A stretch of DNA of 64,000 nucleotides, from positions 142,504 through 206,503 of the forward strand of contig MFEK01000016.1 of assembly GCA_001779925.1 (NCBI GenBank). Reading direction: 5' to 3'. Positions 1-64,000 of this stretch are shown here, in pieces (the stretch's first letter is position 1; every line of letters begins with the position of its first letter). The translations under genes were made by a program, and so were the position numbers. A model generated the notes under the pieces. The model did no database searches. It was not told where the DNA came from and saw only the letters and a list, made by a program, of their open reading frames with translations. The stretch comes from Candidatus Doudnabacteria bacterium RIFCSPHIGHO2_01_FULL_46_14 (GTDB lineage: Bacteria > Patescibacteriota > Doudnabacteria > UBA920 > 2-01-FULL-46-14).

Positions 1-48
1 TTTAGAATACTGATTATTGAAGCTAGAATATGGAATGAGAGACAAGAC

Positions 49-95
49 CTCCTCTTTCTTCTCCCCCTCGTGTGAGGGAGAATAAGAGGGGGTTA
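49..95. repeat. GC-rich palindromic repeat (subtype TCTCCCCCTCGTG..AGGGGGAGA..AGAGGGGGTT). Lies in the recF 5' leader and supplies its RBS
   Basis: Inverted C-tract/G-tract arms. Near-identical copies at 2381-2422 and 29061-29097. Confidence 0.7.
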
Positions 96-101
96 TAGTT
101 T

Positions 102-1271
102 ATGCACATAAATAAAGTTAGTTTTCAAAATTTCCGCAACTTTGGCAGACTGGAATTAAAATTTAATCCTGGTTTTATCGTGCTTGCCGGGCCAAACGGC
201 ATGGGTAAAACAAATTTTTTGGAAGGGCTTTATTGGGGGGCGGTCCTGCGGCGCTTTCCAGGAACAAAACTTGGCCAGCTAATGCGCGACAATGAACTAT
301 TTTACAAAATAAATTTACAGTTTCATTCTAAAGATGAAGAAATATTAGAGATCGTTTCTGAAAGAGAGGGAGAGAAATATTCGGCCCAAGGCCGACCAGC
401 CTCGGGCTGGAAATTTACCTACAGATACAATAACCTCGCTGTGCCGCGCGCGAAATTTGCCGGTCATCTGCCAGTGATTAGCTTTTTGCCGGAAGATTTG
501 AACCTGCTCGGGCACTCACCTGCTGGACGCAGAAGATATTTAAATGAAACCCTCTCTACTACCTCTGCGGAATATCGCCGCAATCTATCAGAGTATGAAA
601 AAACTCTCAAACAGCGAAACGAGCTCCTGCAAAATCTCGAGTCAGAATCAAACAGCGGACAGGACGAGATCTGGAACGAGCGGCTGGCAGAGTACGGCAG
701 TTTGATCATCGCGGAGCGCCAAAAGTTTTTAGAATTCGTAAAAGAAAGATTCGAGGCGGCAACCACAGCGCTGTCGCCAGAATTAACCGGAAGCATGATT
801 GATTATCGTTTTTCCGGAAGCCCTGACAGGCAAGGATTTCTGGCAGAAATCAGCGGGCTGGGAGCGCGTGAAAAAGAAGCTCATGGAACTTTAATCGGCC
901 CGCATAAAGATGATTTTCGCCTCTCCTGGCTTGACCGCGAGGTGATTGGTTATGTGTCGCGCGGCCAGCTCAGAAGCTATACTTTGGCCCTAAAAATCCT
1001 GGAGCGGGAATACATAAAAGACAAGCTCTCTGCCCAGCCGGTCATGCTTCTCGACGATGTGTTTTCCGAATTTGACGAGGCTCACCAGCGCGCGCTTATT
1101 GATTTCCTGCAAACTTTTGACCAGGTATTTTTGACCACAGCACATTTGAAAGAAGTCCAACCCTTTCTCCCGGTAAATTCACAAGTGTACAATGTAAATG
1201 ACGGTACTATTATTCCCTCTCCGTTTCCGCATTTCCCTCCCCTTGAGGGGGAGGGATTAAGGGAGGGGTGA
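102..1271 (+). CDS. recF: DNA replication and repair protein RecF. The C-terminal ~20 aa are read through a GC-rich repeat copy
   Basis: Walker A GPNGMGKTNFLEGL. MHINKVSFQNFRNF N-terminus typical of RecF. SMC-like C-terminal motifs. Tail PLEGEGLREG encoded by repeat 1221-1270. Confidence 0.9.
   Translation: MHINKVSFQNFRNFGRLELKFNPGFIVLAGPNGMGKTNFLEGLYWGAVLRRFPGTKLGQLMRDNELFYKINLQFHSKDEEILEIVSEREGEKYSAQGRPASGWKFTYRYNNLAVPRAKFAGHLPVISFLPEDLNLLGHSPAGRRRYLNETLSTTSAEYRRNLSEYEKTLKQRNELLQNLESESNSGQDEIWNERLAEYGSLIIAERQKFLEFVKERFEAATTALSPELTGSMIDYRFSGSPDRQGFLAEISGLGAREKEAHGTLIGPHKDDFRLSWLDREVIGYVSRGQLRSYTLALKILEREYIKDKLSAQPVMLLDDVFSEFDEAHQRALIDFLQTFDQVFLTTAHLKEVQPFLPVNSQVYNVNDGTIIPSPFPHFPPLEGEGLREG
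1221..1270. repeat. GC-rich palindromic repeat (CCCTCCCCTTGAGGGGGAGGGATTAAGGGAGGGGTG)
   Basis: Near-identical copy at 1569-1613. The two copies bracket the DUF721 gene. Confidence 0.8.
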
Positions 1272-1278
1272 AAAATTT

Positions 1279-1566
1279 ATGTTCAACAGCCTCAGCAAAC
1301 TCCTTGGCGATAAATTTTCCCGCAAGGACGATCTCTCAAAGCAAATCGAGATCGTCAAGGTTTTTGACGTGTACCGCGAGGAAATGAAAAACCTCTTCCC
1401 CGAAGAAGAGATTACTGTGGTGAGCCTGAAAGACAAAACTCTTTTGATTCAGCTTAATAACTCTGTCCTGGCAAATGAACTGCGTCTGCGCGAATGGAAC
1501 ATCATCTCCAAAATCAACGCCACCATGAGCAAAGAGGTGGTAAAGAAAATTATTTATCGCTTCTAG
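1279..1566 (+). CDS. DUF721 (DciA/YaaB-like) small protein, in the position downstream of recF that is conserved across bacteria
   Basis: 95-aa basic protein immediately after recF, as in the dnaN-recF-DUF721-gyrB neighbourhood. Product assigned from position and size. Confidence 0.55.
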   Translation: MFNSLSKLLGDKFSRKDDLSKQIEIVKVFDVYREEMKNLFPEEEITVVSLKDKTLLIQLNNSVLANELRLREWNIISKINATMSKEVVKKIIYRF

Positions 1567-2371
1567 TTCCCGTTTTTCCCTCCCCTTGAGGGGGAGGGAT
1601 TAAGGGAGGGGTGATGGATTCGTAGACGTATTCAAACAGTTTTTTCATAGTCTTCGCGATATTATTGTCTTCAATGATAACCGCGATTGGTTCTTTTTCT
1701 GAGAAAGACATGATCGCGGTTTTATTATCATAGACATCTATTTCTGTATCAAACGCGAATTGCTCAGGAATCAATTTCGTCTCTCGCAGGAGTTCTTTAT
1801 CGCGTGTCTGGCTTTTGCGCGACCATTCGGTGTCCGGCGCAATATCTAAACATTTGATTCCGCTTCTCGCGCGTTTTTGCAGATAATATTCTACCCACTC
1901 GTGCGGCATTTCGCGAAAGATCGCATCCGTACCGGTAAAATCGCGCAGGGTTTTTTCCTCGTTATTTATCAGTGTGTCTTCGTAGGCTTGTTTGATCCCC
2001 TCGATTCCTTCAAAAAACTGAATCCGCGGAAAAACGCTTTTTTGCCGGCGCAGGCGGGAAAGCTGCGGTAGAATGGATTTGATTTCTTTTTTTGTTTCGG
2101 AAAGATTTGATTCCAGCCGCTCTACATAGTTAATCAGGTGAGCTGGCTCAATTGACTGAAACATAAGCACGCCCTTTTCTTTGGTCTGAGACACGAGCCC
2201 GCGGTTCATGAGGGTTTTTAAAATTCCGTAAGCCGTGGTCCGGTTGATCTTGGCAAATTTCGCAATATCACGCACCCGCAGTTTTCCCTCCTCCAAAAGG
2301 AGAATAAGCACTGCGGTTTCTTTTTGATCGAGATTGAGGCTTTGGAGAATTTTATGAAGTTCAGCAATCAT
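1550..2371 (-). CDS. TrmB-family transcriptional regulator (paralog 1)
   Basis: N-terminal wHTH LRVRDIAKFAKINRTTAYGILKTLMNRGLV typical of TrmB. The C-terminal tail PPQGEGKTGT is encoded by a repeat. Confidence 0.8.
   Translation of the reverse strand: MIAELHKILQSLNLDQKETAVLILLLEEGKLRVRDIAKFAKINRTTAYGILKTLMNRGLVSQTKEKGVLMFQSIEPAHLINYVERLESNLSETKKEIKSILPQLSRLRRQKSVFPRIQFFEGIEGIKQAYEDTLINNEEKTLRDFTGTDAIFREMPHEWVEYYLQKRARSGIKCLDIAPDTEWSRKSQTRDKELLRETKLIPEQFAFDTEIDVYDNKTAIMSFSEKEPIAVIIEDNNIAKTMKKLFEYVYESITPPLIPPPQGEGKTGTRSDK
1569..1613. repeat. GC-rich palindromic repeat, second copy bracketing the DUF721 gene. It also encodes the C-terminal tail of the minus-strand TrmB regulator
   Basis: 36/36 identity of core with 1235-1270. 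Confidence 0.8.
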
Positions 2372-2380
2372 GTTCAGCTA

Positions 2381-2422
2381 TTTTCTCCCCCTCGTGAGGG
2401 GGAGATGAAGAGGGGGTTAATT
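2381..2422. repeat. GC-rich palindromic repeat in the 5'UTR of TrmB paralog 1
   Basis: TCTCCCCCTCGTGAGGGGGAGA is a perfect 9-bp-arm palindrome. Same subtype as 49-95. Confidence 0.7.
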
Positions 2423-2444
2423 AAATTAGTGAATATATAAGGCT

Positions 2445-2473
2445 ATTATACACCTGTTGTCGAAAAATGTCAA
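2445..2473 (-). promoter_or_regulatory. Near-consensus sigma70 promoter for TrmB paralog 1 (TTGACA-N17-TATAAT on the minus strand). An ~40-bp block here is conserved with the paralog 2 promoter
   Basis: Reverse complement reads TTGACAtttttcgacaacaggtgTATAAT. The motif TGTTGTCGAAAnAAnGTCAACA plus GGCTAAA is shared with 25335-25375. Confidence 0.6.
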
Positions 2474-2576
2474 CAATAGGGCTAAACCATTGACTTTTAA
2501 CCTCTTTTAATATAAGCTATAAGGTGTTTAAATTTCTAAACATAATAGCAATTTAACAATTTGAGCGGAGGAGCAC

Positions 2577-3302
2577 ATGAGTCACTTAGCAAAAGCCCAA
2601 CAGTATGTGAAAGAGATGTTTGAAGTTTGGAAAGATGATACTACAGGAAAAAGAATGAGCAGAGGGGAAAGCTGGGTCATCGGAGAGGCGATAGGTTATT
2701 TTGTACTAGGCTTTCGGGAATATCCGGCTGAGTTACTCAGTCTGACGCTGGAAATTTTGGTGAAGAATGGTGTTGATTCGCGTTATTGCCGGTGGCTCCT
2801 TGATTACGTACAGAATGGTCCATTGTTTTTCCCTGAAATCTTTGATTGGGATTCAATCGCAAAATTTGAGGACCGCCTCGCAGCACATTGGCCGTGTACC
2901 AGTCCAGCGCGCTATGTCTTTGCCCAGGAGTATTGGCTTGCCAACAGCGAAATCCAGACTGATCCATCGAGAACAATTTCCGCTCTTCACCTGAACAGTA
3001 TTGTCGGATCCATGACCACCAAGGAAGAGAAGATGTGGTACTCAGAATATTTCCACGGCGAGCACTTTCTGCTTCCTTATCCTCAGGGGATTGCTTCTAG
3101 ACTTCAGGATTTAATCCAAAGCGTGAACAAGCTGACTACGGACATAAAATCCCAAACTGCTGATCTCGCAGTTGTGACTATTCTCGTCCGGCAGAAGCGG
3201 GAAGCTGATAAAGCTTTTCTGGAAACCGTATACTACAACATCGCAAAGCCATTTCTCCGCGGAGAATCATTCCCCTACCCAGGAAGAAAAACAGAAGTTT
3301 GA
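2577..3302 (+). CDS. Hypothetical protein (241 aa), divergent from TrmB paralog 1
   Basis: Long ORF with RBS GGAGG at 2567-2571. No recognisable motif. Confidence 0.5.
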   Translation: MSHLAKAQQYVKEMFEVWKDDTTGKRMSRGESWVIGEAIGYFVLGFREYPAELLSLTLEILVKNGVDSRYCRWLLDYVQNGPLFFPEIFDWDSIAKFEDRLAAHWPCTSPARYVFAQEYWLANSEIQTDPSRTISALHLNSIVGSMTTKEEKMWYSEYFHGEHFLLPYPQGIASRLQDLIQSVNKLTTDIKSQTADLAVVTILVRQKREADKAFLETVYYNIAKPFLRGESFPYPGRKTEV

Positions 3303-3332
3303 CATCTCTCATAGAGAAAGGAGGTGAGAAGG

Positions 3333-3701
3333 ATGATAAACAGGGTGTTTGAATTTACACATCCAGCGCTTCCCGGCGTGTCTGTATTTGCGCTTGGGAC
3401 GGAGACGGAAATCGGAAAGAGGCAGGAGGTGTTGGTTTGTATCCCGCCTAATGGCACTATTCCGCTTCACAAACACAGCGTTGATGCGGAAATGTACATT
3501 GTGCATGGTACTGCGACTTTGCTTTCTGATGATTCGGAGCTGGACGGTGCTGTTGTGGCAACCGGGACTCGTGTATTTTTCCAAAAGTCCATGAACCACG
3601 GCTTCAAGGCTGGTGACAAAGGAATGAAGTTTATTTCCCGTAATAACGGCATAGTGAATGCGGATTCGCAGAAATGGGACATCGAGTTTGCCGCCGTGTA
3701 A
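3333..3701 (+). CDS. Cupin-domain protein
   Basis: Cupin motif PLHKHSVDAEMYIVHG...G. RBS AAGGAGG 8 nt upstream of ATG at 3333. Confidence 0.65.
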   Translation: MINRVFEFTHPALPGVSVFALGTETEIGKRQEVLVCIPPNGTIPLHKHSVDAEMYIVHGTATLLSDDSELDGAVVATGTRVFFQKSMNHGFKAGDKGMKFISRNNGIVNADSQKWDIEFAAV

Positions 3702-3747
3702 AAGGCTGGGGAAAAATCGAAAACGGAGGGAGGTGATAAAAAAGCAA

Positions 3748-3781
3748 GACCGACGAATGAAACATTCGCCGGTCTTTTTGT
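3748..3781. terminator. Bidirectional rho-independent terminator
   Basis: GACCGACGAATG-aaac-CATTCGCCGGTC followed by TTTTTG. Confidence 0.6.
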
Positions 3782-3796
3782 TGCGAGTAGACTTGC

Positions 3797-4495
3797 TTAA
3801 GCAACGAGGTGCAGACGACGCGCAAAGCCGCGGAGTCTGATGAGCGCCCTAGCATTGGAATTCCGAGGTGTAAGGTAATACGTGCGGAATTCAATCAGTG
3901 TCAGTGATGCTGGACAGAAGATTGAGAGATCTTCGGTAAACAACCACCATAGCCAGGTTGTTGCGATAGTTGCTCCCAGATGTAGGAAATGCCAGTCGTC
4001 TTTGACGCCGAGGATAACCGGCCAAGTTTTCATGGCATCATATCTGTCAGCATTCACATCGCGCCAGTCTCCAAGTGCGTTTCTAATTGCAGTCGCTATC
4101 GCAGCGACAACAGAAAACCTGAAATCCGCAAAGGGAGATGTAAGGGCAAACACCTGTGCCCCTCGGAAAAATGGAGAAAGCAGACCCCAGCGCCCATCTT
4201 TCTTGCGAGCATATTGAATGGAACAGCAGAGATACAAGACAATCTCGTTTTGGTGATGGGCGCCAAAGTATGTCCCGCCAATGAGTACACATAAAGCCCA
4301 AGGTAGATCTCCAATCACCGGTTCTCTTCCAGGCTGTTTGTGTCGGGACTCCAGAAATGCGAGGAATCCAACATGCAGCATCACTGCACCAAATATTGGA
4401 CCAAGAGGCGCCGTCGCTGCGAACATCATTAGTATGAGGTCCACGAGCGAGTAAAGCCTGAGCTGGCCTAAATAATTCTTAAGCTTACTTTTCAT
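3797..4495 (-). CDS. Polytopic membrane protein with a UbiA-like Asp-rich motif (divergent or truncated prenyltransferase?)
   Basis: Hydrophobic throughout. Motif NALGDWRDVNADRYDAMKTWPVILG resembles the UbiA first motif NDxxDRxxDxxxKRT..RPLxxG, but its position and the short C-terminus are atypical. Start taken at MKSKL after RBS GGAGG. Confidence 0.4.
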   Translation of the reverse strand: MKSKLKNYLGQLRLYSLVDLILMMFAATAPLGPIFGAVMLHVGFLAFLESRHKQPGREPVIGDLPWALCVLIGGTYFGAHHQNEIVLYLCCSIQYARKKDGRWGLLSPFFRGAQVFALTSPFADFRFSVVAAIATAIRNALGDWRDVNADRYDAMKTWPVILGVKDDWHFLHLGATIATTWLWWLFTEDLSIFCPASLTLIEFRTYYLTPRNSNARALIRLRGFARRLHLVA

Positions 4496-4620
4496 CTCGA
4501 GACCTCCTAAGTCTTTTTGAGTGTTCGAACCTGCAATAGTAATAAAAAATTCCGAAGCTGTCAATGCTTCGGAATAGAAAAGGGCACGGACCTTGAGGTC
4601 GAGTGCCCGATTCAGAGTGG

Positions 4621-5745
4621 TTATTCGACAGTCACCACGAATGCCGTGGTGAAATCATGAGTCTCGTTGTTCGCCGCGGGAGGAATCCCCACGGTAAGGA
4701 AGACAAGCTGTTCGCCGCGGCACGGACCTGTGAGTTCAAACACGCATCTGAGCTGCTCATTGAGGCGGTTCCAGCTTTGACATCCCTTGTCACGAGGTTC
4801 GAGGTCATTACCCTCAATAACTTTGACGTCCTCAAACCCCTCAGCGCGGCAGGTGATCATCATCCATTCGAGTCCAGAGCGGTTAAACTTGAGGTTTGCT
4901 GGCGGGTGGATTTGGACGCCGACGAACAGAGAATCCCCGACCTTGATTTTACTACTTGTGTGGATGACTCCCATTCGTACGGGGCCGACTTTGTCTTGCA
5001 GGCGGGCGTTAGCGTCTTTAATAAATTTCTCATAGCTTACGCTAGATTTCATACCCTGCAAGCGCTTGATCCCGGTGTTCAGAAAAGCTAGGTTTTCCGC
5101 CAGCGCGAATTCATCCATGTGTCGTACGGGGTTGTCGGACTGCAAAGCATCTCGGATAGAGGTGAGGTCGGGAAGCAGAGTGAAGTCTCCTGCCTCATGA
5201 ATGAGTTTGATGCCTCGTTTAGCCAGAAACCAGCTGCCGTCCGAATACGGATGGTCGCCTTGACCTGGATCAATTTCGCCAATGAGCTGCCGGCAGAAGT
5301 TTTGTATATTCTCAATCCGCCAGTAATCGAGATTGAAAATTGATTGCATCAGGACGGAGCTTACCTTGGCAAGCGCAAATTTGCGGTCCCCGAGATTCTC
5401 GTAGCCTTCCAAGGCGATTCGGACGGCCTCCTTCATGGCCCAGAAGCGAATTTCATTGGGTCGCGGGTGGCGGCAGCAGGACAGCAGGAGTCGTTCCGCG
5501 AATTTATTCGGATCGTTGTACATGATCAGGTCCGGCAGTCGGTTGATAATCCAGTTCACGAAATCCTTGTCAGCCGGCCAAGCCCGCGGGCCAGTGTACT
5601 TTTCCATGACCGAAACTGCTGCTTCCCATTCTTCGATTGTTCGGCCTGTATCAAAGGCTAGCTGCGGGTGTTCCTCAGCTGTTTTGATGAAACTGGACAG
5701 TGGATAGGGGCGAGCCAAAAAATGGTGTCTGTTCGAAATGTGCAT
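4621..5745 (-). CDS. Hypothetical protein (374 aa), soluble, with its own promoter and palindromic leader
   Basis: Long ORF with RBS AGAGGG. No recognisable catalytic motif. Confidence 0.5.
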   Translation of the reverse strand: MHISNRHHFLARPYPLSSFIKTAEEHPQLAFDTGRTIEEWEAAVSVMEKYTGPRAWPADKDFVNWIINRLPDLIMYNDPNKFAERLLLSCCRHPRPNEIRFWAMKEAVRIALEGYENLGDRKFALAKVSSVLMQSIFNLDYWRIENIQNFCRQLIGEIDPGQGDHPYSDGSWFLAKRGIKLIHEAGDFTLLPDLTSIRDALQSDNPVRHMDEFALAENLAFLNTGIKRLQGMKSSVSYEKFIKDANARLQDKVGPVRMGVIHTSSKIKVGDSLFVGVQIHPPANLKFNRSGLEWMMITCRAEGFEDVKVIEGNDLEPRDKGCQSWNRLNEQLRCVFELTGPCRGEQLVFLTVGIPPAANNETHDFTTAFVVTVE

Positions 5746-5761
5746 ATACCCTCTTTCGTCC

Positions 5762-5838
5762 GCGCCGGGCGCGGTATTGTGAAATTCCTGTCTGAGACAG
5801 GTAGCATAATTTTAGTCGTTAGAGGCAAGTTGGTCAAC
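5762..5838 (-). promoter_or_regulatory. Promoter (TTGACC-N17-TAAAAT on minus) plus two perfect palindromes (CCGCGCCgGGCGCGG, CCTGTCTgAGACAGG) in the leader of the 374-aa gene
   Basis: Reverse complement of 5810-5838 gives TTGACCaacttgcctctaacgacTAAAAT. Palindromes at 5762-5776 and 5788-5802. Confidence 0.4.
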
Positions 5839-5854
5839 CGATTAACATTCATAA

Positions 5855-5895
5855 AAAAACACGCCTCGGTCTCAAGGAATAAGACCGAGGCGGCG
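5855..5895 (-). terminator. Rho-independent terminator downstream of the flippase gene
   Basis: 11-bp stem CGCCTCGGTCT/AGACCGAGGCG with a T-run on the minus strand. Confidence 0.6.
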
Positions 5896-5990
5896 AATGT
5901 AAATATTGTCAAAGCTTCAATATTTTTTATTATTCCCAAATTAATACAAATGTATAAAATTGGGAATAAATCGAGTATGTGGCTTGGATT

Positions 5991-7412
5991 CTAGTTTGGT
6001 TCGAGGAATAATATCTCGCGGACGAATGAAAGGGGTACGGCTTTGAATAGAATCAGAAGTAATATATATATCGTGCCGCCGAGAGCGATTTCGAGGATCC
6101 ATGGAAGATTTATAAAATAAAAAAACGCAGTCATGCTGAGGATGGCTGGAATTGACTTTGCGAGAATATTGAAAGATAGCCCTTGGCCGCTCTTCTTTTT
6201 TACCAGGTTATAAGCATACAGTGCCACAACCAGTTCCGTTGCGACTGTGCCCCAGGCAGCTCCCCAATACCCAAAGTTCGGAATAAGCGTAAAATATAAA
6301 ACTAATCCCAATATTGCGCCGAGCAGGTAGCCGCGTACCATAGCGCGCTGCTCATTTACTGCCACGACTGCATAACCAAACAGCGTGCCGCAGAAAATAA
6401 TCATGACCGCAATGATGAGGATTTGCAGAAGACCTGCGCTGTCGGCAAAGCCTTGGCCGCGCTCCAGTAGATTGATGATTTCTCGGGCAAAAAATTCAAA
6501 CACAGCAATCACCAGAATGCCCATGAGAAGCAGGGCATCAAAGGATCGCTGCAAAGTTTTCTGAAATTCCGGCCAGCTGACAGAAGCCGTGCGCGAGAGA
6601 ATAGGCATAACCAAACCCACAAACATGGCCGGGAACGAGAGCAGGCCTTCGAGAAGCTTGTAGGGAAGAGAGTAAACTCCGACTGCCTCCTGCGATCTGT
6701 ACCACGAGAGGATGATCGTGTCGGTTTTGAAATATAAAAGGTTCAAAATCACGCTGAATACGAGCGGCCAGGAATCTCGGAGAATTTGTTTCCAAATTGT
6801 AAAATCAAATTCGATTCCGAATCGTTCATATTTGCGGGCCCAGAGAAAGGTCAGCAGAAAAGTGGTGGCATTGCCAAGAATCAGGGCGACTATAAAAACA
6901 GATAGCGGTAAATCGTTTTTGATTGCATAGTAAATTACTGCCAGGTTGACCACTCTGCCTAAAGTTTCGGAAACGACCACGAGATACTGCACTAGGTGTT
7001 TTTGAAAAACACCGATCAGCACCTGATTTAGCGACATAAACAATAATGCAGCAATTCCCACAAACATGGTCTTTTTCACGAGCGGATCATAGGGCAACGC
7101 CTGCGCGATCAGTGCGCCTGTTATCAGGAGTATGAGCGAAGTAGTGAGGCGCAAGCCAAAAATATTGCTGAGAATCTTTTGGTGATCAGTCCCCTCTTTT
7201 GATATTTCCCGCACTCCATAAAGGTACAGACCAAAATCCGCCAGCACTGCGAAAAATCCGAGGTAAGCAGTAATAGTCGAGTATTGCCCAAAGCCATGCT
7301 CTCGCAAATGTTGGGAGAGAACCGCGACTGTTAATAAACCGATAAGCGCGGCGAATATTTTTCCCGCGCTTTGCATGACTGTGTTATAGAAGATTCGGCG
7401 AACCGTGCTCAT
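5991..7412 (-). CDS. Polysaccharide biosynthesis protein / MOP-family flippase (Wzx/MurJ-like)
   Basis: 473 aa, ~12-14 TM helices, typical Wzx-like architecture. Confidence 0.7.
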   Translation of the reverse strand: MSTVRRIFYNTVMQSAGKIFAALIGLLTVAVLSQHLREHGFGQYSTITAYLGFFAVLADFGLYLYGVREISKEGTDHQKILSNIFGLRLTTSLILLITGALIAQALPYDPLVKKTMFVGIAALLFMSLNQVLIGVFQKHLVQYLVVVSETLGRVVNLAVIYYAIKNDLPLSVFIVALILGNATTFLLTFLWARKYERFGIEFDFTIWKQILRDSWPLVFSVILNLLYFKTDTIILSWYRSQEAVGVYSLPYKLLEGLLSFPAMFVGLVMPILSRTASVSWPEFQKTLQRSFDALLLMGILVIAVFEFFAREIINLLERGQGFADSAGLLQILIIAVMIIFCGTLFGYAVVAVNEQRAMVRGYLLGAILGLVLYFTLIPNFGYWGAAWGTVATELVVALYAYNLVKKKSGQGLSFNILAKSIPAILSMTAFFYFINLPWILEIALGGTIYILLLILFKAVPLSFVREILFLEPN

Positions 7413-7858
7413 TGTTTTTGAGCATCACTTGCTTTTTTTGTAAGTACAGAAGAGCTTTGGACTTTCTGTCCACCTACATTATAAATCATTTCAATTCCCA
7501 GCTTGCGGCACAGTTCAACTTCTGGAACAGGGTCCAGGTCTGGTCTTCTATCGCCACCGTTAAAAAAATGAGTTGGTTTAAGTCTTTCTAATTCCTTGCA
7601 GACTGACATATCAGAGGGTTTTGCTTGATGAGAGGTTATAACAACATCATCTACATACTTAGTAGCCCGTAAGACGGCTTCACGTTCCTTTTCAGGCATA
7701 AACGTAAATCCCTTTTTAGCTCGTAGCCAATTATCATTGTTTAAAATTACTAGTAATTTGCCATTATGTGCGTTTGCAAAGTGTTTCGCTTCGCGTAGCA
7801 GGTTGATGTGGCCGACATGCAGGGGATCAAACCCGCCAGAAACCGCGACAATCGTCAT
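7409..7858 (-). CDS. Cytidylyltransferase-like nucleotidyltransferase (HIGH-motif family, RfaE-II/TagD-like)
   Basis: VSGGFDPLHVGHINLL HxGH motif. Start overlaps the flippase stop. Confidence 0.7.
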   Translation of the reverse strand: MTIVAVSGGFDPLHVGHINLLREAKHFANAHNGKLLVILNNDNWLRAKKGFTFMPEKEREAVLRATKYVDDVVITSHQAKPSDMSVCKELERLKPTHFFNGGDRRPDLDPVPEVELCRKLGIEMIYNVGGQKVQSSSVLTKKASDAQKQ

Positions 7859-8424
7859 TGCTTTTGTCCTTTCAATCCCCTTTGCTGGAGCGGTACTTGC
7901 TTGTAAAGATCCAGGACCTGTTTTACTACCGCGTTGGGATCAGGGATATAATCAAATTCAAATCGGGTTTTGGTACCCGCGGTCTGCACATAGACATGGC
8001 CGTAGTTAAAAAGATTCCCCAGGACGCCTTTGATCTCCGAGCTGACATCTTCGATCTGCGCAATATGGATTTCCGTGGTGGAATGGAACAGGAGATTTTT
8101 TTGATCAACGTCTACAAGCCGCTCATTGGTAATGATTTGATAATTTAAGTAGTAAAGAATCCAAATAGTCATGATTCCAGCCATGAGATACATGAGATAA
8201 ACGCTTTTTACAAAATTGGCAATTTTTACGGCCTGCGGCGTGTCCAAAATCGGGAACTCGTTTACGATAAAGCCGTCATAAAAAAATAGGATGCCGACAA
8301 ATATCAGCCAGACAAATATTTCCTTGGCCAGCACCATCCAGTGCTTCCTGGTAACCAGATAAATGCGTTCATCAGGACGCTGTCCGGGGAACAGAAAAGA
8401 TGGGGAGAGAAAATTAAATTTCAT
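7855..8424 (-). CDS. Membrane protein with bacterial PH domain (bPH_2, YdbT-like)
   Basis: Two N-terminal TM helices followed by a ...ITNERLV...GHVYVQTAG... bPH_2-like segment. Confidence 0.5.
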   Translation of the reverse strand: MKFNFLSPSFLFPGQRPDERIYLVTRKHWMVLAKEIFVWLIFVGILFFYDGFIVNEFPILDTPQAVKIANFVKSVYLMYLMAGIMTIWILYYLNYQIITNERLVDVDQKNLLFHSTTEIHIAQIEDVSSEIKGVLGNLFNYGHVYVQTAGTKTRFEFDYIPDPNAVVKQVLDLYKQVPLQQRGLKGQKQ

Positions 8425-8638
8425 AAAGATTGAAATCCGGGAATGATAATGCAGAAAAATTAGCCAAAGCGGCCGCGTAAAGCGTGGTCATGATAATGGC
8501 GTAAAGCGCGCACACAGTGAGGCTGAGGATTTTTGATTTTCCGTAGTGAAGCAAAATATAGACCATAACCAGGCTATAAATCGCATGAATGCCCAGGAGG
8601 ATGTAAAAGACAGTTTGGACGATCAGTTTGATGATCAT
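8414..8638 (-). CDS. Small membrane protein (74 aa)
   Basis: Two hydrophobic helices. Overlaps neighbours by a few nt, as in operons. Confidence 0.35.
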
Positions 8639-9678
8639 ATTAAGGTGTTCATTTGTGATTTTTGTTGGGCGATGCCGAGGTGTTCATAAGCCAGCGCGGT
8701 CGCGACTCGGCCTTTTGGGGTGCGATCCAAAAACCCCAGGCGCATCAGGTATGGCTCGTAAATATCGGCAATGGTTTGTTCTTCCTCGCTGGTCGCGGCT
8801 GCCAAAGTGTTTATACCCACTGGTCCGCCCTGGAATTTTTCAATGAGCGCCAGCAAAATAGAGCGGTCATTGCGATCAAGGCCGAGAGCATCCACCTCCA
8901 GCATGTCGAGAGCCTGCCGGGCAAGCTCGTTGGTGATTTTGCCGTTAGAACGAACCTCGGCAAAATCGCGCACGCGCCGTAGGAGGCGGTTTGCGATTCT
9001 CGGAGTTTTGCGCGCGCGTTTGGCGATTTCTTGGCCGGCCAGAGACTCCATGCCAATGTCGAGAATTTTTGCACTGCGCGTCACAATCTTTTCAATTTCT
9101 TCTTCGCCGTAAAAATCAAGCCGCACGGTAACGCCGAAGCGATCACGAAGCGGACCGGAGAGGAGGCCGATGCGGGTGGTAGCGCCGATGATGGTAAAGC
9201 GCGGCAGATCAAGACGCACGGACCGCGCGCCCGGCCCTTTGCCGAGAACTATATCAAAAGCAAAATCTTCCATGGCCGGATAGAGAATCTCTTCCACGAC
9301 TTTGGGAAGACGGTGGATTTCGTCGATAAACAAGATGTCATTATTTTGCAGGTTGGTCAGAAGGCTGGCGAGGTCGCCCGCGCGTTCAATAGCCGGCCCA
9401 GAGGTCATTTTGATCTGCACTCCGGTTTCATTCGCGAGCACAAAGGCCAGGGTGGTTTTCCCAAGTCCCGGCGGGCCATAGAGGAGTACATGCTCGATTG
9501 GCTGTTTTCTTTTTTTGGCAGCCTCCAACAGAATCTTGAGATGCTCTTTGTTTTTCTCCTGGCCGATATAGTCACGCAAAGTTTTCGGCCGCAAAGTCAG
9601 ATCCAACCGCTCTTCTTCCGAGGCTTGCGGTTTGACTACTCTTTCTTGCTCTTTTTTTTCTGAGGTTTTCTCGATCAT
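8635..9678 (-). CDS. ruvB: Holliday junction DNA helicase RuvB
   Basis: Walker [12 protein letters not shown], Walker [11 protein letters not shown], RuvB C-terminal wHTH. Confidence 0.9.
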
Positions 9679-9684
9679 TGGTTA

Positions 9685-9718
9685 CTCCCTCTCTTAAGTT
9701 AAGAGAGGGTAGGGTGAG
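9685..9718. repeat. Perfect palindrome CCCTCTCTTAAGTTAAGAGAGGG (GC-rich family variant) overlapping the ruvB RBS
   Basis: 11-bp arms with no loop. Related to the ..CCCCTTAAGATAAGGGG.. copies at 24030-24113. Confidence 0.55.
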
Positions 9719-9862
9719 TTATGAATCACTAATTCAATTTTACCATTCTCAACCAGCATTGACAAAAGCCCTATTTTATGCAAAAATGGGTTGCCGCATT
9801 ATGGGACGATGTCAGCAAAGCTGGCGCGGAAACCCTGAGCGGACTTACGGAGGTATAGTGTG

Positions 9863-10414
9863 ATGAGTATGACTATTATTTGGTTGACGAGTGAAGGAAA
9901 AGACATTTTGCAGAGGTTTGGTGAAGCCAAGGGGGATTTGAAGAAGGCAAAATTCGAGAATTCGCATTGGCACAACTTTTTGTACGATTTCTCGCATGGA
10001 GAGAATCCTCTGCGATCGCTGCTTGGTGACTTTACCCTGCGAAAGATCCAGCCTTATGACATGCAGGCTCTTATCTGCGATGCTGGACCGCTCGGCATTT
10101 TAGACCCGACTGTTGTCGAGCCTGCATTGCCCATGGGACTTCCAGAGTATTGGGTGGAGAAGGTCACGATGCGAACAACGATCGTAGACAATTTCCGCAA
10201 GGACGGTCGATACAGGTGTCAGAATGGCACAATTGTGGCGATGCAAGATTATGTCTATTCGCCGAATTCCATCGATCTAGTCCAACGACTCTCTGTCCAG
10301 GCCAACACCGTCGCCGCTGCTAAGGATATTCTCCGAGCTTTCTTGGCGGGGGAGTTGTTTCCAGAAGCCGGTGAAGACTTCACTGCGCCACAACAAGAAC
10401 GACCGAATAATTAG
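9863..10414 (+). CDS. Hypothetical protein (183 aa)
   Basis: RBS GGAGG 9 nt upstream of ATG 9863. Ends at a clean terminator. Confidence 0.5.
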   Translation: MSMTIIWLTSEGKDILQRFGEAKGDLKKAKFENSHWHNFLYDFSHGENPLRSLLGDFTLRKIQPYDMQALICDAGPLGILDPTVVEPALPMGLPEYWVEKVTMRTTIVDNFRKDGRYRCQNGTIVAMQDYVYSPNSIDLVQRLSVQANTVAAAKDILRAFLAGELFPEAGEDFTAPQQERPNN

Positions 10415-10425
10415 TCAGCCTCGAA

Positions 10426-10456
10426 CCGACAGACCTGTACAGTCTGTCGGTTTTTT
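10426..10456. terminator. Bidirectional rho-independent terminator
   Basis: CCGACAGAC-ctgtacagt-CTGTCGG followed by TTTTTT. Confidence 0.7.
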
Positions 10457-10463
10457 GCTTTAT

Positions 10464-11942
10464 TTACTTCCTAAACCGTTTCAAAAACTCGATCACCAGT
10501 CGGACCGAGGTGCCGGTGGCGCCTTTGGGGCGGTAGGGTTTTTCGCGAGTGGCCCAGGCTACGCCCGCGATGTCCAGGTGCATCCAGGGGTAATCAACAA
10601 AATGCCGGAGAAAATTGGCGGCGTGGATTGAATCGCCGTAGCGCATGGTGCCGGTGTTCCGCAGATCCGCGAAATCGCTTTTGATGAAAATTTCATAATT
10701 TTTTTCCAGAGGCATTGGCCAGATTTTCTCGCCAGTGGCTTTGGCCGCGGCTTTGAGTGCAGTAAGATGTTTGTCAGTGTTGCCGAAAGCCCCGATAATG
10801 TCATCTCCAAGGGCGACCACGATGGCGCCGGTGAGCGTGGCAAAATCAATTACGAGATCGGGCTCATATTTTTTGGCGTAATCAAGCGCATCTGAGAGAA
10901 TCATTCTTCCTTCCGCGTCTGTGTTTACAATCTCAACTGTTTTGCCGGAGCGGGTGGTAACAATGTCCCCGGGTTTGATAGCCGCGCCGGACGGCAGATT
11001 CTCCGAAGCAGGAATAAGCCCAATCAGATTTACCGGCAATTTCAGCATGGCCGCAGCCTCGATCACTGCCATCACGTCTGCTCCGCCTGACATATCATAT
11101 TTCATTTCTTCCATTTTGTCTGAGGGTTTGATGGAAATGCCGCCGGAATCAAAAGTCAGGCCTTTGCCTACCAGCACCACTGTCGGCAATGATTTTTTTG
11201 GCAGGTATTCAAGAATGATAAATTTCGGCTCCTCATTTGAGCCCTGGGACACGGCGAGCAGACCGCCCATTTTTTCTTTTTCAATGTCTTTTTTTTCGAG
11301 AATATTGACTTTGATCTGAGGGAACTGCTTGCCAATAGCCCTTGCATGTTTGGCTAAATGTTCCGGGGTCGCCACATTCGCCGGATGATTGCCGAGATCC
11401 CGGGCAGTAATCACACTGTTGGCAATCATCCGCCCTTCGGTCAGCCCTTTGTCCGCGCCGCGCTTATCCTTTGCTGCAACCAAGAGTTCAATGTCATCAA
11501 ATTTCGGTTTGTTCTGTTTACTTGTTTTGTAATAGGGAAATTCATAGGCAGCCAAAATCAAAGATTCGCTGATTGCTCGGGCAACCTCATCTGGAGAGGC
11601 TTTAGGAATTTTTGGCATCATTATGGATACTCGCGTGACTGGCAAGGTTTTCAGGGTTTGGGCAGTGATTGAGCATGCTTCGCGCAGTTTTTCCAGGGTC
11701 AGGTCAGCGTTTTTGCCGAGTCCGACGAGAATCATGCGTGGCAGATTTTCCAAACCAAACAGCAGCCGCACTTTGGAGGCTTCGCCGGAAAAATCGCCGG
11801 ACTCGCGCATTTTTTTGATTTGATTAGCGCAAAGCGCGTCGATGATTTTTTCTTCCGGCACGGTTTCTTCCTGCCTCAAAAAAATTATCAGGGCATCGCA
11901 GGTTGTTTGATTTGGTTTTTTCGTTGTCGCGGTAAAATTCAT
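10464..11942 (-). CDS. pepA: Leucyl aminopeptidase (M17 family)
   Basis: NTDAEGRMILSDAL signature plus M17 metal ligands. Confidence 0.85.
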   Translation of the reverse strand: MNFTATTKKPNQTTCDALIIFLRQEETVPEEKIIDALCANQIKKMRESGDFSGEASKVRLLFGLENLPRMILVGLGKNADLTLEKLREACSITAQTLKTLPVTRVSIMMPKIPKASPDEVARAISESLILAAYEFPYYKTSKQNKPKFDDIELLVAAKDKRGADKGLTEGRMIANSVITARDLGNHPANVATPEHLAKHARAIGKQFPQIKVNILEKKDIEKEKMGGLLAVSQGSNEEPKFIILEYLPKKSLPTVVLVGKGLTFDSGGISIKPSDKMEEMKYDMSGGADVMAVIEAAAMLKLPVNLIGLIPASENLPSGAAIKPGDIVTTRSGKTVEIVNTDAEGRMILSDALDYAKKYEPDLVIDFATLTGAIVVALGDDIIGAFGNTDKHLTALKAAAKATGEKIWPMPLEKNYEIFIKSDFADLRNTGTMRYGDSIHAANFLRHFVDYPWMHLDIAGVAWATREKPYRPKGATGTSVRLVIEFLKRFRK

Positions 11943-11957
11943 ATTTATGTATAGTTG

Positions 11958-13280
11958 TTAATTGATAGGAAGAGGAGGTGCAGCAGCCGGAAGTTCAAAT
12001 GTCTGCTCAGCCACTTTGGGCGGGATATAGGAGGAGTTAAAAGTGATCTCACGGGTTTCCCCATTTTGGATAACCTTACGGCTGACTGTTGATTTTACCG
12101 CGCCGCTTGCCTTTCTGTCAAAGGGGTGAGGCCCGTCAACTATTACCTGCCGGTCGTCTTTGGTCCCGTAAAAATCAAAATACAGCCTTTTGCCTTCGAT
12201 CCTTGTCCAGACAAGCAGGGCGCCCGGCGTGTCATTTACAAATTTCATGTCTTGATAAGGCGAATAGATGGTGGCGTCCAAACCAACCGCGCGCGGCTGG
12301 TCATCGGAAATCCATTCATAATAGTGGACTGCATAAGAATGATTGCGCCGCTGGGTGATCGGCAGTCCGCCAAAAAACGCGGCCCGGAATGCCGTGGTGG
12401 ATACTTGGCAGAGTCCCCCGCCAAACTCCGGGGTGGCACCCTCCGGCTTGATTACCAGTTCCGGTTTAAAGCCATGCTCCGCGTCCACCGGGCCAAGGTA
12501 TTTATTGAAAGAGAATTCCTTCCCCGGCTTGATGATCACGCCATTGTATTTGGAAGCGCCAACGCGAACATTGTTTATGCGCGCCGCGCTGGAACCGGTA
12601 AAATCTGTTTGTCCTGTGGAAACGAGTGTCTTTATGCCAAGGTTATTTAAATCGCCAAGACGAATTTTGGGAGAGCTCTGCTTCATAGGCAGGGAGAATT
12701 CCCTACCTCCTGACAGCAGAGTTTTTTTCAAACCCAAAAGAGCCGCGGCCCGGTCAAGGGTGTAACCGTTTTGGTCTGTAATGAATTTTATTGCCCGCTC
12801 ATCTTCGATGATGAGCTCGGCATCCCGGGCTTCTCGATTGAGCGCTTCCGCTCTTTTAGTAATCCAATCTCCTATCCCTGCGCTGTCGAGATTCTGGCCT
12901 CGGACCACAGCGCGGAAACTATAAGCTGTCCAGGGATGAGCGATGCCGGTTTCGCTAAAAAAATAATTTATTACTGATGACTGGACAATTGGCTTGGCAC
13001 TAATCGTTTGTTTATGCTTCCAAGACTCAAACAGATCTTGCTTGAGCTCGGTTTTTTTGCCTGCTTCGATAACGGTCAGCTGGGACTGTGAATCTTGCAA
13101 GAGAATTTTTCTGCCTGCCGGCGCATCATAGTCCTCATTGTTTTTCGGGGAGCGCAGCCTTACCTCAATATTAAGGCTGATTGTGAGAGCGAGCACAGTC
13201 ATAGCCAAACCCAAGGCTCCGAGCGGGGCGATTATTTTATAGGCTTTCAATGATTCTGTTGTTGGGCTGTTTTTTGACAT
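11958..13280 (-). CDS. VanW-like protein (N-terminal TM anchor, VanW domain)
   Basis: Conserved VanW core GGGLCQVSTTAFRAAFFGGLP. Confidence 0.75.
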   Translation of the reverse strand: MSKNSPTTESLKAYKIIAPLGALGLAMTVLALTISLNIEVRLRSPKNNEDYDAPAGRKILLQDSQSQLTVIEAGKKTELKQDLFESWKHKQTISAKPIVQSSVINYFFSETGIAHPWTAYSFRAVVRGQNLDSAGIGDWITKRAEALNREARDAELIIEDERAIKFITDQNGYTLDRAAALLGLKKTLLSGGREFSLPMKQSSPKIRLGDLNNLGIKTLVSTGQTDFTGSSAARINNVRVGASKYNGVIIKPGKEFSFNKYLGPVDAEHGFKPELVIKPEGATPEFGGGLCQVSTTAFRAAFFGGLPITQRRNHSYAVHYYEWISDDQPRAVGLDATIYSPYQDMKFVNDTPGALLVWTRIEGKRLYFDFYGTKDDRQVIVDGPHPFDRKASGAVKSTVSRKVIQNGETREITFNSSYIPPKVAEQTFELPAAAPPLPIN

Positions 13281-13662
13281 GAGTGAAATTTATATGTTTT
13301 GTGTTCGCCGGCAAAAATTTTTTGGCGATTTTCGGCCATTCTATGGCCACAATATTTTTTCTATTTTTTATTATTTCCGGGAAGCCCAAATCCTCAAGCT
13401 CAGCAGCGCTGCGGAGGCGGTATAAATCAAAATGATAAAACCGAAAAAAGGTTTTGGGTATAGGATAGCTATGGAAAATTACAAAAGTAGGGCTTTTTAT
13501 TTTGTGGTTGAGACCGAGACCGCGGGCCAGTCCCTTTACGAAAGTTGTTTTGCCGGAGCCGAGATCGCCCCAAAGAGCGAAGATTCGCCCGCTTTTTATC
13601 GTCTTTCCGATGCCCTCGGCGTAACGCTTGGTGGCTAGTCCGGAAGCCGTAATTTTCTTCAC
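13237..13662 (-). CDS. tsaE: tRNA t6A37 biosynthesis ATPase TsaE
   Basis: GDLGSGKTTFVKGLARGLG P-loop typical of YjeE/TsaE. Confidence 0.8.
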   Translation of the reverse strand: MKKITASGLATKRYAEGIGKTIKSGRIFALWGDLGSGKTTFVKGLARGLGLNHKIKSPTFVIFHSYPIPKTFFRFYHFDLYRLRSAAELEDLGFPEIIKNRKNIVAIEWPKIAKKFLPANTKHINFTHVKKQPNNRIIESL

Positions 13663-13772
13663 ACCGTTAGCATTAATTTCATTAATTATGAAGGATTTTT
13701 TTACATTCCGTTTAGTACAGAAAATTTCCAGCCGGTGAATCAGTTGTTTAATTTTACCAGAAAAGGTCGCCC

Positions 13773-13801
13773 TTGACGAGACCCCGGAACTTTATTATAG
13801 T
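13773..13801 (+). promoter_or_regulatory. Sigma70-like promoter TTGACG-N17-TATAGT for the DHH gene
   Basis: Hexamers and spacing seen directly. Confidence 0.45.
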
Positions 13802-13825
13802 AACCAGATAATTTAATAATTAGAA

Positions 13826-14971
13826 ATGGAACAAAGCCCGCAAAAATCAGTTTTTGACAGTATCAATAAAGCACACCGGATCCTCATCGCTCTGCCGAGC
13901 AATGCAAACGGCGACGCGGTCGGGTCAGGGCTGGCTTTGTATTCGTTCGCCAAAAAACTTGATAAAGAGCCGGAGATTGTGACTGCCAGCCAAACTCTGG
14001 AGCAGTTTTCTTTTCTGCCGCACATCTCCGAGGTGAAGCATGAACTGGAGGCCCAGCAAAGTTTTGTCATCTCTGTGAATACCAGCCAGGCGCCGCTTGA
14101 TGAGCTGTCATATGAGGGGAAGCCGGACCGCGTGGATATTTTCCTCAAACCGAAGACTGGAAAGTTTTCGGCCACTGACGTGAGTTTTAAAAATGCCAGG
14201 TTTCCTTACGAATTGATTATTACTCTGCATGCTCCATCCCTCGATAACCTTGGGGAGATTTACGAAAAAAATACTGATCTATTTTTTGAAACGCCGATCA
14301 TTAATATTGACCATCATCCCAACAATGAATATTATGGCGAGATTAACCACGTTGATCTGACCGCGACCTCGACTGCGGAAATCGTCGCCAGCCTCATTGA
14401 AGAGTTTGAAAGCGGATTGATGGACGAACACATTGCCACCAGCTTGCTCACCGGCATCATCGTCGAGACCAACAGTTTTCAACACATGAAAACCACGCCG
14501 AAAGCTTTTCTCAAAGCTTCTCAGCTCATTGCCCAGGGCGGACGGCATCAGGATATCATCCGTGAACTTTATAAAACGAAGAGCATTTCGCTTTTGAAGC
14601 TTTGGGGCCGAGCTTTGGCCAGGCTGCGCGAGATCAAGGAACTCTCAATGTCCTATTCCTTGGTTAATTTCCAGGACATTGAAAAAACCGCGAGCAAACC
14701 CGAGGATGTTTCCGGAGTGATGAAAGAGCTGATAGCGAACCTCACTGGTTCCAGGATCATTTTGTTTTTGGCGGAAACTGCGCCTCAGCAGATTACGGGG
14801 TATTTTCATCTGCATCCTAGCATCAAAACTCAAATTTTTGCATCTGCCCTTTCCGCGCAAATGCTGAACGGTTCGTTCGGAAAATTTACCCTCAAAGACG
14901 TGGGTTTGCTTGAAGCCGAGAAGGACATTCTCGAGAAACTGACGAAGATAAAAGACCAAATCGCTGCGTAG
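13826..14971 (+). CDS. DHH-family phosphoesterase (NrnA-like oligoribonuclease/pAp phosphatase)
   Basis: DHH motif INIDHHPNNEYYG with DHHA1-like C-terminus. AATTAGAAATG start context. Confidence 0.8.
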   Translation: MEQSPQKSVFDSINKAHRILIALPSNANGDAVGSGLALYSFAKKLDKEPEIVTASQTLEQFSFLPHISEVKHELEAQQSFVISVNTSQAPLDELSYEGKPDRVDIFLKPKTGKFSATDVSFKNARFPYELIITLHAPSLDNLGEIYEKNTDLFFETPIINIDHHPNNEYYGEINHVDLTATSTAEIVASLIEEFESGLMDEHIATSLLTGIIVETNSFQHMKTTPKAFLKASQLIAQGGRHQDIIRELYKTKSISLLKLWGRALARLREIKELSMSYSLVNFQDIEKTASKPEDVSGVMKELIANLTGSRIILFLAETAPQQITGYFHLHPSIKTQIFASALSAQMLNGSFGKFTLKDVGLLEAEKDILEKLTKIKDQIAA

Positions 14972-15052
14972 CGCAAAGCTTATAACTCAGATGTCAGAAC
15001 TACGAACGGTTCTGAGTTTTGCGTTTTTAGTTTTGAGTTGTATACTCAATTC

Positions 15053-16696
15053 ATGGATGAAAAACTAAAAAGTCCGCAAGAAAAAGCGGAAAAAATAAAA
15101 GAAGTCTTTGGCGAGCTCAATAAGAAATTTGAGGAAAATGAGGCTGTGCGTCAGGCCAAAACCTTGCAGGTGCCATATTTTGATCTTCGCCATTTCCCCA
15201 TCGACGAAAATGTGCTCATGGCTGTGCCGGAAGAAGTGGCGGTGGCAGCCAGGGCAGTTCCTTTTTATAAGGAAATCAAAACCCTGAAAATTGGTTTTGT
15301 TGACCCGACCAATAAACATTTGGATACGCTGGTTGGCGATTTGAAAAAGAAAGGGCTTGAGGTGGAACTGTATATGATTTCCGCCAGTGCTTTGGAATTT
15401 GCACTCACACAATACCGCAGGATTTTAAGTACTGCCCCTCATCATGAAAAAGAAATCGAGATTCGGCCCACGGAGGAAAGCACTGCGACCTTGCGCGCTT
15501 TGGACAAGGCTGCGGTATTTCCCGATACTACGGAATTGCTGTCTCTCATCATCGCCGCGGCGATAAGCGCCGGCAGCTCGGACATTCATTTGGAACCGGA
15601 GAAAGAAGTTTTGAAAATCCGTTTTCGCATGGATGGGGTTTTGCAGGAAATTACAAATCTGCCGATGTCTGTTTACCAGCACTTGCTTTCGCGTATCAAG
15701 CTTGCCTCGAATCTTAAACTCAATGTCACGAACGTGCCGCAGGACGGCAGGTTTAGCGTGCACCGCGGTACAAAGAACATCGATTTGCGCATCTCCATTA
15801 TTCCGTCTGCTTACGGCGAATCGATTGTGATGAGGGTTTTGGGAGCCGAAGAGATTTCTGTGGACATTGAAAATCTGGGATTGTCGAAACGCGATATGGA
15901 TCTCTTGCTTGCTGAACTCGACAAGCCGAACGGCATGATTTTAACAACCGGCCCTACTGGGTCAGGGAAAACAACCACGCTTTACGCATTTTTGCGCTAT
16001 CTTAATCGCGGCGGCGTAAAAATTATCACTTTGGAAGATCCGGTGGAATACCAGATTGAAGGCATCACTCAGACACCGATTGATCATGGGGCGGGCATGG
16101 ATTTTGCCAAAGGTTTGCGTTCTATACTCCGGCAGGACCCGGACATTGTCATGGTCGGGGAAATCCGCGATTTGGAAACTGCGGAGACTGCGGCGCAGGC
16201 CGCGCTCACCGGGCATCAGGTTTTATCGACCCTGCACACCAATGATGCGGCTGGCGCCATCCCACGCTTTCTTGACCTCGGAGTAAAGGCCGTGACTCTT
16301 GCGCCAGCTCTCAGCGCGCTCATTGCCCAGCGCCTCCTGCGTAAAATTTGCCAGAAATGTAAAGAAATTTACAAACCGGATAACAAGGAACTTGATCGCA
16401 TTAAGCTCACGATTGCCACAGTTCCGAAAGACCGCATGCCCGAGCATTTAACGTTTTATCAGAGTAAGGGCTGTGAATTTTGTCACAAAATTGGCTATAA
16501 AGGTAGAGTCGGCGTATTTGAAGTTTTTGCCGTAGACGACGCCATCGAGAAATTAATTTACGAATCCGCCTCATCTCAGGATATCAAAAAAGCCGCGCTC
16601 AAAGCCGGCATGATAACCATGCAGCAAGACGCGATCCTTAAAGCCGCTTATGGATTAACAGATTTGGCGGAGGTGTGGAGAGTCACCGAGGAATAG
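15053..16696 (+). CDS. Type II secretion / type IV pilus assembly ATPase (GspE/PilB family)
   Basis: Walker A TGPTGSGKTTTLYAFL, N-terminal GSPII_E_N-like domain, C-terminal tetracysteine CxxC...CxxC. Confidence 0.85.
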   Translation: MDEKLKSPQEKAEKIKEVFGELNKKFEENEAVRQAKTLQVPYFDLRHFPIDENVLMAVPEEVAVAARAVPFYKEIKTLKIGFVDPTNKHLDTLVGDLKKKGLEVELYMISASALEFALTQYRRILSTAPHHEKEIEIRPTEESTATLRALDKAAVFPDTTELLSLIIAAAISAGSSDIHLEPEKEVLKIRFRMDGVLQEITNLPMSVYQHLLSRIKLASNLKLNVTNVPQDGRFSVHRGTKNIDLRISIIPSAYGESIVMRVLGAEEISVDIENLGLSKRDMDLLLAELDKPNGMILTTGPTGSGKTTTLYAFLRYLNRGGVKIITLEDPVEYQIEGITQTPIDHGAGMDFAKGLRSILRQDPDIVMVGEIRDLETAETAAQAALTGHQVLSTLHTNDAAGAIPRFLDLGVKAVTLAPALSALIAQRLLRKICQKCKEIYKPDNKELDRIKLTIATVPKDRMPEHLTFYQSKGCEFCHKIGYKGRVGVFEVFAVDDAIEKLIYESASSQDIKKAALKAGMITMQQDAILKAAYGLTDLAEVWRVTEE

Positions 16697-16777
16697 ATTT
16701 GGCCCCCGCCCGCAACGCCTGAGCAAGCTCATGCTTGCGATGGCGGGCGGGGAAGTCTGGAGAGTGACTGAGGAATA
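16697..16777. repeat. Structured ~55-bp hairpin insertion followed by a 26-bp duplicate of the pilB-like gene 3' end (including its stop)
   Basis: 16666-16696 GTGTGGAGAGTCACCGAGGAATAG versus 16752-16777 GTCTGGAGAGTGACTGAGGAATAA. Between them lies a CCCCGCCCGC...GCGGGCGGGG 10-bp stem enclosing GCAAGCtcatGCTTGC. Confidence 0.6.
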
Positions 16778-16789
16778 AATCGAAAGCAG

Positions 16790-16823
16790 ACTCCCCTCCT
16801 CGTGAGGAGGGGTTAGGGGAGGT
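16790..16823. repeat. GC-rich palindromic repeat (CCCCTCCTCgtgAGGAGGGGttAGGGGAGG)
   Basis: Member of the dispersed family. Confidence 0.65.
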
Positions 16824-17023
16824 CTAGCGAACGGCTAAACACGTCTGAGCCGTTCACCCCGACATACGTCGGGGTTGACTTTTTTGCGTTTTAACAGTAA
16901 ATTGAACTGCTACGTTTCGCTGTAGCATCACTCGCCAGCAAGCGGCGTGTAGAACAATAGCTTGCAAGGGAAGTAGGTAGCTTATCTCAAAGACCGAACC
17001 CGAGAAAGAAAAAGGGGGCAGTT

Positions 17024-17638
17024 GTGAAAACTATCATCGAAGTCGTCGATGAAACTCAAATCAGATCAAAACTCGAAGAACGTATTAAGGGACCGCAGTT
17101 CCCGTTTTTGAGACTAAACCAGGTTCGGATTCGCGAGAACGATCTGCAGAAAACGGATCTATCATTCGTCCAAGCTGCATTTTGTTTGTCGCAGAGAACC
17201 GATACCGTTAGCGAGGATAATTTTTTATTCCTGGCCGGCAGAATCTTGGAAACACCTGATTTCCTCTGTCTTGACATCGCTGAAAATGGAATGCGATTGC
17301 CAGAAAGTACCGAATGGGCGACCATGCTCGGTGCCCTCGTGATGAGCAAGGGGAATATCACTACTGAAGTGAAAACAGATCCTGCTTTAGTCGCAGACAT
17401 ATTCCGGTCACAGGAGTTTCTCTTCCCCGCGCCTGGCTTGGGTCAGGTCGGAAGAAGCATTCAGGAACAAATCCTTCTTGCGAAGAGTTTTGTCTGGACA
17501 TTGGAAAAAGCCGCGATCCAGTTCGCCAGCATTCTTAGTCTCTATGAGAGTGAAAAAGAGGTGATGCTCGAGATCGCGTCTCGCCTCTGGCCCTACACGA
17601 AATTCGGGCAGCTCTTGACTAAGGCTCATTTGCAATGA
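17024..17638 (+). CDS. Hypothetical protein (204 aa, GTG start)
   Basis: RBS AAAGGGGG upstream of GTG. Terminator follows. Confidence 0.45.
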   Translation: MKTIIEVVDETQIRSKLEERIKGPQFPFLRLNQVRIRENDLQKTDLSFVQAAFCLSQRTDTVSEDNFLFLAGRILETPDFLCLDIAENGMRLPESTEWATMLGALVMSKGNITTEVKTDPALVADIFRSQEFLFPAPGLGQVGRSIQEQILLAKSFVWTLEKAAIQFASILSLYESEKEVMLEIASRLWPYTKFGQLLTKAHLQ

Positions 17639-17674
17639 GCTTTTTCCATATATGATCCATTGACGATTAAAACC

Positions 17675-17710
17675 CCCAAGGAACTTCGTGCGTCCTTGGG
17701 TGGTTTTTAT
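17675..17710 (+). terminator. Rho-independent terminator
   Basis: CCCAAGGAacttcgtgcgTCCTTGGG followed by TGGTTTTT. Confidence 0.65.
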
Positions 17711-17744
17711 TTCATGAGCCGCACCCTCGCATTTGCGCATTTTT

Positions 17745-17800
17745 TCAAATCATACTACCATATACTCATAGGATTCTCGGCCGCGAAGTCTGTGAGTAGT
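17745..17800. repeat. Palindromic direct repeat (copy 1) upstream of the PaaX-like regulator: TACTCATAGGATTCTCGGCCGCGAAGTCTgTGAGTAGT
   Basis: Near-identical copy at 18382-18427. Internal 9-10 bp inverted arms ACTCATAG/CTATGAGT. Confidence 0.75.
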
Positions 17801-17825
17801 AGATGAATTAAGATCCTTAGTAATC

Positions 17826-18398
17826 ATGAATAAAACTCTCAAGCGTATATTAGGCGGGACGGGCAGCCTAGCCCGAGACATTATTGAGTATCTTCGGGAA
17901 GCTCATGAAATGAGCGCTGAAGTGTGTTTTTCCACAACTTTTGGTGCGCGTCCTGGGCGCGCTTATTATAAGAGGCAATCGGTTTACAACACGTTCTCAC
18001 GATTGCAAAAGCAAGGTTATCTGCGAAAGGAAAGGCGAGCTGGTAAGAAGGCAGTCTATAAGCTGCCTACAGTTGTGCGAAAAGAACTGGAGGCATTTGA
18101 AAGATTGACATTAAAGCATCGATCATCAGCCAATTGGGATCGGCGTTGGAGATTGGTGTCATTTGATATTCCAGAAACTCAACATAAATACCGCGATACT
18201 TTGCGCTGGAAATTAAAACGGCTGGGTTTAGAAAAATTTCAACAGAGTATTTGGCTTACCCCGTATCCGCTGGAGGATGATTTTCAACAAATCATTGCCG
18301 AGGGTGGCCTACAAGATTGTGTGTTCATTATTGATACAGACCGTATTCCAAATGAGATAAAATGGCGTCGCTGTTTTCAGCTTACTAACTACTCATAG
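17826..18398 (+). CDS. PaaX-like transcriptional regulator (N-terminal wHTH, C-terminal Cas2-like fold)
   Basis: C-terminal WRLVSFDIPE...QQSIWLTPYP resembles the PaaX C-terminus/Cas2-like motif. The stop codon lies inside repeat copy 2. Confidence 0.5.
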   Translation: MNKTLKRILGGTGSLARDIIEYLREAHEMSAEVCFSTTFGARPGRAYYKRQSVYNTFSRLQKQGYLRKERRAGKKAVYKLPTVVRKELEAFERLTLKHRSSANWDRRWRLVSFDIPETQHKYRDTLRWKLKRLGLEKFQQSIWLTPYPLEDDFQQIIAEGGLQDCVFIIDTDRIPNEIKWRRCFQLTNYS

Positions 18399-18427
18399 GA
18401 TTCTCGGCCGCGAAGTCTATGAGTAGT
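18382..18427. repeat. Palindromic direct repeat (copy 2), overlapping the regulator stop and upstream of polA
   Basis: 37/38 identity with 17763-17800. Confidence 0.75.
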
Positions 18428-18460
18428 TAAATTATGTTAGGATAAGTAGGATAAAGGGCT

Positions 18461-21292
18461 ATGGGAAAAGATAAAGAAGAGAAAAAAGATATATTGCTTT
18501 TGGTGGATGGGAATGCGCTCATACACCGGGGGTTTCATGCGATTCCGCATTTGTCTACGAAAGCGGGCGAGCCGACCAATGGCGTGTATGGTTTTACGGT
18601 GTTGTTTTTGCGCGCCCTCAAAGAGCTGGCGCCACGGTATGTGGCGGTGGCCTTTGATCTGCCTGGCGGTACGTTTCGCGATAAGCTCTACGATGCTTAC
18701 AAGGCCAAGCGAGTCGCGGCGCCTGCTGAACTGTATTCGCAGATCCCGCGCGTAAAAGAATTGGTGCAAGCCATGAACGTGCCAACATTTGAACTTGAGG
18801 ACTATGAAGCGGATGATATTATCGGTTCACTGGCTGAGCTTGGTAAACGTGAGCAGAATTTGGAAACTATTATTTTGACTGGCGATCTGGATGCTTTGCA
18901 GCTCGTGGATGACAATGTAAAAGTTTTCACGCCAAAGCAGGGACTCAGTGAGACAATGATTTATGATCGAAAGGCTGTGGAGGTTCGCTATGGAATAGCG
19001 CCCGAGCAGATCGTGGATTACAAAGCTTTGCGAGGGGACGCTTCTGATAACATTCCGGGCGTCAAAGGCATTGGCGAGAAAACTGCGACCGAGTTGCTGC
19101 AAAAATTTGGAACTTTGAAAGGAATTTATGAGGTTTTGACTTCACCCCTCCCTAACCCTCCCCCTCAAGGGGAGGGAATAAGACCGAAAGTTGCGCAATT
19201 ATTACTCCTGCATCGGCAGGACGCCGAGATTTCGCAAAAATTGGCGCAGATTGTGCGCGATCTGCCGATCAAACTCGACCTGAAAAAGGCAGAACTCGCG
19301 GATTATGACGCTGAGCCGGTTGTAAAAATGTTTCAGGAGCTGGAGTTTCGAAGCTTGATTGATAAGCTGCCGAAGAATAACCCCCCTCAATCCCCCCTTA
19401 GTTTAAGGGGGGAAGAAAATGCGGATCAGGGGGAGGAAAAACTTACGAAAAGTGTAATTCAGTCCAATTATGAATTAGTCGATTCGAAAAAGGAATACGA
19501 GGCTCTGATAAAGGGATTAAAGGGAGTAAAGGAAATCGCGATTGATACGGAAACAACCTCGATTCATCCGGTGCAGGCCGAGCTTCTCGGTTTGGGAATT
19601 GGCTGGGAAGAGGGAAAGGCGTTTTACGTTCTTAGAAACTTTGTGGGACCGGAATTGATCTCCATTCTCGAGAACTCTGGCGTCAAAAAGATCGGGCACA
19701 ATATAAAATATGATTATCTGGTTTTAAAACAGGCAAGAATCAAATTGGCCGGTATGAATTTTGATACCATGATCGCGGCTTATTTGCTCAATCCAGGGGC
19801 GCGCAATTTTGATCTCGACAGTTTGAGTTTCAACGAATTCGGGATCCGCAAGATTTCCATTACCAGTCTGATTGGCCCCTCACCCTTAGTAAAGGGTGTA
19901 GGGGGCAAAAAACAGATTAATATGAGAGAGGTTGATCCTGAGCGAGTGGCTGAATATTGCGGCGAAGATGTAGACTGCACTTGGCGGCTCAAACAGAAAC
20001 TGGAAACAGAATTAAAAAACAAGAATCTGGAAAAAGTTTTTTATGAGATAGACATGCCGCTCGTTGCCGTGCTTGCGGAAATGGAACACTCGGGCATTAA
20101 GATTGATACGAAATATTTAAAAGAGCTTTCTGCGAAAGCTGAGCAAGAAGCTGACAAAATTCAGAAACAAATCTGGAAATTGGCCGGCGAAGAGTTCAAT
20201 ATCGGCAGCCCGATTCAACTTAAGAAAATACTTTTTGAAAAGCTGGGGATTCCGAGCGATGAACTAAAAAAAGGCAAAACCGGCCTCTCGACCGCGGCCC
20301 AGGAGCTCGAAAAACTGCGCGGCCTGCATCCGATTGTGGATCTGATTTTCGACTGGCGGGAAATCACAAAGCTCAAAAACACTTATCTTGATGCTCTGCC
20401 GGATCTGGTTTACAAAAAAACAGGGAGACTGCACACGAGTTTCAACCAAACTATTGCCGCTACCGGCCGACTGTCATCGTCTGATCCGAATCTGCAGAAT
20501 ATTCCGATTCGCACAGAACTCGGACGCGAGGTGCGTAAAGCCTTTGTGGCGGAAAAAAGCTGCAAATTGGTTTCCATAGACTATTCGCAGATCGAATTGC
20601 GACTTGCTGCTCACATTTCCGGGGATCCGAAAATGATTGAGGTATTTCGGAGCGGCGGAGATATCCATGAGGCTACTGCAAGAGACATCTTTAACCTCAC
20701 CCCAGCCCTCTCCTCACGAGGAGAGGGAGCAGAAGTCACTCCTGATATGCGGCGGGCAGCCAAGACTATAAATTTTGGCGTGCTCTATGGCCTGTCTGCG
20801 TATGGACTTAAATCCCGAATTCCAGGAGTGTCGGTGGGAGTAGCGGAAGATTTTATTAATAAATATTTTGCAACCTACAAACGCCTCGCTGACTATCTCG
20901 ACGAGGTTGTTGAAGAAACAAAAAAGACTGGCTATGTTCATAATGAACTGGGACGACTCCGGTTTCTGCCGGAGATCAATTCGTCCCAGTTTCAGGTGCG
21001 CTCTGCGGCAGAGCGCGCGGCCATCAATATGCCGTTTCAGTCCCTGTCCGCGGACATTATCAAAATGGCTATGAATAAATTGGCGGAAAAGAATTTAATA
21101 ACCCAGCCTGATTGCAGGCTTCTCTTGCAGGTTCATGACGAACTCGTATTTGAAATCGCGGAAAATAAAATCGAGAAATACGTGCCAGAGATCGTAAAGA
21201 TCATGCAGAATATTTATAAGCTGAAAGTTCCCTTGGTGGTTGATGCCAAAGCCGGAGAGAACTGGGAAGTCATGGAAAAGCTGGCCGTTTAG
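18461..21292 (+). CDS. polA: DNA polymerase I (5'-3' exo, 3'-5' exo and polymerase domains) carrying four in-frame GC-rich repeat insertions
   Basis: LLVDGNALIHRGFHA 5' nuclease N-terminus. Polymerase motifs DYSQIELR, RRAAKTINFGVLYG, QVHDELVFE. Inserts at 19143-19182, 19381-19440, 19874-19906, 20694-20730. Confidence 0.9.
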   Translation: MGKDKEEKKDILLLVDGNALIHRGFHAIPHLSTKAGEPTNGVYGFTVLFLRALKELAPRYVAVAFDLPGGTFRDKLYDAYKAKRVAAPAELYSQIPRVKELVQAMNVPTFELEDYEADDIIGSLAELGKREQNLETIILTGDLDALQLVDDNVKVFTPKQGLSETMIYDRKAVEVRYGIAPEQIVDYKALRGDASDNIPGVKGIGEKTATELLQKFGTLKGIYEVLTSPLPNPPPQGEGIRPKVAQLLLLHRQDAEISQKLAQIVRDLPIKLDLKKAELADYDAEPVVKMFQELEFRSLIDKLPKNNPPQSPLSLRGEENADQGEEKLTKSVIQSNYELVDSKKEYEALIKGLKGVKEIAIDTETTSIHPVQAELLGLGIGWEEGKAFYVLRNFVGPELISILENSGVKKIGHNIKYDYLVLKQARIKLAGMNFDTMIAAYLLNPGARNFDLDSLSFNEFGIRKISITSLIGPSPLVKGVGGKKQINMREVDPERVAEYCGEDVDCTWRLKQKLETELKNKNLEKVFYEIDMPLVAVLAEMEHSGIKIDTKYLKELSAKAEQEADKIQKQIWKLAGEEFNIGSPIQLKKILFEKLGIPSDELKKGKTGLSTAAQELEKLRGLHPIVDLIFDWREITKLKNTYLDALPDLVYKKTGRLHTSFNQTIAATGRLSSSDPNLQNIPIRTELGREVRKAFVAEKSCKLVSIDYSQIELRLAAHISGDPKMIEVFRSGGDIHEATARDIFNLTPALSSRGEGAEVTPDMRRAAKTINFGVLYGLSAYGLKSRIPGVSVGVAEDFINKYFATYKRLADYLDEVVEETKKTGYVHNELGRLRFLPEINSSQFQVRSAAERAAINMPFQSLSADIIKMAMNKLAEKNLITQPDCRLLLQVHDELVFEIAENKIEKYVPEIVKIMQNIYKLKVPLVVDAKAGENWEVMEKLAV
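19143..19182. repeat. GC-rich palindromic repeat in frame within polA (encodes SPLPNPPPQGEGIRP)
   Basis: CCCTCCCCCTCAAGGGGAGGG hairpin. Confidence 0.75.
19381..19440. repeat. GC-rich palindromic repeat in frame within polA (encodes NPPQSPLSLRGEEN..QGEE)
   Basis: CCCCCCTTAGTTTAAGGGGGG hairpin plus GGGGGAGG. Confidence 0.7.
19874..19906. repeat. GC-rich palindromic repeat in frame within polA (encodes GPSPLVKGVGGK)
   Basis: CCCCTCACCCTTAGTAAAGGGTGTAGGGGG. Confidence 0.65.
20694..20730. repeat. GC-rich palindromic repeat in frame within polA (encodes TPALSSRGEGAE)
   Basis: CCCTCTCCTCACGAGGAGAGGG palindrome. Confidence 0.7.
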
Positions 21293-21332
21293 TATTGACG
21301 GGCATCAATTTTATTGTTAAAGTATCAGAACT

Positions 21333-21596
21333 ATGCCAACAACCAAATCAGCAATCAAAGCCATGCGGGGAAGCGCCAGAAAGCGCAAAGTTAACCTGGT
21401 GACGATCAGCAAATACAAAGAGGCCATCAAAGCCGTGCGTAAAGCCCTCACCGGCAAGAAAAAAGATGAAGCAGTCAAACTGCTCTCGGGCGCTTACAGC
21501 CAGCTTGATAAAGCCGTGAAAAAGCATGTCATCAAAAAGGGCAAATCCATGCGGCTCAAATCAAGGCTTGCGAAAGCGATCGCCAAGATACAGTAA
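21333..21596 (+). CDS. rpsT: 30S ribosomal protein S20
   Basis: MPTTKSAIKAMRGSARKRKVNL with a basic helical protein, typical of S20. Confidence 0.85.
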   Translation: MPTTKSAIKAMRGSARKRKVNLVTISKYKEAIKAVRKALTGKKKDEAVKLLSGAYSQLDKAVKKHVIKKGKSMRLKSRLAKAIAKIQ

Positions 21597-21597
21597 G

Positions 21598-21627
21598 TTG
21601 CCTGCCTGCCGGCGAGGCAGGCAAGTA
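21598..21627 (+). terminator. Terminator-like hairpin after rpsT
   Basis: CCTGCCTGCCggcgaGGCAGGCAAG. A second hairpin AAACCCAGAcctagaTCTGGGTTTCTTTT at 21643-21675. Confidence 0.5.
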
Positions 21628-21651
21628 GTAAGAAAACAGCGAAACCCAGAC

Positions 21652-21864
21652 CTAGATCTGGGTTTCTTTTGGTAAAAATGGGTCGTGGATTGGGAAGTCA
21701 AAGACATTGACCTGTTTTAGGCCAGCTTCGTCTATTTGGGCGAAAACCCAGACAAAGCTCTCAAAGCCTGGAACAGGTTCAGACCTTTTCGTTTGCCAAT
21801 CCAGAAGTTGATATTGTTCAGCAGGCATGGTGCCGATCAAAAATTCCCCAAGTCCTATGCTCAT
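21652..21864 (-). CDS. Small hypothetical protein (70 aa)
   Basis: RBS AGGAGG 4 nt upstream of ATG. Not overlapped by a longer ORF. Uncertain. Confidence 0.3.
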   Translation of the reverse strand: MSIGLGEFLIGTMPAEQYQLLDWQTKRSEPVPGFESFVWVFAQIDEAGLKQVNVFDFPIHDPFLPKETQI

Positions 21865-22036
21865 GATTCCTCCTCACAAGAGGAGATAATAATACGGCTG
21901 GCTGCAAAAATCAAATTTTATGCTTTTTGCGCTTTAAACTTTTATCGATGTCAATGATCTGATCGCGAAGGAGCGCAGCTTTTTCGTCCCAGTAGTAGAG
22001 CCGATCCGGGTCGGCTCACTACGGGACTTCGCCGTT

Positions 22037-24022
22037 CTATTTCTTTCTATGTAGCCTTTGGTATTGTTGGATTCGGATTATCTCATCTCTTAAGTGTGCT
22101 GCCCGCTCGAATTCTAAATTTTTACTCGCCAGGTCCATGCGGTCCTTGAGTTCTTCGAGGAAATACCGCACCTCTTTTTTGTCGAGCTTGGCAATGTCGA
22201 ATTCTTGTTTAGGCACCTCTAACGCTTTAGCTCCAGCCAGGCGAGATTCGCTGATGGCTTTCTGAATGGTTGTGGGAGTAATGCCGTGTTTTTTGTTGTA
22301 TTCGGTCTGGATTTTCCTGCGCCTTTCAACTTCATCAATGGCTTCCTTCATAGAGCGGGTTTCTCGGTCTGCATACATGATCACGCGGCCCTCAGAATGA
22401 CGCGCAGCCCGGCCCATGATTTGCAGGAAAGACGTTTTTGATCGCAGGAATCCTTCTTTATCTGCATCGAGAATGGCGACCAGGGAAACCTCAGGCAGAT
22501 CGAGGCCTTCTCTGAGCAAATTTATGCCAACGATCACATCATAAATCCCGAGCCTGAGATCGCGCAGAATCTCGAGACGCTCAAATGTATCTACCTCGCT
22601 GTGCAGGTAGTGGGATTTTACACCATTTTCTTTCAGAAACTCGGCCAGTTCCTCAGCCATGCGTTTGGTCAGGGTCGTTGCCAGCACGCGCTGGTTTTTT
22701 TTGACGCGTTTCTGGATCTCTTCCATCAGATTATCAATCTGATATTTCGTGGGCCGGACCTCGATTTCCGGATCGAGAAGGCCAGTGGGGCGGATGAGCT
22801 GTTCTGCGACGGTTTTGGATAGACCGATTTCATAGGGCGAGGGGGTAGCGGAAACAAAAATTGCATTATTGATTTTTTTGAGGAATTCCTGGTACCGGAG
22901 AGGCCGGTTGTCCATGGCCGAGGGCAGGCGAAAGCCGTAATCAACCAGGGTCTGTTTGCGGGATTTGTCGCCCTCATACATGGCACCTATCTGCGGCACA
23001 GTCATATGCGATTCATCTATAAAAAGTAAAAAATCATCAGGGAAATAATCAAGCAAGGTAGAAGGTGGTTCGCCAGCTTTGCGAAAATCCATCTGGCGTG
23101 AATAGTTTTCAATGCCGTTGACATAGCCGGTCTCAAGGAGCATTTCGATATCAAAATTGGTGCGTTGCTCGATGCGCTGGGCTTCCAGTAGCTTCTCCTG
23201 CGCCTTAAATTTTTTGAGCTGGAGCCGCAGTTCTTCGCGGATATTTTCTACCGCGAGATGGATCTTGTCCTGATCTGTGACGAAATGCTTGGCTGGAAAA
23301 ATGCGGTACGAAGAATGCGTTTTCTCATCCTCGCCAGTCAGCGCGTCAAACTCAGTCATCTTTTCCAGAGTGTCGCCAAAAAAATCCATGCGCACCACCC
23401 GATCCTCATGTGCGGGCACGATCTCGAGCACATCGCCGCGGATGCGAAATGTACCCCGCCTGAGGTCCAGATCATTGCGAATGAATTGGAGGTCAACCAA
23501 TCTTCTCAGAAGCTTGTCGCGTTTGTAATCTTTTCCGACTTCTAATTCCAATGACAACTCTAAATAATTAGCCGGGTTACCCAAGCCATAAATGCAGGAT
23601 ACTGACGCGACAATGATTACGTCCTTGCGGGACAGCAGACTCTGGGTGGCTGCGTTTCGCAGCCGATCTATCTCCTCATTAATATCCGTTTCCTTCTCTA
23701 TATATGTATCTGATCTTGGGATATAAGCTTCTGGCTGGTAATAGTCATAGTAAGACACAAAATAATGCACAGCATTGTCTGGAAAAAATTCTTGAAATTC
23801 CGATGCCAGCTGTGCGGCCAGGGTTTTGTTATGGGAAATGACGAGTGTGGGTTTCTGAATTTCTTGAATCACATTAGCCATAGTAAAAGTCTTTCCCGAA
23901 CCCGTCACCCCAAGCAGGGTTTGGAAATCGTGATCTTTTTTCACCCCCGCGACCAGTTTTTTAATCGCGTCCGGCTGGTCCCCTGTTGGTTGGAATTTTG
24001 AAACAAGTTTAAATTGATCCAT
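22037..24022 (-). CDS. uvrB: Excinuclease ABC subunit B
   Basis: [15 protein letters not shown] Walker A, UvrB helicase motifs, C-terminal UVR domain. Confidence 0.9.
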
Positions 24023-24029
24023 GTATTTA

Positions 24030-24113
24030 CCCTCCCCTTAAGATAAGGGGAGTTGGAGGGGTTATGAAAATTTAATAACTCCCCTAGCCCCTCTTAATTT
24101 AAGAGGGGAATTA
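24030..24113. repeat. Two adjacent GC-rich palindromic repeats (CCCTCCCCTTAAGATAAGGGGAG.. and CCCCTCTTAATTTAAGAGGGG) in the uvrB 5' leader
   Basis: Inverted arms seen directly. Confidence 0.65.
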
Positions 24114-24189
24114 ATGCCGCAAACTTCATTTTAGCAGATTGACCAAATTTCGTTCAATAGGCATAATTTGGAAAATAAGGAGGGTTTCT

Positions 24190-24381
24190 ATGAGTGCAAT
24201 CCTACCGTCGCAGAGATGGCGCAACAACGACCAGGACAGACGGCTGAAGCCATTGCCTGATATTGTTTACCGTTGTACCAATTGTGGTCATGAGCAGGGC
24301 GAGCCGCGTTCCAGTTATTCAAAATACAATGACTGGCGGTGCGATAAATGCGGTGGCCGGGTTTCCCACCGAAAGAAATAA
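24190..24381 (+). CDS. Small zinc-ribbon protein (63 aa)
   Basis: CTNCGH...CDKCGG double CxxC. RBS AAGGAGGG 6 nt upstream of ATG 24190. Terminator follows. Confidence 0.45.
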   Translation: MSAILPSQRWRNNDQDRRLKPLPDIVYRCTNCGHEQGEPRSSYSKYNDWRCDKCGGRVSHRKK

Positions 24382-24390
24382 GGATTAAAG

Positions 24391-24430
24391 GCGTTTCGAA
24401 TCTTGCAGTATCGAAGCGCCTTTGTTGTTT
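24391..24430. terminator. Bidirectional terminator hairpin
   Basis: AAGGCGTTTCGAatcttgcagtaTCGAAGCGCCTT followed by TGTTGTTT. Confidence 0.55.
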
Positions 24431-25226
24431 ACACAATAGCCGTCCAGCTATTTTTTTGTTTTGGTTTCAAATCCATTGTGTTCCAAATTCCTTTGAACAC
24501 CTCGCGTAGATTGTGGGCCAACACTTGATCGTGAATTTCCACGAGATAGTGCGGACGGGCGTCAGCCACAATCATCACTACATAATCGCCAAGGATCCAG
24601 GTTGTGGCTTGGAAATTGTGGCTTTGGTCCCAGAAGCGGATATCGCGCTGGGCGAATTTTTTCTTTTTGATTTTTTCCGCGGACTCGTTGGAGAGCAATC
24701 GCAGAGAAATCCCCGGCTTGGCGCACTCTTCCCAGTACCAGTCAATCCATTTTTCATAGGCTCCGACAAACGCATGATCCTGAAAGCCCCACCAGATGCC
24801 GTCATACTGCAGCATACTGTCATCCCAAATCGGTGACTGTTTATGTAAATGATTTTCCAGTTCATCCTCAGCCACAAACACGATTTTCGGCACAGAGTAT
24901 TTTACATTTTTGGCTAAAGCCTGAAGTTCTTGGATGGCGTCTGGCAGGGACGCTTTTTTCTTTTGCAAAAGTTTTTCTTGTTTCGTGACAACATGCTGCA
25001 AATCCGCAGGGGGGCGAGCCACTACATACATATTGGTACTGCCGAGGTCCTGCGCCACAACCCCCTTTTCTACCAGCTCATTGATAACGCTATAGCAGGT
25101 GGTGCGGTTGATGCCGGCGATGCGCGCGAGTGCTCCAGGCGTGATTTTGCCGTGCTGAAGAACTGCAAGATAAACCGCGATTTCTTTGTCGCCAAAGCCG
25201 AGGGATTTGAGAGTGTCTTGAATCAT
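24429..25226 (-). CDS. TrmB-family transcriptional regulator (paralog 2)
   Basis: wHTH ITPGALARIAGINRTTCYSVINELVEKGVV. Confidence 0.8.
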   Translation of the reverse strand: MIQDTLKSLGFGDKEIAVYLAVLQHGKITPGALARIAGINRTTCYSVINELVEKGVVAQDLGSTNMYVVARPPADLQHVVTKQEKLLQKKKASLPDAIQELQALAKNVKYSVPKIVFVAEDELENHLHKQSPIWDDSMLQYDGIWWGFQDHAFVGAYEKWIDWYWEECAKPGISLRLLSNESAEKIKKKKFAQRDIRFWDQSHNFQATTWILGDYVVMIVADARPHYLVEIHDQVLAHNLREVFKGIWNTMDLKPKQKNSWTAIV

Positions 25227-25237
25227 AATTCTCTTTT

Positions 25238-25322
25238 TCCCCTCCCTTGAGGGGAGGGGGCTGGGGGAGGGTGGAATATTACCACCCCCACCTAACCTCC
25301 CCCCTCAAGGGGGAGGAATAAT
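25238..25322. repeat. Composite GC-rich palindromic repeats in the 5'UTR of TrmB paralog 2
   Basis: CCCTCCCTTGAGGGGAGGG plus GGGTGGaatattaCCACCC plus CACCCCCACCTAACCTCCCCCCTCAAGGGGGAGGAAT. The last block is near-identical to 27877-27915. Confidence 0.75.
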
Positions 25323-25334
25323 ACTGATGGTTGT

Positions 25335-25363
25335 ATTATATACCGTTGTCGAAACAAAGTCAA
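25335..25363 (-). promoter_or_regulatory. Near-consensus promoter TTGACT-N17-TATAAT (minus) for TrmB paralog 2, in a block conserved with 2445-2487
   Basis: Reverse complement reads TTGACTttgtttcgacaacggtaTATAAT. Confidence 0.6.
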
Positions 25364-25426
25364 CAGTATTTTTAGGCTAAAATTAGAGAAAATATGATAA
25401 TTTTAACCTAAATCGTCGAAAAAGTA

Positions 25427-25455
25427 TTGACATTTAAGCGATTTTGAGCTAATAT
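25427..25455 (+). promoter_or_regulatory. Sigma70-like promoter TTGACA-N17-TAATAT for the 25506 gene
   Basis: Hexamers and spacing seen directly. Confidence 0.55.
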
Positions 25456-25505
25456 CCCTGATTACGCTAGAAATGGTTTCTGGCTAACAAACAATGGGAG
25501 GAATT

Positions 25506-26096
25506 ATGCAGAGTAGGTCCACGGCACTAGTTGATGTAATCCTGGCTTTGATCGGATACATTGTCGGTATGAGTATCGTTCTGTTACTAAACAGTGCAAC
25601 GGCTCATGGTCAAACAGTAGGCTGGGTGGAAGAACGATCGTTTTTCAAAGAAGGGCAGACTATCCAGCGCGTTGATGGTCTGGTAAACGGCACTATCAAC
25701 GAACGCATTGGGACATTTGTCTGGTTTCAAATCGATCCGGGTTACGCTCAAGCTTATGGCGGACTGACTTGGTCGCCAAAACCATGGGTGCAGTTCGCCG
25801 GTGGTCCTGGATTGGAACAGGCAAAAAAATCCGCGCGAGTTGGCGGGTATGTCTGGCTCGGTAAAGGCAAAACCGCCTTCTTGTTTGTTCCCGAATACGG
25901 CGGCAGTGGGTTTTGGGCCAAGGCAGAGTTTAATCAATCAGTCGGAAAGCGATTCGGGATTGGCGCAATATCTGAACGCTATAAAGGCACTGGCCCAAAA
26001 GCAGAAGTGAATATTTCAAAGTTGAAATTTTGGGGAGCGCCGCTGTGGCAGGATGGCAAGATAAACGGTTTAGTGGGCGTCAGATATAAATTCTGA
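25506..26096 (+). CDS. Secreted/envelope protein: signal anchor plus a Gly/aromatic-rich beta-rich domain ending in ...VRYKF
   Basis: RBS GGGAGG upstream. N-terminal hydrophobic segment. Alternating beta-strand-like pattern and a C-terminal aromatic residue. Confidence 0.5.
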   Translation: MQSRSTALVDVILALIGYIVGMSIVLLLNSATAHGQTVGWVEERSFFKEGQTIQRVDGLVNGTINERIGTFVWFQIDPGYAQAYGGLTWSPKPWVQFAGGPGLEQAKKSARVGGYVWLGKGKTAFLFVPEYGGSGFWAKAEFNQSVGKRFGIGAISERYKGTGPKAEVNISKLKFWGAPLWQDGKINGLVGVRYKF

Positions 26097-26226
26097 TCAA
26101 ACAGCATCATCAAATGGAGGTGTGCATGAAATTACCACTGACGGGCAGCAGTATATCTGCCCTATTTTTTATGGTAAAAAAATCGGCACCCTACCCTATA
26201 AGGTGCCGTGAATCGCGAGTAACGCG

Positions 26227-26535
26227 TCACATCGGCAGTTCCCGATCTCGCAGATTTTTTTGCGCGTCGTCGAGGACTGCTTTCATAAACTGATCAAACT
26301 CGTCCTCCTGCTTTATGCAGGTGCAGGTTGAACAGTGAGGACGGGGTTTCGGTTGCAGCCAGCCCGCAATGATGCCGAGTGCTGTGCCTATCAGGGAAAA
26401 AGGTAGCACAATTTCCAGGTTGTCAAGGAAGAAGAAGCTAAACATTTTTCGCCCGGCCGGGTCGAGGAACATGAGCGCCGTGCCTGATCCCAGCACTGAT
26501 AAGCCACTCACGATCAGTAATCTTTTCAATTTCAT
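26227..26535 (-). CDS. Small membrane protein (102 aa) with a CxxC..C cluster
   Basis: Two TM helices. PHCSTCTC motif. Confidence 0.4.
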   Translation of the reverse strand: MKLKRLLIVSGLSVLGSGTALMFLDPAGRKMFSFFFLDNLEIVLPFSLIGTALGIIAGWLQPKPRPHCSTCTCIKQEDEFDQFMKAVLDDAQKNLRDRELPM

Positions 26536-26608
26536 GTGAGCCTCCTTGAGTTTTTCTGTATTATAAATGCTTTGAGTTTTGTGGTAAAATGAGGATATTC
26601 ATAGGCGA

Positions 26609-26647
26609 CCTCTCCCTTAATCCCTCCCCACGCCTGGGGAGGGAAAC
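26609..26647. repeat. GC-rich palindromic repeat in the ruvA 5' leader
   Basis: CCCTCCCCACGCCTGGGGAGGG hairpin. Confidence 0.65.
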
Positions 26648-26657
26648 TAAATATAAT

Positions 26658-27224
26658 ATGATTTCATTTTTGGATGGGACAATCAAGGCCATTCGCAAGA
26701 ATTACCTGATAGTCATGACTGACTATGTTGGTTACAAGGTTTTTGTGACGCCGCAGATTTTGCTGAATGTCCAGCCCGCGCAAAAGACTTCGCTTTTTAC
26801 TTTTACCTATGTGCGGGAGGACCAGCTTGCGCTTTACGGATTTTCTACATTGAATGAGCTGGAGTTTTTTGAACAGCTCATTGGCGTGTCCGGCATTGGC
26901 CCGAAATCCGCTCTCGCCATCATGTCTGTGGGGACGCTCGATGTAATTAAAAGCGGCATTTTAAATGGTGATGTTTCGCTGTTCACGCAAGTTTCGGGTG
27001 TAGGGCGCAAGACCGCAGAAAGGCTCATCCTAGAGCTCAAAGAAAAAATTGCCTCGAGTCCTGAGGAGCTGGCAGCTCCCCGGCATTCGGATGTGATTGA
27101 CGTGCTCATGGCTCTGGGGTATTCGCGCACAGAAGCGCGGGAGGCGCTGGCCCAAGTCCCTGCAGATTTGAAGGATTCGGAGGATAAGATACGATTCGCT
27201 CTAAGATCGTTAGCTAAGCAGTAA
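26658..27224 (+). CDS. ruvA: Holliday junction DNA helicase RuvA
   Basis: MISFLDGTI N-terminus, HhH motifs GIGPKSALAIM / VSGVGRKTAERL, C-terminal domain III. Confidence 0.8.
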   Translation: MISFLDGTIKAIRKNYLIVMTDYVGYKVFVTPQILLNVQPAQKTSLFTFTYVREDQLALYGFSTLNELEFFEQLIGVSGIGPKSALAIMSVGTLDVIKSGILNGDVSLFTQVSGVGRKTAERLILELKEKIASSPEELAAPRHSDVIDVLMALGYSRTEAREALAQVPADLKDSEDKIRFALRSLAKQ

Positions 27225-27339
27225 ACAATTTCTAAATAATGACCAAAACCCAAGAGATTCTTCGGAGTACCTCAGAATGACAGATTGGTTATTGGGATTT
27301 GTTTAGGTCAATTAGTAATTAGAGCAATTAGAAATTTTC
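27225..27339. repeat. AT-rich intergenic repeat (copy 1): box AATTTCTAAATAATG ... box GTTTAGGTCAATTAGTAATTAGAGCAATTAGAAAT, abutting the ATG of the Mur ligase gene
   Basis: Both boxes recur at 30100-30217. The ends are inverted (ATTTCTAA / TTAGAAAT). Confidence 0.65.
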
Positions 27340-28743
27340 ATGATCGATTTCCTACGCCAAATTCTCGGTCAACGAATCCTTAATTACTACCACCTTGTTT
27401 GCGCTATAATCGCTAACATTCTTTATGGTTTCCCTTCACGCAAGCTACATGTCATCGGGGTGACTGGCACGGATGGAAAAACTACGACCGTAAATATGAT
27501 TGCCAGTATTCTGCGCGCGGCAGGGCTGCCAACCGCGCATCTCTCCACTGTGAATGCGCAGATCGGCGATAAAGTTTATGACACCGGTCTTCATACGACA
27601 ACTCCCAGTCCGTTTCTACTTCAGAAACTAATTCGCAGAGCAGTCAATGCTGCATCATTTTTTTTGGTGCTAGAGGTGACCTCGCACGCGCTTGATCAAT
27701 ATCGGACCTGGGGAATAAAATTTGAAACTGCGGTCATCACCAATATCAGCCATGAACATTTGGATTATCACAAGGGTTTATCAAGTTATATGGCGGCGAA
27801 AGGGAGAATTTTTAAGAATGTGGAATATGGAATATTGAATATGGATGATGGGAGTTATGAATATTTTTCAAAGATTCACCCCCACCTAACCTCCCCCCTC
27901 GAGGGGGAGGAATTAAAACGCGAGCAGCTATTGACCTATGGACTGACTGCAAATGCCAAAGTCTGGGCGGATAATATTGAGGAAAGTCTGATTGCTACAA
28001 AATTTAGAGTACACCCGCCAGACAGCAAGGCAGGTGCTATGGCAGAAACGATTTCGATTGAGTTAAACCTGCCCGGCAAATTTAATGTTTATAATGCGCT
28101 GGCGGCGATTAGCGTGGGGGTAAATTATAATGTTGCTCCAGAGGCAATCCAAAAGGGATTAAGGGGAGTAAGTCGGATTCCTGGACGGCTGGAATTCATC
28201 ACCCCTCCCTCAGTCCCTCCCCATCAAGCCTACCCCAAAAGCGAGTACGCTTTCGGGGGACCCCGGCAAGGGGAGGGAAGAATGCGGGTCATGGTGGATT
28301 TTGCGCATACGCCGAATGCGATTGAAAATCTGATGCAGTTTCTGCGGCCGAAAATCAGCGGGAAGATTATCCACGTGTTCGGCAGTGCCGGAGAGCGCGA
28401 TGTTACAAAGCGGCCGCTCATGGGCGCGGCTTCTGATAAATATGCGGACATCATTGTCCTGACGCGCGAGGATAATCGAAGCGAGCAAGTCCAAGATATC
28501 TGCGTGCAAATCGCGCAAGGGATTACGCGCAAGCAGAATGGCAAAGAATACTTTATAATTCCGGATAGGCGGGAAGCGATCAGAACCGCCCTTCGACTGG
28601 CTCAGGGCAGTGACGATTTGATAATCGTCACTGGCAAAGGCCACGAGCAGAGTTTGAATGTGGGTGGCGTGGAAACTCCGTGGGATGATAGGGAAATAGT
28701 TAGAGAAGTCGCCTCTTCGGCGACCAGCCGAGGAGGCGGGTAA
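27340..28743 (+). CDS. Mur ligase family protein (MurE/MurF-like) with two in-frame GC-rich repeat insertions
   Basis: VIGVTGTDGKTTT P-loop and Mur ligase middle/C-terminal domains. Inserts at 27877-27915 and 28198-28285. Confidence 0.75.
   Translation: MIDFLRQILGQRILNYYHLVCAIIANILYGFPSRKLHVIGVTGTDGKTTTVNMIASILRAAGLPTAHLSTVNAQIGDKVYDTGLHTTTPSPFLLQKLIRRAVNAASFFLVLEVTSHALDQYRTWGIKFETAVITNISHEHLDYHKGLSSYMAAKGRIFKNVEYGILNMDDGSYEYFSKIHPHLTSPLEGEELKREQLLTYGLTANAKVWADNIEESLIATKFRVHPPDSKAGAMAETISIELNLPGKFNVYNALAAISVGVNYNVAPEAIQKGLRGVSRIPGRLEFITPPSVPPHQAYPKSEYAFGGPRQGEGRMRVMVDFAHTPNAIENLMQFLRPKISGKIIHVFGSAGERDVTKRPLMGAASDKYADIIVLTREDNRSEQVQDICVQIAQGITRKQNGKEYFIIPDRREAIRTALRLAQGSDDLIIVTGKGHEQSLNVGGVETPWDDREIVREVASSATSRGGG
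27877..27915. repeat. GC-rich palindromic repeat in frame in the Mur ligase gene (encodes HPHLTSPLEGEEL)
   Basis: 37/39 identical to 25285-25322. Confidence 0.8.
28198..28285. repeat. Composite GC-rich repeat in frame in the Mur ligase gene (encodes PPSVPPHQAYPKSEYAFGGPRQGEGR)
   Basis: CCCTCCCTCAGTCCCTCCCC ... GGGGGACCCCGGCAAGGGGAGGGAAG. Confidence 0.65.
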
Positions 28744-28745
28744 GT

Positions 28746-29186
28746 ATGGAACTATATATAGATACAACAGAGCAAGGGGTTATCAAGCTACAATTATACA
28801 GTGGTGAGAAAGTTATAGGGAAATCAAGAAAGCAAACTTTGAAAATTTCCGAATCATTACTTCCGGAGATTGAAAAATTGTTAAAAAAACATGGAGTTAA
28901 ATTTGTAGACTTGAAAAAAATTTCGGTTAATCCGGGTCCGGGAGGTTTTTCTTCAACGCGCACTGGGGTGGCTACTGCCAACGCTTTGAATTATGCTTTA
29001 GGGGTTAATAAAATAGTTTTGTCCGTTTATGACAAGGAACCGAATATAACAAAAGCAAAGCTTCTCCCCCTCATGAGGGGGAGACAGAGAGGGGGTCGTA
29101 GAATTAGAATTAACAAGACCTCACCTAAGCCCTCCTCCCAGCCTATGCCAGAGGCTTCGGCGGGCACAGCACGAGGAGGGGGATAA
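28746..29186 (+). CDS. Truncated TsaB-like protein (YeaZ N-terminal half) with a repeat-encoded C-terminal tail
   Basis: NPGPGGFSSTRTGVATANALNYALGV matches the TsaB GPGSFTGxRIG motif. The last ~40 aa are encoded by GC-rich repeats 29061-29186. Confidence 0.5.
   Translation: MELYIDTTEQGVIKLQLYSGEKVIGKSRKQTLKISESLLPEIEKLLKKHGVKFVDLKKISVNPGPGGFSSTRTGVATANALNYALGVNKIVLSVYDKEPNITKAKLLPLMRGRQRGGRRIRINKTSPKPSSQPMPEASAGTARGGG
29061..29186. repeat. Two GC-rich palindromic repeats (TCTCCCCCTCATGAGGGGGAGA.. and CCCTCCTCCC..GAGGAGGGGG) forming the 3' end of the TsaB-like ORF
   Basis: Subtype shared with 49-95 and 2381-2422. Confidence 0.7.
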
Positions 29187-29190
29187 TACC

Positions 29191-30099
29191 ATGGCCGTCA
29201 TTGAAGTAAAAAATTTAAAAAAATCTTTTGCCAATGTTGAGGCTGTAAAAGGCCTTAGTTTTGAGGTCAAAGAAGGAGAAATTTTCGGACTCTTAGGGCC
29301 GAATGGCGCTGGCAAAACTACAACTCTGGAAATTCTCGAGGGCTTGAAAGATCCTGACAGCGGTGAGGTTAAAATTTTTAATCATGAAGGAAATAGCGCC
29401 AGTGCGCGTGATAAGATCGGCATAGTTCTACAGCAGAGCGGGTTTTTCGAGTATTTGACCATTGAGGAACTGCTCAGATTGTTTGCGTCTTTTTATAAAA
29501 AAACCGTGCCGCTCGCAGATTTGATTGAGCAGTTTGAACTCGGCAAGATTTTGCACAGCAGGTATCATGAACTTTCCGGGGGGCAAAAACAGAGGTTTGT
29601 TTTGGCCATCGCGCTTATTCACCAGCCCAAACTCTTGTTTTTGGATGAGCCGACCATAGGTCTCGATCCGCAAGTCCGGCAAAAATTTTGGGACATCATT
29701 ATCAACCTTCAAGAAAATGGGATGACCATTATTTTGACCACACATTATATGGAAGAAGCAGAGATACTTTGTGACAGAGTCGCCATTATAGACAAAGGCA
29801 AGATCATTGCCTCAGACCGGCCCGTGAAACTCATCAATTCTCTGGGGATTGTGTCGCGCATCAAATTTATGTCCTCCAAACCGATCAATGTCGCAGAACT
29901 CGAAGATCTTTCCGGAGTTTTGAATGCACGCCGCGACCGCTATACTTATGATCTCGAGACAGACAAGCCAGAGGTAGCATTGCGGGAGCTGCTCGAATGG
30001 GAAAAACAGTACAATGGCAAGATTTTTAATCTGCAGGTTCAACAAGCAACATTAGAAGACGTTTTTTTAAAGCTCACAGGCCATTCGTTAGGAGAGTGA
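29191..30099 (+). CDS. ABC transporter ATP-binding protein (ABC-2 type)
   Basis: Walker A GLLGPNGAGKTTT, signature LSGGQKQR, Walker B LLFLDEPT. Confidence 0.85.
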   Translation: MAVIEVKNLKKSFANVEAVKGLSFEVKEGEIFGLLGPNGAGKTTTLEILEGLKDPDSGEVKIFNHEGNSASARDKIGIVLQQSGFFEYLTIEELLRLFASFYKKTVPLADLIEQFELGKILHSRYHELSGGQKQRFVLAIALIHQPKLLFLDEPTIGLDPQVRQKFWDIIINLQENGMTIILTTHYMEEAEILCDRVAIIDKGKIIASDRPVKLINSLGIVSRIKFMSSKPINVAELEDLSGVLNARRDRYTYDLETDKPEVALRELLEWEKQYNGKIFNLQVQQATLEDVFLKLTGHSLGE

Positions 30100-30217
30100 A
30101 ATTTCTAATCGACCTAATTATTCTAATTTCTAAATAATGTTTAAGCTCCAATTCCCAAATAAAAATTTAGACATTAATCTTCAGTGTTTTTAGGTTAATT
30201 AGAGTAATTAGAAATCC
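30100..30217. repeat. AT-rich intergenic repeat (copy 2) abutting the ATG of the ABC-2 permease
   Basis: AATTTCTAAATAATG and TTTAGGTTAATTAGAGTAATTAGAAAT boxes. An extra AATTTCTAAT at 30100. Confidence 0.65.
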
Positions 30218-30961
30218 ATGAATTTATTGGTTCTCACTTTTCTAAAAATTTTTTTCCGCAACCGGCGGGCAATATTTTTTGTGCTGCTGCTGCCGGCCGG
30301 AATTTTCCTCATCCTTTCGTTCATGCGCGTCGAGCAGATTATCCAGTTTGATATCGGCCTTCCTTATACGGATTTTTTGCTTGCCGGTATCATGGCGTAC
30401 GCCATCATGCAGATGGGAATCTATACTGTTTCGTATTCATTCATTGATTATAGAAAACAAACGGTTCTGAAACGTTTATCCGTGACACCGCTTTCCAGCA
30501 AGCAGTTTCTGCAGGCCCACAGCGTGGCTCGGTTTATAGTTGCGCTGATCCAGGTCGCGCTCCTGTTCGGCATTGGCATGATTGCGTTCGGTTCGCGGCC
30601 GAGCGGTAGTATTTGGTTTCTACCGCTGGTTATCCTTTTAGGGAGCGTGGCATTTCTCAATTTTGGTTATGTGATCTCTTCCTTGGCCAGAGATTATGAA
30701 GAAGCGGCCCCTTATACGGCTATAGTTGGGCTGGGCCTGGGATTTTTAGGGGATGTATTTTTTCCTGTCGCCAATTTGCCCATATTTCTGCAAAACATTG
30801 CTCAGATCCTACCCATGGCTGCATTATCCGGCGCAATGCGCTATAGTTTATATGGCATCCAGGGCGAACAGTTTGTCTACAATTTGTTGGTTCTGACAGG
30901 CTGGTTTATTCTCGGAACCGCAGCGGCCAATGCCATTTTTGCAAAAAGAGCTTATAAATAA
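30218..30961 (+). CDS. ABC-2 family transporter permease
   Basis: Six TM helices, follows the ABC ATPase. Confidence 0.7.
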   Translation: MNLLVLTFLKIFFRNRRAIFFVLLLPAGIFLILSFMRVEQIIQFDIGLPYTDFLLAGIMAYAIMQMGIYTVSYSFIDYRKQTVLKRLSVTPLSSKQFLQAHSVARFIVALIQVALLFGIGMIAFGSRPSGSIWFLPLVILLGSVAFLNFGYVISSLARDYEEAAPYTAIVGLGLGFLGDVFFPVANLPIFLQNIAQILPMAALSGAMRYSLYGIQGEQFVYNLLVLTGWFILGTAAANAIFAKRAYK

Positions 30962-30970
30962 TTTTTTCTC

Positions 30971-31621
30971 ATGACCCCGCATTTTCTCATTGTTCACCAT
31001 TCGTTCACCCCAAAAGATCTGCCCGCCAATCAGGCGGAAAACTCTTTTAATAATACCCATAAAAATCGGGGCTTCCCTGTTTCTTCCATGGGCTGGTATG
31101 TTGGGTACCACTATGTGATTTATGGCAACGGCGAACTGCGGCAATATCGCGGCGATAAAGAGATCGGCGCTCACTGCAAAGAGCAAAGCATGAATTTCCA
31201 GAGTTTGGGAATTTGTTTGTCAGGAAATTTTGATACTGAAATACCCAATCCTCTGCAGACGGAAACGTTGCGTACCCTGCTCCAGCAAAAATCAGCCGAA
31301 TGGGGCATCGCGTCTGCCAATATTTATCCGCATCGAAAATTCGCGCCTTATAAATCCTGTTATGGCACCAAGCTCGCTGATGATTGGGCGAGGAATTTAA
31401 TTGTTAGCGTTAATCCAATTAATCAAGGAGAAAACAGAGCTGTGATTATCAAAAAACAAGGAGAACCCGCGCTTTATATTCTCGAAGGAAATGTTGCCTT
31501 GCCGTTCGGGGTAGATTTTACTACATATCAGCAGGATTTTGGCGGGGCTACGGTCGTGGAACTCGCCTCTTTCGAGTTTGCCAAACTGAAAATTTCTGTA
31601 ATGAAGATTGTAAAGGCATGA
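30971..31621 (+). CDS. N-acetylmuramoyl-L-alanine amidase (Amidase_2/PGRP domain)
   Basis: HHSFTP...GYHYVI...H...C Amidase_2 zinc-ligand pattern. Confidence 0.7.
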   Translation: MTPHFLIVHHSFTPKDLPANQAENSFNNTHKNRGFPVSSMGWYVGYHYVIYGNGELRQYRGDKEIGAHCKEQSMNFQSLGICLSGNFDTEIPNPLQTETLRTLLQQKSAEWGIASANIYPHRKFAPYKSCYGTKLADDWARNLIVSVNPINQGENRAVIIKKQGEPALYILEGNVALPFGVDFTTYQQDFGGATVVELASFEFAKLKISVMKIVKA

Positions 31622-31938
31622 TTTCCTACGAGGATTTTCAAAAACTGGAAATAAAAATCGGCAAGATCGAGGCTGCGGAAAGAATTATTGGCTCAGACAA
31701 GCTTTTGAAGCTTCAGGTTGACCTTGGGGACAGTCAGCGCCAGATCATTGCCGGCATAGGCCGATTTCACGATCCGGAGGATATCATTGGGCATGAGATT
31801 GTAGTTTTAACCAATTTGGAACATCGCACTTTGATGGGTTTTGAATCGCAAGGCATGCTCCTGGCCGCAGATACAGAAGAGGGGTCGGTTTTGCTGCGCC
31901 CTGACAGAGAAGTCCCGCCGGGAACAGGGATAAAGTAA
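31618..31938 (+). CDS. tRNA-binding domain protein (CsaA/Trbp111/EMAP-like)
   Basis: KIGKIEAAERIIGSDKLLKLQVDLGD..RQIIAGI is a typical OB-fold tRNA-binding signature. Confidence 0.7.
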   Translation: MISYEDFQKLEIKIGKIEAAERIIGSDKLLKLQVDLGDSQRQIIAGIGRFHDPEDIIGHEIVVLTNLEHRTLMGFESQGMLLAADTEEGSVLLRPDREVPPGTGIK

Positions 31939-31971
31939 ACTGATAACTCATAATTCAGAACTCATAATCTC

Positions 31972-32421
31972 ATGAAGGCCAGACTCACAATTATATTTAC
32001 GCTGATTGCATTGCTTGTTATTGGCGTGCTCTGGTCGGTTGTCAGAAAATCTGCACCAAATGAAAATAATAATCCTGAACCGGACAAGGATGTTGCAGCC
32101 AACGGGAATATCAAACTGTTTTCTCCGCTTCCGAACGGTGTGATTCATAGTCCAGTCTCGGTGCGCGGAGAAGCGCGCGGCAACTGGTATTTTGAGGCGA
32201 GTTTTCCTGTCAGGCTTGAGGATGCGAATGGCAAAATTATTATTCAAACCCATGCTGAGGCTAAGGGAGACTGGATGACCACAAATTTTGTGCCATTTGA
32301 ACTCGATTTGAGCTTTGGCGCCCCACAGACTGACACTGGATTCTTGGTTTTGGAAAACGATAACCCGTCCGGCTTGCCAGAAAACCATAAGGAACTGCGA
32401 ATCCCTGTAAGATTCAAATAA
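31972..32421 (+). CDS. Secreted Gmad2-like immunoglobulin-fold protein
   Basis: Signal peptide. Pattern SPVSVRGEARGNWYFEASFPVRLEDANG matches the Gmad2 family. Confidence 0.55.
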   Translation: MKARLTIIFTLIALLVIGVLWSVVRKSAPNENNNPEPDKDVAANGNIKLFSPLPNGVIHSPVSVRGEARGNWYFEASFPVRLEDANGKIIIQTHAEAKGDWMTTNFVPFELDLSFGAPQTDTGFLVLENDNPSGLPENHKELRIPVRFK

Positions 32422-32515
32422 CCCACAAGCCTTTTTAAGGGAAGGTTTTGCACTATGAAACCTCGCTTATAATTGAAAAGCGCCGCGGTAGAGTCTCTCG
32501 CGACGCTTTTTTGGG

Positions 32516-32767
32516 TCAGCCCTTGGGGGCAAAATCTCTCCCCTCTGCCGGTGTGAATTTTCCCGCTCTGACAGCTTCCTTATCCGGATAGACAGTAATT
32601 GTGCCATGCAAGAAACGTCGAAAATCCTCAACAAACCCATCGTATCGTTTGGCGCGCTCCCAGTCGCTTCGAGCGATGGCTCTGTTACGCAGCTTTTCAT
32701 ACCGCTGCCGTTCGATACCGGCCGCCGCAAAATCATTCATGTGTTTCAGATCTCCAAGACCTCTCAT
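32516..32767 (-). CDS. Small hypothetical protein (83 aa)
   Basis: RBS AGGAGG upstream. No known motif. Confidence 0.35.
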   Translation of the reverse strand: MRGLGDLKHMNDFAAAGIERQRYEKLRNRAIARSDWERAKRYDGFVEDFRRFLHGTITVYPDKEAVRAGKFTPAEGRDFAPKG

Positions 32768-32882
32768 GAACTCCTCCTAATTTGATTTAATTGTTTGTAT
32801 TTCTTGAATCGCCGATTGCAGCCGTTCGAGCACGAAAAGATTGTTACTTAACTGGTACACTATCTTCGTTTCGATTCGAGAA

Positions 32883-33233
32883 CTAATGTTTATGTTCATG
32901 AGGCTCCATCGCTTTGGTAAGGTAGGCGACCAGCATTTCGCTGAACAAATTTTGCGCATCCACAATGATGCACCAGCAGAGTCTGGACCTTCTTTGTCGC
33001 AGTTGGTGTTGTTCGTTGAGTCGGTCTTGTAATATGTTGATGGTTTCTCGCGCTGGGCCGGTTAGGTTGAGCGGCGCATCTAGCTCTTTTACTTTTTGGT
33101 CTATTTCCAAAACCTCTCTTGCCATTCTGGCAAGGTCGGACTGGCCAGCAATGTCTTCAATAGACAATTTTCGCAAACCTTCAAGAATCGTCTCTTGAAA
33201 CGCTAACGTCGACGCTTCGACTAAGGGTCTCAT
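32883..33233 (-). CDS. Small hypothetical protein (116 aa), possibly frameshifted. The overlapping ORF 32777-32965 continues a coiled-coil-like sequence
   Basis: Two overlapping minus-strand ORFs in different frames. Confidence 0.3.
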   Translation of the reverse strand: MRPLVEASTLAFQETILEGLRKLSIEDIAGQSDLARMAREVLEIDQKVKELDAPLNLTGPARETINILQDRLNEQHQLRQRRSRLCWCIIVDAQNLFSEMLVAYLTKAMEPHEHKH

Positions 33234-33389
33234 GGGTTCTCCTTTTTTGATGTTAATGAACTTTTATGACTATACACCGCGACAAGATTATGGTAAATTA
33301 ACATTGAAAATATTTTCTTTGGGCATATATATTTGCCTTATTTAAGGGATTTTTTGAGTAAATATTTCGTCAAAAATAATTGACAAATA

Positions 33390-34139
33390 ATGAAAAATAA
33401 TTTGATATCATGGCTGCAAGCCACCGGATTGGATGAACAAAGGGCTAATATTTATTTAACTCTTTTGGGCCAGGGGGAGGCTACAGCCAAGCAAATTGCA
33501 GAACTTGTAAATGTAGGGAGAACGGCGGTGTATGATAATCTCCGAGTTTTGCAGAATCACGGATATGTAAATATGGTGCGGCAAGGCAGGCGGCAAATTT
33601 ATTTGCCTTTGCATCCCGATGAGCTTTATAGAAAATTTGAAAGTCAAAAACAGCAGCTAAAAGACTTGTTGCCGGATTTTTTGTCACTGTATGCGGAAAA
33701 AGACTCCCGGCCGTTTGTCCAAGCTTTTCAAGGGCATTTTGCGGCCAGAGAGGTTTATGAAGATATCTTGCGAGTGGCCGAAAAGGAATATATTTACGTT
33801 TCTCCTTCTGAATTGACTTTGCAAGTAGTGGATCGGCGCTTCATCGAAGATTGGATAAAGCGCCGGGTCGCCAAAGGCATTCACAGTAGGTCACTGCGGG
33901 TAAAAGCCAAAATAGTTCCGAATCAGGCAATTTTTAATGACGAGGCAAAGTATTTGCGCCAGATCCGTTATTTGCCTAGCTACGTTGATTTACTGGCTTC
34001 TGTTTATGTTTACGGCAATAATATTGGAGTGATTTCTACAAAAAGAGAAGGGAGTGCTTTTATCATCCATTCCCCAGATTTCGCTTTTACCTTGCGCCAG
34101 GTTTTTGATTTTTTGTGGACTATCTCCAGCAAGTCATAA
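33390..34139 (+). CDS. TrmB-family transcriptional regulator (paralog 3), immediately upstream of rpoB
   Basis: wHTH TAKQIAELVNVGRTAVYDNLRVLQNHGYV. Upstream palindrome GTCAAaaataaTTGAC at 33364-33379. Confidence 0.75.
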   Translation: MKNNLISWLQATGLDEQRANIYLTLLGQGEATAKQIAELVNVGRTAVYDNLRVLQNHGYVNMVRQGRRQIYLPLHPDELYRKFESQKQQLKDLLPDFLSLYAEKDSRPFVQAFQGHFAAREVYEDILRVAEKEYIYVSPSELTLQVVDRRFIEDWIKRRVAKGIHSRSLRVKAKIVPNQAIFNDEAKYLRQIRYLPSYVDLLASVYVYGNNIGVISTKREGSAFIIHSPDFAFTLRQVFDFLWTISSKS

Positions 34140-34384
34140 CGCCAGCCTCGGGAGCGCTTGACTGGCCTTGACCCACCTCCGCCAAGGCTAGAGCGGGCAG
34201 GCAAGCGTTCACTTGACAAATTTTTTTAGACGAGTAAGATCAAGATATGGACAATACGGTGATACGGTAAGCCATTTAATTGGCCCTTTTTGTTTGTTGT
34301 ACAAAAGGGCATATTTTTGCGCCCCCAAGTCTAAAAAACCCCAATTTTATTAGGTAATTTTGTCAAGTAGGCAAATCTCTACAA

Positions 34385-37300
34385 ATGGCCAAAAAATCGT
34401 TATCCCAAAAATTACCGCAGAATTTGCCGATCAGAAAGAGTGAATCGGCAAAACGCAAGCGCTTTACCTCTGCGCCTGATGCCATGGATTTGCCCAATCT
34501 TATCGAGATGCAAACCCAGTCTTATCGGTGGTTTTTTGAGCATGGCCTTTCAGAACTGTTTGCGGAAATAAGCCCGGTCAAGGACTTCACTAGCAAAAAT
34601 TTGGAACTGCATTTTGGCAATTACTTTTTGGATCAGCCGAAATTTACAGAACTCGTTGCCAAGGAGCGCAACACTACCTTTGAAGCGCCACTTTATGTGC
34701 AGGTCAAACTGATAAACAAACCCAACAACAAAACAAAGACTCAGGATGTGTATCTCGGCGATTTCCCGCTCATGACTAACCGCGGTACATTTGTGATCAA
34801 TGGCGTGGAACGAGTCGTGGTCTCCCAGCTTATCAAATCGCCAGGCGTATTTTTCAGCTCCGCTTATTCGCGCGGCAGAAATTATTATGGCGGCAAGATT
34901 ATCCCGAATCGTGGAGCTTGGCTGGAACTCGACACAGACCTCAATGGCGTGATTGGCGTAAAGATTGACCGCAAACGCCGCATTCCGATTACTGCTTTAC
35001 TGCGCGTATTTGGTTTGACCTCCAATGAGGATATCTTGGCTGCGTTTGCAGATGTAGACACCAATCCGGACATGAAATACATTGAGACGACCCTGGAAAA
35101 GGATCCTTCGAAAAATCCTGACGAAGGATTCAAAGAGGTTTACAAAAGAATCCGTCCCGGGGATCTGGCCACAGTGGATAATGCAAGGTCGCTTATCGAG
35201 GCCATGTTTTTCAATTTTGATCGTTATGATCTCTCGCTTGTCGGGCGTTATAAATTCAATCAGCGCCTCAAGGTAGAGAAACGCGAGGATCGCATTTTAA
35301 CGAAAGAAGATCTTGTGGCTGTAGTTCGGGAAATTATCAGGCTTAACAACAGTCAGGAGCCAGCTGATGACATTGACCACCTTGCCAACCGCCGAGTACG
35401 CGCGGTCGGAGAGCTTATTCAGAGCAAATTCCGAGTGGGACTGCAGCGTATGTCCCGGATCGCCAAAGACCGAATGTCGCTTGCCGATTTGGATACAGTC
35501 ACGCCAGCCCAGCTCATTCATGTCCGGCCGATTGTCGCTGTAATGCAGGAGTTTTTCTCTTCATCCCAGCTCTCGCAGTTTATGGACCAGACCAATCCAC
35601 TCGCTGAGCTGGAGCACAAACGCCGCCTCTCTGCCATGGGTCCGGGCGGGTTGTCGCGTGAACGCGCCGGGTTTGAGGTTCGAGATGTGCACCGTTCCCA
35701 TTATGGCCGGCTTTGCCCGATTACTACGCCGGAAGGCCCGAACATCGGCTTGGTGGCCCACCTCGCAAGTTACGCGCGCATCAACGAATTTGGGTTTATT
35801 GAAACCCCATACCGCAAAGTCATCAAAGACGGCGACAAGGTTCAAGTTACTGACAATATAGAGTATTTGGATGCTTTCGAAGAAAGTCGGTTTATCATTG
35901 CCCAGGCTAACACTCCTTATGATGAAGCAGGTATTCTTACGGGCTTGCGGACGTCCGTGCGAATCCACGGCGAACCATCCATGACGCCGATTTCGGAAAT
36001 TGATTACATGGATGTTTCTCCCAAGCAAATCGTTTCCATTACCACTTCGCTCATTCCTTTCCTCGAGCATGATGACGCGAACCGCGCACTCATGGGTTCG
36101 AACATGCAACGACAGGCTGTGCCGTGCATTCGCCCGCAAGCTCCGATCGTCGGTACTGGCGTGGAAGAAAAAGCTGCTTTTGATTCTGGACAAGTCATTG
36201 TTTGCGAAGGCAGCGGCACAGTTTACAGTGTTACCGGCGACAAAATCATTGTGGCTGAGGATGACGGCAAGAAACGCGAATATTTGCTTAAAAAGTTTTT
36301 ACGTTCCAATACCTCGACCAGCATCAACCAAAAAACTATCGTGAAGCGCGGTGAAAAGGTTTTGCGCGGGCAGGCCTTGGCGGATGGTCCGGCTACGGAA
36401 AACGGAGAAATCGCTTTGGGTCAAAACGTGCTTGTGGCTTTCCTCTCCTGGAGCGGTTATAACTACGAAGATGCGATTATTATTTCTTCCCGGCTTGTGG
36501 AGCAGGATCGATTCAGTTCGATTCATATCGAAGATTTTAAAATTGATGTGCGCGATACCAAGCTTGGTCCGGAAATCGTGACGCGCGATATTCCGAATGT
36601 CGGCGAAGAAAAACTCAAAGACCTTGATGAAAATGGGGTTATCCGCATTGGTGCGCAGGTCAAAGCCGGCGATATTTTAGTAGGTAAGATTACACCGAAG
36701 GGCGAAACAGATTTGACTGCTGAGGAAAAACTCCTTCGAGTGATTTTTGGAGAGAAGGCGCGTGATGTTAAAGATACTTCGCTAAGCTTGCCGCACGGAG
36801 AGTATGGCAAAGTCGTGAACATTCGGGAGTTCTCCCGAGAAAAAGGCGACAAGCTCTCCTCCGGCGTGATCCGTTCGATTCAGGTTTCTGTTGCAGTCAT
36901 CCGCAAAGTCACAATGGGCGATAAAATGGCGGGCCGGCACGGTAACAAAGGGGTTATTTCTAAAATCGTGCCAATAGAGAATATGCCATTTATGGAGGAC
37001 GGTACGCCGATCGACATCATTCTCAATCCGTTGGGCGTGGCCTCACGTATGAACCTCGGTCAGATTCTGGAAACTCATTTGGGATTGGCAGCAAGCAAGC
37101 TTGGCTACAAAGCCGCTAGCCCGGTTCTGGACGGCGTGCCTGAAGAAATTATAAAAGAGGAGCTTGCCAAGGCTGGGTTCCCGCAGGACGGAAAGGTCCG
37201 CCTTTATGACGGCCGCACTGGCACTGCCTTCGATAATAAAGTCACGGTCGGCTACATTTATATCATGAAACTGCATCACCTTGTGGACGACAAGATGCAT

Positions 37301-37702
37301 GCGAGATCCACAGGGCCTTACTCGCTTATCACCCAGCAGCCGCTCGGCGGCAAAGCTCAGTTTGGCGGCCAGCGGTTTGGAGAAATGGAAGTCTGGGCGC
37401 TTGAAGGATATGGCGCGGCCCATACTCTGCAGGAAATGCTGACCATTAAATCTGACGATGTGGTGGGGCGGTCCAAGACCTATGAATCAATTGTTAAAGG
37501 CGAACCAATAAAAACTCCAAACGTCCCGGAATCTTTCCGCGTGCTGGTCAAAGAATTGCAGTCATTGTGTCTGGATGTGAATCTTGTAGAAGAGCAGGTC
37601 GCTGGCGATAGTGCTGGGGAAATCGGTGAGCTAACAAGCCCTGAACAGCAAGCAGTGGAAGAAGAGTTGCGAGAATTAAAACCCGAGAAAGCGAAAACCT
37701 AA
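34385..37702 (+). CDS. rpoB: DNA-directed RNA polymerase subunit beta
   Basis: Full-length conserved RpoB motifs (e.g. [25 protein letters not shown]). Confidence 0.95.
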
Positions 37703-37705
37703 TAT

Positions 37706-40700
37706 ATGTTTACCAAAAGCGCTGAATTTAAAGCGGTACAGGTCAAAATCGCCTCTAGCGAGCAGATTTTAAATTGGTCTTACGGCGAGGTTACCAAGCC
37801 GGAGACCATTAACTACCGTACCCAGCGTCCGGAAAAAGACGGTCTATTTGACGAGAAAATTTTTGGACCGGTACGCGATTGGGAGTGCTACTGTGGTAAA
37901 TATAAACGCATCCGCTACAAAGGCATTATTTGTGACAAATGCGGGGTTGAAGTCACTAGGGCGCAGGTTCGCCGCGAGCGCATGGGACATATCAAACTGG
38001 CCGTGCCGGTGGCGCACATTTGGTTTTTGCGCGGCGTGCCATCCAGGCTCGGTTTGACTTTAAATCTTTCTGTCCAGGAATTGGAAAAAGTTATTTATTT
38101 TGCCTCCTACGTTATTACCGAGGTTCGCGAAGACATCCGTACCGAAACCCTCGATCAGATTGAAAAAGAGTTTAAGATCAAAAAAAAGGAAATCGAAAGC
38201 AAATACGAAAAATTGATTGCCAAAGCTAGAACCGCCAAGCCTGCGGCCGGGCAGAATGCGGATGTTTTTGCCGCACAGATCGACACTGATCTTGCCAAGC
38301 TTCAGGAAAATCTCAAGCACGACATTTCCGCTCTGGAAAAAATCCGCGATTTGGCGCGTTCAGAGCTCAAATCCTTGAAAAAAATGCAGGTTATCTCAGA
38401 GTTGGAATATCGGGATTTGTCTCTGAAATACGGTCCGGTTTTCAAAGCCGGCATCGGCGCGGAAGCGATTTTCAATCTTGTTAAAAGCGTGGATATGGAA
38501 AAGCTCATTATTGAGCTTGAGGCCGAGGTGCTGAATACTGAAGGAGCGGCTTACCGCAAAGCCATAAAAAGGTTGAAACTGATAAAATCTTTGGTCAAAG
38601 GCGGTATGCGCCCCGAGTGGATGATGATTTCCAATTTGCCGGTTATCCCTCCGGATCTGCGGCCCATGGTCCAGCTCGACGGCGGCCGGTTTGCGGCTTC
38701 AGATCTCAATGATCTTTACCGCCGGGTCATAAACCGCAACAACCGTCTCAAGCGTCTTTTGGAAATAAATGCGCCTGAGGTCATCACTAGAAACGAAAAA
38801 CGCATGCTTCAGGAAGCGGTTGACGCGCTTATCGACAACTCGGTGCGGCACGGTAAAGAAGTAACGGCTTCTACTGGCCAGCGCCGCAAACTGCGTTCGC
38901 TTGCGGACATGCTCAAAGGCAAACAAGGCCGGTTCCGCCAAAACCTCTTGGGCAAGCGCGTGGATTATTCCGGGCGCAGTGTTATTGTGGTTGGACCAGA
39001 GCTCAAATTGCATCAGTGCGGCTTGCCGAAGCGCATGGCCTTGGAGCTTTTTAAACCGTTTGTTATTTCCAAACTCATCGCCCGCGAATTTGCGCATAAT
39101 GTACGCTCGGCAAACCGGCTCATTGAACAGGAACGGGCTGAAGTTTACGATATCCTGGAAGAAGTCACTAAGGATCACTATGTCCTCCTAAACCGCGCTC
39201 CTACCCTGCATCGTTTGGGTTTTCAGGCTTTCCAACCAGTGCTCATTGAAGGTAAAGCTATTCAGATCCACCCCATGGTTTGTCAGGCGTTTAATGCGGA
39301 TTTTGACGGCGACCAAATGGCTGTGCATGTGCCGCTGACCAGCCAGGCGCAGTTTGAAGCCAAAGAAATGATGTCCTCCTCCCGCAATTTGTTAAAACCG
39401 GCTTCCGGCGAACCGATCATGACCCCGGATAAAGACGTAGTGCTCGGCTGTTATTATATTACGAGGATGCAGGATGGACTTGTCGGCGAGGGTAAAATTT
39501 TTGCTGACCCGCAGGAAGCGATTCTTGCTGAAAAATCCGGAATTATTTCCATCAAAGCGAAGGTCAAGGTGAGAATGAATGGTAAAATCGTGGAAACATG
39601 CGTGGGCCGGATTTTGTTCAACCAGATTTTACCTGAGGAAATGCAGTTCTTAAACGAAGTCATGGACAAAAAGCGCTTGCGTAATGTTCTGCGCGAATGT
39701 TACCGCCAGTTTGGCACTGACCGGACCGCAGTGCTCATTGATGACATTAAGCAAATGGGGTTTGCCCACCTGACCGTTTCCGGCCTTTCCTGGGGCATGG
39801 ATGACCTCCAAGTCCCAGCCATGAAAAAGGGCCTTCTGGATAAAGCCGATGAAGAAGTGCAGCGTACCTATGACCAATACCGCGAAGGGCTTTTGACTGA
39901 ATCAGAGCGCTACAATCGAGTGGTAGAGATTTGGGCGGAGGTTAGAGACAAGGTTACAGACGAGGTCAGCCGTTCGCTTGATCAAAATGGCTCAGTGTTT
40001 TCCATGGTGTCCTCGGGCGCCAGAGGTTCTCTCTCTCAGGTTTCCCAGATGACAGGAATGAAGGGGCTCGTGGTTAACCCGGCCGGGGATGTTATTGAAC
40101 TGCCGGTCCGAGACAGCTTTAAAGAAGGCCTTTCGATTTTGGAATATTTTATTTCCACTCACGGCTCGCGAAAAGGCATGTCAGACACAGCTCTGCGTAC
40201 TGCGGATGCCGGATATTTGACACGCCGCCTCGTGGACGTTTCACAGGACGTTGTGGTAAACGAAGAAGACTGTGGCACCCGAGAGGGCGTTACCATTACC
40301 CGTAAGGAAACCGAAGAGGTTGGTAAAGGCCTTGGGGAAAGGATTTTCGGACGCGTTTTGGCAGTCGATATGGTAGATGAAAAGACCAAAAAAGCGGTAC
40401 TGAAGCGCGGCCAGGTTATAGATGATACTTTGGTTAAAACCGTAGATTCTGCAAATGTGAGCGAGGTGCTGGTGCGCTCGGTTATGAACTGCACGCTCAA
40501 ACGCGGCGTATGCGCGGCGTGTTACGGCTTTGATCTCGGGTTTAACAAAATGGTCAATCTCGGAGCCGCGGTTGGGATCGTGGCGGCGCAGGCCATTGGT
40601 GAACCAGGCACCCAGTTGACCATGAGAACTTTCCATACTGGTGGCGTAGCCGGGCTAGACATCACCCAAGGTCTGCCGCGCGTCGAGGAACTATTTGAAG

Positions 40701-41599
40701 CGCGCGATCCGAAAGGCCAGGCAGTCATTTCCGAAATAGATGGCATTGTTTACATTAGCCGACCTAACAGCAAAGAGATTATTTTGCGTGTGGATGCTGA
40801 GAATATCAAGAAAGATGAATACCTCCTGCCGACTGGCCAGGCTATCCAGCTGACGGAAGGCGAAAAGGTGAAAAAAGGCGAGCCGATCGCCATAGATGCA
40901 GATGGCAAGACCATGAAAGCCAAAGAATCGGGTATTGTGCGCATTGAAATGACAGAGGATGGGGGTAAAAAGATCGTGGTAGTTAGGGAGAATGAGAATT
41001 TCAACGAATACATTATTCCTTCCGCCATGCACCTTACTGTCAAAGACGGCGATCTGGTAATCCGCGGGCAGCAGCTTACTGAGGGAAACCTCAACCTGCA
41101 TCAGCTTATGCAGCTTCGAGGCACGCTGGAATGCCAAGCATATATAATCCGCGAGGTGCAAAAAATATATTCTTCCCAAGGCCAAAACATTGCTGACAAG
41201 CACGTGGAAATCATTGTCCGGCAAATGTTTTCCAAACTGCGCATTACGGATTCCGGGGATTCGGATTTCCTGGTCGGCGACGTTGTCGATCGCCTGCGCC
41301 TCGATGCGGTAAACGAACAGCTTGTCAGCCGCGGCGTAAAAAAAGCCGCTGCAGAACAGCTACTTATGGGGATTACCAAATCCTCGCTCAATACAGAATC
41401 ATTCCTCGCGGCCGCGTCTTTCCAGGAAACCACTCGCGTGTTAATAGAAGCTGCGGTGAGCGCGAAAACCGATTATCTGCGCGGCCTGAAGGAAAACGTG
41501 ATTATCGGCAAGCTCATCCCGGCCGGCACCGGTTTTTCCAAAGACCGCCTCATCGACCCCGGCGCCCTCGACGAAACTGTGATCAATACTGAAGAATAA
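37706..41599 (+). CDS. rpoC: DNA-directed RNA polymerase subunit beta'
   Basis: Zn-finger CYCGKYKRIRYKGIICDKCGVEV and catalytic NADFDGD. Confidence 0.95.
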   Translation: MFTKSAEFKAVQVKIASSEQILNWSYGEVTKPETINYRTQRPEKDGLFDEKIFGPVRDWECYCGKYKRIRYKGIICDKCGVEVTRAQVRRERMGHIKLAVPVAHIWFLRGVPSRLGLTLNLSVQELEKVIYFASYVITEVREDIRTETLDQIEKEFKIKKKEIESKYEKLIAKARTAKPAAGQNADVFAAQIDTDLAKLQENLKHDISALEKIRDLARSELKSLKKMQVISELEYRDLSLKYGPVFKAGIGAEAIFNLVKSVDMEKLIIELEAEVLNTEGAAYRKAIKRLKLIKSLVKGGMRPEWMMISNLPVIPPDLRPMVQLDGGRFAASDLNDLYRRVINRNNRLKRLLEINAPEVITRNEKRMLQEAVDALIDNSVRHGKEVTASTGQRRKLRSLADMLKGKQGRFRQNLLGKRVDYSGRSVIVVGPELKLHQCGLPKRMALELFKPFVISKLIAREFAHNVRSANRLIEQERAEVYDILEEVTKDHYVLLNRAPTLHRLGFQAFQPVLIEGKAIQIHPMVCQAFNADFDGDQMAVHVPLTSQAQFEAKEMMSSSRNLLKPASGEPIMTPDKDVVLGCYYITRMQDGLVGEGKIFADPQEAILAEKSGIISIKAKVKVRMNGKIVETCVGRILFNQILPEEMQFLNEVMDKKRLRNVLRECYRQFGTDRTAVLIDDIKQMGFAHLTVSGLSWGMDDLQVPAMKKGLLDKADEEVQRTYDQYREGLLTESERYNRVVEIWAEVRDKVTDEVSRSLDQNGSVFSMVSSGARGSLSQVSQMTGMKGLVVNPAGDVIELPVRDSFKEGLSILEYFISTHGSRKGMSDTALRTADAGYLTRRLVDVSQDVVVNEEDCGTREGVTITRKETEEVGKGLGERIFGRVLAVDMVDEKTKKAVLKRGQVIDDTLVKTVDSANVSEVLVRSVMNCTLKRGVCAACYGFDLGFNKMVNLGAAVGIVAAQAIGEPGTQLTMRTFHTGGVAGLDITQGLPRVEELFEARDPKGQAVISEIDGIVYISRPNSKEIILRVDAENIKKDEYLLPTGQAIQLTEGEKVKKGEPIAIDADGKTMKAKESGIVRIEMTEDGGKKIVVVRENENFNEYIIPSAMHLTVKDGDLVIRGQQLTEGNLNLHQLMQLRGTLECQAYIIREVQKIYSSQGQNIADKHVEIIVRQMFSKLRITDSGDSDFLVGDVVDRLRLDAVNEQLVSRGVKKAAAEQLLMGITKSSLNTESFLAAASFQETTRVLIEAAVSAKTDYLRGLKENVIIGKLIPAGTGFSKDRLIDPGALDETVINTEE

Positions 41600-41602
41600 T
41601 CA

Positions 41603-41632
41603 AATCCCCTCGCAAGAGGGGATTTTTTACGC
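41603..41632 (+). terminator. Rho-independent terminator after rpoC
   Basis: AAATCCCCTCgcaaGAGGGGATTTTTT. Confidence 0.75.
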
Positions 41633-41674
41633 AGGCTCTTGACAAAATGGTGAACAATCGTTTACCATAAAAAT

Positions 41675-42679
41675 ATGAAGAATCAAGAGAAACCAAAAGG
41701 TGAAATCATCATTTATAAGGCTGCGACCGGCCCAGAAATTCAAGTAAAACTTGAGAATGATACTGTTTGGCTGTCCCAAAAGCAAATAGCAGGTCTTTTT
41801 GGCACAGAGCGATCAGTTATTACAAAACACCTTAGAAATATCTTTAAAACCGCAGAATTAAGCCAAAATTCAGTATGTGCATTTTTTGCACATACTGCCG
41901 CGGATGGGAAAACTTATAAAACTCAATATTACAATTTGGACGCTGTTATATCTGTTGGCTATCGGGTCAATTCCAAGCTGGCTACAGAGTTTCGTATTTG
42001 GGCTACCCAACGGTTGCGCGACTATATCATCAAAGGGTTTGTTATAAACGAGAAACGTCTCCCAGAGGCGCATGTCACCAAGCTCAAAGAGCTTGAGACT
42101 GCCCACAAACTCATCCAGCAAGCTTTGGAATCCAAGCGTTCCAAGGGATATGAGCGGGAATTGCTGAACATCATTTCTGATTATGCCAATACCTGGTTTG
42201 TTTTGAATTTGTACGATGAACAGAAGCTGAAGATCGAAAATGTCACTGAGAAAAAGAGCAGAGGGTTGGTCTATGATGAAGTGCTCGGTAATATTAAAAA
42301 ATTCCGCGCTCGTCTACAGGCGCAAAAGCAAGCCACGGATTTGTTCGGGGTGGAGGTCAGCCACAAGCTGTCCTCGATCGTTGGCGGCATTGAGCAGACG
42401 TTCGGCGGCAAATCACTTTATAAGAGCCTGGAAGAGAAAGCCGCGCACCTGCTGTATTTCGTGATCAAAGACCACCCGTTTGTGGACGGCAATAAGCGTA
42501 TTGGCTCTTTGTTGTTTTTGCTGTACCTCATTCAAAACCACATGTTCTATAACCGCCGCGGCGAACGCAAAATCAATGACACGGCACTGGTTGCTTTGGC
42601 ATTGCTTATCGCCGAATCCAAACCCGAGCAAAAAGACATCATGGTAAAGCTTGTGGTAAATTTGATAAATAAGAAATAA
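41675..42679 (+). CDS. RhuM-like / Fic(DOC)-family protein
   Basis: N-terminal RhuM-type region. Canonical Fic motif HPFVDGNKRIG in the C-terminal half. Confidence 0.75.
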   Translation: MKNQEKPKGEIIIYKAATGPEIQVKLENDTVWLSQKQIAGLFGTERSVITKHLRNIFKTAELSQNSVCAFFAHTAADGKTYKTQYYNLDAVISVGYRVNSKLATEFRIWATQRLRDYIIKGFVINEKRLPEAHVTKLKELETAHKLIQQALESKRSKGYERELLNIISDYANTWFVLNLYDEQKLKIENVTEKKSRGLVYDEVLGNIKKFRARLQAQKQATDLFGVEVSHKLSSIVGGIEQTFGGKSLYKSLEEKAAHLLYFVIKDHPFVDGNKRIGSLLFLLYLIQNHMFYNRRGERKINDTALVALALLIAESKPEQKDIMVKLVVNLINKK

Positions 42680-42683
42680 ATTT

Positions 42684-42977
42684 ATGCTCAAATTTATTTT
42701 AGGAATCATAATCGGCGCGGTTATTGTCTGGTTTCTTTTTAAGAAGTCCGCGGCAGGCAAGGCTGTGAACCCAGAGCAGATCGAGGAGAAACAAAAGAAC
42801 CTGGAAAAGATAATGGACATGGCCCATGCCCGCGGCAAGGTTGCCAACGATGAAGTAGAAAAAGCCTTAGGCATTTCCGATCGGACCGCGACCAGGTATC
42901 TGGAGGAGCTCGAAAGCCAAGGCAAGATCCAGCAAGTCGGCCGTACTGGCAAATCCGTCACCTACCGCCCCCGCTAA
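42684..42977 (+). CDS. Small membrane-anchored wHTH protein, partner of the Fic gene
   Basis: N-terminal TM. C-terminal ISDRTATRYLEELESQGKIQQVGRTGKSVTYR wHTH. Starts 5 nt after the Fic stop. Confidence 0.5.
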   Translation: MLKFILGIIIGAVIVWFLFKKSAAGKAVNPEQIEEKQKNLEKIMDMAHARGKVANDEVEKALGISDRTATRYLEELESQGKIQQVGRTGKSVTYRPR

Positions 42978-43053
42978 ACCCGCCAACCGCACTTGGCGGG
43001 TTAAAGGTGGCCCAAAAGCCATCTTTCATTTTGGCCTATTTGCAAAAAAGCTG

Positions 43054-43082
43054 TTGACGGAAACGCTAAAACATGCGATAAT
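43054..43082 (+). promoter_or_regulatory. Sigma70-like promoter TTGACG-N17-GATAAT for the PpnP-like/rSAM operon
   Basis: Hexamers and spacing seen directly. Confidence 0.5.
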
Positions 43083-43162
43083 TGGGTGTCTTTTTCAATC
43101 CTGAAATTTGACGATACCCTAGCCACGGGCAGTGGTAATTTCAGTATGAATTTGGAGGATTC

Positions 43163-43465
43163 ATGGGACAAATTGGAAACGATCGAAAGATTGAGACCAA
43201 GAGCTTTTTTAAGGGCAAACTTCGGAGTGTCGGACCGATCGGTGCTGATGGATTGAAGCGTTATACGGTCGGCATATTTCTGCCGCGCCAATATGAGTTC
43301 ACAGCAGACACACGGGGCGAAACTATCGTCATCGTGGACGGAACCTGCACTATCAATGGTCAGGTGCTGAAAGCCGGCGAGAAGATTTTCATTTCCGGTG
43401 GCGAGAAGGTTGTAATCGAAGCCACGGAAACCTGCGCATACTTCTGCTGGTTCGGCCAGCGATAA
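43163..43465 (+). CDS. PpnP-like protein (DUF1255 cupin-fold pyrimidine/purine nucleoside phosphorylase family)
   Basis: Aligns along its length with E. coli YaiE/PpnP (FFKGKLRSVG...GVF..GEYxF.T...E...I.G.......AG..F........IEA.E...Y.C.F). RBS GGAGG. Confidence 0.65.
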   Translation: MGQIGNDRKIETKSFFKGKLRSVGPIGADGLKRYTVGIFLPRQYEFTADTRGETIVIVDGTCTINGQVLKAGEKIFISGGEKVVIEATETCAYFCWFGQR

Positions 43466-43497
43466 CAGTCCGGATATCAAACCGGAAAGGAGAAATC

Positions 43498-44967
43498 ATG
43501 AAAGTTGTTTTTGTTGAACATCCTTGTCCGGTTCTGCTCCTCGGCAACGAGCCTTGGAGTCCGGTCCGGACAAATACCTGGCCGCAAAGCCAAATGACGC
43601 TTGCGGCAGCGATCGCGAACGAACATGATGTTTCGATTCTCGATTTGCGTAGCCTGGAGTCACCAGCCGATTGGCGTCGACAAATCGGTCCAGAGTATTT
43701 GGAACCGATTCGCTACAGTGAATCCATTCTCCTTACCCGGCACCTTATAGGTGACTGCAAACGGATTTCGGATCATCCAGCCGACGCATTTGTTTTTACG
43801 GCGAATTTCACATCGGAAGCGAATGCGGTAGTAGAAGCAATTCGAACTGCGAAACTTAGCTGGCCTGAAGCGCTCATCCTCGTCGGAGGAAGCGACGCGA
43901 GTCCGGAAGAGAGGCATGCGTTTTATTTTAATGCAGGAGCTGATTACATCGGCGTCGGAGACGGGGATACAGCGTTGCCGGTATTTCTCGATCAAATCAA
44001 GAAAGGCCATCGTCCGAACGAGAGAATCATCAGGGGAGGCTCAGCTGGCGTTAACCTGTTAAACTCTAATTTCTCGTTAGTGCAAAAAGCACGATATGTG
44101 GAAAGCGGCGGCGGGCCAATTCATCCGGGCATTTTTCGAAATGGCGGATTTGCAGTTTACACAGAAATTTCCCGAGGTTGTTCTCGTGAATGCTGGTTCT
44201 GTTCGGCAAGAATGACTGATCTCTGGTCTCCGCCCATTGACGAGGTCCTGAAACATTTGGATCATATCATCGACAGCGGCTGTCGATTGCTTATGTTCAG
44301 TGATGACAATCTGCTACTGGCTCGCAAGACCGAAGAACTCGTAACGATTTTCAGGCATATCCGAGAAAGACGGATCGCCTGGGAATTTCCAAACGGTTTG
44401 GAAGTCGGACTACTGATTGATTCCAAGAGAGGAGGTTTCAGCAAAGAGTTGTTTGAAACGCTCTTCTGGAATTCTGAAAGTTTGTCATTCTTCGGTGCCC
44501 ACCGGTTGCTCGTACCAATTGAGGATGCGCTTTTGCACAGGAGCGCGCTCAGAAAGCTCAAAAACGTTCAAGTGCAGATACGCGGGTTGCTTGAGCGGTT
44601 GCTCGATACGGGGATTCCGTTTTTGAACCTCGCCATTATGATTGGCGGTGTTCAAGAATCGCGAGATGACCGCGAGCGCTTGGAAGATAGTCTGGAGTTG
44701 ATTAACAGATGGACCCATAGCTCAAAAACCCGAGTCAATTTTTCGATCTTCTGCACAAGCCCGCTCCCTGGGACAGGACTCGGAAGAGCCGCGCTGAAAT
44801 CAAAGAAGCGTCTCTCTCATAACATTGAGGAAGCCCCTGAACTCTGGACAGTCTTCGCTTCGATTCTCAACGGGGACAATTTCACTGCCGAGCAGACAAC
44901 ACAGTATCGGCGAAAATTGCTCCGACGTTTCCACATGTCACAAGATGAAGGCAAGGTCAGGTCATAA
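43498..44967 (+). CDS. B12-binding domain / radical SAM domain protein (class-B-like rSAM)
   Basis: N-terminal MKVVFVEHP... Rossmann-like B12-binding region. CxxxCxxC at SRGCSRECWFCS. RBS AAAGGAG. Confidence 0.75.
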   Translation: MKVVFVEHPCPVLLLGNEPWSPVRTNTWPQSQMTLAAAIANEHDVSILDLRSLESPADWRRQIGPEYLEPIRYSESILLTRHLIGDCKRISDHPADAFVFTANFTSEANAVVEAIRTAKLSWPEALILVGGSDASPEERHAFYFNAGADYIGVGDGDTALPVFLDQIKKGHRPNERIIRGGSAGVNLLNSNFSLVQKARYVESGGGPIHPGIFRNGGFAVYTEISRGCSRECWFCSARMTDLWSPPIDEVLKHLDHIIDSGCRLLMFSDDNLLLARKTEELVTIFRHIRERRIAWEFPNGLEVGLLIDSKRGGFSKELFETLFWNSESLSFFGAHRLLVPIEDALLHRSALRKLKNVQVQIRGLLERLLDTGIPFLNLAIMIGGVQESRDDRERLEDSLELINRWTHSSKTRVNFSIFCTSPLPGTGLGRAALKSKKRLSHNIEEAPELWTVFASILNGDNFTAEQTTQYRRKLLRRFHMSQDEGKVRS

Positions 44968-44981
44968 CCTGACAGCCATGC

Positions 44982-45012
44982 ATCAAAAGCTCGACGATTC
45001 GTTCGCCGAGCT
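44982..45012 (+). terminator. Rho-independent terminator after the rSAM gene
   Basis: AAGCTCGacgattcgttcgcCGAGCTT followed by TTTTTT. Confidence 0.6.
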
Positions 45013-45041
45013 TTTTTTATTCCAGCTTTTTTGAGTTTGGC

Positions 45042-45332
45042 CTATTTCACGAACAGTCCGGGGAGAGGGAGAAAAATTGGGAAAGTGATAAGGATAAACA
45101 CTGCGACCGCAATGGCCAAAGATTTACGATCGTTATGGCTCAATGCGAGTATTGCCGTTACTGCGCACATGAGCCAGCCGGCTAGTTGCGCGGCAATGAC
45201 TAGGATCCACAAAATGACCCCTGGCCCTCCATCTATAACCGGAGTATACCCTCCAAGCAAGAGATTGCCTGCGATATGGATAATGAATACAACGACTCCC
45301 GCTACGACAAGCCTTTTCTGTGTTTTGTTCAT
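45042..45332 (-). CDS. Small membrane protein (96 aa)
   Basis: Three TM helices. Ends 8 nt before the valS stop. Confidence 0.4.
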   Translation of the reverse strand: MNKTQKRLVVAGVVVFIIHIAGNLLLGGYTPVIDGGPGVILWILVIAAQLAGWLMCAVTAILALSHNDRKSLAIAVAVFILITFPIFLPLPGLFVK

Positions 45333-45339
45333 AGAAAAT

Positions 45340-48015
45340 TTATTTTAATTGTTTGACTTTGGCTTTGAGGGTTTTGACTTTGGTTTCGGCGGCTGACAGG
45401 TCTGCCTGCATTTTTTCTACTATTTCTTTCGGGGCTTTTTTCAGAAAGCCTTTATTTTTTACCTGAGTAGAGATTTTTTTGACATAGCTTTCTGCCTCTT
45501 TGAGCTGTTTTTCTGTGAGGGCGGCTTCTTTTTTGGAATCAAAATTGGGGATGACAAGGTAAATGCGGACGCCTTCCCAAAGAAAATACGGCATTTTGTG
45601 GGCATGGTCCATCACGGCAAAATTGAGCTTGGTTCTGGTGAGCTTTTCGATAACTGGGGTGTGATCTTTTATCCATTCGAGATCTTTGGGAATTTCTAAA
45701 TAGCTTGAATAAATTGGGGTGGACCCCAGACGGTATTCTGCCCGCAGGTTGCGCAGGCCAGTCACGAGTTCGCGCATAGCTTCAAAGAGCGGGCGGGCCG
45801 CGAATTTTTCTATTTTCTCCGGAACATGGGGGTAATCATCCACCATTAGCAGGCTTTTGGCCATCTGCGACCAGATGTGCTCAGTGACGAAAGGAATGAA
45901 AGGATGCCACAGTTTTAGAATATTAACCAGGAGGACATCGAGAACTTCTTTTTTATTGCCTTCGATTTTGGCAATTTCCAAATACCAATCCGCCAGATCA
46001 TCCCAGGTAAACCGCTGGAGTTCTTCCGCGGCTTGGCCATATTGGGAGTTTTCAAAATGGCGGTTGACCGCGGCTACTGTTTCATCCAGGCGATCAAGAA
46101 TCCAATGATCGGCAAGCGTTGATAACCCTCCCCCACCTCCCCTTACCTTAAGGGGAGGAGTCGAGAGAATGAATCTCGAGATATTCCAGAGCTTATTGAC
46201 GAAATTGCGGCCAGCCTCCACTTTGATTTCCGAAAATTTCATGTCATTTCCCGGCGTGTTGCCGAGCACCAGTGACAACCGCAGCGCGTCAGTGCCGTAT
46301 TTGGCCTGGATATCCAGCGGATCAATGCGATTGCCGCTCGATTTACTCATTTTTTTGCCCTCAATGTCGCGCACCAGCCCGTGCAGGTAGACGGTTTTGA
46401 AAGGAATATCGTTTAATAGAAACCCGGTCATCAGAACCATGCGCGCTACCCAGAAAAACAAAATATCATAGGCGGTTTCCAATACCACGGTAGGGTGATA
46501 GGTTTTTAAATCCGAGGTTTCCTGAGGCCAACCCAGCGTGGAAAAGGTCCATAGCCCGGAAGAAAACCAGGTATCAAGCGTGTCCTCGTCCTGTTTGAGG
46601 TTTGCGCCCTGGCATTTTGTGCAGGAAGCTGGGGGCTCCACGGCCACGATGGTTTCGGTGCAGTCCGGGCAGTACCAGACCGGAATGCGGTGGCCGTACC
46701 AGATTTGCCGCGAGATGGTCCAATCCCGCAGATTTTTCATCCACTCAAAATAGATTTTCTCGAAATGCTTGGGCACGATTTTGATAGCGCCCGATTTCAC
46801 CGCCGCAGTCATCATTTCCTTGAGGGTCGTCTTTTCCGGCAGTCTCAGATTTTTACTAAATTCTTTATTCTCTATTTTAAATTCTGCATTCACATTCACA
46901 AACCACTGCTTTGAAACAACCGGTTCCACCACAGTGCCGCAGCGGTAGCAGGTGCCGACGCGATGCTCAATCTCTTCGGTTTTTTCGATGAACTCCTTTT
47001 CATGGAGTTCCTGCACGATGCGGTTAAGCGCATCCTCTTTCGTAAGTCCCGCATAGTCGTCAAACCCATGATCCGCGGCTTCCTGCGCATCGATTTTGCC
47101 GTCTGCCGTGTAGAGGTGAATCATTTCCAGGCCGTGGCGTTTGGCAATTTCAAAATCATTATGGTCATGGCCGGGTGTGACTTTCATAGCTCCAGTGCCG
47201 AACGCTTTATCAATATGATCATCCGCGATAACCGGCACCTCGCGGTTCAAAAGCGGGAGCATGATGATCTTGCCGACATATTTTTTGTAGCGCGAATCGC
47301 CTGGGTTAACGGCCACGCCAGTGTCGCCAAGCATAGTTTCCGGACGGTTTGTCGCTACAACCAGGTAGTCTTCACTGTCTTTTACGGGATAACGCAGATA
47401 AAACATGTGACCTTTGGCTTGTTTGAAGCTGACCTCATCATCGGCCAGAGTCGAGCCGCAACGCGGGCACCAATTAACCATGCGTTCGCCGCGGTAGATG
47501 AGTCCGGCGTCATGCATTTTTTTGAAAGCCGTACGCACTGCCAGTGACAGCTCCGGGGACAACGTAAATTTTTCGCGCGTCCAATCGCAGGACGAGCCCA
47601 TTTTGCGGATCTGGTTTTGGATGCGCCCTTGGGTATGACTGACAAATTCTTCGATGCGCCTCAGAAGCTGCTCTCGGCCCAGGTCAGTCCGGGTTTTTTT
47701 CTCTTCTTCGAGAATTTTGCGTTCCACAACATTTTGGGTGGCAATGGCTGCGTGGTCAGTACCCGGTAGCCACAGAGCCTTGCGGCCCCGCATGCGCGCA
47801 TGGCGGGTCATAATATCCTGCAGAGTGATGAACAGGGCGCTTCCCAGGTGCAGTTCGGCTGTAACATTGGGCGGCGGCATGGCAATGGAGAACGGTTCGG
47901 CATTCCAAAACCGGTCCCCGGCTTTTTCTAGATTATCAGGATTGAAAAAGCCCGATTTTTCCCATTTCTCGTAGATTTTATCCTCAAATTCTTGTGGATT
48001 ATAGGCTTTGCTCAT
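45340..48015 (-). CDS. valS: Valyl-tRNA synthetase, with one in-frame GC-rich repeat insertion
   Basis: HIGH-like PPNVTAELHLGSALF, KMSKS, editing domain, C-terminal coiled coil. Insert at 46124-46166. Confidence 0.9.
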   Translation of the reverse strand: MSKAYNPQEFEDKIYEKWEKSGFFNPDNLEKAGDRFWNAEPFSIAMPPPNVTAELHLGSALFITLQDIMTRHARMRGRKALWLPGTDHAAIATQNVVERKILEEEKKTRTDLGREQLLRRIEEFVSHTQGRIQNQIRKMGSSCDWTREKFTLSPELSLAVRTAFKKMHDAGLIYRGERMVNWCPRCGSTLADDEVSFKQAKGHMFYLRYPVKDSEDYLVVATNRPETMLGDTGVAVNPGDSRYKKYVGKIIMLPLLNREVPVIADDHIDKAFGTGAMKVTPGHDHNDFEIAKRHGLEMIHLYTADGKIDAQEAADHGFDDYAGLTKEDALNRIVQELHEKEFIEKTEEIEHRVGTCYRCGTVVEPVVSKQWFVNVNAEFKIENKEFSKNLRLPEKTTLKEMMTAAVKSGAIKIVPKHFEKIYFEWMKNLRDWTISRQIWYGHRIPVWYCPDCTETIVAVEPPASCTKCQGANLKQDEDTLDTWFSSGLWTFSTLGWPQETSDLKTYHPTVVLETAYDILFFWVARMVLMTGFLLNDIPFKTVYLHGLVRDIEGKKMSKSSGNRIDPLDIQAKYGTDALRLSLVLGNTPGNDMKFSEIKVEAGRNFVNKLWNISRFILSTPPLKVRGGGGGLSTLADHWILDRLDETVAAVNRHFENSQYGQAAEELQRFTWDDLADWYLEIAKIEGNKKEVLDVLLVNILKLWHPFIPFVTEHIWSQMAKSLLMVDDYPHVPEKIEKFAARPLFEAMRELVTGLRNLRAEYRLGSTPIYSSYLEIPKDLEWIKDHTPVIEKLTRTKLNFAVMDHAHKMPYFLWEGVRIYLVIPNFDSKKEAALTEKQLKEAESYVKKISTQVKNKGFLKKAPKEIVEKMQADLSAAETKVKTLKAKVKQLK
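46124..46166. repeat. GC-rich palindromic repeat in frame within valS (encodes PLKVRGGGGGLS on the minus strand)
   Basis: CCTCCCCTTACCTTAAGGGGAGG. Confidence 0.7.
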
Positions 48016-48986
48016 TTGGTTATTTTAACATAATTTCCATGCTTTCGCCTGGCAATGAATTGCTGTAAATTTTTCGCAAATTCTTCGTCAATTTCCGAGA
48101 GTTTGTTTAGTTGTCCGGCAATCAAAACAGGCGGATCCACGTAGCGGACCTTGGCATTGAGGTGCAGGTCGTGCGGACTGCCTGGTTCGACCTCTGTTAA
48201 ATGAAGTTTTGTTAAGTCCGCTACTTCCTGCCTCGTTTCCTTGCTCAATTTATCCATAAGCTCTTTATCAGTTGTAAAAAAATCATCAAACGTAATCTCG
48301 CCTCGGTCGTGAGCTTTTTTTAGGATCTGGGAAAAGAGATGATAAATTGTATTTCCAATATAACTGCCGCCCCATCGCTCTTTGTCCCCTCTGATAAACA
48401 GATCAGCGAACTGCCTCGCGAAAGTTTTAGTCTGAAAAACGATTTGCCCCTGGAACACGGTCAGGTCGGCAAGCATTTCCTTGAGCAGAGAGAGCGGCAC
48501 ATCAAAACTTGTCAGAAATGTCTTTAAAGCATAATCGACGCGATCCGCGCATAAAGCAGGGAGAGGCTGTTCCAGAATGGAAAAATTATGATGATCTAAA
48601 ACATGGTCAGTCTCAAAACCGTAGCGCCTCAGAATTTCCGGGATATTTGATTTGTTCACGATTCGCAAGAGATGCTTTTCGTGAAAATCCTGAGTCTCGG
48701 CCGCGCCAAAAGCAAAATCCATGGCGTGTGAGAATGCGGTATGAGAAATATCATGCACCAACCCGGCAATTTGTTCCTCGATTGAGCCGCCAAGCCTTTT
48801 GATAAGGCTCATCACTCCGACGCAGTGGTTAAACCTTGAAAATCTACCCCAGGAAATCTCCACTATCCCCGCTACCGCGTTTTGATCCACGCCTTTGAGC
48901 CTCTGCATGGCCGAGGTTTCAATAAGCTCCAGAATCACCGGCTCAGTAATTTCAATCCCGCCGTAAATTGTGTCATGTATTATCAT
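48012..48986 (-). CDS. HD-domain phosphohydrolase
   Basis: AGLVHDISHTAFSH HD motif. Confidence 0.7.
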   Translation of the reverse strand: MIIHDTIYGGIEITEPVILELIETSAMQRLKGVDQNAVAGIVEISWGRFSRFNHCVGVMSLIKRLGGSIEEQIAGLVHDISHTAFSHAMDFAFGAAETQDFHEKHLLRIVNKSNIPEILRRYGFETDHVLDHHNFSILEQPLPALCADRVDYALKTFLTSFDVPLSLLKEMLADLTVFQGQIVFQTKTFARQFADLFIRGDKERWGGSYIGNTIYHLFSQILKKAHDRGEITFDDFFTTDKELMDKLSKETRQEVADLTKLHLTEVEPGSPHDLHLNAKVRYVDPPVLIAGQLNKLSEIDEEFAKNLQQFIARRKHGNYVKITK

Positions 48987-49861
48987 GCTGTTTGCGATAA
49001 GGCAATGAACAGAACCCCTGCGAACATAATTATCGCTCCGGCGATCCGGGTCCTAAAGGATTGATCCTTGAAGATCGCGTAACCCATCAGTACTGCAAGT
49101 ACTATGCTAAATCTTTTTATGGAAATAACATAAATAACCAAAGTTAGGCTAATGGCTGTAGTTTGGCAGATAAACACGAGACTATTCACGAATCCGATTA
49201 GGGACATGAACTTTATATTCTGTAGGATTTGTGAACCAGCCTTTTTAACTGTAGCGAGGCAGATAATAAGCAAAGCTATCGCCATAAAACTCGATCCAGC
49301 AACCGACCAAAATAGAGGCGAGGACTGACTAATGCCGATTTTTTCTAGATTTGAAGTAATGCTCCAGATTGCAGCAGTTCCTAGAACAAACCGAGGCCCT
49401 TTTTCTCGCAATATTGTTTTAAATGGGCCCAATATTCCACCATGTTCGCCTCCGAGATTTAGGACATATGATCCAATAGTGATGAGGAGCACACCGGCAA
49501 GCCCCAATGCAGGCGGGAACTCACCAATAATAAGAGGCGAAGTGATGAGCAAAAACGCTGGAGTAAAAGCCAAGAAAGGTATGACCTTTGACAGCTCCCC
49601 TGCATTGATTCCTTTGACAAGCAAGACTGTCGCGATTAGGTTGAGAGACCAGGTGCCAAATAAATATTTCCAAAAATCTGGACCAAGCTCTGGAAGATGT
49701 CCGCTCAGGACGAGGTATAGGATGAGAAATGGCATAGCGAATAGGTAGAATGAAAGACTGACAACCAGCTCATCAATTCTGCGGTTTAGTCCATATTTGC
49801 TTAGGACGTTTTTTGTTCCTTCTGCGAGTGCGGCTCCAAAAGCTATAAGAATTCCGAGCAT
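48983..49861 (-). CDS. EamA/DMT-family transporter
   Basis: 10 TM helices with duplicated EamA-like halves. Confidence 0.7.
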   Translation of the reverse strand: MLGILIAFGAALAEGTKNVLSKYGLNRRIDELVVSLSFYLFAMPFLILYLVLSGHLPELGPDFWKYLFGTWSLNLIATVLLVKGINAGELSKVIPFLAFTPAFLLITSPLIIGEFPPALGLAGVLLITIGSYVLNLGGEHGGILGPFKTILREKGPRFVLGTAAIWSITSNLEKIGISQSSPLFWSVAGSSFMAIALLIICLATVKKAGSQILQNIKFMSLIGFVNSLVFICQTTAISLTLVIYVISIKRFSIVLAVLMGYAIFKDQSFRTRIAGAIIMFAGVLFIALSQTA

Positions 49862-50998
49862 TTATTTCCAACTCCTTAATTCCCAGTTGGGATTGACCTT
49901 GATTTTTTTTATTGGTGTGCCGCGGTTGCCAGCTGAGTATTGGTAAAATGCGGCCATGGTGATCATGCCAGCGTTGTCAGTAGTGAGATTGGAATGTGGA
50001 ATATGGAATGTTGAATGTGGAAGGGATTTTTTGATGGCCGAAGCTAGTTGTTTGCGTAGTTTTTCATTAGCGGAAACGCCGCCGCCGAGAAGAATGGTTT
50101 TTACTTTGTATTGTTTGGCAGATCTGATGGTTTTTGAAACAAGTACGTCAACGATGGCTTGTTCTACGCTGGCAGCCACGTTGGCGACTTGCGATTGGCG
50201 ATTGGCGACCAGCAAGGATTGCCAGTGGTAAAGCACTGCGGTCTTCAGGCCGGAAAAGGAAAAGTCATAATTTTTAGAATCCATCATCGGCCTTGGGAAA
50301 TCAAAAGCCTGGGGTTTGCCTTTCTTCGCGAGTTTTGAAATTTCCGGCCCGCCAGGGTAAGGCAGACCCATGATTTTCGCGACCTTATCAAAGCATTCGC
50401 CTGCCGCGTCATCAACTGTTTCGCCCAATATTTTGTATTTCCCAATTTTTTCGACAAGGACCAACATCGTGTGGCCCCCCGACACTACCAAGCCTAATGC
50501 TGGAAACTTCACCCTCCCCTTACCCCTCCCCTCAAGGGAGGGGAATTCCTCCCCCTTGAGGGGGGAGGATAAAGGTGGAGGTGACTCATTCGCCAAGGCG
50601 GAAAGCAAATGTCCTTCCATATGGTTAATCGGCAGGATGGGGATCTGCAACGCAAACGCCAAAGCTTTGGCAGTATCTACGCCAATCATCAAAGAGGTGA
50701 CAAGGCCCGGCCCAGCAGTAACTGCGATCGCGTTAATATCTTTGAGCTGGACCCCCGCTTTCGCGAGGGCTTGTGCGATTACGGGCAAGATTTTCAAGAT
50801 ATGATTGCGTGCGGCAACCTCCGGGACAATTCCTCCGGTTTTTTGGTGGATATTGATCTGTGAATAGATGATATTCGAAAGAAGCCGGAACTTCCGACTT
50901 TTTGTCTCACCTTCCAGAACAGCCGCGCTCGTCTCGTCAGCGGAGGATTCAATGGCGAGAATGTGTGTCACCCCTGCACCAGATTTAAACCAATTCAT
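49862..50998 (-). CDS. tsaD: tRNA t6A37 threonylcarbamoyltransferase TsaD (Kae1/YgjD) with a ~30-aa in-frame repeat insertion
   Basis: ILAIESSADETSAAV N-terminus and HMEGHL metal-binding motif. Insert at 50509-50583. Confidence 0.85.
   Translation of the reverse strand: MNWFKSGAGVTHILAIESSADETSAAVLEGETKSRKFRLLSNIIYSQINIHQKTGGIVPEVAARNHILKILPVIAQALAKAGVQLKDINAIAVTAGPGLVTSLMIGVDTAKALAFALQIPILPINHMEGHLLSALANESPPPLSSPLKGEEFPSLEGRGKGRVKFPALGLVVSGGHTMLVLVEKIGKYKILGETVDDAAGECFDKVAKIMGLPYPGGPEISKLAKKGKPQAFDFPRPMMDSKNYDFSFSGLKTAVLYHWQSLLVANRQSQVANVAASVEQAIVDVLVSKTIRSAKQYKVKTILLGGGVSANEKLRKQLASAIKKSLPHSTFHIPHSNLTTDNAGMITMAAFYQYSAGNRGTPIKKIKVNPNWELRSWK
50509..50583. repeat. Tandem GC-rich palindromic repeats in frame within tsaD (encode SPPPLSSPLKGEEFPSLEGRGKGRVK on the minus strand)
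   Basis: CCCTCCCCTCAAGGGAGGGG and CCTCCCCCTTGAGGGGGGAGG. Confidence 0.75.
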
Positions 50999-51038
50999 AG
51001 ATGCTTTCTTTTTCGCGTGTTAAATTGGTGCGGGGGTA

Positions 51039-51293
51039 TCACTGTCGCGCGGAATTTATAGATTTAGAAAGCCCGTCAAGGCTCTGTAGAGCACTATTGA
51101 AAGTTTTATCGAGGCCTGAAGCCTTGAGAAAATAAACTGAGATTCCGAGGATCAAAGCCAATCCCACAGTCGCCCCAAGCCCGCGGCCAAGTCCCCAGAG
51201 AAAGCCTCGCCAAAACATGCGGCCCGGGCGAGTATAGGCTCGGTTTATGGTTTCTACCAGACGATCAATGGTTTTTTGTTCTTCTGGGGTCAT
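51039..51293 (-). CDS. Small membrane protein (DUF5665-like)
   Basis: FWRGFLWGLGRGLGATVG plus one TM helix. Confidence 0.45.
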   Translation of the reverse strand: MTPEEQKTIDRLVETINRAYTRPGRMFWRGFLWGLGRGLGATVGLALILGISVYFLKASGLDKTFNSALQSLDGLSKSINSARQ

Positions 51294-51388
51294 GGCCTGA
51301 TTATATCATAGGGGTTGACATTCTTAGAAAAATCAGTATAATGACAAGTCACTAATTGATCCCAATTCCAACGATAAGGAGGACAGCA

Positions 51389-51841
51389 ATGTCCAAACAT
51401 CTGTTAGTTTCAGTGTTCATGGTTCTCGTATTCAGTGTAGTCAATGGGCAGTCAGTATCGGAATCACGAAAGATTGCGGATTTCATTCACGACTCTGCCA
51501 ACGCAAAGAAATTTCTGTCCCGAGAAGTCGATCGCAACGCCATCCAAGTTGTGTTTGTTTTCGAAGGCAAACGGTACACAGTGAATGCCGGAAATGGGCA
51601 CAGCGTCCTTTCTTACTGGGTTCGTCCTTCCGGCACAGTTTCGTCAGATCGTGTTTCTCTATCAATTTTTTATGACACGGATGTCGACGGTGTCGTTGAT
51701 TTCGGCACGAAAGGCGTCACTGAAGACCATCTTTTCAACCGGAATTCGAATAGAGGCATAGAACACATCCCATACTGGCAAGAGCAGTATCGATCCGCTG
51801 TCGTTCAGACTCTCCGGTTTATCGCCAGCAAGCAACCATAG
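51389..51841 (+). CDS. Secreted hypothetical protein (signal peptide)
   Basis: RBS AAGGAGG with ATG at 51389. N-terminal signal peptide. Terminator at 51851-51885. Confidence 0.45.
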   Translation: MSKHLLVSVFMVLVFSVVNGQSVSESRKIADFIHDSANAKKFLSREVDRNAIQVVFVFEGKRYTVNAGNGHSVLSYWVRPSGTVSSDRVSLSIFYDTDVDGVVDFGTKGVTEDHLFNRNSNRGIEHIPYWQEQYRSAVVQTLRFIASKQP

Positions 51842-51936
51842 ATGTATTCCTACAAGAGGCCGTACTCCCGCAGCCTCTTGTTTGTATTTTAGGATCGTTT
51901 AACCCGGCAGTAGAGGTTCAATTTATTGAACTTTCA

Positions 51937-53709
51937 CTACCCGGCAAAGCCGCCGGCCTGGATGTTCCAAAGGCGCTGGTAAGTGCCGTCTTTGGCTTTG
52001 ACCAGCTCCTTATGTTTACCTTCTTCCAAAATGTGCCCTCCTTCAATCACTACAATGCGATCCATTTGCATGATCGTGGACAAGCGGTGGGCGATAACGA
52101 TCGTGGTATGGCCGCGCATCAGATTTTTTAGGGCATCCTGGATGAGATATTCTGATTCGGAATCAAGGCTGGAGGTCGCTTCGTCCAAAACCAGAATCGG
52201 TGCGTTTTTGAGAATCGCCCGGGCAATCGCCACGCGCTGACGCTCGCCTCCCGAGAGCTTGATACCGCGCTCCCCAGTAAATGTGTTGTAGCCGTGGGTG
52301 AGTTTGCTGATAAATTCATCAGCATGCGCGAGCCTGGCTGCCTCGATGACTTCCTGGTCGCTGGCTTTGGGTTTGGCATAGCGAATGTTATCAAACAGAC
52401 TCCTATGGAAGAGAATCGGATCTTGAGGCACAAAAGCAATATTCTCTCGCAAAGAATCTTGTGTTACGCTCGTGATATCCTGGCTATCAATATTGATTTG
52501 TCCTCCCTGAATGTCATAAAAACGGAGAATCAGTTTTACGATCGTGGATTTGCCGCCGCCCGACGGACCCACCAGAGCCACGCGCTCTCCGGGTTTGATG
52601 CTGAGATTGAAATTACTCAGGATTTCCAAACCCTCATGGTAGCCGAAATTTACATTCTGAAACTCGATCGCGCCTTTTTTCACGCGCAAGACTTTGGCGT
52701 TTTTACTATCTTGAATCTCGTGCTCCGCGATCAGAATTTCCGTCATCTCGTTGGCATCAGCGATCGCCTCGTAGATGAGGCGAATATATTTTCCCGTATC
52801 CCACAGTTGGTCAAATACTCTGAACAGATACGCTTGGATCAGGGCAATATCCCCGACAGTGGCGAGCCCTTTCTGCCAAAGATTGATAACAAAATAAAGC
52901 ATTCCGAATTCCAAAGTGATCATGTATAAGCCCTGGAATAGTTCGGAAAACGTGCCGATATTATAGGACTTTTTTCGCGCGCGGAATTGGTTTTCTATGA
53001 CTTTTTTAAAACGTTTGAATTCAAAAATATAGCCAGAGAATATTTTGATGTTAAAATTATTAGTCATTGTATCCGCCAGCTGACCAGTAGTTTCCGAATC
53101 AGTAGCCGCGCGTCGGGTGTCGTAAGGAAATCTGTAGCGAGCGAATAAATAAACTATGCCCACATAGGTAATTACCCACCCTAGCATCAAAAATCCGAAC
53201 AGCAGTGAGCGCCAGAATAAAATCACCACAATCACAACTACATCGACAGCGCTGCGGCCCATTTGAGTAAAAGCTTGGTCGGAGAGCTGTTCAAAGGCCC
53301 TTTCAAAACGTTTGACCTTGGTTACCAGGCTGCCGATGAAATTTGAGTTAAAAAAACCAATAGAATGTTTTTGCAGATGTTCATAACAGGTTTGCATGAG
53401 GTCTGCCATGACTCGGGCCTGAAAAAAATTGTTTATGAAATTCAGGCCACGCCAGACGATGATGCGAATAATGTTGAGGGTGAACGCGAGGGTTATGAGA
53501 CCGATCGCAGTTTTCACTGCGTTTGGCACAGGCGCGCTCGCCAAAAGATCAATCACCCGGCGGTAAAGAAGCGGGGGAATGTTGCGCATCAGGGTCACCC
53601 CAGCCATGCCAAAGAAAATTACATACGGCATCCAGGTATAGCGCTTGGCGTGCTGCCAGAAGATTTTTATGGTTTGGCGAGTCAAGGACTGCATTTCTGA
53701 ATTATACAC
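51937..53709 (-). CDS. ABC transporter permease/ATP-binding protein (MsbA-like exporter)
   Basis: Six-TM domain plus GPSGGGKST, LSGGERQR, LVLDEATS. Confidence 0.85.
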   Translation of the reverse strand: MYNSEMQSLTRQTIKIFWQHAKRYTWMPYVIFFGMAGVTLMRNIPPLLYRRVIDLLASAPVPNAVKTAIGLITLAFTLNIIRIIVWRGLNFINNFFQARVMADLMQTCYEHLQKHSIGFFNSNFIGSLVTKVKRFERAFEQLSDQAFTQMGRSAVDVVVIVVILFWRSLLFGFLMLGWVITYVGIVYLFARYRFPYDTRRAATDSETTGQLADTMTNNFNIKIFSGYIFEFKRFKKVIENQFRARKKSYNIGTFSELFQGLYMITLEFGMLYFVINLWQKGLATVGDIALIQAYLFRVFDQLWDTGKYIRLIYEAIADANEMTEILIAEHEIQDSKNAKVLRVKKGAIEFQNVNFGYHEGLEILSNFNLSIKPGERVALVGPSGGGKSTIVKLILRFYDIQGGQINIDSQDITSVTQDSLRENIAFVPQDPILFHRSLFDNIRYAKPKASDQEVIEAARLAHADEFISKLTHGYNTFTGERGIKLSGGERQRVAIARAILKNAPILVLDEATSSLDSESEYLIQDALKNLMRGHTTIVIAHRLSTIMQMDRIVVIEGGHILEEGKHKELVKAKDGTYQRLWNIQAGGFAG

Positions 53710-53788
53710 TAAGGTTTAATAAAAAAAGAGAGACCTGACAGGCCTCATTGGTGAGATTTGTGAGGGTAACCTGTCAGGTTTGGCGGGA

Positions 53789-54130
53789 TCACTTTTTGTT
53801 GCCGAAAGAAAAGCGGGATGGCAGGGAAAACAATTTTTGAAGTTTCCCCTTCGAGTTCTGGATGAGGGGTATTTTTGGCTGAACTGTTGGTGTTTGCCGC
53901 GTCCTAGTTTCCTCTGTTTTTACCTGTGTCGGTTGCTTATTTATAGTGGCTATCAAACTGGCTATGCTGTTTTTTGCAGGGATCGTTTCCGCAATCGCGA
54001 AAGACGGCATTTCAGCCTGGGCCTGTGTAGGAACTGCGCGGAGAGCAGGCACGTCGGTTGAGAATGCGCTGGGCGCGAGCGCGAGCACCAGCATCAATAC
54101 GAGCAGTCCGACAGCAAACTTATTACTCAT
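53789..54130 (-). CDS. Small secreted protein (signal peptide)
   Basis: RBS GGAGG. MSNKFAVGLLVLMLVLALAPSAFS signal peptide. Confidence 0.4.
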   Translation of the reverse strand: MSNKFAVGLLVLMLVLALAPSAFSTDVPALRAVPTQAQAEMPSFAIAETIPAKNSIASLIATINKQPTQVKTEETRTRQTPTVQPKIPLIQNSKGKLQKLFSLPSRFSFGNKK

Positions 54131-54280
54131 CGAGGACCTCCTTGTGGCTCTGTTTCTGTGTTTTTTGATTCTCCCATTTAGAGTAGGGAGGTTATTCCAA
54201 GTATAAGATTGAATGCCTACAGCGTCAACAAAAAACGTCCCGATCAAATCGGGACGTTTTTTGTGGCTTGCTTTTGTAAA

Positions 54281-54529
54281 TTACATTCCAGACTGTTGCG
54301 GCATACTGCCATCAGGCTTGCACAGTTTGCAGGTCTTACCGTGGCAGGCGATCTCATAGACCGCTGACAAACCTACGAGTATATAAATAATCTTGGAAAT
54401 GGTTTCGTCCATTCCCCCGAAAATACTGCCGATCTCCCAGCCAGTGATCGCGAAAATACCCCAGTTCAAACCGCCGACAGCCAGCAGTATGAAAGTAATC
54501 ATGTGTATACCCTTATGTTTTCCCATCAT
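54281..54529 (-). CDS. DUF378-family small membrane protein
   Basis: LAVGGLNWG...YILVGLSAVYE is typical of DUF378. Confidence 0.55.
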   Translation of the reverse strand: MMGKHKGIHMITFILLAVGGLNWGIFAITGWEIGSIFGGMDETISKIIYILVGLSAVYEIACHGKTCKLCKPDGSMPQQSGM

Positions 54530-54560
54530 TTTATTTCACCGCCTCTCAAAAGATTAATTT

Positions 54561-54935
54561 TTACTGCGTCAGTTCCTGAAGCTGTTTGAGGTCAATATTT
54601 TGGATTTGCTGCAGTTCGGGTGAAGCAGAAAGAATCGCGCTGGTCAGCCACCAGACCGCAGCTATGGCGATTACTGTCAGCGCCAGAGCAGTCCAGGCAA
54701 GTTTTTTGGCCTGGGCATTGTCTTGGATAATAAATTTTACGAAATAGTAGAGGCCGAAAGGTGGGAACAAAAGGCTGACCAGATAGGCGCGTGTTTTTTG
54801 CCCGGCAGGAATATTTTCTTCGCGGTTTTGCGCCAGCACATTGGCGATCAGAGCGGTCGTATCAATATCTTTGTTTTCTTTATGGAGATCGGAAATCCGC
54901 TGGATCTCCGCGGCGAGTTTTTCCTCGTTGTTCAC
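54561..54935 (-). CDS. Hypothetical membrane protein (124 aa)
   Basis: Two TM helices. No known motif. Confidence 0.4.
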   Translation of the reverse strand: MNNEEKLAAEIQRISDLHKENKDIDTTALIANVLAQNREENIPAGQKTRAYLVSLLFPPFGLYYFVKFIIQDNAQAKKLAWTALALTVIAIAAVWWLTSAILSASPELQQIQNIDLKQLQELTQ

Positions 54936-55022
54936 CCTGTTAGAAATCCTTGAGGTTAATGGCTAATATTTGTGTCATTTTGATGCGTGTGCCTGTTAAG
55001 ATTTTTAATGAGGGGGTCATGA

Positions 55023-56171
55023 TTACGTTATGCTTTGCTCTTCGGTTTGCAGATGCTCCCTTGCGAGCCGCAGTACCGCGCCGAATGAGATGAGCCACAA
55101 AATGGCGCATACCAGGAATCCAATGAACGGAATGATTTTTAGTATCAGGAGGACGACCGCGCCGGTGACTAAAACTGTCCATTTCAGGCCATTATATTTG
55201 TTCAGTTTCTTGAGGATCGCCGCGCCAAAGAATACAATCGCAATAATGTTCAGATACAGATAGAGAATAGCCAGCCACGCTAGTATCATCAGCCCGGCAT
55301 AAAATCCAATTACTGTTAACAGAAGCAGGACTGCCACTACAGGAATCACAATTGCCGCTACCAGACCGGTGCCGAGATTGGCCCATGGTTTGTCGAAAGT
55401 TTTTTCAACGACGCGGTTCATTTTTTTCGGGAAGAATCTGAGAAGCAAAAGTCCGGCGATTACTAAACCGATAGACCAGATGAGCTTGCCTGCAAAGCCA
55501 AATCCTTTATAAAGTGTTTTGGCGCCTTTGCGGTCGATTTTTTGAAAATCAATAGCAGAAATCTGAGCACCTGCCTGCACTACGGCCTCTCTTTTTCCTT
55601 TGTAGGTGATTTCCCCTGCTACCATACTGTCCGGTCCAAATGTGAGCTTGTCACTCATGACCCAAACCTCGCGCCCAACTTTACTATTGAGGTTTACTGT
55701 TCCTCCGCCGATGCGCACTGACCCAGCTATGGGCGCTTCGATTACAATATTCCCGCTGCCCACAACCAGGTCGCCGGAAATTTCCGCGGTTTTGGCAATC
55801 GTCACGTTCCCGCCGCCAACGAGCACGTCGCCGCGGACCGGACCAGTAATCGTTACATTCCCACCGCCCAGTCTGGCGTCGCCTCCGACTGTTCCGTTAA
55901 TCACCAGCGTGCCGCCGCCAGCCATGAGGTCATCTTCAACATTGCCCTGCACTACTACATTCCCGCCGCCAGCCATGAGGTCTCCTGCGATATTGCCTGT
56001 AACAGTGATATTTCCGCCAGCAGCGTAGACATTTCGGTGCCCGTCCCCGGAAATGATGGTATTGCCGCTGTCATTGGGTTTAATAAATTCCGCAGCCGCT
56101 GCAGTCTGAGCCGCAAACAGCAAGGTTAGCACCGGGGCTACAAAAATGATTTTTTTAAATTTCGTTCGCAT
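55023..56171 (-). CDS. Bactofilin-like (polymer-forming, DUF583-type beta-helix) domain fused to a C-terminal polytopic membrane domain, with an N-terminal signal peptide
   Basis: Repeats GNITVTGNIAGDLMAGGGNVVVQGNVEDDL... typical of bactofilin/CcmA. Five C-terminal TM helices. Confidence 0.55.
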   Translation of the reverse strand: MRTKFKKIIFVAPVLTLLFAAQTAAAAEFIKPNDSGNTIISGDGHRNVYAAGGNITVTGNIAGDLMAGGGNVVVQGNVEDDLMAGGGTLVINGTVGGDARLGGGNVTITGPVRGDVLVGGGNVTIAKTAEISGDLVVGSGNIVIEAPIAGSVRIGGGTVNLNSKVGREVWVMSDKLTFGPDSMVAGEITYKGKREAVVQAGAQISAIDFQKIDRKGAKTLYKGFGFAGKLIWSIGLVIAGLLLLRFFPKKMNRVVEKTFDKPWANLGTGLVAAIVIPVVAVLLLLTVIGFYAGLMILAWLAILYLYLNIIAIVFFGAAILKKLNKYNGLKWTVLVTGAVVLLILKIIPFIGFLVCAILWLISFGAVLRLAREHLQTEEQSIT

Positions 56172-56235
56172 AATGTTTATAATTAATAATCCAAGTTGTT
56201 ACTATATTCATTATACTCTTTCTCTTGACCGCAAA

Positions 56236-56266
56236 CAAAAAACCCGCCGATTCGGCGGGTTTTTTG
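56236..56266 (-). terminator. Rho-independent terminator downstream of csp
   Basis: AAAAAACCCGCCGAttcgGCGGGTTTTTT. Confidence 0.75.
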
Positions 56267-56276
56267 TAAAAGACCA

Positions 56277-56474
56277 TTAGACGCGCTTTACGTTGGTCGC
56301 GTTCTTGCCTTTTGGGGAATCTTCAACGTCAAAGCTGACGTTGTCGCCCTCTTGCAGTTCGTCAAAAGTGACGCCTACGAGAGAGTTACTGTGGAAGAAC
56401 AAATCTTTGTCCTGTCCTTCAACAGTGATGAACCCAAAACCTTTGTCAGTCTTTTTCTTTATGACACCATTCAT
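56277..56474 (-). CDS. Cold-shock protein (CspA family)
   Basis: GVIKKKTDKGFGFITVEG RNP1 motif. Confidence 0.85.
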   Translation of the reverse strand: MNGVIKKKTDKGFGFITVEGQDKDLFFHSNSLVGVTFDELQEGDNVSFDVEDSPKGKNATNVKRV

Positions 56475-56615
56475 GGTTTATATGAGTTTAATGAATTAAG
56501 CGCAAAATTGAATTACTTTTGTGAAGCTCGACGATTTTTCTAAAGATAAATATTTTTGCCAAACTAGTATAGCATGTATTCGTAATAATGTCCAGAGGCG
56601 ACTATAATAGATAAT

Positions 56616-57596
56616 ATGGACATTATCTATAGTACGAGTTTGATTTTATTGAGCATTCTGCTCATCGGCAAGGGCTCTGACTGGCTGACAGATTCGCTCA
56701 TCCCGGTGGCTAAACGCCTGGGTGTTTCCGGAGTGTCAGTCGGGCTGATTCTTGTATCCATAGCAGTCAGTTTGCCGGAAATTTTAGTTGCGGTTTATAC
56801 AACCTTGAAGGGTTTTTCTGATGTCACGCTTGGAGTGATACTTGGCTCGATATTTGTGAATATCGGACTGATGACCGGATTGTCAGCTATGGTCCGTCCG
56901 CTTAAAGTCACAAAAAATCTGATACTGCGGGATGGGGTTTTTTCTTTGGTGGTGCCGATCCTGGTTTTGGCCGTAGGACTGCAAGGAGAGATTACCCGCG
57001 CGGAAGGGTTTGCGTTTGTGCTGTTGTTTATTCCTTATTCGATAAATGTTTTTCTGCAGGAACGGCAAAAGACCAGTGAGCAGCGCAGCCAGGACGTCAA
57101 AGAGGTTGAGATCTCCCTGGATTTACTCGGTTTTGACATAGGAAAAATAAAATCCGGCTGGCTGTCGTTCATTTTGGGGGTCGGCGTGTTGCTCGCAGGA
57201 GCGCAGTTGTTCGGCAGTCAGCTCATCAGCATTGTGGAGGAGTTCCATGTCAATCAGCTGATAATCGGTTTTACGCTGGGCGCGTTCGGTCCGTCCATAC
57301 CAAATATTATGGCGGCTTACAAAGCCGCAAAAAAAGATATGGGAGAGATTGCCGTTTCGGAAACATTGGGGTCAAATATCTTTACGCTTCTCGTAACCCT
57401 GGGAATCACTGCTATGCTGTCGCCAATCAGTTTGGCGCCGCAATGGATAAAATTTGATCTCCCCGCTTTGCTGGTCCTCAGCGCCATGCTGTTTTTTTTC
57501 ACCATTACCAAGCGGGCGATTTCCCGTTTCGAAGGCGCTGTCCTCCTCTTTTCGTATCTTATAATCGTAACGGTTCAGATTGTATTGGCAGGCTGA
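56616..57596 (+). CDS. Na+/Ca2+ exchanger family (CaCA, YrbG-like) membrane protein
   Basis: Two alpha-repeat regions (GSSLPEI.. / GSNIFTLL..). Confidence 0.7.
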   Translation: MDIIYSTSLILLSILLIGKGSDWLTDSLIPVAKRLGVSGVSVGLILVSIAVSLPEILVAVYTTLKGFSDVTLGVILGSIFVNIGLMTGLSAMVRPLKVTKNLILRDGVFSLVVPILVLAVGLQGEITRAEGFAFVLLFIPYSINVFLQERQKTSEQRSQDVKEVEISLDLLGFDIGKIKSGWLSFILGVGVLLAGAQLFGSQLISIVEEFHVNQLIIGFTLGAFGPSIPNIMAAYKAAKKDMGEIAVSETLGSNIFTLLVTLGITAMLSPISLAPQWIKFDLPALLVLSAMLFFFTITKRAISRFEGAVLLFSYLIIVTVQIVLAG

Positions 57597-57687
57597 GCCT
57601 GTTAATCTCCTCAGAAAACTAAAAAACGCCCTATCAACATTGGCGATTTTTAGTTTAAGTTCGATTGGCCCGCCAGAGGCGGGTAAA

Positions 57688-57759
57688 CAGTCCCACGGGG
57701 AATCGAACCCCGATTCACAGCTTGAAAAGCTGTTGTCCTAACCGTTAGACGATGGGACC
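57688..57759 (-). tRNA. tRNA-Glu (anticodon TTC). No encoded CCA
   Basis: Reverse complement GGTCCCATCGTCTAACGGTTAGGACAACAGCTTTTCAAGCTGTGAATCGGGGTTCGATTCCCCGTGGGACTG folds as a cloverleaf. Anticodon loop TTTTCAA. T-loop GGTTCGATTCC. Confidence 0.85.
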
Positions 57760-58013
57760 ATGTTAACAGAGTTATGAATCCGTTTGAAAAGAAATTCTTT
57801 TTGCTGACTATTGTTTTTTAATTCTATTTCTCTCTTCCTTGCGTCCGTTTTATCAAGATATGCTTCGTAATAGATCAAAGTAAAAGGTCGATAGAACTGC
57901 GTTGATTTTACCTTACCAGTTTGATGTTGTGCAAACCTGGTTTTTAAGTCATCTGTGCAACCAGTATAAATCCATTTTTGTTTTTGACTATGCAAGACGT
58001 AAACGTAATACAT
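57738..58013 (-). CDS. GIY-YIG nuclease domain protein (UPF0213-like)
   Basis: YYVYVLHS...WIYTGCTDDLKTRFAQHQTG GIY-YIG motif. The 3' end overlaps the tRNA 5' end. Confidence 0.6.
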   Translation of the reverse strand: MYYVYVLHSQKQKWIYTGCTDDLKTRFAQHQTGKVKSTQFYRPFTLIYYEAYLDKTDARKREIELKNNSQQKEFLFKRIHNSVNMVPSSNG

Positions 58014-58155
58014 ATTTTTTGTTTTTAGGTAGTTAGTGACCCTGCGGGTCATCACCCGAAGGGTGAACGATGGGACCTCAAAAGCTCACTTAATTTATCA
58101 AAAATAGTAGAGTTGGTCAATAAAAGAAGCCAGAAATAAATCTGACTTCTGGACC

Positions 58156-58962
58156 CTATTTTTGGTATGGGTCCCGAAACCTTTTCTTTATAAATTCCAC
58201 GAACAATGGACAGCTTGGATCATCCTTGCAGCCGCGTAAAATGCCGTCCGCCTCAATGTCGTCATTGTTCAAGGGCTGACCTACCACTCGGAGCGGCCTA
58301 ATGACATTGATGATCATTATTGGCCAAACGCGAAGCTCTTCTTTTAGCCGCTCCTCGTAAACCCTTTGTGTGTCGGTAGAGTTTTCCGAAAAATCGAAAA
58401 ACTCTTTTTTTTGTCCTCGCAGATGAAGGGCTTCATGTACCATACCGTTCATGAACGTGTGCTTTGCGACTCGCGAGTCGTATTTTGTGACCGGATAATC
58501 CACGTTCACGAAGCCCCACAATTTGAGGAGCGAAATCTCGATCTCCATCTTTTGTCCATTATAGCCAGAAGCCATCAACGTTGAGCTTGCACCGGGAAAG
58601 GTGGTCACTGGGGTGATGAGCAGCTCGCCTTTTTTGTTAGCCTCTACGATTCCTCGAAGCCACGCTATGCCGAACGGCGGGTAATATTTATTGCCGATAA
58701 AGAAGGGGTCTGACTCTCCCATTAGTCTTTCAAATATCTGCGCGCCTTCTTTGATTTTTTGCTCCGAGGTCTTTTCGGGGATTGGGATAGGCGAAGGCAG
58801 AACAATGCGGGGGACTGGCTGTGCAGGATACGTTATTCTTTCCTGGCGCAGCGGCTGGGGCTGGGTTATAAAATAGGTGACTGCGATGGCCAGCAGAAGC
58901 ACTGACCACATCCACCAAGCGCGGGCTGAACTGCGGCTATGGTTCCTTATGTTTTTGGGCAT
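58156..58962 (-). CDS. Membrane-anchored putative zinc metallopeptidase (HExxH)
   Basis: N-terminal TM. VHEALHL motif. RBS AGGAGG. Confidence 0.45.
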   Translation of the reverse strand: MPKNIRNHSRSSARAWWMWSVLLLAIAVTYFITQPQPLRQERITYPAQPVPRIVLPSPIPIPEKTSEQKIKEGAQIFERLMGESDPFFIGNKYYPPFGIAWLRGIVEANKKGELLITPVTTFPGASSTLMASGYNGQKMEIEISLLKLWGFVNVDYPVTKYDSRVAKHTFMNGMVHEALHLRGQKKEFFDFSENSTDTQRVYEERLKEELRVWPIMIINVIRPLRVVGQPLNNDDIEADGILRGCKDDPSCPLFVEFIKKRFRDPYQK

Positions 58963-59065
58963 GATTTCCTCCTTGTGGAAACGCTATCTTAGCGGTTATT
59001 GCTCGAAAAGTAAAGAAGCGCCGTTCTGGTTAGAACAACGCTTTAGTGTTGCAAGTCTACGACCT

Positions 59066-59491
59066 TCACCCGGGATTTTCTGCCGGTGCGGTGCTGTCTT
59101 CGCTAACTGCGCCGCTCGCCGGTCTGCCCCGGTTTATAACGGCGGGGAAACTGCGAAGCGCGCTGTCTTGGTCTTCGAAAATGTCGAATACTGTGTCGAG
59201 CTTTACCCCTTTCAGGTAGTCGCGAAGTTTTGGAGTTAGTGCGACGATTTTTAGATTACCCCCTTTGCCGCACACCGTGGTGTAGGCTGATACCAGCTCG
59301 CCCATCCCGCTAGAATCAACGTAAGGGACTTCTGCCATGGTGATTACCACGTTTTTGCATTCGTGCCTCAGTATTTCCCTGATAGCCTCGCGAAGCTCCA
59401 GGCATGGCCCTCCGATAATCAGTCGGCCAATTGGAGTCAACACGTGAGCCCGCCGTCCTTCCGATTCAACGAACCGTTTCGTGATTTGCAT
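59066..59491 (-). CDS. STAS-domain protein (anti-sigma factor antagonist, SpoIIAA-like)
   Basis: ...VVITMAEVPYVDSSGMGELVSAY... STAS core with the conserved Ser. Confidence 0.6.
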   Translation of the reverse strand: MQITKRFVESEGRRAHVLTPIGRLIIGGPCLELREAIREILRHECKNVVITMAEVPYVDSSGMGELVSAYTTVCGKGGNLKIVALTPKLRDYLKGVKLDTVFDIFEDQDSALRSFPAVINRGRPASGAVSEDSTAPAENPG

Positions 59492-59831
59492 GTTCCCTCC
59501 TCTGAATTTGATTCCTCAGAATAACATGCGCAATTATTCGGGTCAATCGCTGGACGAATGACCAATTTTATTAATAAAACTCGCTATTATCCACGTTTGA
59601 TTTGCGGGGTTTACTAATCCCTAAGGCAGGGGCACAAATTGAACAGTAGAATCTGCTACAAACTTGGGACAAAACACAACGCGGCCCTGCCTGATATTCT
59701 TTATATTCTCTTTACACGACTAGTCAGACTGGTCACGTGTTTAATCATTAATGTTTCATGCGGGGGAGGTGACACAACAAATGGTGCAGCAAAATCAGGT
59801 CCAATAAAATAATGGCCAGGATTGTTCTTGA

Positions 59832-59885
59832 AAAAACTCCCGGGACTCTAATTTAGGAAGAAAGAGTAGAATCCCGGGAGTTTAA
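59832..59885 (-). terminator. Terminator hairpin downstream of the PBP1A gene
   Basis: ACTCCCGGGA...TCCCGGGAGT 10-bp stem followed by a T-run on the minus strand. Confidence 0.5.
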
Positions 59886-59919
59886 ATTAATATGGTTTGA
59901 ATTTATTTAAAAGTTTTCT

Positions 59920-62445
59920 TTAGGGGGCAGTTGGATCAGGCGGCGTGTAAATGGGGTTGTTGTCGACTATTGTCCCGACCGGAGTCGGGGCCCCGGCAGG
60001 GGACGGGGCAGGTAAAGGTGGAGGACTTTGCAGGGCAAATTCTAGCGGAATAATCGTGGTTTGTTTCTGGCCTTGGTCTGTTGTAACCTCAACAGTCATA
60101 AAATGCATTCCGTCAGCATACCGATTTTGACTCACATGATAAATTTCGTTTGCATTTGCCGTAGTCTCTGTTTGTTCATCGACCTTCACAATTATCTGGG
60201 ATACCGGGAAAATCGAAGCAGTCTGGACTGCAAAACTCCACGGCACTGCGGAAATCCGAGGACTGACCCGGACATTGACTGAGATATCTGATTCTTCGCC
60301 GCCGCCAAGGTCTGCATTTTCCACTGGTTCGTTTGCAATATACGTGCCATTACTAAATCCATAGCCGTGGGCAATAGCGTAGGCGCGAACCGGCTCGTCC
60401 CAGGCGGGGTCTCCGGGTTTTTCTGAGCGAAGGATTGACACCACGCGTCCATTTCTGGCTATATGAAAATCGTCTTCAGTAACCGGAACGTTGAAATCCA
60501 GGGCAAAGATTTCGGTTTTGGTTTGCGGGGTGTTCGAGGTGGGCAGTTTGCCGGAGAGTTTATCAACTGCGAGTTCTACTATGCCGGGCGGGCGGGTAAA
60601 TATTTCTACCGGAGTATCTTGCAGAGCGCGGCTTATAAATTCATTCCAGATTGGAGCCGCGACGTAGAGTCCATCGGCGCCGTAGCGCATGGGCGCGTTG
60701 TCATTGTTGCCCACCCAGACCCCTACGGAAATGCTTGGAGTGTAGCCCACAGTCCAGGCATCGCGGAATTCCTGCGTAGTTCCGGTTTTTACAGCCACCG
60801 GCCGTCCGTCCGGCAATGTCAGTTTGTTTTTGCGGTTGGAGAAAATAAACATCCGCGCTTCATTATCAGACAGCACATTAGTGATTTGGTAAGCGATCTG
60901 GGGGTGGATGGCCTGGCGTCCTTTATCGCGATTCAATACCTCGATTATCTTGCCGCTGTGGTCAGTGATTTCCAAAATGGGCGTTGTTTCATAGAGCTTC
61001 CCGCCGGCGCCGAATGCGCCGAATGCCGCTGTATGCTCCAAAAGTTTGACCTCTGCGCCGCCTAGGACCAAAGCCGGCCCATAACGGGAACGGTTTGTCA
61101 GGGTGCTCAGACCCATGCTTTCTGCAGTATCAACCGCGTCATTGATTCCGACCAGCATGAGGGTTTTGACCGCCGGAACATTGAGGGAACCTTGCAGAGC
61201 CTGGCGGATAGAGATAGGGCCATAGTTGCGTTTACTGTAGTTTTGCGGGACATAGTCGCGGGAGCCATAGCGGCCGAAATTGGTAGGTACGTCCATAACA
61301 AGCGAGCCTGGAGACAACCCCTCTTTGAAAGCAGTGGCATACACGTAAGGCTTGAATGACGATCCGGGCTGGCGCGGCCGAAGGGCCACGTTAACCTCGC
61401 CGTCGTTTTCTTTTTCAAAATAATCCCGCCCGCCAACCATGGCTAACACCTCGCCTGTCCGCGGGTCTACGGCAACCAAAGCCGCGTTTTTGCCGCGCCA
61501 ATTTTTTTCGTTTGCCAGGGAGTGTTTGAGCACGGTCTCTTCGGCCAAGCGCTGGAGATTGAGGTCAAGCGTCGTTCGCACCCGCATGCCACCCTCTCGC
61601 GCGGCTTTTTCGCCGTATTTTTCTCGCAGGATATCCTGAACGTAAAACACGAAATGCGGGGCGATGATCGGAGCGGAGATTTTTTGAAATACGACTTTTT
61701 CGGCGCGTGCCTCGTCCACCTGAGACTGATTTATAAATCCCTGTTCCTGCATTTTCCTCAAAACAAGCAGGGCGCGCGTTTTCAGCTCATCGCTATGCGG
61801 GCCATAAGGCGAATAGTAGGTGGGAGCTTTGGGCAGGGCGGCAAGATGGGCAGCCTGCGCCAGGCTTAGGTCGCGGGCAGGTTTGCCGAAATACGCCTGG
61901 CTGGCCGCCTGGATGCCATAGAGGTTGGAGCCGTAAGGAATTTCGTTAAAATAAAGCTCGAGAATTTTCTCTTTCGGGTATTTGACCTCAAGGTTGAAGG
62001 CCAACACCAGTTCTTTGAATTTGCGCCTCCAGGTTTTTTCGCGGGTCAGCACGGCATTGCGCACAAACTGCTGGGTGATAGTAGAGGCGCCTTGGGTTTT
62101 GTCCCCGGTTTTCCAGTTAATATAGGAAGCGCGGGCAATGCCTTCCATGTCAAAGCCCATGTGTTTATAAAAATTTTTGTCTTCAATGGCAATCGCCGCC
62201 TGCCGGACCATCAGGGGAATCTCTCGCAGAGAGACTATGGTGCGTTTTGCGTCCCCGTGGAATTCATAGAGCAACGTCCCGTGCCGGTCATAAATTTTCG
62301 TGGATTCGGGGACATCACGGCTGACCAGCGCGTCTGCTCCGGGAAGAGTCGCGGAATAATAGAGAAACACCGCAATAATTGCGGCTGGTATGATTACTGC
62401 GAAAAACAACAGTAAAAATAAAAGAATTTTTCGCGTTTTCTTCAC
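59920..62445 (-). CDS. Penicillin-binding protein 1A (bifunctional transglycosylase/transpeptidase) with a Pro-rich C-terminal extension
   Basis: GT51 motifs (EDKNFYKH, RKMQ), transpeptidase SSFK, KTGTT. Confidence 0.85.
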   Translation of the reverse strand: MKKTRKILLFLLLFFAVIIPAAIIAVFLYYSATLPGADALVSRDVPESTKIYDRHGTLLYEFHGDAKRTIVSLREIPLMVRQAAIAIEDKNFYKHMGFDMEGIARASYINWKTGDKTQGASTITQQFVRNAVLTREKTWRRKFKELVLAFNLEVKYPKEKILELYFNEIPYGSNLYGIQAASQAYFGKPARDLSLAQAAHLAALPKAPTYYSPYGPHSDELKTRALLVLRKMQEQGFINQSQVDEARAEKVVFQKISAPIIAPHFVFYVQDILREKYGEKAAREGGMRVRTTLDLNLQRLAEETVLKHSLANEKNWRGKNAALVAVDPRTGEVLAMVGGRDYFEKENDGEVNVALRPRQPGSSFKPYVYATAFKEGLSPGSLVMDVPTNFGRYGSRDYVPQNYSKRNYGPISIRQALQGSLNVPAVKTLMLVGINDAVDTAESMGLSTLTNRSRYGPALVLGGAEVKLLEHTAAFGAFGAGGKLYETTPILEITDHSGKIIEVLNRDKGRQAIHPQIAYQITNVLSDNEARMFIFSNRKNKLTLPDGRPVAVKTGTTQEFRDAWTVGYTPSISVGVWVGNNDNAPMRYGADGLYVAAPIWNEFISRALQDTPVEIFTRPPGIVELAVDKLSGKLPTSNTPQTKTEIFALDFNVPVTEDDFHIARNGRVVSILRSEKPGDPAWDEPVRAYAIAHGYGFSNGTYIANEPVENADLGGGEESDISVNVRVSPRISAVPWSFAVQTASIFPVSQIIVKVDEQTETTANANEIYHVSQNRYADGMHFMTVEVTTDQGQKQTTIIPLEFALQSPPPLPAPSPAGAPTPVGTIVDNNPIYTPPDPTAP

Positions 62446-62607
62446 CCCGTTAGAAATCCTATGATTAATTATTTCTGAAGTTCGTTATACAGCCTCCCCG
62501 TTGCTCTGAGATTTCTAACGAGGTTACATAGTGTCATTACAGCAGTTTATATGGTTTGTCAACATGGATTTTTAAACAATTAGTTGCAATAATCACTCAG
62601 AGAAATT

Positions 62608-63255
62608 ATGATTAAACCCATGTTTCATTTTGATTTAGTCGGACTAATCAAGACTGCCGGATACCTCGGTTTGTTTGCCATTATTTTTGCCGAGTCTGGG
62701 CTGTTTATCGGTTTTTTTCTGCCGGGTGACAGCCTGCTGTTTACCGCGGGGTTTTTAGCCTCACAAGGGTATTTGCATATCGAACTTTTGGCGACCCTCA
62801 TGGTTATTGCCGCTGTACTGGGGGATAATGTCGGTTATGCGTTTGGTCGCCGAATCGGTCCGAAGATTTTTTCCAAAGAACAGTCAATACTCTTCAGTAA
62901 AAAAAATTTACTTCGGGCTCAGAATTTTTTTGAAGAACATGGCCGCAAAACAATTATCCTGGCGCGTTTCATTCCGGCCGTCCGGACCTTCGTGCCGATT
63001 CTGGCCGGAGTCGGCCAGATGCAGTATCATGTATTTTTTGCCTTCAATATTGTCGGCGGACTCCTGTGGGCCGCAGGCCTCACTCTATTGGGATATTTTT
63101 TGGGCAGTACGATTCCGGACGTGGACCGCTATTTATTGCCGATAATTGGCGGCATTATCGCATTGTCCGTGCTGCCGACTATTATTCACATCATTCGTGA
63201 CAAAGAAACCCGAAAAGATATTATAGAGTTTATTCGTTCGCGCGGGAAGAGCTAA
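62608..63255 (+). CDS. DedA/SNARE-associated family membrane protein
   Basis: FLPGDSLLFTAGFLAS...ARFIPAVRTF signature. Confidence 0.75.
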   Translation: MIKPMFHFDLVGLIKTAGYLGLFAIIFAESGLFIGFFLPGDSLLFTAGFLASQGYLHIELLATLMVIAAVLGDNVGYAFGRRIGPKIFSKEQSILFSKKNLLRAQNFFEEHGRKTIILARFIPAVRTFVPILAGVGQMQYHVFFAFNIVGGLLWAAGLTLLGYFLGSTIPDVDRYLLPIIGGIIALSVLPTIIHIIRDKETRKDIIEFIRSRGKS

Positions 63256-64000
63256 GGTGGATATCCAGAAGGGCGAACAGCAGACTGACCACTAGGGGCC
63301 CCAGCACAAATCCAACCGGACCGAATAATGACAGCCCGCCGATCACGGAAAGCAGAATCAAAAACGGGTGAATCCGGATGCCGCGATTGATCAGGTATGG
63401 GCTTAGGAAATTGTCGATGAGTCCCACGGCCAGCACGCCCCAGATCGCAAGACCTATGGCGCGGCCGATTTCTCCCTCAAAATACAAATAGCCGATGGCC
63501 GGAAGCAGGACCATGGCTGTGCCAACGTTGGGGATGAGCGCGGCGATTGCCGCGGTGCCGGCCCATAACACGGGGTTGGGCACCCCAAAGATGGTCAGGC
63601 CAATGCCGGTGAGCAGTCCCTGGATAAGCGCGATGAGGAGCGCGCCTTTGATGACCGAGTTAATAGCGGTGTAGAGTCGAGATAAGATTTTTTCATCTTG
63701 CTGATCCGGAAGAGGGCTCAAGATTTTTAAATACGTCGCGAATTTTTTGCCATCCCGCAGGAAATAAAACAGGGAGATGAGAAACAGGAAGAAGCTCAGG
63801 GCTGTGCTAAACACGCTTGAGAAAATGCTGTTGAGGTTCTGCACGACCCAGTTGAGAACCTGTCTGCTTATGCGCTCGAAATCTGGAGAAAAATTGGGAA
63901 CGACCCGGGTGATTTGTTCACGGACGCTTTCCGGCAAAGCTTCTCTGCCTACCGTGTTTAGAGAATGAAAAAGACTTTGCGCTTCCTGGAAAATCTGGAA
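63230..64000 (-). CDS. AI-2E family transporter (partial; the N-terminus lies beyond the window end)
   Basis: C-terminal AI-2E-like TM helices GLIDNFLSPYLI.... The ORF remains open at 64000. Confidence 0.65.
   Translation of the reverse strand, partial: FQIFQEAQSLFHSLNTVGREALPESVREQITRVVPNFSPDFERISRQVLNWVVQNLNSIFSSVFSTALSFFLFLISLFYFLRDGKKFATYLKILSPLPDQQDEKILSRLYTAINSVIKGALLIALIQGLLTGIGLTIFGVPNPVLWAGTAAIAALIPNVGTAMVLLPAIGYLYFEGEIGRAIGLAIWGVLAVGLIDNFLSPYLINRGIRIHPFLILLSVIGGLSLFGPVGFVLGPLVVSLLFALLDIHLSSSRANE

Follow-up and report, generated by a model that had tools for sequence, protein, structure and literature searches.

Three-armed repeats resembling BoxC/PIT/TMECO lie in frame within essential genes of a Candidatus Doudnabacteria genome

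Which described repeats come closest to the elements reported here? Those named BoxC, PIT (potential intrastrand triplex) or TMECO have been known for some 30 years and, to our knowledge, have neither an accepted function nor an accepted means of spread; earlier work on BoxC and PIT is reportedly that of Bachellier et al. in the 1990s and Hoyne et al. in 2000. Among other dispersed mini-repeats, REPs and REPINs are mobilised by RAYTs (REP-associated tyrosine transposases) and carry a GTAG-type head beside the palindrome, and MITEs, which usually exceed 50 bp, are bounded by terminal inverted repeats and flanked by target-site duplications. Rickettsia palindromic elements (RPEs) were reportedly first described by Ogata et al. 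in 2000.

BoxC, PIT and TMECO denote the same class II purine-motif intrastrand triplex repeats of Escherichia coli (Holder 2015, PMC4666352). The K-12 chromosome holds 23 copies, reported to be strictly intergenic, and the triplex has been seen with isolated single strands only, not in vivo (PMC4666352). In published tests the elements had no promoter, terminator or regulatory activity, nor a fixed distance to ORFs; purine-motif triplexes are reported to be absent in RNA, and Holder et al. tie such motifs to local instability (PMC4666352). RPEs are ~100–150 bp long, form ten sequence families, each with a conserved peptide, and occur in Rickettsia only, while MITEs (e.g. Correia, ERIC, Nezha) can yield in-frame fusions with host ORFs (PMC10969869).

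The stretch analysed here (the window) comprises 64,000 nt of a groundwater Candidatus Doudnabacteria genome from the candidate phyla radiation (CPR). It contains a GC-rich family of 33–40 bp repeats, in 19 intact and at least two degenerate copies (~0.3 per kb). A C-tract/G-tract pattern scan of the window gave nine matches against 0.52 expected, and a looser scan for pyrimidine-then-purine hairpins found 19 clusters against 0–4 in shuffles and only two with reversed polarity; one of the 19, at 28710–28738, is a different hairpin family. Scanning for the three-arm class II (Y-R-H) triplex motif returned 20 hits, ten per strand, and none in 100 dinucleotide-preserving shuffles. These hits represent 19 elements, because the one at 48–92, with its extra 5′ pyrimidine arm, scores on both strands. 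The initial annotation had proposed at least 18 hairpin copies, some of them near-identical at separate sites; the counts bear this out, and 1232–1271 and 1575–1614 match at 40/40 positions, 25283–25322 and 27877–27916 at 37/40.

It had, though, taken the element for a simple hairpin and overlooked a third arm. Each copy consists, in order, of a C/T arm (Y), a loop, a complementary G/A arm (R), a spacer and a second purine arm (H) mirroring R. In the three-arm scan, stems measured 9–10 nt, the first loop 2–6 nt and the second loop (the spacer) 1–4 nt, with 9–10 triads per hit and at most one Watson-Crick and one Hoogsteen mismatch; the class I order (H-R-Y) gave no hits in the window. In 18/19 copies, across 14 distinct Y arms, the third arm is matched more closely by the mirror image of R than by a direct repeat. 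Given Y, R and a mirror-image H, a single DNA strand can fold as an intrastrand triplex: it would form a Watson-Crick hairpin, with a computed stability of −8.7 to −10.7 kcal/mol as ssDNA, and H would lie antiparallel on R in G·G:C and A/T·A:T triads, giving the class II purine-motif form. The window elements may adopt this fold in the cell, and we argue that, with the third arm so strictly mirror-symmetric, selection would act on the triplex rather than on the hairpin alone. The copies fall into three loop subfamilies (TTGAG-loop, CTCGTGAG and TTAAG-type) and include closely spaced inverted pairs at 24032/24076, 25238/25283 and 50512/50547. By position, they are:

48–92, plus strand: element with an extra 5′ pyrimidine arm (48–56) and Y-R-H arms at 59–92; 9 nt upstream of the recF ATG
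1232–1271, plus: recF tail element, TTGAG-loop subfamily; last ~12 aa of RecF, its terminal TGA being the recF stop
1575–1614, plus: TrmB-1 tail element, located where dciA and TrmB-1 converge; encodes, in antisense, a portion of the C-terminal tail of TrmB-1
2384–2418, plus: element of the CTCGTGAG subfamily; precedes the minus-strand TrmB-1 start by 12 nt
9687–9721, plus: element of the TTAAG-type subfamily; precedes the minus-strand ruvB start by 8 nt
16793–16824, plus: intergenic element downstream of a pilB-like ATPase gene
19143–19177, minus: polA element, 5′-nuclease domain; aa 228–239, antisense; 11-aa insert relative to Taq polymerase
19378–19413, minus: polA element, linker between the 5′-nuclease and 3′-5′ exonuclease-like domains; aa 306–318, antisense
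19876–19905, no strand assigned: polA degenerate hairpin-only copy; 8-aa insert PSPLVKGV
20693–20727, minus: polA element, fingers subdomain; aa 745–756, antisense; 8-aa insert
24032–24064, plus: first member of an inverted pair; precedes the minus-strand uvrB start by 9 nt
24076–24108, minus: second member of that pair; precedes a small SprT-like zinc-ribbon ORF by 30 nt
25238–25273, plus: first member of an inverted pair; precedes the minus-strand TrmB-2 start by 11 nt
25283–25317, minus: second half of that pair, intergenic; the 37/40 match to the Mur ligase copy
26609–26644, minus: element in the ruvA 5′ region; purine arm 11 nt before what is probably the true ruvA ATG, near 26657
27877–27911, minus: element in a MurE-like Mur ligase; aa 180–191, antisense; variable segment
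28199–28278, minus: composite/degenerate Mur ligase copy; 17+3-aa insert before VDFAHTP
29063–29097, plus: element in a tsaB-like ORF; C-terminal part of this short ORF, aa 106–118, sense
46123–46158, minus: valS element; aa 620–631, sense, PPLKVRGGGGG; variable loop
50512–50544, minus: tsaD element, one half of an inverted pair; aa 152–163, sense
50547–50583, plus: tsaD element, other half of that pair; aa 139–151, antisense

The likeness to BoxC/PIT/TMECO extends from the arm order (Y, loop, R, short spacer, reverse-Hoogsteen purine arm) to the sizes, the window copies fitting a stem of ~9 nt, a first loop of 3–6 and a second of ~3, and to the dispersed, multi-copy occurrence in both orientations, sometimes as inverted pairs, with no transposase associated. 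TTGAG-loop copies are collinear with E. coli BoxC, sharing the TTGAG loop, TTA spacer and GGTGA end. When the hairpin-only pattern CCYYYCCCTTGAGGGGRRRGG was searched in genome contigs, at least 120 loci from many phyla were recovered; a mirror third arm lay no more than 8 nt away in 73/133 among the matches listed, compared with 3/133 random controls, and a 38-mer derived from the listed loci matched E. coli genomes at 97%, in a median of 18 places per genome. For the strict TMECO consensus, CCCTCNCCC N3–6 GGGNGAGGG N3 GGGNGAGGG, the window gave 0 matches and the loci retrieved from other phyla gave 23, among the matches listed. Judged by sequence, the window family appears to be of the BoxC/PIT/TMECO kind, already described, with a motif spread over many phyla. 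The CPR host falls outside the taxa covered by the 2015 survey. Apart from the unmatched strict consensus and the three loop subfamilies, the window differs from E. coli K-12 in density (~0.3 per kb versus 23 copies per whole chromosome) and in that about half of its copies, in both orientations, lie within ORFs, whereas the E. coli copies are always intergenic as reported.

Seven intact and two degenerate copies sit deep within conserved genes, and three more form C-terminal tails. In PDB alignments of PolA, TsaD, ValS and MurE the same frame continues on both sides of the inserts, so that the proposed in-frame insertion into essential genes is upheld. The elements are read in differing frames and orientations (TSPLPNPPPQGEG, HPHLTSPLEGEE, STPPLKVRGGGGG) and are probably translated into protein; since the arms are C/T-rich and G/A-rich, the peptides would be Pro/Ser/Leu and Gly/Glu/Arg stretches acting as flexible surface loops. 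Intragenic copies were also found in alphaproteobacterial MutS, IleRS and ValRS, and in Mfd and a radical-SAM protein of other bacteria; in-frame copies within genes are not specific to CPR.

Most gene-level claims of the initial annotation agree with these coordinates: four polA copies (three intact plus the hairpin-only relic at 19876–19905), two in the Mur ligase (one intact, one composite at 28199–28278), one in valS at 46123–46158, and C-terminal tails on recF, a TrmB regulator (TrmB-1) and the TsaB-like protein. For tsaD, by contrast, a single copy had been counted where there are two, forming an inverted pair. Nor does each insert add 10–30 aa as had been stated, because the net gain of ValS over Thermus thermophilus ValRS is ~3 aa. 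At 27877–27911 the alignment with T. maritima MurE shows a 4-aa gap, and the composite copy is laid out as a third-arm complement plus Y arm, a ~47-nt loop with its own small hairpin, and an R arm.

Comparison of orthologues gave a lineage-specific picture, close relatives of TsaD and PolA having no inserts or different ones. The relic at 19876–19905 is found only in the window PolA and two orthologues, P0122 and P0126. The fingers insert, between a DIH..TA motif and RRAAKTINFG, is missing from P0122 (94% identity); relatives at 68–78% identity lack all four inserts, and further relatives have other Pro/Gly-rich inserts at the same sites. A related PolA entry, P0141, known from the protein entry alone, ends exactly at the fingers-domain element, which is consistent with a contig stopping at the repeat. 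In TsaD, the pair forms one 21-aa insert at E. coli TsaD residue 127, a loop at which orthologues have different inserts or none, with motifs also at other TsaD positions. The AlphaFold model (mean pLDDT 91.4) has a single low-confidence internal segment, aa 139–165, and the insert is predicted to be a disordered coil between helix 126–136 and strand 167–172. For TsaD the model agrees with the view that inserts occupy tolerant surface loops; the remaining sites were judged by alignment gaps.

Outside genes, the position of the elements relative to start codons stands out. A start codon follows 8–12 nt downstream in 7/12 non-intragenic copies, as against 3.7% of random placements (binomial P ~6e-8); this adjacency of most extragenic copies had been overlooked. 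The third arm of the 1232–1271 element lies 8 nt upstream of the dciA ATG, and Pfam RuvA_N starts at residue 24 of the longer ruvA ORF. Such clustering hints at function over pure selfishness, and the purine arms may be used as ribosome-binding sites.

How do the elements relate to other mini-repeat classes? With RPEs they share being palindromic non-coding repeats, in frame within unrelated housekeeping genes of a small-genome host and also intergenic, that add peptide segments and leave the protein undestroyed; they differ in being 33–40 bp long, three-armed, readable in several frames and both orientations, and of a pan-bacterial motif class. The RPE hallmarks of length and a single conserved peptide are not seen in the window elements, and a sequence relationship to the RPE families would not be expected. 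The RPE analogy drawn earlier accordingly holds at the functional level, at which the window elements seem to behave like RPEs. Like REPs and REPINs, they are short (20–40 bp), GC-rich imperfect palindromes, dispersed and often in inverted doublets, but they have a third arm and copies inside genes; the alignment of window copies contains no GTAG-like head next to the palindrome, and no RAYT was found among window ORFs or in the 8 kb upstream. MITEs are similarly small, non-autonomous and able to fuse in frame with host ORFs. Unlike MITEs, the identical copies show neither terminal inverted repeats nor target-site duplication.

What, then, accounts for the family? We consider it likely that these are proliferated 33–40 bp non-coding repeats of the BoxC/PIT/TMECO type that spread to many places, with selection filtering the copies. 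Copies would reach many sites and selection would set which ones persist: those between genes would be neutral or useful, their purine arms (GGGAGGGG, GGAGGTGA) often at the ribosome-binding-site position, and those surviving in essential genes would keep the frame, avoid the element's own TGA/TAA and occupy a permissive loop. The elements might instead be mainly cis-acting expression signals, a stable 5′ stem-loop and a Shine-Dalgarno-like purine arm setting translation initiation or mRNA stability, with intragenic copies as by-products. The universal anti-Shine-Dalgarno sequence is CCUCC, and by this measure the arms GGGAGGGGTGA and GGTGGAGGTGA resemble an extended Shine-Dalgarno (the host 16S 3′ end lies outside the window); a recognisable one is missing from most other window genes, and the stable single-strand hairpins and the start-codon spacing fit as well. 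This account nevertheless seems improbable to us: about half of the copies are within ORFs in both orientations, the arm nearest the ATG is buried in the hairpin in five of the seven start-proximal copies, with spacing up to 12–14 nt, and the mirror third arm is left without a role, given the reported absence of such triplexes in RNA and the inactivity of the E. coli relatives (PMC4666352).

Still less probable is that the elements are not mobile and arose repeatedly in place, through a structure-prone mutational process (slippage, for instance, or template switching) acting on C-tract, G-tract or Pro/Gly-rich sequences of length-tolerant loops. Such an origin finds support in the TsaD and PolA loops, where different hairpin-like inserts recur by lineage (AT-rich ones in AT-rich relatives) and where repeated use of the same loops by different sequences could also reflect local generation, as well as in the instability proposed by Holder et al. 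(PMC4666352). No transposase, RAYT or integrase gene was found among window ORFs or in the 8 kb upstream. The two identical copies, which match no further than the element ends, display neither target-site duplication nor terminal inverted repeats; with 14 distinct arms, the 19 copies are, moreover, unusually diverse for a recently active mobile element. Yet unrelated loci share copies identical over 40 nt, or at 37/40, and the non-stem TTGAG loop, TTA spacer and GGTGA end are conserved between this CPR genome, E. coli and further phyla; local generation is disfavoured because it would not yield such features across phyla. Nor should templated copying of either strand produce a mirror-repeat third arm. 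We regard the elements as probably mobile. The source being a metagenome assembly, and P0141 ending at an element, one might think of chimeric joins or collapsed repeats from assembly or binning. This is almost certainly wrong: three ENA assemblies (L001–L003) are 99.98–99.99% identical to window 39862–60998, and a JGI assembly (L130) is 100% identical to window 1–11271, elements included, and the reading frames remain unbroken, with alignment to solved structures on either side. Intragenic copies are reproduced in these four independent assemblies, from other samples or pipelines; the elements are not an assembly artefact, which settles that concern of the initial annotation.

Compared with E. 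coli BoxC, what is new is the high density in a minimal CPR genome and the in-frame position in essential enzymes, one of the sites being the fingers subdomain of DNA polymerase I. The inserts serve as a natural chart of the loops in PolA, TsaD, MurE and ValRS that tolerate insertion, and in related lineages the same protein loops are hit repeatedly. On the practical side, they inflate protein lengths, create spurious low-complexity tails, can mislead start-codon calls (as for the ruvA ORF) and may break metagenome contigs, as perhaps in P0141. Because the third arm covaries with the hairpin (14 arm variants) and non-stem nucleotides are conserved from CPR to E. coli, one can speculate, tentatively and with more doubt than confidence, that this is one pan-bacterial mini-element, spread and maintained by undiscovered machinery that recognises the structure and sequence of the triplex-forming single strand, and that it routinely writes peptides into essential proteins and supplies ribosome-binding sites. 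If so, the proteins written into would be PolA, TsaD, MurE, ValRS, MutS and IleRS, and a small CPR genome, assumed to be of ~1 Mb scale, would offer an unusually short list of candidate genes. The mirror symmetry makes the old question of what role the BoxC/PIT/TMECO motif plays a more testable one.

Are these hairpins a genuine repeat family? The window has a G+C content of about 47%. Its short hairpins consist of a C/T tract, a gap of 2–6 nt and the complementary G/A tract, and the pattern CCCCC N2-12 GGGGG occurs nine times versus 0.52 expected. A looser scan returned 19 pyrimidine-then-purine hairpin clusters (0–4 in mononucleotide shuffles) and only two hairpins of opposite polarity; one of the 19 clusters (28710-28738) is a separate hairpin family. 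Searching for perfect stems recovers family members where the initial annotation had located its hairpins, and the near-identical copies it had singled out are borne out: 1232-1271 equals 1575-1614 over 40 nt, and 25283-25322 matches 27877-27916 at 37 of 40 positions. An assembly artefact, named there as a possible refutation, is excluded as the source, as is a binning artefact, given that the elements are present in three ENA assemblies (L001–L003; 99.98–99.99% identical to window 39862-60998) and in a JGI assembly (L130; 100% identity to window 1-11271). One more copy lies upstream of the window, in a Wzy_C gene.

The earlier description as a hairpin was correct as far as it went, but its two-arm anatomy was incomplete: every copy extends into a second purine tract, which follows after a spacer of 1–4 nt (often TTA or TTAA) and frequently ends in GGTGA. 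Our scanner looked, in this order, for a pyrimidine arm (Y), a loop, its reverse complement (R), a spacer and a further purine arm (H) antiparallel to R, with G opposite G and A or T opposite A, over 9–10 triads, each kind of mismatch being tolerated no more than once. It returned 20 hits in the window, 10 per strand, corresponding to 19 elements because the one at 48-92, with arms on both sides, scores twice. Neither 100 dinucleotide-preserving shuffles of the window nor a scan of the window for the reverse block order, H-R-Y, gave any hit. The copies use 14 different Y arms and form three subfamilies according to their first loop (TTGAG/TCGAG; CTC-GT/AT-GAG; TTA-NNN-TAA). The third arm mirrors the purine arm: a mirror repeat fits better than a simple direct repeat in 18 of 19 copies, with a tie in one, which rules the latter out, just as the unduplicated flanks rule out a target-site duplication. 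A G-quadruplex built from the R and H arms suits a few copies (G5-A-G3-ATTAA-G3-A-G4), and the CTCGTGAG and TTAAG subfamilies do not fit it, so this reading is rejected. Since a mirror purine arm follows a pyrimidine/purine hairpin, we assign the over-represented element to the class II purine-motif intrastrand triplexes. As single-stranded DNA, the Watson-Crick hairpins have computed energies of −8.7 to −10.7 kcal/mol, and the inverted pair in tsaD reaches −26.8 kcal/mol. Among loci from other phyla (L007–L126), some lineages have composite variants of their own, in which a further small hairpin separates R from H, as in Rhizobiales (tcggaccgcaggtccg-GGGTGGGGTGA) and Clostridia (ggaccgcttgcggt-GGATGAGGTG; example loci for the composites are L029, L065, L076, L094 and L011, L021, L022).

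This architecture has a precedent. The motif 5'-CCCTCNCCC N3-6 GGGNGAGGG N3 GGGNGAGGG-3' was first reported from E. coli as BoxC, rediscovered as PIT and renamed TMECO, and its census comprises 3610 copies in 262 proteobacterial genomes (PMC4666352). The 23 copies of E. coli K-12 are always intergenic, some of them in inverted pairs, and TMECO shows no association with transposons (PMC4666352). Its isolated strand forms a triplex in vitro, with none detected in vivo; neither promoter nor terminator activity was found, and the repeat has been linked to local genomic variability (PMC4666352). The hairpin-only pattern CCYYYCCCTTGAGGGGRRRGG, which itself carries no third-arm condition, has at least 120 loci in a species-representative genome collection, including, among the matches listed, Alphaproteobacteria, Dehalococcoidia, Nitrospirae, Atribacterota, Thermodesulfovibrionales, Deinococcus, Clostridia, Planctomycetota, Peribacteria and others. 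A matching third arm (within 8 nt, at most one mismatch) accompanies 73 of 133 listed matches, versus 3 of 133 random controls. The strict TMECO consensus picks out 23 motifs among the listed loci from other phyla and none in the window. From those loci, the 38-mer CCCTCTCCCTTGAGGGGAGAGGGTTAGGGTGAGGGTGA has a match in 5409 of the 5426 complete E. coli genomes (best match 97%, full-length), at a median of 18 places in a genome; none of the listed best E. coli matches bears an annotated feature. The E. coli copy is collinear with those of the window, Dehalococcoidia, Nitrospirae and Atribacterota, with a common TTGAG loop, TTA spacer and GGTGA end.

Judged by architecture and this collinear alignment, the element belongs to the BoxC/PIT/TMECO kind. 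It departs from it in failing the strict published consensus and, above all, in residing inside genes, in contrast to the 'always intergenic' behaviour in E. coli. Rickettsia palindromic elements work alike, but differ in length, in sequence and in having a conserved peptide; the defining features of REP/RAYT elements and of MITEs are absent from the window elements. A permissive Rfam scan of the whole window placed no known RNA family on the elements, its output being one tRNA and sub-threshold microRNA-like matches on inverted pairs. Literature searches with CCCCTTGAGGGG and GGGTGGGGGTGA gave one unrelated paper and papers on telomeres and G-quadruplexes; those on palindromic inserts in CPR found nothing relevant, and those on in-frame intragenic BoxC/TM elements no paper describing them.

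Where do the copies reside? Seven intact ones lie deep inside conserved genes, three supply C-terminal tails (RecF, whose stop is the element's own TGA, TrmB-1 and the short TsaB-like ORF), seven precede a start codon by 8–12 nt (recF, dciA, TrmB-1, ruvB, uvrB, TrmB-2, ruvA), one precedes a small ORF at greater distance and two are plainly intergenic. These groups add up to more than 19 because 1232-1271 is both the RecF tail and the copy upstream of dciA.

18461-21292: polA, with inserts placed by alignment to Taq polymerase
49862-50998, minus strand: tsaD, aligned to E. coli TsaD
24076-24108: element 30 nt upstream of a small SprT-like zinc-ribbon ORF

In-frame copies had been proposed for polA, tsaD, the Mur ligase and valS, and alignments to PDB sequences indeed run in the same frame across each insert, excluding that the intragenic copies are spacers between split genes. 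Relative to Taq polymerase, PolA has gained 11 aa in its 5'-nuclease domain (TSPLPNPPPQG) and 8 aa in the fingers subdomain (ALSSRGEG, between DIH..TA and RRAAKTINFG), the alignment resuming on both sides of each. TsaD (OGE77923.1) carries 21 aa exactly at residue 127 of E. coli TsaD, encoded by an inverted element pair. In the MurE-like ligase, the intact element coincides with a 4-aa gap in the alignment, and a composite copy, with 47 extra nt in its loop, coincides with an insert of 17+3 aa. The valS element does occupy a variable loop; the anticipated gain of 10–30 aa, however, shrinks to a net of only about 3 aa against T. thermophilus ValRS. The peptide regions concerned are SPLKGEEFPSLEGR (TsaD), DIFNLTPALSSR (PolA) and IHPHLTSPLEGEELK (MurE). 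That the TsaD loop tolerates insertion agrees with an AlphaFold model of the protein (mean pLDDT 91.4, pTM 0.89), which predicts the insert (residues 139-165; pLDDT 42–49) to be disordered coil between helix 126-136 and strand 167-172.

The second hairpin family mentioned above, CGCCTCTTCGGCGACCAGCCGAGGAGGCG (28710-28738), is unrelated to the Y-R-H element; it encodes the Mur ligase C-terminal tail SSATSRGGG and sits directly upstream of the tsaB-like start. An AT-rich repeat, AATTAG-N3-AATTAG, has four matches versus 0.47 expected, with sites upstream of the Mur ligase gene (27305-27335), just downstream of an ABC ATPase gene (30100-30130) and upstream of an ABC-2 membrane gene (30190-30215).

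Comparison of TsaD and PolA orthologues confirmed the suspected lineage specificity: inserts are gained, lost or replaced among relatives. Across 60 relatives, the same TsaD loop holds inserts of varying length and sequence, or almost none. The tsaD DNA of four relatives, the closest encoding a 74% identical protein, contains class II motifs of other subfamilies: the loop has an inverted pair in L127 and a single copy in L128, and motifs lie elsewhere in the gene in L004, L005 and L128. The L004 loop is occupied by a different hairpin family; this insert (about 6000-6070, in a 74%-identical relative) is the reverse complement of CGCCTCTTCGGCGACCAGCCGAGGAGGCG with one mismatch. Of the PolA relatives, P0122 is the closest (94% identical); it has three inserts in common with the window and is missing that in the fingers. 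Relatives at 68–78% identity have none of the four, and more distant ones bear other Pro/Gly-rich inserts at these positions. PSPLVKGV, an 8-aa PolA insert, is confined to three proteins. Another relative, P0141 (739 aa), ends exactly at the fingers-domain element position (…DIFNLT), which may reflect a contig break at the repeat. The TsaD protein P0003 has a 27-aa loop segment identical to the window's although overall identity is 72%, suggesting DNA-level constraint or transfer of the element pair. In TsaD homologues P0006–P0046, from many related CPR lineages, the loop after NHxEGHLLS contains AT-rich repeat-like inserts (NFQFQISNFQK, SYKLQA, NSKFQIPNSKF), and these sequences suggest that, where genomes are AT-rich, repeat families of other kinds exploit this permissive site.

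Intragenic copies are not a CPR peculiarity, since the same triplex-type motif occurs in frame in non-CPR genes. Among the listed loci from other phyla, 26 of 140 motif positions fall in long open frames; a Pfam check of 5 of 10 translated frames (L026, L071, L100, L012, L035) found bona fide genes in all five, with domains flanking the motif at either side:

MutS, Rhizobiaceae MAG: about 70 aa inserted just before Walker A
IleRS, cultured isolate Tianweitania populi KCTC 42249: in-frame motif
ValRS, non-CPR bacterium: in-frame motif
Mfd, non-CPR bacterium: in-frame motif
YgiQ-type radical-SAM protein, non-CPR bacterium: in-frame motif

Is the element primarily regulatory? Its clustering at start codons, which is highly non-random (the 8–12 nt position accounts for 3.7% of random non-coding placements versus 7 of 12 observed; P about 6e-8), speaks for such a role, but the intragenic copies and the negative assays in E. 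coli weaken this reading. The purine arms resemble extended Shine-Dalgarno sequences, a likeness inferred from the universal anti-SD, since the window does not include the 16S gene. Most other genes of the window have AT-rich leaders with no recognisable Shine-Dalgarno sequence, and a minority have a canonical GGAGG at −8 to −11. In the stretch 26589-26656, the longest ruvA ORF begins within an element, with an ATG 11 nt after the purine arm; this ATG, near 26657, is probably the true start rather than 26589, since the ORF is matched by Pfam RuvA_N from residue 24 onwards. Of three paralogous TrmB-family regulators of similar size (1550-2371, 24429-25226, 33390-34139), two have an element 11–12 nt upstream of the start and one also an element-encoded C-terminal tail. 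A weak Rfam match to the cspA thermoregulator, upstream of a cold-shock-domain gene (56234-56579, minus strand; 24 bits, gathering score 78, E=0.034) is probably not significant.

Generation in place by a mutational process would accommodate the hot-spot loops and our failure to find a transposase by Pfam in about 40 window ORFs or in the precomputed annotation of flanking contigs. Two observations weaken it: unlinked sites carry identical copies, and loop and spacer sequences are conserved between phyla. We favour spread of the family, as a non-autonomous unit of 33–40 bp. Such spread would differ from lagging-strand-specific ssDNA transposition of the IS200/IS605 type, against which the even strand split (10/10) argues. 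The window starts directly downstream of rnpA-yidD-yidC / dnaA-dnaN (L130 1-8380) and is therefore origin-proximal; GC skew is positive across it, with cumulative skew climbing nearly throughout and only small dips, and the window probably belongs to one replichore. A conserved stand-alone ORF with a GIY-YIG nuclease domain (about 85–105 aa; 57738-58055, minus strand; 138-392 in L127) lies a few kb away from tsaD both here and in a relative; it is a candidate for searches for an element-processing enzyme.

For essential genes, selection would filter insertions for frame, absence of stops and permissive loops. C/T arms would encode Pro/Ser/Leu and G/A arms Gly/Glu/Arg, stretches that would fit in easily as flexible loops. 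Antisense elements are commoner than sense ones inside ORFs, which fits the stop triplets of the sense strand (TGA in TTGAG, TAA in TTAA, terminal TGA). Extragenic copies would be kept, or would land preferentially, beside start codons, where their purine arms may act as ribosome-binding sites. We infer that the mirror symmetry of the third arm cannot come from copying either strand; its covariation with the hairpin speaks for selection on the triplex-capable fold itself. The setting of this fold is likely single-stranded DNA, because RNA reportedly does not form purine-motif triplexes (PMC4666352).

The window family is thus a high-density CPR lineage of triplex-type mini-repeats colonising coding sequence; the element class was already described, and what is new is this colonisation at high density in CPR. 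A local consequence may concern dciA (1279-1566), flanked by direct-orientation elements identical at 40 of 40 positions (window 1232-1614), which could mediate its deletion or duplication. Specialists would hardly expect a 35-bp BoxC-like element in the PolA fingers subdomain, TsaD, MurE and ValRS, nor copies in alphaproteobacterial MutS, IleRS and ValRS, and the reuse of the same protein loops across lineages is equally unexpected.

Follow-up and report, generated by a model that had tools for sequence, protein, structure and literature searches.

The window, that is, the whole 64-kb stretch of Doudnabacteria DNA analysed here, carries near its start the genes for RecF, DciA and, on the opposite strand, a TrmB-like regulator. 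Two copies of a short repeat are placed on either side of dciA:

102..1271, plus strand: recF, 389 aa, with a C-terminal tail lengthened by the repeat
1232..1271, plus strand: Copy 1, a triplex-type element in sense orientation inside the 3' end of recF, which receives from it 13 codons and a TGA stop
1279..1566, plus strand: dciA (DUF721, PF05258), 95 aa, with termini as in relatives
1550..2371, minus strand: gene for the TrmB-like regulator, 273 aa, of which the residues from about 254 on come partly from the repeat and partly from the 3' end of dciA, into which the frame runs on
1575..1614, plus strand: Copy 2, identical over 40 nt, past the dciA stop and antisense within the 3' end of trmB

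The initial sequence-only reading had described two identical direct repeats around dciA, and these are real: the 36-mer CCCTCCCCTTGAGGGGGAGGGATTAAGGGAGGGGTG has exactly two matches in the window, at 1235-1270 and 1578-1613 (both on the plus strand), with 0 matches expected in shuffled sequence. The identity extends to 40 nt (1232-1271 = 1575-1614; TTTCCCTCCCCTTGAGGGGGAGGGATTAAGGGAGGGGTGA). The upstream copy lies 8 nt from the dciA ATG, as claimed; the downstream copy does follow the dciA stop, not immediately but starting 11 nt past the stop codon. In seven independent assemblies of this species both copies are unchanged, with no mismatch over 450 nt, and at least one further copy of the exact 36-mer occurs among 80 retrieved loci. 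To judge from their perfect 40-nt identity, the two copies, which are 343 bp apart, most likely arose by recent copying of one from the other, or were homogenized by gene conversion.

Relatives indicate what the repeats have done to the adjacent genes. RecF homologues comprise 357-373 aa, and most end right after a conserved G.I motif; in the window, Copy 1 supplies the last 13 codons (HFPPLEGEGLREG) plus the stop, fewer than the ~20 codons estimated initially, and the RecF tail thereby includes the repeat-derived peptide PPLEGEGLREG. The seven recF codons preceding Copy 1 (PSPFPHF) are a pyrimidine-rich stretch, which may be the relic of an older element. On the other side of dciA, the TrmB of the syntenic locus L083 is 81% identical and aligns gap-free to residue 253, and homology ends exactly at the start of the repeat. 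Copy 2, read antisense, provides about 12-13 codons (ITPPLIPPPQGEG), beyond which TrmB gains another 7-8 codons (KTGTRSDK) within the 3' end of dciA. The assignment of the TrmB C-terminus to the downstream copy was correct; where repeats are absent, both RecF and TrmB are shorter. The suggestion that the termini of three genes had been re-sculpted applies to recF and trmB, but not to dciA: the DciA C-terminus ...IIYRF* is also present in L004, which has no element past dciA, and the IYRF-encoding 3' end recurs in L083 and L084, where the ends of dciA are repeat-free. Because the dciA termini are the same in these relatives, two termini and not three have been remodelled by the repeats, the C-termini of RecF and TrmB.

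The two copies are not alone. Further elements of the same design occur throughout the window (Y, R and RH denote the pyrimidine, purine and reverse-Hoogsteen arms):

57..94, plus strand: in the spacer that precedes recF (the dnaN-recF spacer in relatives), stem imperfect; 7 nt separate the end of its RH arm AGAGGGGGTT from the recF ATG, and L004, L082, L083 and L084 have an element in the same position
2384..2418, plus strand: intergenic, directly upstream of the start of the opposite-strand trmB
9687..9720, plus strand: intergenic, directly upstream of the ruvB start (9678, minus strand), at a site also filled in L081 and L084
16793..16824, plus strand: intergenic, ~100 nt past a T2SSE-type ATPase gene
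19145..19176, minus strand: in frame in polA, antisense, encoding SPLPNPPPQGEGI, where Taq polymerase has an 11-aa gap; same sequence as the copy at L081 6026
19379..19413, minus strand: in frame in polA, antisense, in the linker of the 5' nuclease and 3'-5' exonuclease domains
20693..20727, minus strand: in frame in polA, antisense, encoding LTPALSSRGEGA, just N-terminal of the Pol I O-helix motif, where Taq has an 8-aa gap
24032..24063, plus strand: intergenic, upstream of the uvrB start, converging with the next element
24077..24108, minus strand: convergent partner of 24032..24063
25239..25271, plus strand: intergenic, upstream of a second TrmB-like gene, converging with the next element
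25285..25316, minus strand: convergent partner of 25239..25271; its RH arm GGTGGGGG places T opposite A of the R arm GGGGGAGG
26609..26644, minus strand: intergenic, a short way upstream of where ruvA probably starts (about 26655)
27879..27910, minus strand: antisense within a Mur ligase gene, in frame, where it encodes HPHLTSPLEGEE
28192..28228, minus strand: partial element that has lost its Y arm to decay and retains the R and RH arms; in frame in the stretch of the Mur ligase gene that separates the M and C domains
29063..29097, plus strand: in sense orientation, within the 3' portion of a TsaB-like ORF
46123..46158, minus strand: in frame and in sense orientation in valS, where it encodes TPPLKVRGGGGG between the catalytic domain and the anticodon-binding domain
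50512..50543, minus strand: in frame in tsaD, sense, forming a divergent pair with the next element
50547..50581, plus strand: in frame in tsaD, antisense, divergent partner of 50512..50543

In total, the window holds 20 elements with differing flanks, 10 per strand, of which 19 are complete and one is partial. Coding sequence is overlapped by 11 of the 20 (eight internal and in frame, three in 3' coding ends), and nine are intergenic. The density of such hairpins is 0.39/kb in the window vs 0.02/kb in unrelated control loci. The window also contains, at 41605-41628, a typical terminator-like hairpin, which is unlike the elements.

A single small gene bracketed by two identical direct repeats would be the expected appearance of a cassette, in which the repeats act as recombination sites (attC-like or similar) and dciA moves as a unit; a 'cassette boundary signature' had accordingly been proposed from the sequence. 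However, the adjacency of recF and dciA is found in 11/11 relatives examined, with repeats present or absent, and the recF-dciA(-trmB) order is likewise retained: in L001, L002, L006 and L081 the two genes overlap by 8 nt, and in L003 and L005 no more than a few bases intervene, or stop and start are fused as TAATG, the junction being repeat-free in all six. Moreover, 18 further copies have unrelated flanks and eight of them reside inside housekeeping genes, the region is invariant in the seven assemblies, and no integrase, transposase or recombinase domain is found among the annotated ORFs of the 64-kb window. The two repeats belong to a dispersed family of 20 copies, that is, to the situation of independent insertions with different flanks that the sequence-only reading itself had named as speaking against its proposal. 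On kept synteny, dispersal of the family and lack of a recombinase domain in the window, the cassette is rejected as extremely improbable.

The common denominator of the family is an arrangement of three arms on one strand, in the order pyrimidine, purine, reverse-Hoogsteen, which is seen in 19/19 complete copies of the window and in the copies of 8 related loci. Copy 1 consists of the Y arm TCCCTCCCC, the loop TTGAG, the R arm GGGGAGGGA, the loop TTA and the RH arm AGGGAGGGG, the last lying 10 nt ahead of the dciA ATG; the three arms of the dciA-flanking copies are CCCTCCCC/GGGGAGGG/GGGAGGGG, and those of another subfamily CCTCCCCC/GGGGGAGG/GGTGGGGG. Across the family, the elements are 31-37 nt long, arm 2 is the Watson-Crick complement of arm 1 over a perfect stem of 7-11 nt, loop 1 comprises 2-7 nt (most commonly TTGAG) and loop 2 is TTA in 11/33 elements. 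The relation of arm 3 to arm 2 is a mirror relation, with a best spacer of 3 nt in 23/32 elements. When the spacer was set to 3 nt and the two arms were compared in mirror register, arm-2 G faced G in 173/207 positions, and arm-2 A faced A (34) or T (31) vs G 11 and C 4. The association is strong in mirror register (odds ratio 31.5, p=5e-29) and absent in the direct register taken for comparison (odds ratio 0.7); own arm pairs score 0.85 vs 0.61+-0.03 for permuted ones, and 0/20000 permutations reach the observed value (17 arm classes). The rule was replicated in a second set of 73 elements from metagenome loci, which represent 30 arm classes (odds ratio 8.1, p=2.5e-20). ORF span is no guide to the class of metagenome copies, because most of their contigs, at 60-74% GC, contain long stop-free stretches by chance. 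The possibility that arm 3 directly copies arm 2 and serves as an alternative Watson-Crick partner of arm 1 was also considered; it is rejected for want of any direct-register association in both data sets. A function as intrinsic terminator was discarded too, the T run after the hairpin being absent on both strands.

Purine arms of this kind could in principle act through a G-quadruplex, or the hairpin through the transcript by regulating expression, in which case the triplex pattern would be incidental. The dciA-flanking copy does hold four G-runs of at least three, and the hairpins are predicted at -9 to -11 kcal/mol (as DNA). Yet many subfamilies (e.g. GAGGGGGAG..GAGGGGG) do not have four G3 runs, and a quadruplex does not predict A or T at the mirrored positions; for TM_ECO, NMR ruled it out (PMC4666352). 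A role in the transcript is at odds with the occurrence of both orientations relative to transcription, and there is no Rfam family match, neither at gathering threshold for the whole window nor at E<=1 for positions 1-2600. Both variants are therefore very unlikely.

Where elements fall inside genes, the encoded residues appear to be accommodated at tolerant sites. The tsaD pair adds ~22 aa at the position of E. coli TsaD residue 127 (repeat-derived peptide SPLKGEEFPSLEGR), the TsaD homologue P0123 has an identical double-element peptide at an overall identity of 72%, and solved TsaD and Pol I structures have gaps exactly where the repeat-encoded peptides fall. Look-alike peptides in RecF, TrmB, PolA, TsaD and the Mur ligase might suggest that it is the protein that is selected, a useful P-P-x-G-E-G motif being added to several proteins. 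This is hardly credible: the peptides are read in differing frames and from elements of either orientation, nine copies lie between genes, and the conserved property is the complementarity of three nucleotide arms, not the peptide.

The elements come and go among relatives: the window, L004 and L083 are rich in them, and L003 and L005 have none. In the sister genome (L081/L096), the recF-dciA and tsaD-loop copies are absent; the distant L094 has a different element pair at the same tsaD site. A RecF tree (single, unbootstrapped neighbour-joining) fits one gain and two losses, or several gains, at the shared sites. The repeats may also act as a recombination hotspot, the alternative suggested from the sequence; such triplex motifs have been linked to local instability (PMC4666352), with which this patchy presence fits. 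At the recF-dciA junction, elements are found in five genomes with arms that differ but co-vary; gene conversion or replacement by another family member could import three matching arms even if no selection operates there, so that covariation between orthologous sites does not prove compensatory evolution. Dispersal on both strands, a presence that is patchy even in sister genomes, and 'master' copies that recur almost unchanged from genome to genome would also suit miniature elements mobilized by a transposase (REP/RAYT-like or MITE-like), the hairpin with its third arm serving as the recognition site of the enzyme. Against this, the flank profiles of the elements lack the terminal inverted repeats and target-site duplication that characterize MITEs as well as a GTAG-type 5' tetranucleotide, no transposase domain is encoded in the 64 kb, the master variant has 0 matches on the viral contigs searched, and Holder et al. 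saw no link to mobile elements (PMC4666352). Transposase-driven spread is accordingly considered distinctly unlikely.

Another function could be exerted at gene boundaries. A module selected by the host, with stops in all sense frames and a Shine-Dalgarno-like purine arm, might uncouple overlapping genes and drive re-initiation, the copies at start sites being functional ribosome-binding sites. Several observations suit this: the recF stop lies inside the junction element in four of the five genomes that have one, with the third arm 5-10 nt ahead of the dciA ATG; elements upstream of recF, again in five genomes, have their third arm similarly close to the start; elements account for 6/19 Shine-Dalgarno-like motifs of the window; and the sense strand is rich in stops (0 open frames in 7/33 elements vs 3.7% in shuffles). 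But eight copies are gene-internal and further ones lie nowhere near a start, close relatives do without an element at the same junctions, antisense copies would have the Shine-Dalgarno-like arm sequestered in the hairpin, and the stop codons are explained by the favoured loops TTGAG and TTA. In E. coli, PIT elements have neither promoter nor terminator activity (PMC4666352). A boundary module is thus unlikely.

The best explanation, for which a probability of about 0.8 is estimated, is that the repeats belong, as ordinary members, to a family of the BoxC / PIT / TM_ECO kind (class II purine-motif intrastrand triplex) that occurs genome-wide and has spread in the Doudnabacteria lineage, and that dciA is not a mobile cassette. 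Such elements could work in the following manner: When the DNA becomes single-stranded in replication, transcription or repair, arms 1 and 2 would form a hairpin, and the third arm would fold back into its major groove via G*G:C, A*A:T and T*A:T triads, as shown in vitro for the E. coli homologue. The family presumably multiplied in the lineage, with gain and loss at sites that tolerate it, such as gene boundaries and protein surface loops; the favoured mode is a selfish or neutral spread on which selection acts as a filter, as in the Rickettsia palindromic elements. In this compact genome genes abut or overlap, so that an insertion at either side of dciA falls in the 3' coding end of the neighbour. 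The sense element has stops in all three frames, and recF therefore ends inside Copy 1; the antisense element leaves two frames open, and trmB therefore reads through Copy 2. The purine third arm of Copy 1 ahead of the dciA ATG is Shine-Dalgarno-like and may serve as such.

This assignment removes a false lead, since dciA is not a mobile cassette, and explains odd C-terminal tails and internal PxxGEG-like peptides, which are expected to recur in CPR genome annotations; residues of RecF, TrmB, PolA, TsaD, ValS and the Mur ligase are derived from repeats. The three-way covariation, present across dozens of arm classes, could mean that the intrastrand triplex fold is itself under selection in living cells, as the recognition structure of a propagation process acting on single-stranded DNA or as a gene-boundary module used by the host; this is possible but doubtful. 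If true, it would provide the first comparative (evolutionary) evidence for BoxC/PIT triplexes mattering in vivo, something that experiments in E. coli did not demonstrate, and CPR bacteria would host an RPE-like invasion of essential proteins by triplex elements. The E. coli copies are near-identical and thus unable to address selection on triplex-forming ability; the many diverged subfamilies found here offer the variation needed.

Five known systems invite comparison. Integron cassettes with their attC sites likewise have a single small gene flanked by structured repeats, whereas here no integrase domain is encoded in the window, attC-like conserved ends are lacking, the synteny of the supposed cassette is kept and the same repeat occurs inside many genes. 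REP sequences are extragenic, have a conserved 5' GT[AG]G beside an imperfect palindrome and co-occur with a RAYT gene. The elements share with REP/BIME the dispersal of hairpin repeats of 20-40 nt as singles or inverted pairs, but their 5' flank consensus is ..TT and their 3' flank T/A-G/T, without GT[AG]G, and no Y1 transposase (RAYT) domain is found in the 64-kb window. As in the homopurine mirror repeats of H-DNA, the purine arm and the third arm together are a mirror-symmetric homopurine tract, and the triad code is shared; here, however, the complementary pyrimidine arm resides on the same strand, and the whole triplex could form from one strand by double fold-back. Rickettsia palindromic elements (RPE), reportedly described by Ogata et al. 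in 2000, are said to be palindromes of ~100-150 bp that lie in frame in ORFs and are restricted to Rickettsia. By this description, they resemble the present elements as short structured repeats that are in frame in housekeeping proteins of a reduced genome and add surface peptides, but differ in their length and in having no third mirror arm.

The closest match is BoxC, PIT (potential intrastrand triplex) or TM_ECO, known from E. coli and other bacteria (Hoyne & Maher 2000; Holder et al. 2015, PMC4666352). Motifs of this class have stems of 6-15 nt, and TTA as loop 2 defines type A. TM_ECO follows the pattern CCCTCNCCC-N3-6-GGGNGAGGG-N3-GGGNGAGGG with TTA as loop 2, occurs also in inverted pairs and was proven to form a triplex in vitro by CD/NMR; its E. 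coli copies are reportedly all intergenic, and no triplex was detected in duplex DNA in vivo (PMC4666352). The arm order is the same, arms have 8-10 nt, loop 1 is often TTGA(G) and loop 2 comprises 3 nt, with TTA as the most frequent; G, A and T are employed alike in the third arm, and inverted pairs, lack of strand bias and patchiness among relatives are shared. The consensus CCCTCNCCC..GGGNGAGGG..GGGNGAGGG is closely fitted by L002 12047, window 20693-20727 and L082 3254; the dciA-flanking copies have the arms given above, and other subfamilies differ. The copy at 19145-19176 (CCCTCCCCTTGAGGGGGAGGGTTAGGGAGGGG) nearly equals E. coli copy no. 2 (CCCTCTCCCTTGAGGGAGAGGGTTAGGGTGAGGG), including both loops. 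Differences concern (i) the host, here a CPR bacterium with a small genome; (ii) the density, ~0.3/kb vs 23 copies in the E. coli K-12 chromosome; (iii) the many arm subfamilies in place of one near-identical consensus; and (iv) the location, 11/20 copies overlapping coding sequence, essential genes included, whereas TM_ECO is reportedly confined to intergenic sites. Being intergenic characterizes the E. coli copies; the BoxC/PIT family is not structurally defined by it. What is new beyond the published description is the behaviour, i.e. the overlap with coding sequence, in frame in polA, tsaD, valS and the Mur ligase gene; the known range of BoxC/PIT-type motifs thereby comes to include a CPR lineage with a reduced genome, where they are dense and enter essential genes. 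Around dciA, an already known type of element is met in a new host, where its habits parallel those of the RPE.

The window contains exactly two copies of the 36-mer that the sequence-only reading reported on either side of dciA (DUF721), both on the plus strand (1235-1270 and 1578-1613), where none is expected by chance; the identical stretch extends to 40 nt (1232-1271 = 1575-1614). At least one further exact 36-mer is present in another genome among the loci listed. The two copies touch the following genes:

102-1271, plus strand: ORF, recF
1279-1566, plus strand: ORF, dciA (Pfam DciA, formerly DUF721)
1550-2371, minus strand: ORF, TrmB-like regulator

The RecF C-terminus (HFPPLEGEGLREG*) falls within copy 1, which supplies about 13 codons instead of the ~20 initially estimated. 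Copy 2 does lie behind dciA, but starts 11 nt past its stop rather than directly after it; on the opposite strand it is read by TrmB as ITPPLIPPPQGEG, followed by 7-8 further codons inside the dciA 3' end. The reshaping of gene termini is thus real for recF and trmB, but not for dciA, both ends of which are unaltered.

Both copies are members of a dispersed family, of which the window holds 19 complete and one partial copy, ten per strand and 31-37 nt each, as detected by pattern and repeat scans. On one strand, an element consists of a C/T arm, a first loop of 2-7 nt (most commonly TTGAG), a complementary G/A arm, a short second loop (TTA most frequently, 11/33) and a second G-rich arm. Pyrimidine-purine hairpins occur at 0.39/kb in the window and 0.50/kb in L004 (another Doudnabacteria MAG); the same scan found none in two further Doudnabacteria relatives, and control loci of unrelated origin have ~0.02/kb. 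Three inverted pairs are found in the window (24032/24108, 25239/25316 and 50543/50547). In some elements of three related loci, loop 2, which separates the third arm from the purine arm, holds a small GC-rich hairpin: in L083 (9334-9385) the third arm mirrors the purine arm, whereas the mirror is just partial in L081 (2235-2290) and L004 (4486-4530).

The third arm is a mirror image of arm 2, not a direct copy. With the spacer set to 3 nt, the best value for 23/32 elements, the mirror register yields an odds ratio of 31.5 (p=5e-29; 32 unique elements in 17 arm classes), whereas the direct register shows no association between arms 2 and 3 (odds ratio 0.7). Opposite an arm-2 G, arm 3 carries G at 173/207 positions; opposite A, it carries A 34, T 31, G 11 and C 4 times. 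Third arms fit their own arm 2 at 0.85, a score matched by 0/20000 permutations, and those of other elements at 0.61+-0.03. The rule recurs in an independent set of 73 unique metagenome-contig elements in 30 arm classes (odds ratio 8.1, p=2.5e-20), again with no association in the direct register. These pairings, G with G and either A or T with A on a third strand running antiparallel, follow the reverse-Hoogsteen code of purine-motif triple helices.

Going by its RecF and TsaD homologues, the organism belongs to the Candidate Phyla Radiation (CPR), close to Candidatus Doudnabacteria. Eleven related loci were compared around recF-dciA, and the two genes are adjacent in all of them. In L001, L002, L006 and L081, the last being the sister genome on a single unbootstrapped neighbour-joining RecF tree, the two genes share 8 nt (ATGTTTGA-type) with no element at the junction, and the junctions of L003 and L005 likewise lack one. 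The window, L004, L082, L083 and L084 carry an element at this same position, differing in arms and loops among the five genomes, with the three arms shifting jointly:

Arms 1/2/3 of the recF-dciA junction elements
window: CCCTCCCC/GGGGAGGG/GGGAGGGG
L004: TCTCCCCCT/AGGGGGAGA/GAGAGGGGG
L082: CCCTCTCC/GGAGAGGG/GGGTGAGG
L083: CCCTCTCCTC/GAGGAGAGGG/GGGTGAGG
L084: CCCTCCCC/GGGGAGGG/GGGAGAGG

Elements have turned over among these relatives. L004 retains the ancestral overlapping stop; shortly before it, the element has been inserted cleanly and in frame. RecF homologues (357-373 aa) mostly end directly past the conserved G.I motif; a few carry ...PRPGEG-type tails because recF there also runs into an element. 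For TrmB, the syntenic protein of L083, whose dciA-trmB interval lacks an element, is 81% identical without gaps to residue 253, and homology ceases exactly at the repeat start. The L004 DciA has ...IIYRF* as its C-terminus; L081, L083 and L084 likewise encode IYRF* at the 3' end of dciA. The whole region is identical across seven independent assemblies of the species. The proposal that the repeats border a dciA cassette finds no support, given the constant recF-dciA adjacency and the dispersed family; this makes dciA a stably resident gene, each boundary of which received a family member. The two identical copies would have originated by local copying or gene conversion. Just 5' of copy 1, a pyrimidine run (CCCTCTCC, 1216-1223) encodes the extra PSPFPHF of the RecF tail; it equals the pyrimidine arm that L082 has at this junction and is perhaps the remnant of an earlier, replaced element.

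Reading frames through the 40-mer are asymmetric. In the pyrimidine-to-purine direction, each frame meets a stop (TGA in loop 1, TAA at loop 2, TGA at the 3' end); the opposite direction has two open frames. No open sense frame exists in 7/33 elements vs 3.7% of shuffles, and antisense strands are as open as shuffles. This fits recF (sense) ending in the element and trmB (antisense) reading through it, and also the antisense orientation of 6/8 internal in-gene copies. Coding sequence is overlapped by 11/20 copies in the window, including:

PolA: three in-frame copies
Mur ligase: two in-frame copies, one partial
ValS: one in-frame copy
TsaD: divergent pair, in frame
TsaB-like ORF: one copy, in the 3' part

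Alignments of TsaD and PolA to solved structures place gaps precisely at the repeat-encoded peptides: ~22 extra residues at E. coli TsaD position 127, and gaps of 11 and 8 residues in Taq polymerase at two PolA sites, the latter just before the O-helix motif. A 72%-identical TsaD has the identical peptide, and that of L094 (57% identical) carries a distinct divergent pair in this position, still obeying the mirror rule; the sister genome has unrelated sequence in this loop and its element pair elsewhere in tsaD. Across CPR, this loop of TsaD is a hotspot. Past HMEGHLLSAL (window about 50510-50585; homologues P0122-P0190) it is hypervariable among CPR TsaD proteins, and other repeat-like peptides found there (NFQFQISNFK, NSKFQIPNSK, SYKLQAN) suggest insertion of more than one type of short repeat.

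Most elements (17/20) lie within the first 29 kb (1-29100 vs 29100-64000), which are possibly origin-proximal because the window opens with recF, which follows dnaA-dnaN in relatives and in other assemblies of the species; the E. coli K-12 motifs cluster near the origin (Holder et al., PMC4666352). Two of the three TrmB-like regulators in the window (1550-2371, 24429-25226, 33390-34139) have elements at both ends, and L083 likewise has three such regulators. Two very long ORFs (34385-41599) contain no element. Directly behind the 1297-aa ORF, TCCCCTC-gcaa-GAGGGGA followed by TTTTTT (41605-41628) was rejected as a family member, as it lacks a third arm and resembles an ordinary intrinsic terminator; the two long ORFs are immediately followed by one (41675-42679) that has RhuM and Fic/DOC domains.

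Other repeats are also present. A 45-nt direct repeat, 91% identical (17756-17800 and 18383-18427), flanks an ORF with a PaaX central Cas2-like domain (17826-18398); each copy holds an 11-bp inverted repeat (ACTACTCATAG...CTATGAGTAGT) and may be an operator site. Rfam gave no credible match in 17600-18500, the one sub-threshold hit (HBV_epsilon, E=0.93) lying outside the repeats. GAATRTKGAAT-like units form a second short family (5-34, 27816-27845, 49992-50021), with a pair 93% identical over 30 nt within different genes (Mur ligase, tsaD), and recur in the dnaN-recF spacers of L004, L082, L083 and L084; the spacers of the window and L004 are 83% identical, their RecF proteins 48%. On the sister-genome contig (L081, 7667-9074), fragments of bAvd and a reverse transcriptase recall a diversity-generating retroelement.

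The single strand of an element would fold into a hairpin plus third strand, as E. coli biophysics and covariation suggest; that this fold itself is selected in vivo appears unlikely. The third arm is a possible ribosome-binding site, judging by its position 5-10 nt upstream of dciA starts and of recF starts (five genomes each); elements provide 6/19 SD-like motifs in the window. Neither target-site duplications nor terminal repeats were seen at the elements, and no transposase domain was found among the annotated window ORFs. Spread is probably selfish or neutral, with selection sparing tolerated sites, by analogy with Rickettsia palindromic elements (RPE).

By architecture, the elements belong to the class II intrastrand triplex motifs of Holder et al. 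2015, named first BoxC, next PIT elements (Hoyne and Maher) and, in E. coli, TM_ECO (PMC4666352). The published pattern is CCCTCNCCC-N3-6-GGGNGAGGG-N3-GGGNGAGGG, with loop 2 being TTA in type A and CCG in type B; K-12 has 23 copies, always intergenic, without strand bias and with five inverted pairs (PMC4666352). The E. coli single strand forms a stable triplex in vitro (CD and NMR, Tm 70-82 C), G-quadruplexes being ruled out by NMR, and DMS footprinting detected no triplex in vivo in E. coli; earlier work cited there found no promoter or terminator activity, and the motif has been linked to local genomic variability (PMC4666352). G/C-rich motifs are plentiful in Microcystis, Anabaena, Nostoc and Thermus (PMC4666352). 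The exact master variant occurs on more than 109 metagenome contigs of 39 to 74% GC and is thus not CPR-specific; none was found on viral contigs. No publication on motifs of this type within genes or in CPR bacteria turned up in a literature search. E. coli copy no. 2 (CCCTCTCCC-TTGA-GGGAGAGGG-TTA-GGGTGAGGG; PMC4666352) and window 19145-19176 (CCCTCCCC-TTGA-GGGGGAGGG-TTA-GGGAGGGG) are identical in both loops, and both systems share TTA as a loop 2, here the commonest, and inverted pairs. However, 11/20 window copies overlap coding sequence, whereas those of E. coli are described as intergenic throughout; for BoxC/PIT/TM-type motifs, the density in this CPR host is unusual, and the insertions into coding sequence are RPE-like.

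Follow-up and report, generated by a model that had tools for sequence, protein, structure and literature searches.

A PaaX-type regulator gene between two copies of a 34-bp palindrome upstream of polA: a probable local regulatory module in Doudnabacteria

The DNA polymerase I gene (polA) of this Candidatus Doudnabacteria genome is preceded by a small gene for a PaaX-type protein, which lies between two direct copies of a 34-bp palindrome. The segment is best explained as a conserved local regulatory module. The protein is probably an autoregulated dimeric repressor with two operators, O1 and O2, that also controls polA. Judged from the sequence, the palindrome is most likely the regulator's own binding site, present at its own promoter and at the promoter of polA. 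The window, i.e. the whole stretch of DNA that was analysed, comprises 64,000 nucleotides and contains the following features.

17669..17713, plus strand: terminator-like hairpin with a T-run (arms 17669-17682 and 17693-17706, 86% complementary, then TTTTTATTT).
17733..17761, plus strand: predicted promoter P1 of the regulator gene (-35 TTGCGC at 17733-17738, 17-nt spacer, -10 TACCAT at 17756-17761).
17764..17797, no strand: O1, the copy 1 palindrome of 34 bp, ACTCATAGGATTCTCGG followed by CCGCGAAGTCTGTGAGT, within the repeat 17756-17800.
17826..18398, plus strand: regulator gene, 573 nt including the stop codon, encoding a truncated PaaX-type protein of 190 aa.
18391..18424, no strand: O2, the copy 2 palindrome of 34 bp, ACTCATAGGATTCTCGG followed by CCGCGAAGTCTATGAGT, within the repeat 18383-18427 and extending to 18386-18429.
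18435..18443, plus strand: predicted extended -10 of the polA promoter P2, TGTTAGGAT, 13 nt after O2.
18461..21292, plus strand: polA, DNA polymerase I of 943 aa with the DNA_pol_A domain, both 5'-3' exonuclease domains and a 3'-5' exonuclease domain.

A repeat search of the window recovered a 45-nt direct repeat (17756-17800 and 18383-18427, 91% identical) and, inside it, the 38-nt core pair reported in the initial annotation (17763-17800 and 18390-18427), in which 37/38 positions are identical and G17792/A18419 is the sole difference. Both copies share the consensus palindrome ACTCAT-N8-CGGCCG-N8-ATGAGT of 34 bp. Each copy had been described as a hairpin with arms of 9-10 bp; the copies are indeed palindromic, but the real arms span 17 positions, of which 14 form Watson-Crick pairs in copy 2. 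The latter comes close to a perfect palindrome, with 22-nt arms (18386-18407 and 18408-18429, 86% complementary); copy 1 repeats this palindrome but has one mismatch more. At up to 3 mismatches the 34-nt core was found at exactly two places in the 64-kb window vs 0.00 expected from 100 shuffles, which rules out a chance repeat. A half-site search and the degenerate pattern ACTCAY-N8-CGGCCG-N8-RTGAGT returned the same two places in the window. Recurrence of the element elsewhere, as raised in the initial annotation, was therefore not found in the window, and a dispersed repeat family is ruled out by the same copy number of two. A separate dispersed G/C-rich palindromic repeat, unrelated to O1 and O2, also occurs in the window.

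The space between the repeats is occupied by the 573-bp open reading frame that had been annotated (17826-18398, 190 aa), and its stop codon TAG (18396-18398) indeed falls inside the second copy, in the left arm of O2. This copy does lie shortly before polA, but at 33 nt, counted from the end of the 38-nt repeat at 18427 to the polA start at 18461, instead of the 30 bp given earlier; from the 34-bp core the distance is 36 nt. The neighbouring genes are DHH, a pilB-like ATPase, polA, S20 and uvrB, and paa genes were not found near the regulator. No second member of the regulator family is present in the 64-kb window.

The PaaX/Cas2-like fold proposed in the initial annotation was borne out by both profile and structure searches. 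Pfam PaaX_M (PF20803) matched residues 102-172 with 73.8 bits vs a cut-off of 24, a cut-off that distant bracketed homologues pass too. The AlphaFold model has its best PDB matches in PaaX-family structures, namely E. coli PaaX 8A39 (E 6e-7), Rv0674 and 3L09, over both domains, and Foldseek aligned both domains to the PaaX structures 8A39, 3KFW and 3L09. The protein consists of a winged helix (approximately residues 15-80), a linker helix and a Cas2-like beta-alpha-beta-beta-alpha-beta domain (108-171). In a sequence search the PaaX-type N-terminal winged helix PF07848 scored 14.2 bits vs a cut-off of 24.8; a winged helix is present in the AlphaFold model. PaaX_C (PF08223) gave no match to the protein, which stops at residue 190 and in which no ligand domain is recognisable. 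The verrucomicrobial relatives L026, L030 and L007 carry PaaX_C. The PaaX equivalog TIGR02277 scored 50.8 bits, under its cut-off of 264.55, and Cas2 TIGR01573 scored 19.1 bits, under its cut-off of 24.5; every other Cas2 match for which a curated cut-off exists likewise fell short of it. Pfam and NCBIfam returned PaaX, Cas2 and HTH matches only, and no HUH or tyrosine-recombinase domain. A link to defence or phage was rejected: the PADLOC matches were sub-threshold Cas2 models only (E 3e-4 to 7e-3 over 36-54 residues), PHROGs returned nothing for the protein, and no relatives of the regulator were found in viral contigs.

The terminator-like hairpin at 17669..17713 closes an upstream 204-aa open reading frame and has an equivalent in the related locus L001, although a simple terminator scan did not list it; its position implies that the regulator opens a new transcription unit. 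The predicted P1, which has 8/12 consensus matches and was not listed by a generic promoter scan, ends 2 nt ahead of the O1 palindrome. In the alignment this layout (-35, 17 nt, -10, 2 nt, palindrome) is kept in 8/9 orthologous loci. Downstream of O2 the motif TnTGnTAnnAT is invariant in six aligned orthologous loci, with a gap between O2 and the hexamer of 11-13 nt in 5/6 and of 25 nt in L113. P2 has no -35-like hexamer. From the extended -10 it follows that copy 2 would be centred near -42.5 relative to the predicted polA start.

Comparison of the presence or absence of the segment in relatives, proposed in the initial annotation, found the gene and both palindromes kept in eight related loci (nine orthologous loci being counted) at 48-81% protein identity, and polA was the next gene after the module in every orthologous locus with visible downstream DNA. 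Across the orthologues the palindrome columns ACxCA, CGGCCG and TGxGT are invariant. In L001 and L113 the pair T3/A32 is replaced by C3/G32 in both arms and in both copies. Such concerted change suggests that all four half-sites have a single reader in common. In L115 the position of O2 at the regulator stop codon is unchanged, with polA starting approximately 445 nt downstream and the extended -10 motif missing. What lies between the pilB-like gene and polA varies, and in L118 the module is absent; the polA of this locus is nested among those of module-bearing relatives. The restriction of the repeat to this site in the window, together with the synteny of the gene in relatives, favours operators over a cassette.

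In the operator model the regulator would dimerise via its Cas2-like central domain, as in PaaX, and bind DNA with its winged helix. The dimer would most likely read the outer half-sites ACTCA(Y)/(R)TGAGT together with the CGGCCG centre of the palindrome. Since O1 begins 2 nt past the -10 of P1 and covers roughly -5 to +30 relative to the predicted start, a bound dimer would block initiation at P1, resulting in autorepression. The position of O2 upstream of the extended -10 of polA, centred near -42.5, means that the regulator would also set polA expression. The likeliest effect of a dimer on O2 would be to occlude the -35 region; O1 and O2 could also be joined in a 627-bp loop, or the bound protein could act as a roadblock to read-through. 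The repeat with its conservation and co-variation, the fold of the protein and the geometry of the predicted promoters are observed, whereas we infer that the protein binds, in which direction it regulates, whether a loop forms and which signal it senses.

A variant in which the same protein-site pair activates polA from O2 in a class II-type manner, while repressing its own promoter at O1, is rather unlikely. It would fit the missing -35-like hexamer and the centre of O2 at about 42.5 nt ahead of the predicted polA start, which is the usual geometry of class II activators, CRP and FNR among them. However, PaaX is described solely as a repressor, and extended -10 promoters need no activator. 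The 25-nt distance in L113 and the remote polA start and missing motif in L115 also argue against activation, as do family members beside convergent genes that retain copy 2.

Bracketing by the gene's own palindrome extends far beyond the polA locus: it was observed for 69/77 distant homologues from Patescibacteria and Verrucomicrobia vs 2/102 neighbouring genes. The family comprises thousands of 50%-identity clusters, mostly from Patescibacteria, and its members appear in public records as 'hypothetical protein'. Genomes carry several paralogues, and the palindromes are paralogue-specific, so that paralogues of one genome differ in palindrome. Housekeeping genes found behind family units are polA, holA, topA, recG, secA, metG and ftsW. 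Outer half-site distance correlated with winged-helix distance (r 0.24, p 0.005), whereas for the Cas2-like domain the correlation was not significant. In a subfamily with proteins of 175 aa, the right edge of copy 1 is spanned by TATAAT in 38% of the loci (4% at random positions), and a start codon often follows within approximately 10 nt; the palindrome is thus predicted to be the core promoter in this subfamily. Bracketing was rejected as a canonical PaaX trait, E. coli paaX being without a flanking repeat; at E. coli paaX a GATTC...GAATC site was not found with the pattern used. A search for literature on PaaX with a Cas2-like fold, Patescibacteria or Saccharibacteria found none, which is weak evidence of novelty since subscription journals were thinly covered.

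Some properties of the family go beyond the operator model. The next gene is convergent in about 30% of the family loci, and there copy 2 is retained, its palindrome being no poorer than elsewhere, so control of a downstream promoter is not the general reason for copy 2. Between copies 1 and 2 within loci of the family we counted 46 fully compensatory double changes vs about 7 expected for independent arms. Some palindromes reach 48-56 bp, with outer arms that are copy-specific. The compensatory excess and the copy-specific outer arms are not required by a simple dimer-operator model, and bracketing even before convergent genes is unaccounted for by it. The spacing between copies 1 and 2 gave no helical phasing at periods of 9.5-12 bp. 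The initial annotation had also considered operator sites for an autoregulating repressor that controls polA as well. Half-site co-variation and the conservation of P1 and P2 support this proposal, but loci with convergent genes are bracketed too, and such family-wide bracketing calls for more than an operator of the downstream gene.

The conserved residues of the Cas2-like domain and the long perfect palindromes raise the question of an enzymatic function. The Cas2-type Asp (in FDIP) and the FQQS.W motif show at least 90% conservation among 65 members of the family and are lost from E. coli PaaX, which hints at a role of the Asp beyond dimerisation. The protein could then be a palindrome- or cruciform-specific nuclease, nickase or recombination factor that acts on both sites in excision, inversion or site marking. 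Besides the Asp, the sub-threshold Cas2 HMM matches (E 3e-4 to 1e-3), the exchange of sequence from arm to arm and the indifference of the bracketing to the orientation of the downstream gene are consistent with such a DNA transaction. Still, we regard it as improbable. No orientation polymorphism was seen among the syntenic orthologues, and no solo palindrome was found at loci without the module. For the Cas2-like domain of the PaaX family no activity is known, and the conservation of the Asp could be structural alone.

On a related reading, to which we assign a similarly small likelihood, palindrome, gene and palindrome form a self-contained element whose protein recognises, and perhaps nicks or processes, extruded hairpins; such units, settled before housekeeping genes, would be cassettes that have been domesticated or are cryptically mobile. 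If true, this would be a living example, beyond CRISPR, of a Cas2-like protein associated with palindromic direct repeats.

It is very unlikely that the palindromes function at the RNA level, as stem-loops that flank the regulator mRNA at its 5' and 3' ends and serve its stability, termination or processing, possibly with the Cas2-like domain as their binding partner. The RNA of copy 2 folds with -20.7 kcal/mol (z -6), compensatory changes are in excess with hairpin co-variation above controls, and G.T mismatches outnumber A.C mismatches on the sense strand (50 vs 31). This 50:31 skew is weak, however, and folding is equally good on both strands. Transcription from P1 is predicted to start within the left arm of O1, and in the 175-aa subfamily the -10 at the right edge of copy 1 means that copy 1 would not be transcribed from its own promoter. 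In the polA orthogroup the middle pairs are mostly unpaired (7-9/16 sequences). The terminator scan did not call copy 2, whose tail AGTTAAATTATG has no T-tract, and the family mean of 3.2-3.6 T in the 9 nt after copy 2 is no more than that after copy 1. Rfam gave no family match to the palindromes (one tRNA was found elsewhere in the window), and a hairpin function would not demand the same sequence in copies 1 and 2.

Insertion of a mobile cassette upstream of polA, either integron-like with an attC-type site as the initial annotation had suggested or hairpin-ended (IS200, REP/RAYT), is highly improbable. The open reading frame between direct copies of an imperfect palindrome, the variable slot before polA with the module missing in L118, and the several paralogues per genome would agree with mobility. 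Against it, the position of the module is kept down to 48% protein identity, and no integrase, recombinase or transposase genes were found within approximately 10 kb (open reading frames from 7.8 to 30 kb and gene calls at syntenic loci). The palindrome has two copies in the 64-kb window, and only 2 extra copies were found in 316 kb of family loci. Synteny holds for every family pair with an identity of at least 70% (7/7), and near-identical modules at different loci were not found; with no highly similar modules in differing contexts, recent mobility is ruled out. Viral relatives and HUH or tyrosine-recombinase domains are lacking as described above, and the same palindrome stands on both sides, unlike in integron cassettes. 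The integron-type proposal is not supported.

The genomes of Patescibacteria are tiny, and few transcription factors have been recognised in them. The operator model would add a large unannotated family of minimal PaaX-type regulators that are located directly upstream of housekeeping genes, and suggests dedicated local control of polA and of other genes for replication and repair in these organisms. Each member comes with an easily read, paralogue-specific putative operator of 34-36 bp, which provides ready-made protein-site pairs. The family also raises the questions why a repressor gene would have its site at both ends, even before convergent genes, and why these palindromes evolve by compensatory, arm-to-arm exchange. 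If the Cas2-type Asp were catalytic, the family would represent a new kind of palindrome-directed DNA enzyme.

The module resembles several known systems in part. Like REP/RAYT and IS200/IS605 elements it has a small gene between hairpin-forming palindromes, but an HUH-Y1 transposase fold or motif is absent and the palindromes are not dispersed. With integron cassettes it shares a short open reading frame and an imperfect palindrome overlapping its 3' end; it differs in having no IntI, no cassette array, a single open reading frame between the repeats and a deeply conserved position. An attC is a two-stem site of roughly 60-140 bp, whereas the palindrome described here has 34 bp and is identical on both sides. 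The winged helix is similar to those of PadR-family proteins and of the centromere-binding protein AspA, which binds a palindrome beside its own operon. Both resemblances are weak (by sequence, E about 0.03); the second domain differs, and partition genes are absent here. Cas2 proteins share the beta1 motif (LVSFDIPE here, LVxYDI in Cas2) and the Q.S.W strand. In the regulator, however, this domain is fused to a winged helix, no cas genes, including cas1, were found among the open reading frames within approximately 10 kb, and no CRISPR-like array was present among the direct repeats of the window.

A comparable arrangement is known from the immunity region of phage lambda, where the repressor gene cI also lies between two sets of its own operators, OL and OR, and looping via CI tightens autoregulation. 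This is an analogy only: CI is an unrelated protein, and lambda has three sites per operator set, with the sets approximately 2.4 kb apart.

The closest relative in structure is PaaX. In E. coli it forms a dimer, recognises TGATTC-N27-GAATCA and acts as a repressor at its own promoter (PMC9493321). The regulator described here is without the C-terminal domain that binds phenylacetyl-CoA in PaaX, it keeps the FDIP motif that E. coli PaaX does not have, and its gene is bracketed, unlike paaX, and has no paa genes nearby. Both proteins have a winged helix followed by a Cas2-like central domain, and PaaX was the best structural match over both domains. The long palindrome with widely spaced 6-bp half-sites that is recognised by PaaX (PMC9493321) has its counterpart here in the 34-bp palindrome beside a conserved promoter.

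The repeat described in the initial annotation is real: a 45-nt direct repeat occurs at 17756-17800 and 18383-18427 (91% identical), and its 38-nt core is present in two copies that have one base different. CGGCCG forms the centre of a palindrome in each copy (ACTCATAGGATTCTCGG/CCGCGAAGTCT(G/A)TGAGT), and the arms of copy 2 reach 22 nt (18386-18407 and 18408-18429, 86% complementary). In the 64-kb window the 34-mer, with as many as 3 mismatches allowed, matched only these two places, as did its half-site and a degenerate pattern; by chance, about zero matches were expected for the 34-mer repeat. The two palindromes, O1 and O2, enclose a regulator gene, of which the TAG stop codon lies inside the left arm of copy 2. 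The features of the module are:

17669-17713: terminator-like hairpin with T-run, between the module and the upstream 204-aa ORF
17733-38 (TTGCGC) and 17756-61 (TACCAT): predicted −35 and −10 of the regulator promoter P1
17826-18398: regulator ORF, 190 aa, between both repeat copies
18435-43: predicted extended −10 of polA, TGTTAGGAT
18461-21292 (+): polA, starting 36 nt past the core of copy 2

The regulator matched Pfam PaaX_M ('PaaX central Cas2-like domain') with 73.8 bits at a cut-off of 24. The winged helices of PaaX, PadR and the penicillinase repressor in Pfam, and Cas2 in NCBIfam, were matched only below threshold, and the PaaX equivalog of NCBIfam scored 50.8 bits (cut-off 264.55). 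An AlphaFold model built from a 13-sequence alignment (pLDDT 74.5) contained a winged helix, a linker helix and a β-α-β-β-α-β domain, and its top PDB matches, with both domains aligned, were E. coli PaaX (8A39, E 6e-7), Rv0674 and 3L09. The Pfam score and the predicted structure bear out the PaaX/Cas2-like C-terminal fold that had been proposed from sequence. The PaaX C-terminal domain, which according to a review binds phenylacetyl-CoA (PMC9493321), is absent. Because of this absence, the presence of PaaX_M and a winged-helix fold, and the equivalog score under the cut-off, the protein is a two-domain 'mini-PaaX' and not a PaaX orthologue. Public records label the family proteins 'hypothetical protein'.

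Homologues of the regulator were retrieved at 48-81% identity, the nearest named genome being a Candidatus Doudnabacteria MAG. From contigs of homologues and from genome and metagenome scans an orthologous group of nine loci was assembled (the window, L001, L002, L033, L034, L113/L114, L115, L116 and L117). In all nine a palindrome precedes the start codon and another lies at or just past the stop codon; polA is next wherever downstream DNA is visible, and the loci share genes for DHH and a pilB-like ATPase on the upstream side. The 16 distinct palindromes align without gaps. ACxCA, CGGCCG and TGxGT are invariant and the middle positions are loose, with pairs 9-26 and 10-25 unpaired in 7-9 of the 16. 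In L001 and L113, T3/A32 is changed to C3/G32 in both arms of both copies, and one shared sequence-specific reader would predict such concerted change of all four half-sites in a genome. Where ORFs run through O2 the protein tail is the translated operator (e.g. ...TRPRIK, ...ARPRTV); the DNA constraint on O2 is visible in these tails, and O2 could be predicted from protein data alone. Tails of this type occur in L002 (5557-5590), at the 3′ end of the regulator ORF of L116 and in the homologous proteins P0007, P0010 and P0012; in ...SHVTRPRIK, ...SPVARPRTV and ...SLASRPRSK it is CGGCCG that encodes RP.

Eight of the nine loci have a predicted promoter with a TTGCAC-like −35 and a TATnAT-like −10 spaced by 17 nt, and palindrome copy 1 exactly 2 nt further on. 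Since the predicted −10 ends 2 nt before copy 1, O1 would span about −5 to +30 of the predicted start, a classic repressing position. Past copy 2, all six loci in the alignment have an unchanged TnTGnTAnnAT, and with a predicted polA start near 18450 the centre of O2 would lie near −42.5. In E. coli, PaaX acts as repressor of its own promoter and has TGATTC-N27-GAATCA as its binding site (PMC9493321). This precedent and the promoter geometry support a model in which the regulator would be a dimeric autorepressor whose two operators lie at its own promoter and at the polA promoter. The operator reading of the initial annotation has gained comparative evidence from half-site co-variation and predicted promoters; that the regulator binds the sites, in which direction it acts on the promoters and that it senses a signal are inferred parts of this reading. 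The geometry also allows the regulator to activate rather than repress polA from O2, which is a possible variant. A role of the palindromes as RNA stem-loops is weakened on several points: transcription from the promoter of copy 1 is predicted to leave part or all of this copy out of the RNA, folding is equally good for the two strands, an Rfam family match is lacking, and the stem middle is unpaired in the polA orthogroup. The Cas2 β1 motif FDIP is kept in the regulator and its Asp is at least 90% conserved among 65 family members, unlike in E. coli PaaX, which has a gap at this position; we consider a DNA-processing role of this Asp possible but unlikely. The integron-type mobile cassette suggested initially is rejected: it is contradicted by the conserved position of the module in relatives, the absence of any recombinase gene among the ORFs scanned within about 10 kb and the occurrence of only two palindrome copies in the window, and searches for highly similar modules in different contexts and for viral relatives of the regulator, which found none, also argue against it.

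Contigs of close polA homologues were inspected for presence of the module. At locus L118 an unrelated 247-aa gene occupies the slot, and neither the module nor a palindrome is present. The N-terminus of L118 polA shares 91% identity with its counterpart in L115, a locus with the module, and L118 falls inside the module-bearing clade. L119, L120 and L121 (polA 50-62% identical) also lack the module, so the interval from the pilB-like gene to polA varies in content. No solo palindrome was left behind at these loci. Probably the ancestor of a subclade had the module, with one or more later losses.

Protein-alignment searches for distant homologues added about 110 loci. A direct repeat between upstream region and stop region, well above controls, brackets 69 of 77 distinct complete family genes and only 2 of 102 control neighbouring genes. 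The sole clear control outlier is a cysteine-rich 145-aa ORF on the minus strand downstream of the module in L037 (~3606-4043), between two identical 37-nt terminator-like sequences (ATAAACAAAAAGCCCCGACACGCGTCGAGGCCTTTTT); the second barely reaches the threshold. Most bracketed genes belong to Staskawiczbacteria, Saccharibacteria and other Patescibacteria, and some to Verrucomicrobia, where the family proteins carry PaaX_C as well. These Verrucomicrobial relatives of 255-278 aa (L026 3664-4572, L030 and L031 3663-4582, L007 3780-4706) are bracketed too, by 32-52-bp palindromes, and bracketing therefore extends beyond truncated proteins and beyond Patescibacteria. Among 1.84 billion representatives, HMMER found 5810 clusters at E ≤1e-3, of which 2659 reach E ≤1e-10; only two clusters, at E ≤1e-30, belong to the polA-linked group. 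At other family loci, holA, topA, recG, metG, secA, ftsW/rodA, ksgA and genes for NUDIX, FemAB and HD proteins are among the downstream genes, which may just reflect small genomes in which every neighbour is a housekeeping gene.

The family repeats are palindromes of 26-56 bp, usually centred on AAGCTT, CGGCCG/GCGGCCGC or AACGTT, and are paralogue-specific even inside one genome. Across 52 loci, positions 1-5 from the axis and an outer block at 11-17 are conserved between the two copies and positions 6-10 are variable; similarity drops after position 18, which sets the canonical size at 34-36 bp. The 316 kb of family loci contain only 2 further copies. These more diverged third copies (7/34 mismatches) lie at L007 3670-3703 and L040 811-844, one ~100 bp upstream of copy 1 and the other between stop codon and copy 2. 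Outer half-site distance correlated better with winged-helix distance (r 0.24, p 0.005) than with Cas2-like-domain distance (r 0.13, p 0.10); this result, confounded by phylogeny, is at most consistent with co-evolution. In a subfamily of ~175 aa, 38% of loci have a TATAAT lying across the right-hand boundary of copy 1 (random positions 4%), palindrome end and start codon are most often 10-14 nt apart, and a Shine-Dalgarno motif is rare (6/41 loci). Here the palindrome is predicted to be the core promoter and the gene is probably leaderless.

Some features are left over by the simple model. About 30% of family loci have a convergent gene next to the regulator; copy 2 is kept there with a palindrome at least as good, and a −10-like hexamer past copy 2 is enriched only with a co-directional next gene (18% vs 6%). 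The role of copy 2 is for these reasons tied to the regulator gene itself; as mechanisms, looping with copy 1 and a roadblock are both conjecture. Neither a T-tract after copy 2 nor helical phasing of the spacing between the copies was found in family loci. Of 884 mirrored positions, 46 show fully compensatory double changes between the two copies of a locus; independently evolving arms would give about 7. Some family palindromes are lengthened to 48-56 bp by copy-specific outer arms, and in the polA group two variants of the half-site, GGATTC and GACTTC, are distributed over the four arms differently from genome to genome. The compensatory changes and arm variants may reflect either hairpin/cruciform selection or templated arm exchange by quasi-palindrome template switching, a process described in the mutation literature.

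The neighbourhood in the window is rich in DNA-repair genes (ruvB, ruvA, polA, putative uvrB) and holds other repeats:

8635-9678 (−): ruvB
26589-27224 (+): ruvA
22037-24022 (−): 661-aa ORF, taken as uvrB
24429-25226 (−): TrmB-type winged-helix regulator
19143-19193, 25283-25333, 27877-27927, 50510-50560: dispersed G/C-rich repeat
1208-1271, 1551-1614, 54-95, 2378-2419, 29057-29098: further copies of this repeat

The 661-aa ORF is taken to be uvrB from its position and size, paralleling uvrB past polA and S20 in L118. The dispersed palindromic repeat (about 40-60 nt, e.g. CACCCCTCCCTAACCCTCCCCCTCAAGGGGAGGGAATAA; at least 8 copies) is unrelated to the O1/O2 palindrome. A 30-nt A/T/G-rich sequence of GGAATAT-like units (GAATGTGGAATATGGAATATTGAATATGGA) occurs at 27816-27845 and 49992-50021 (93% identical), with a weaker copy at 5-34. 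In polA, in-frame insertions at 19145-19162, 19880-19903 and 20702-20722 are absent from the nine closest homologues; each is a G/C-rich mini-palindrome, and the one at 19143-19193 belongs to the dispersed family. In-frame palindromic elements are known from Rickettsia, and the polA insertions resemble these.

Taken individually, the locus would be a rather conventional autoregulator. Three elements are new: a truncated PaaX-type family systematically bracketed by its own palindrome, the placement of such regulators in Patescibacteria ahead of core genes, e.g. polA, and evolution of the palindromic sites through compensatory changes; the searchable literature yielded no earlier account of a palindrome-bracketed PaaX-type family. 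E. coli paaX has no bracketing repeat, and the E. coli PaaX site and O1/O2 have in common that they are long palindromes with widely spaced half-sites.
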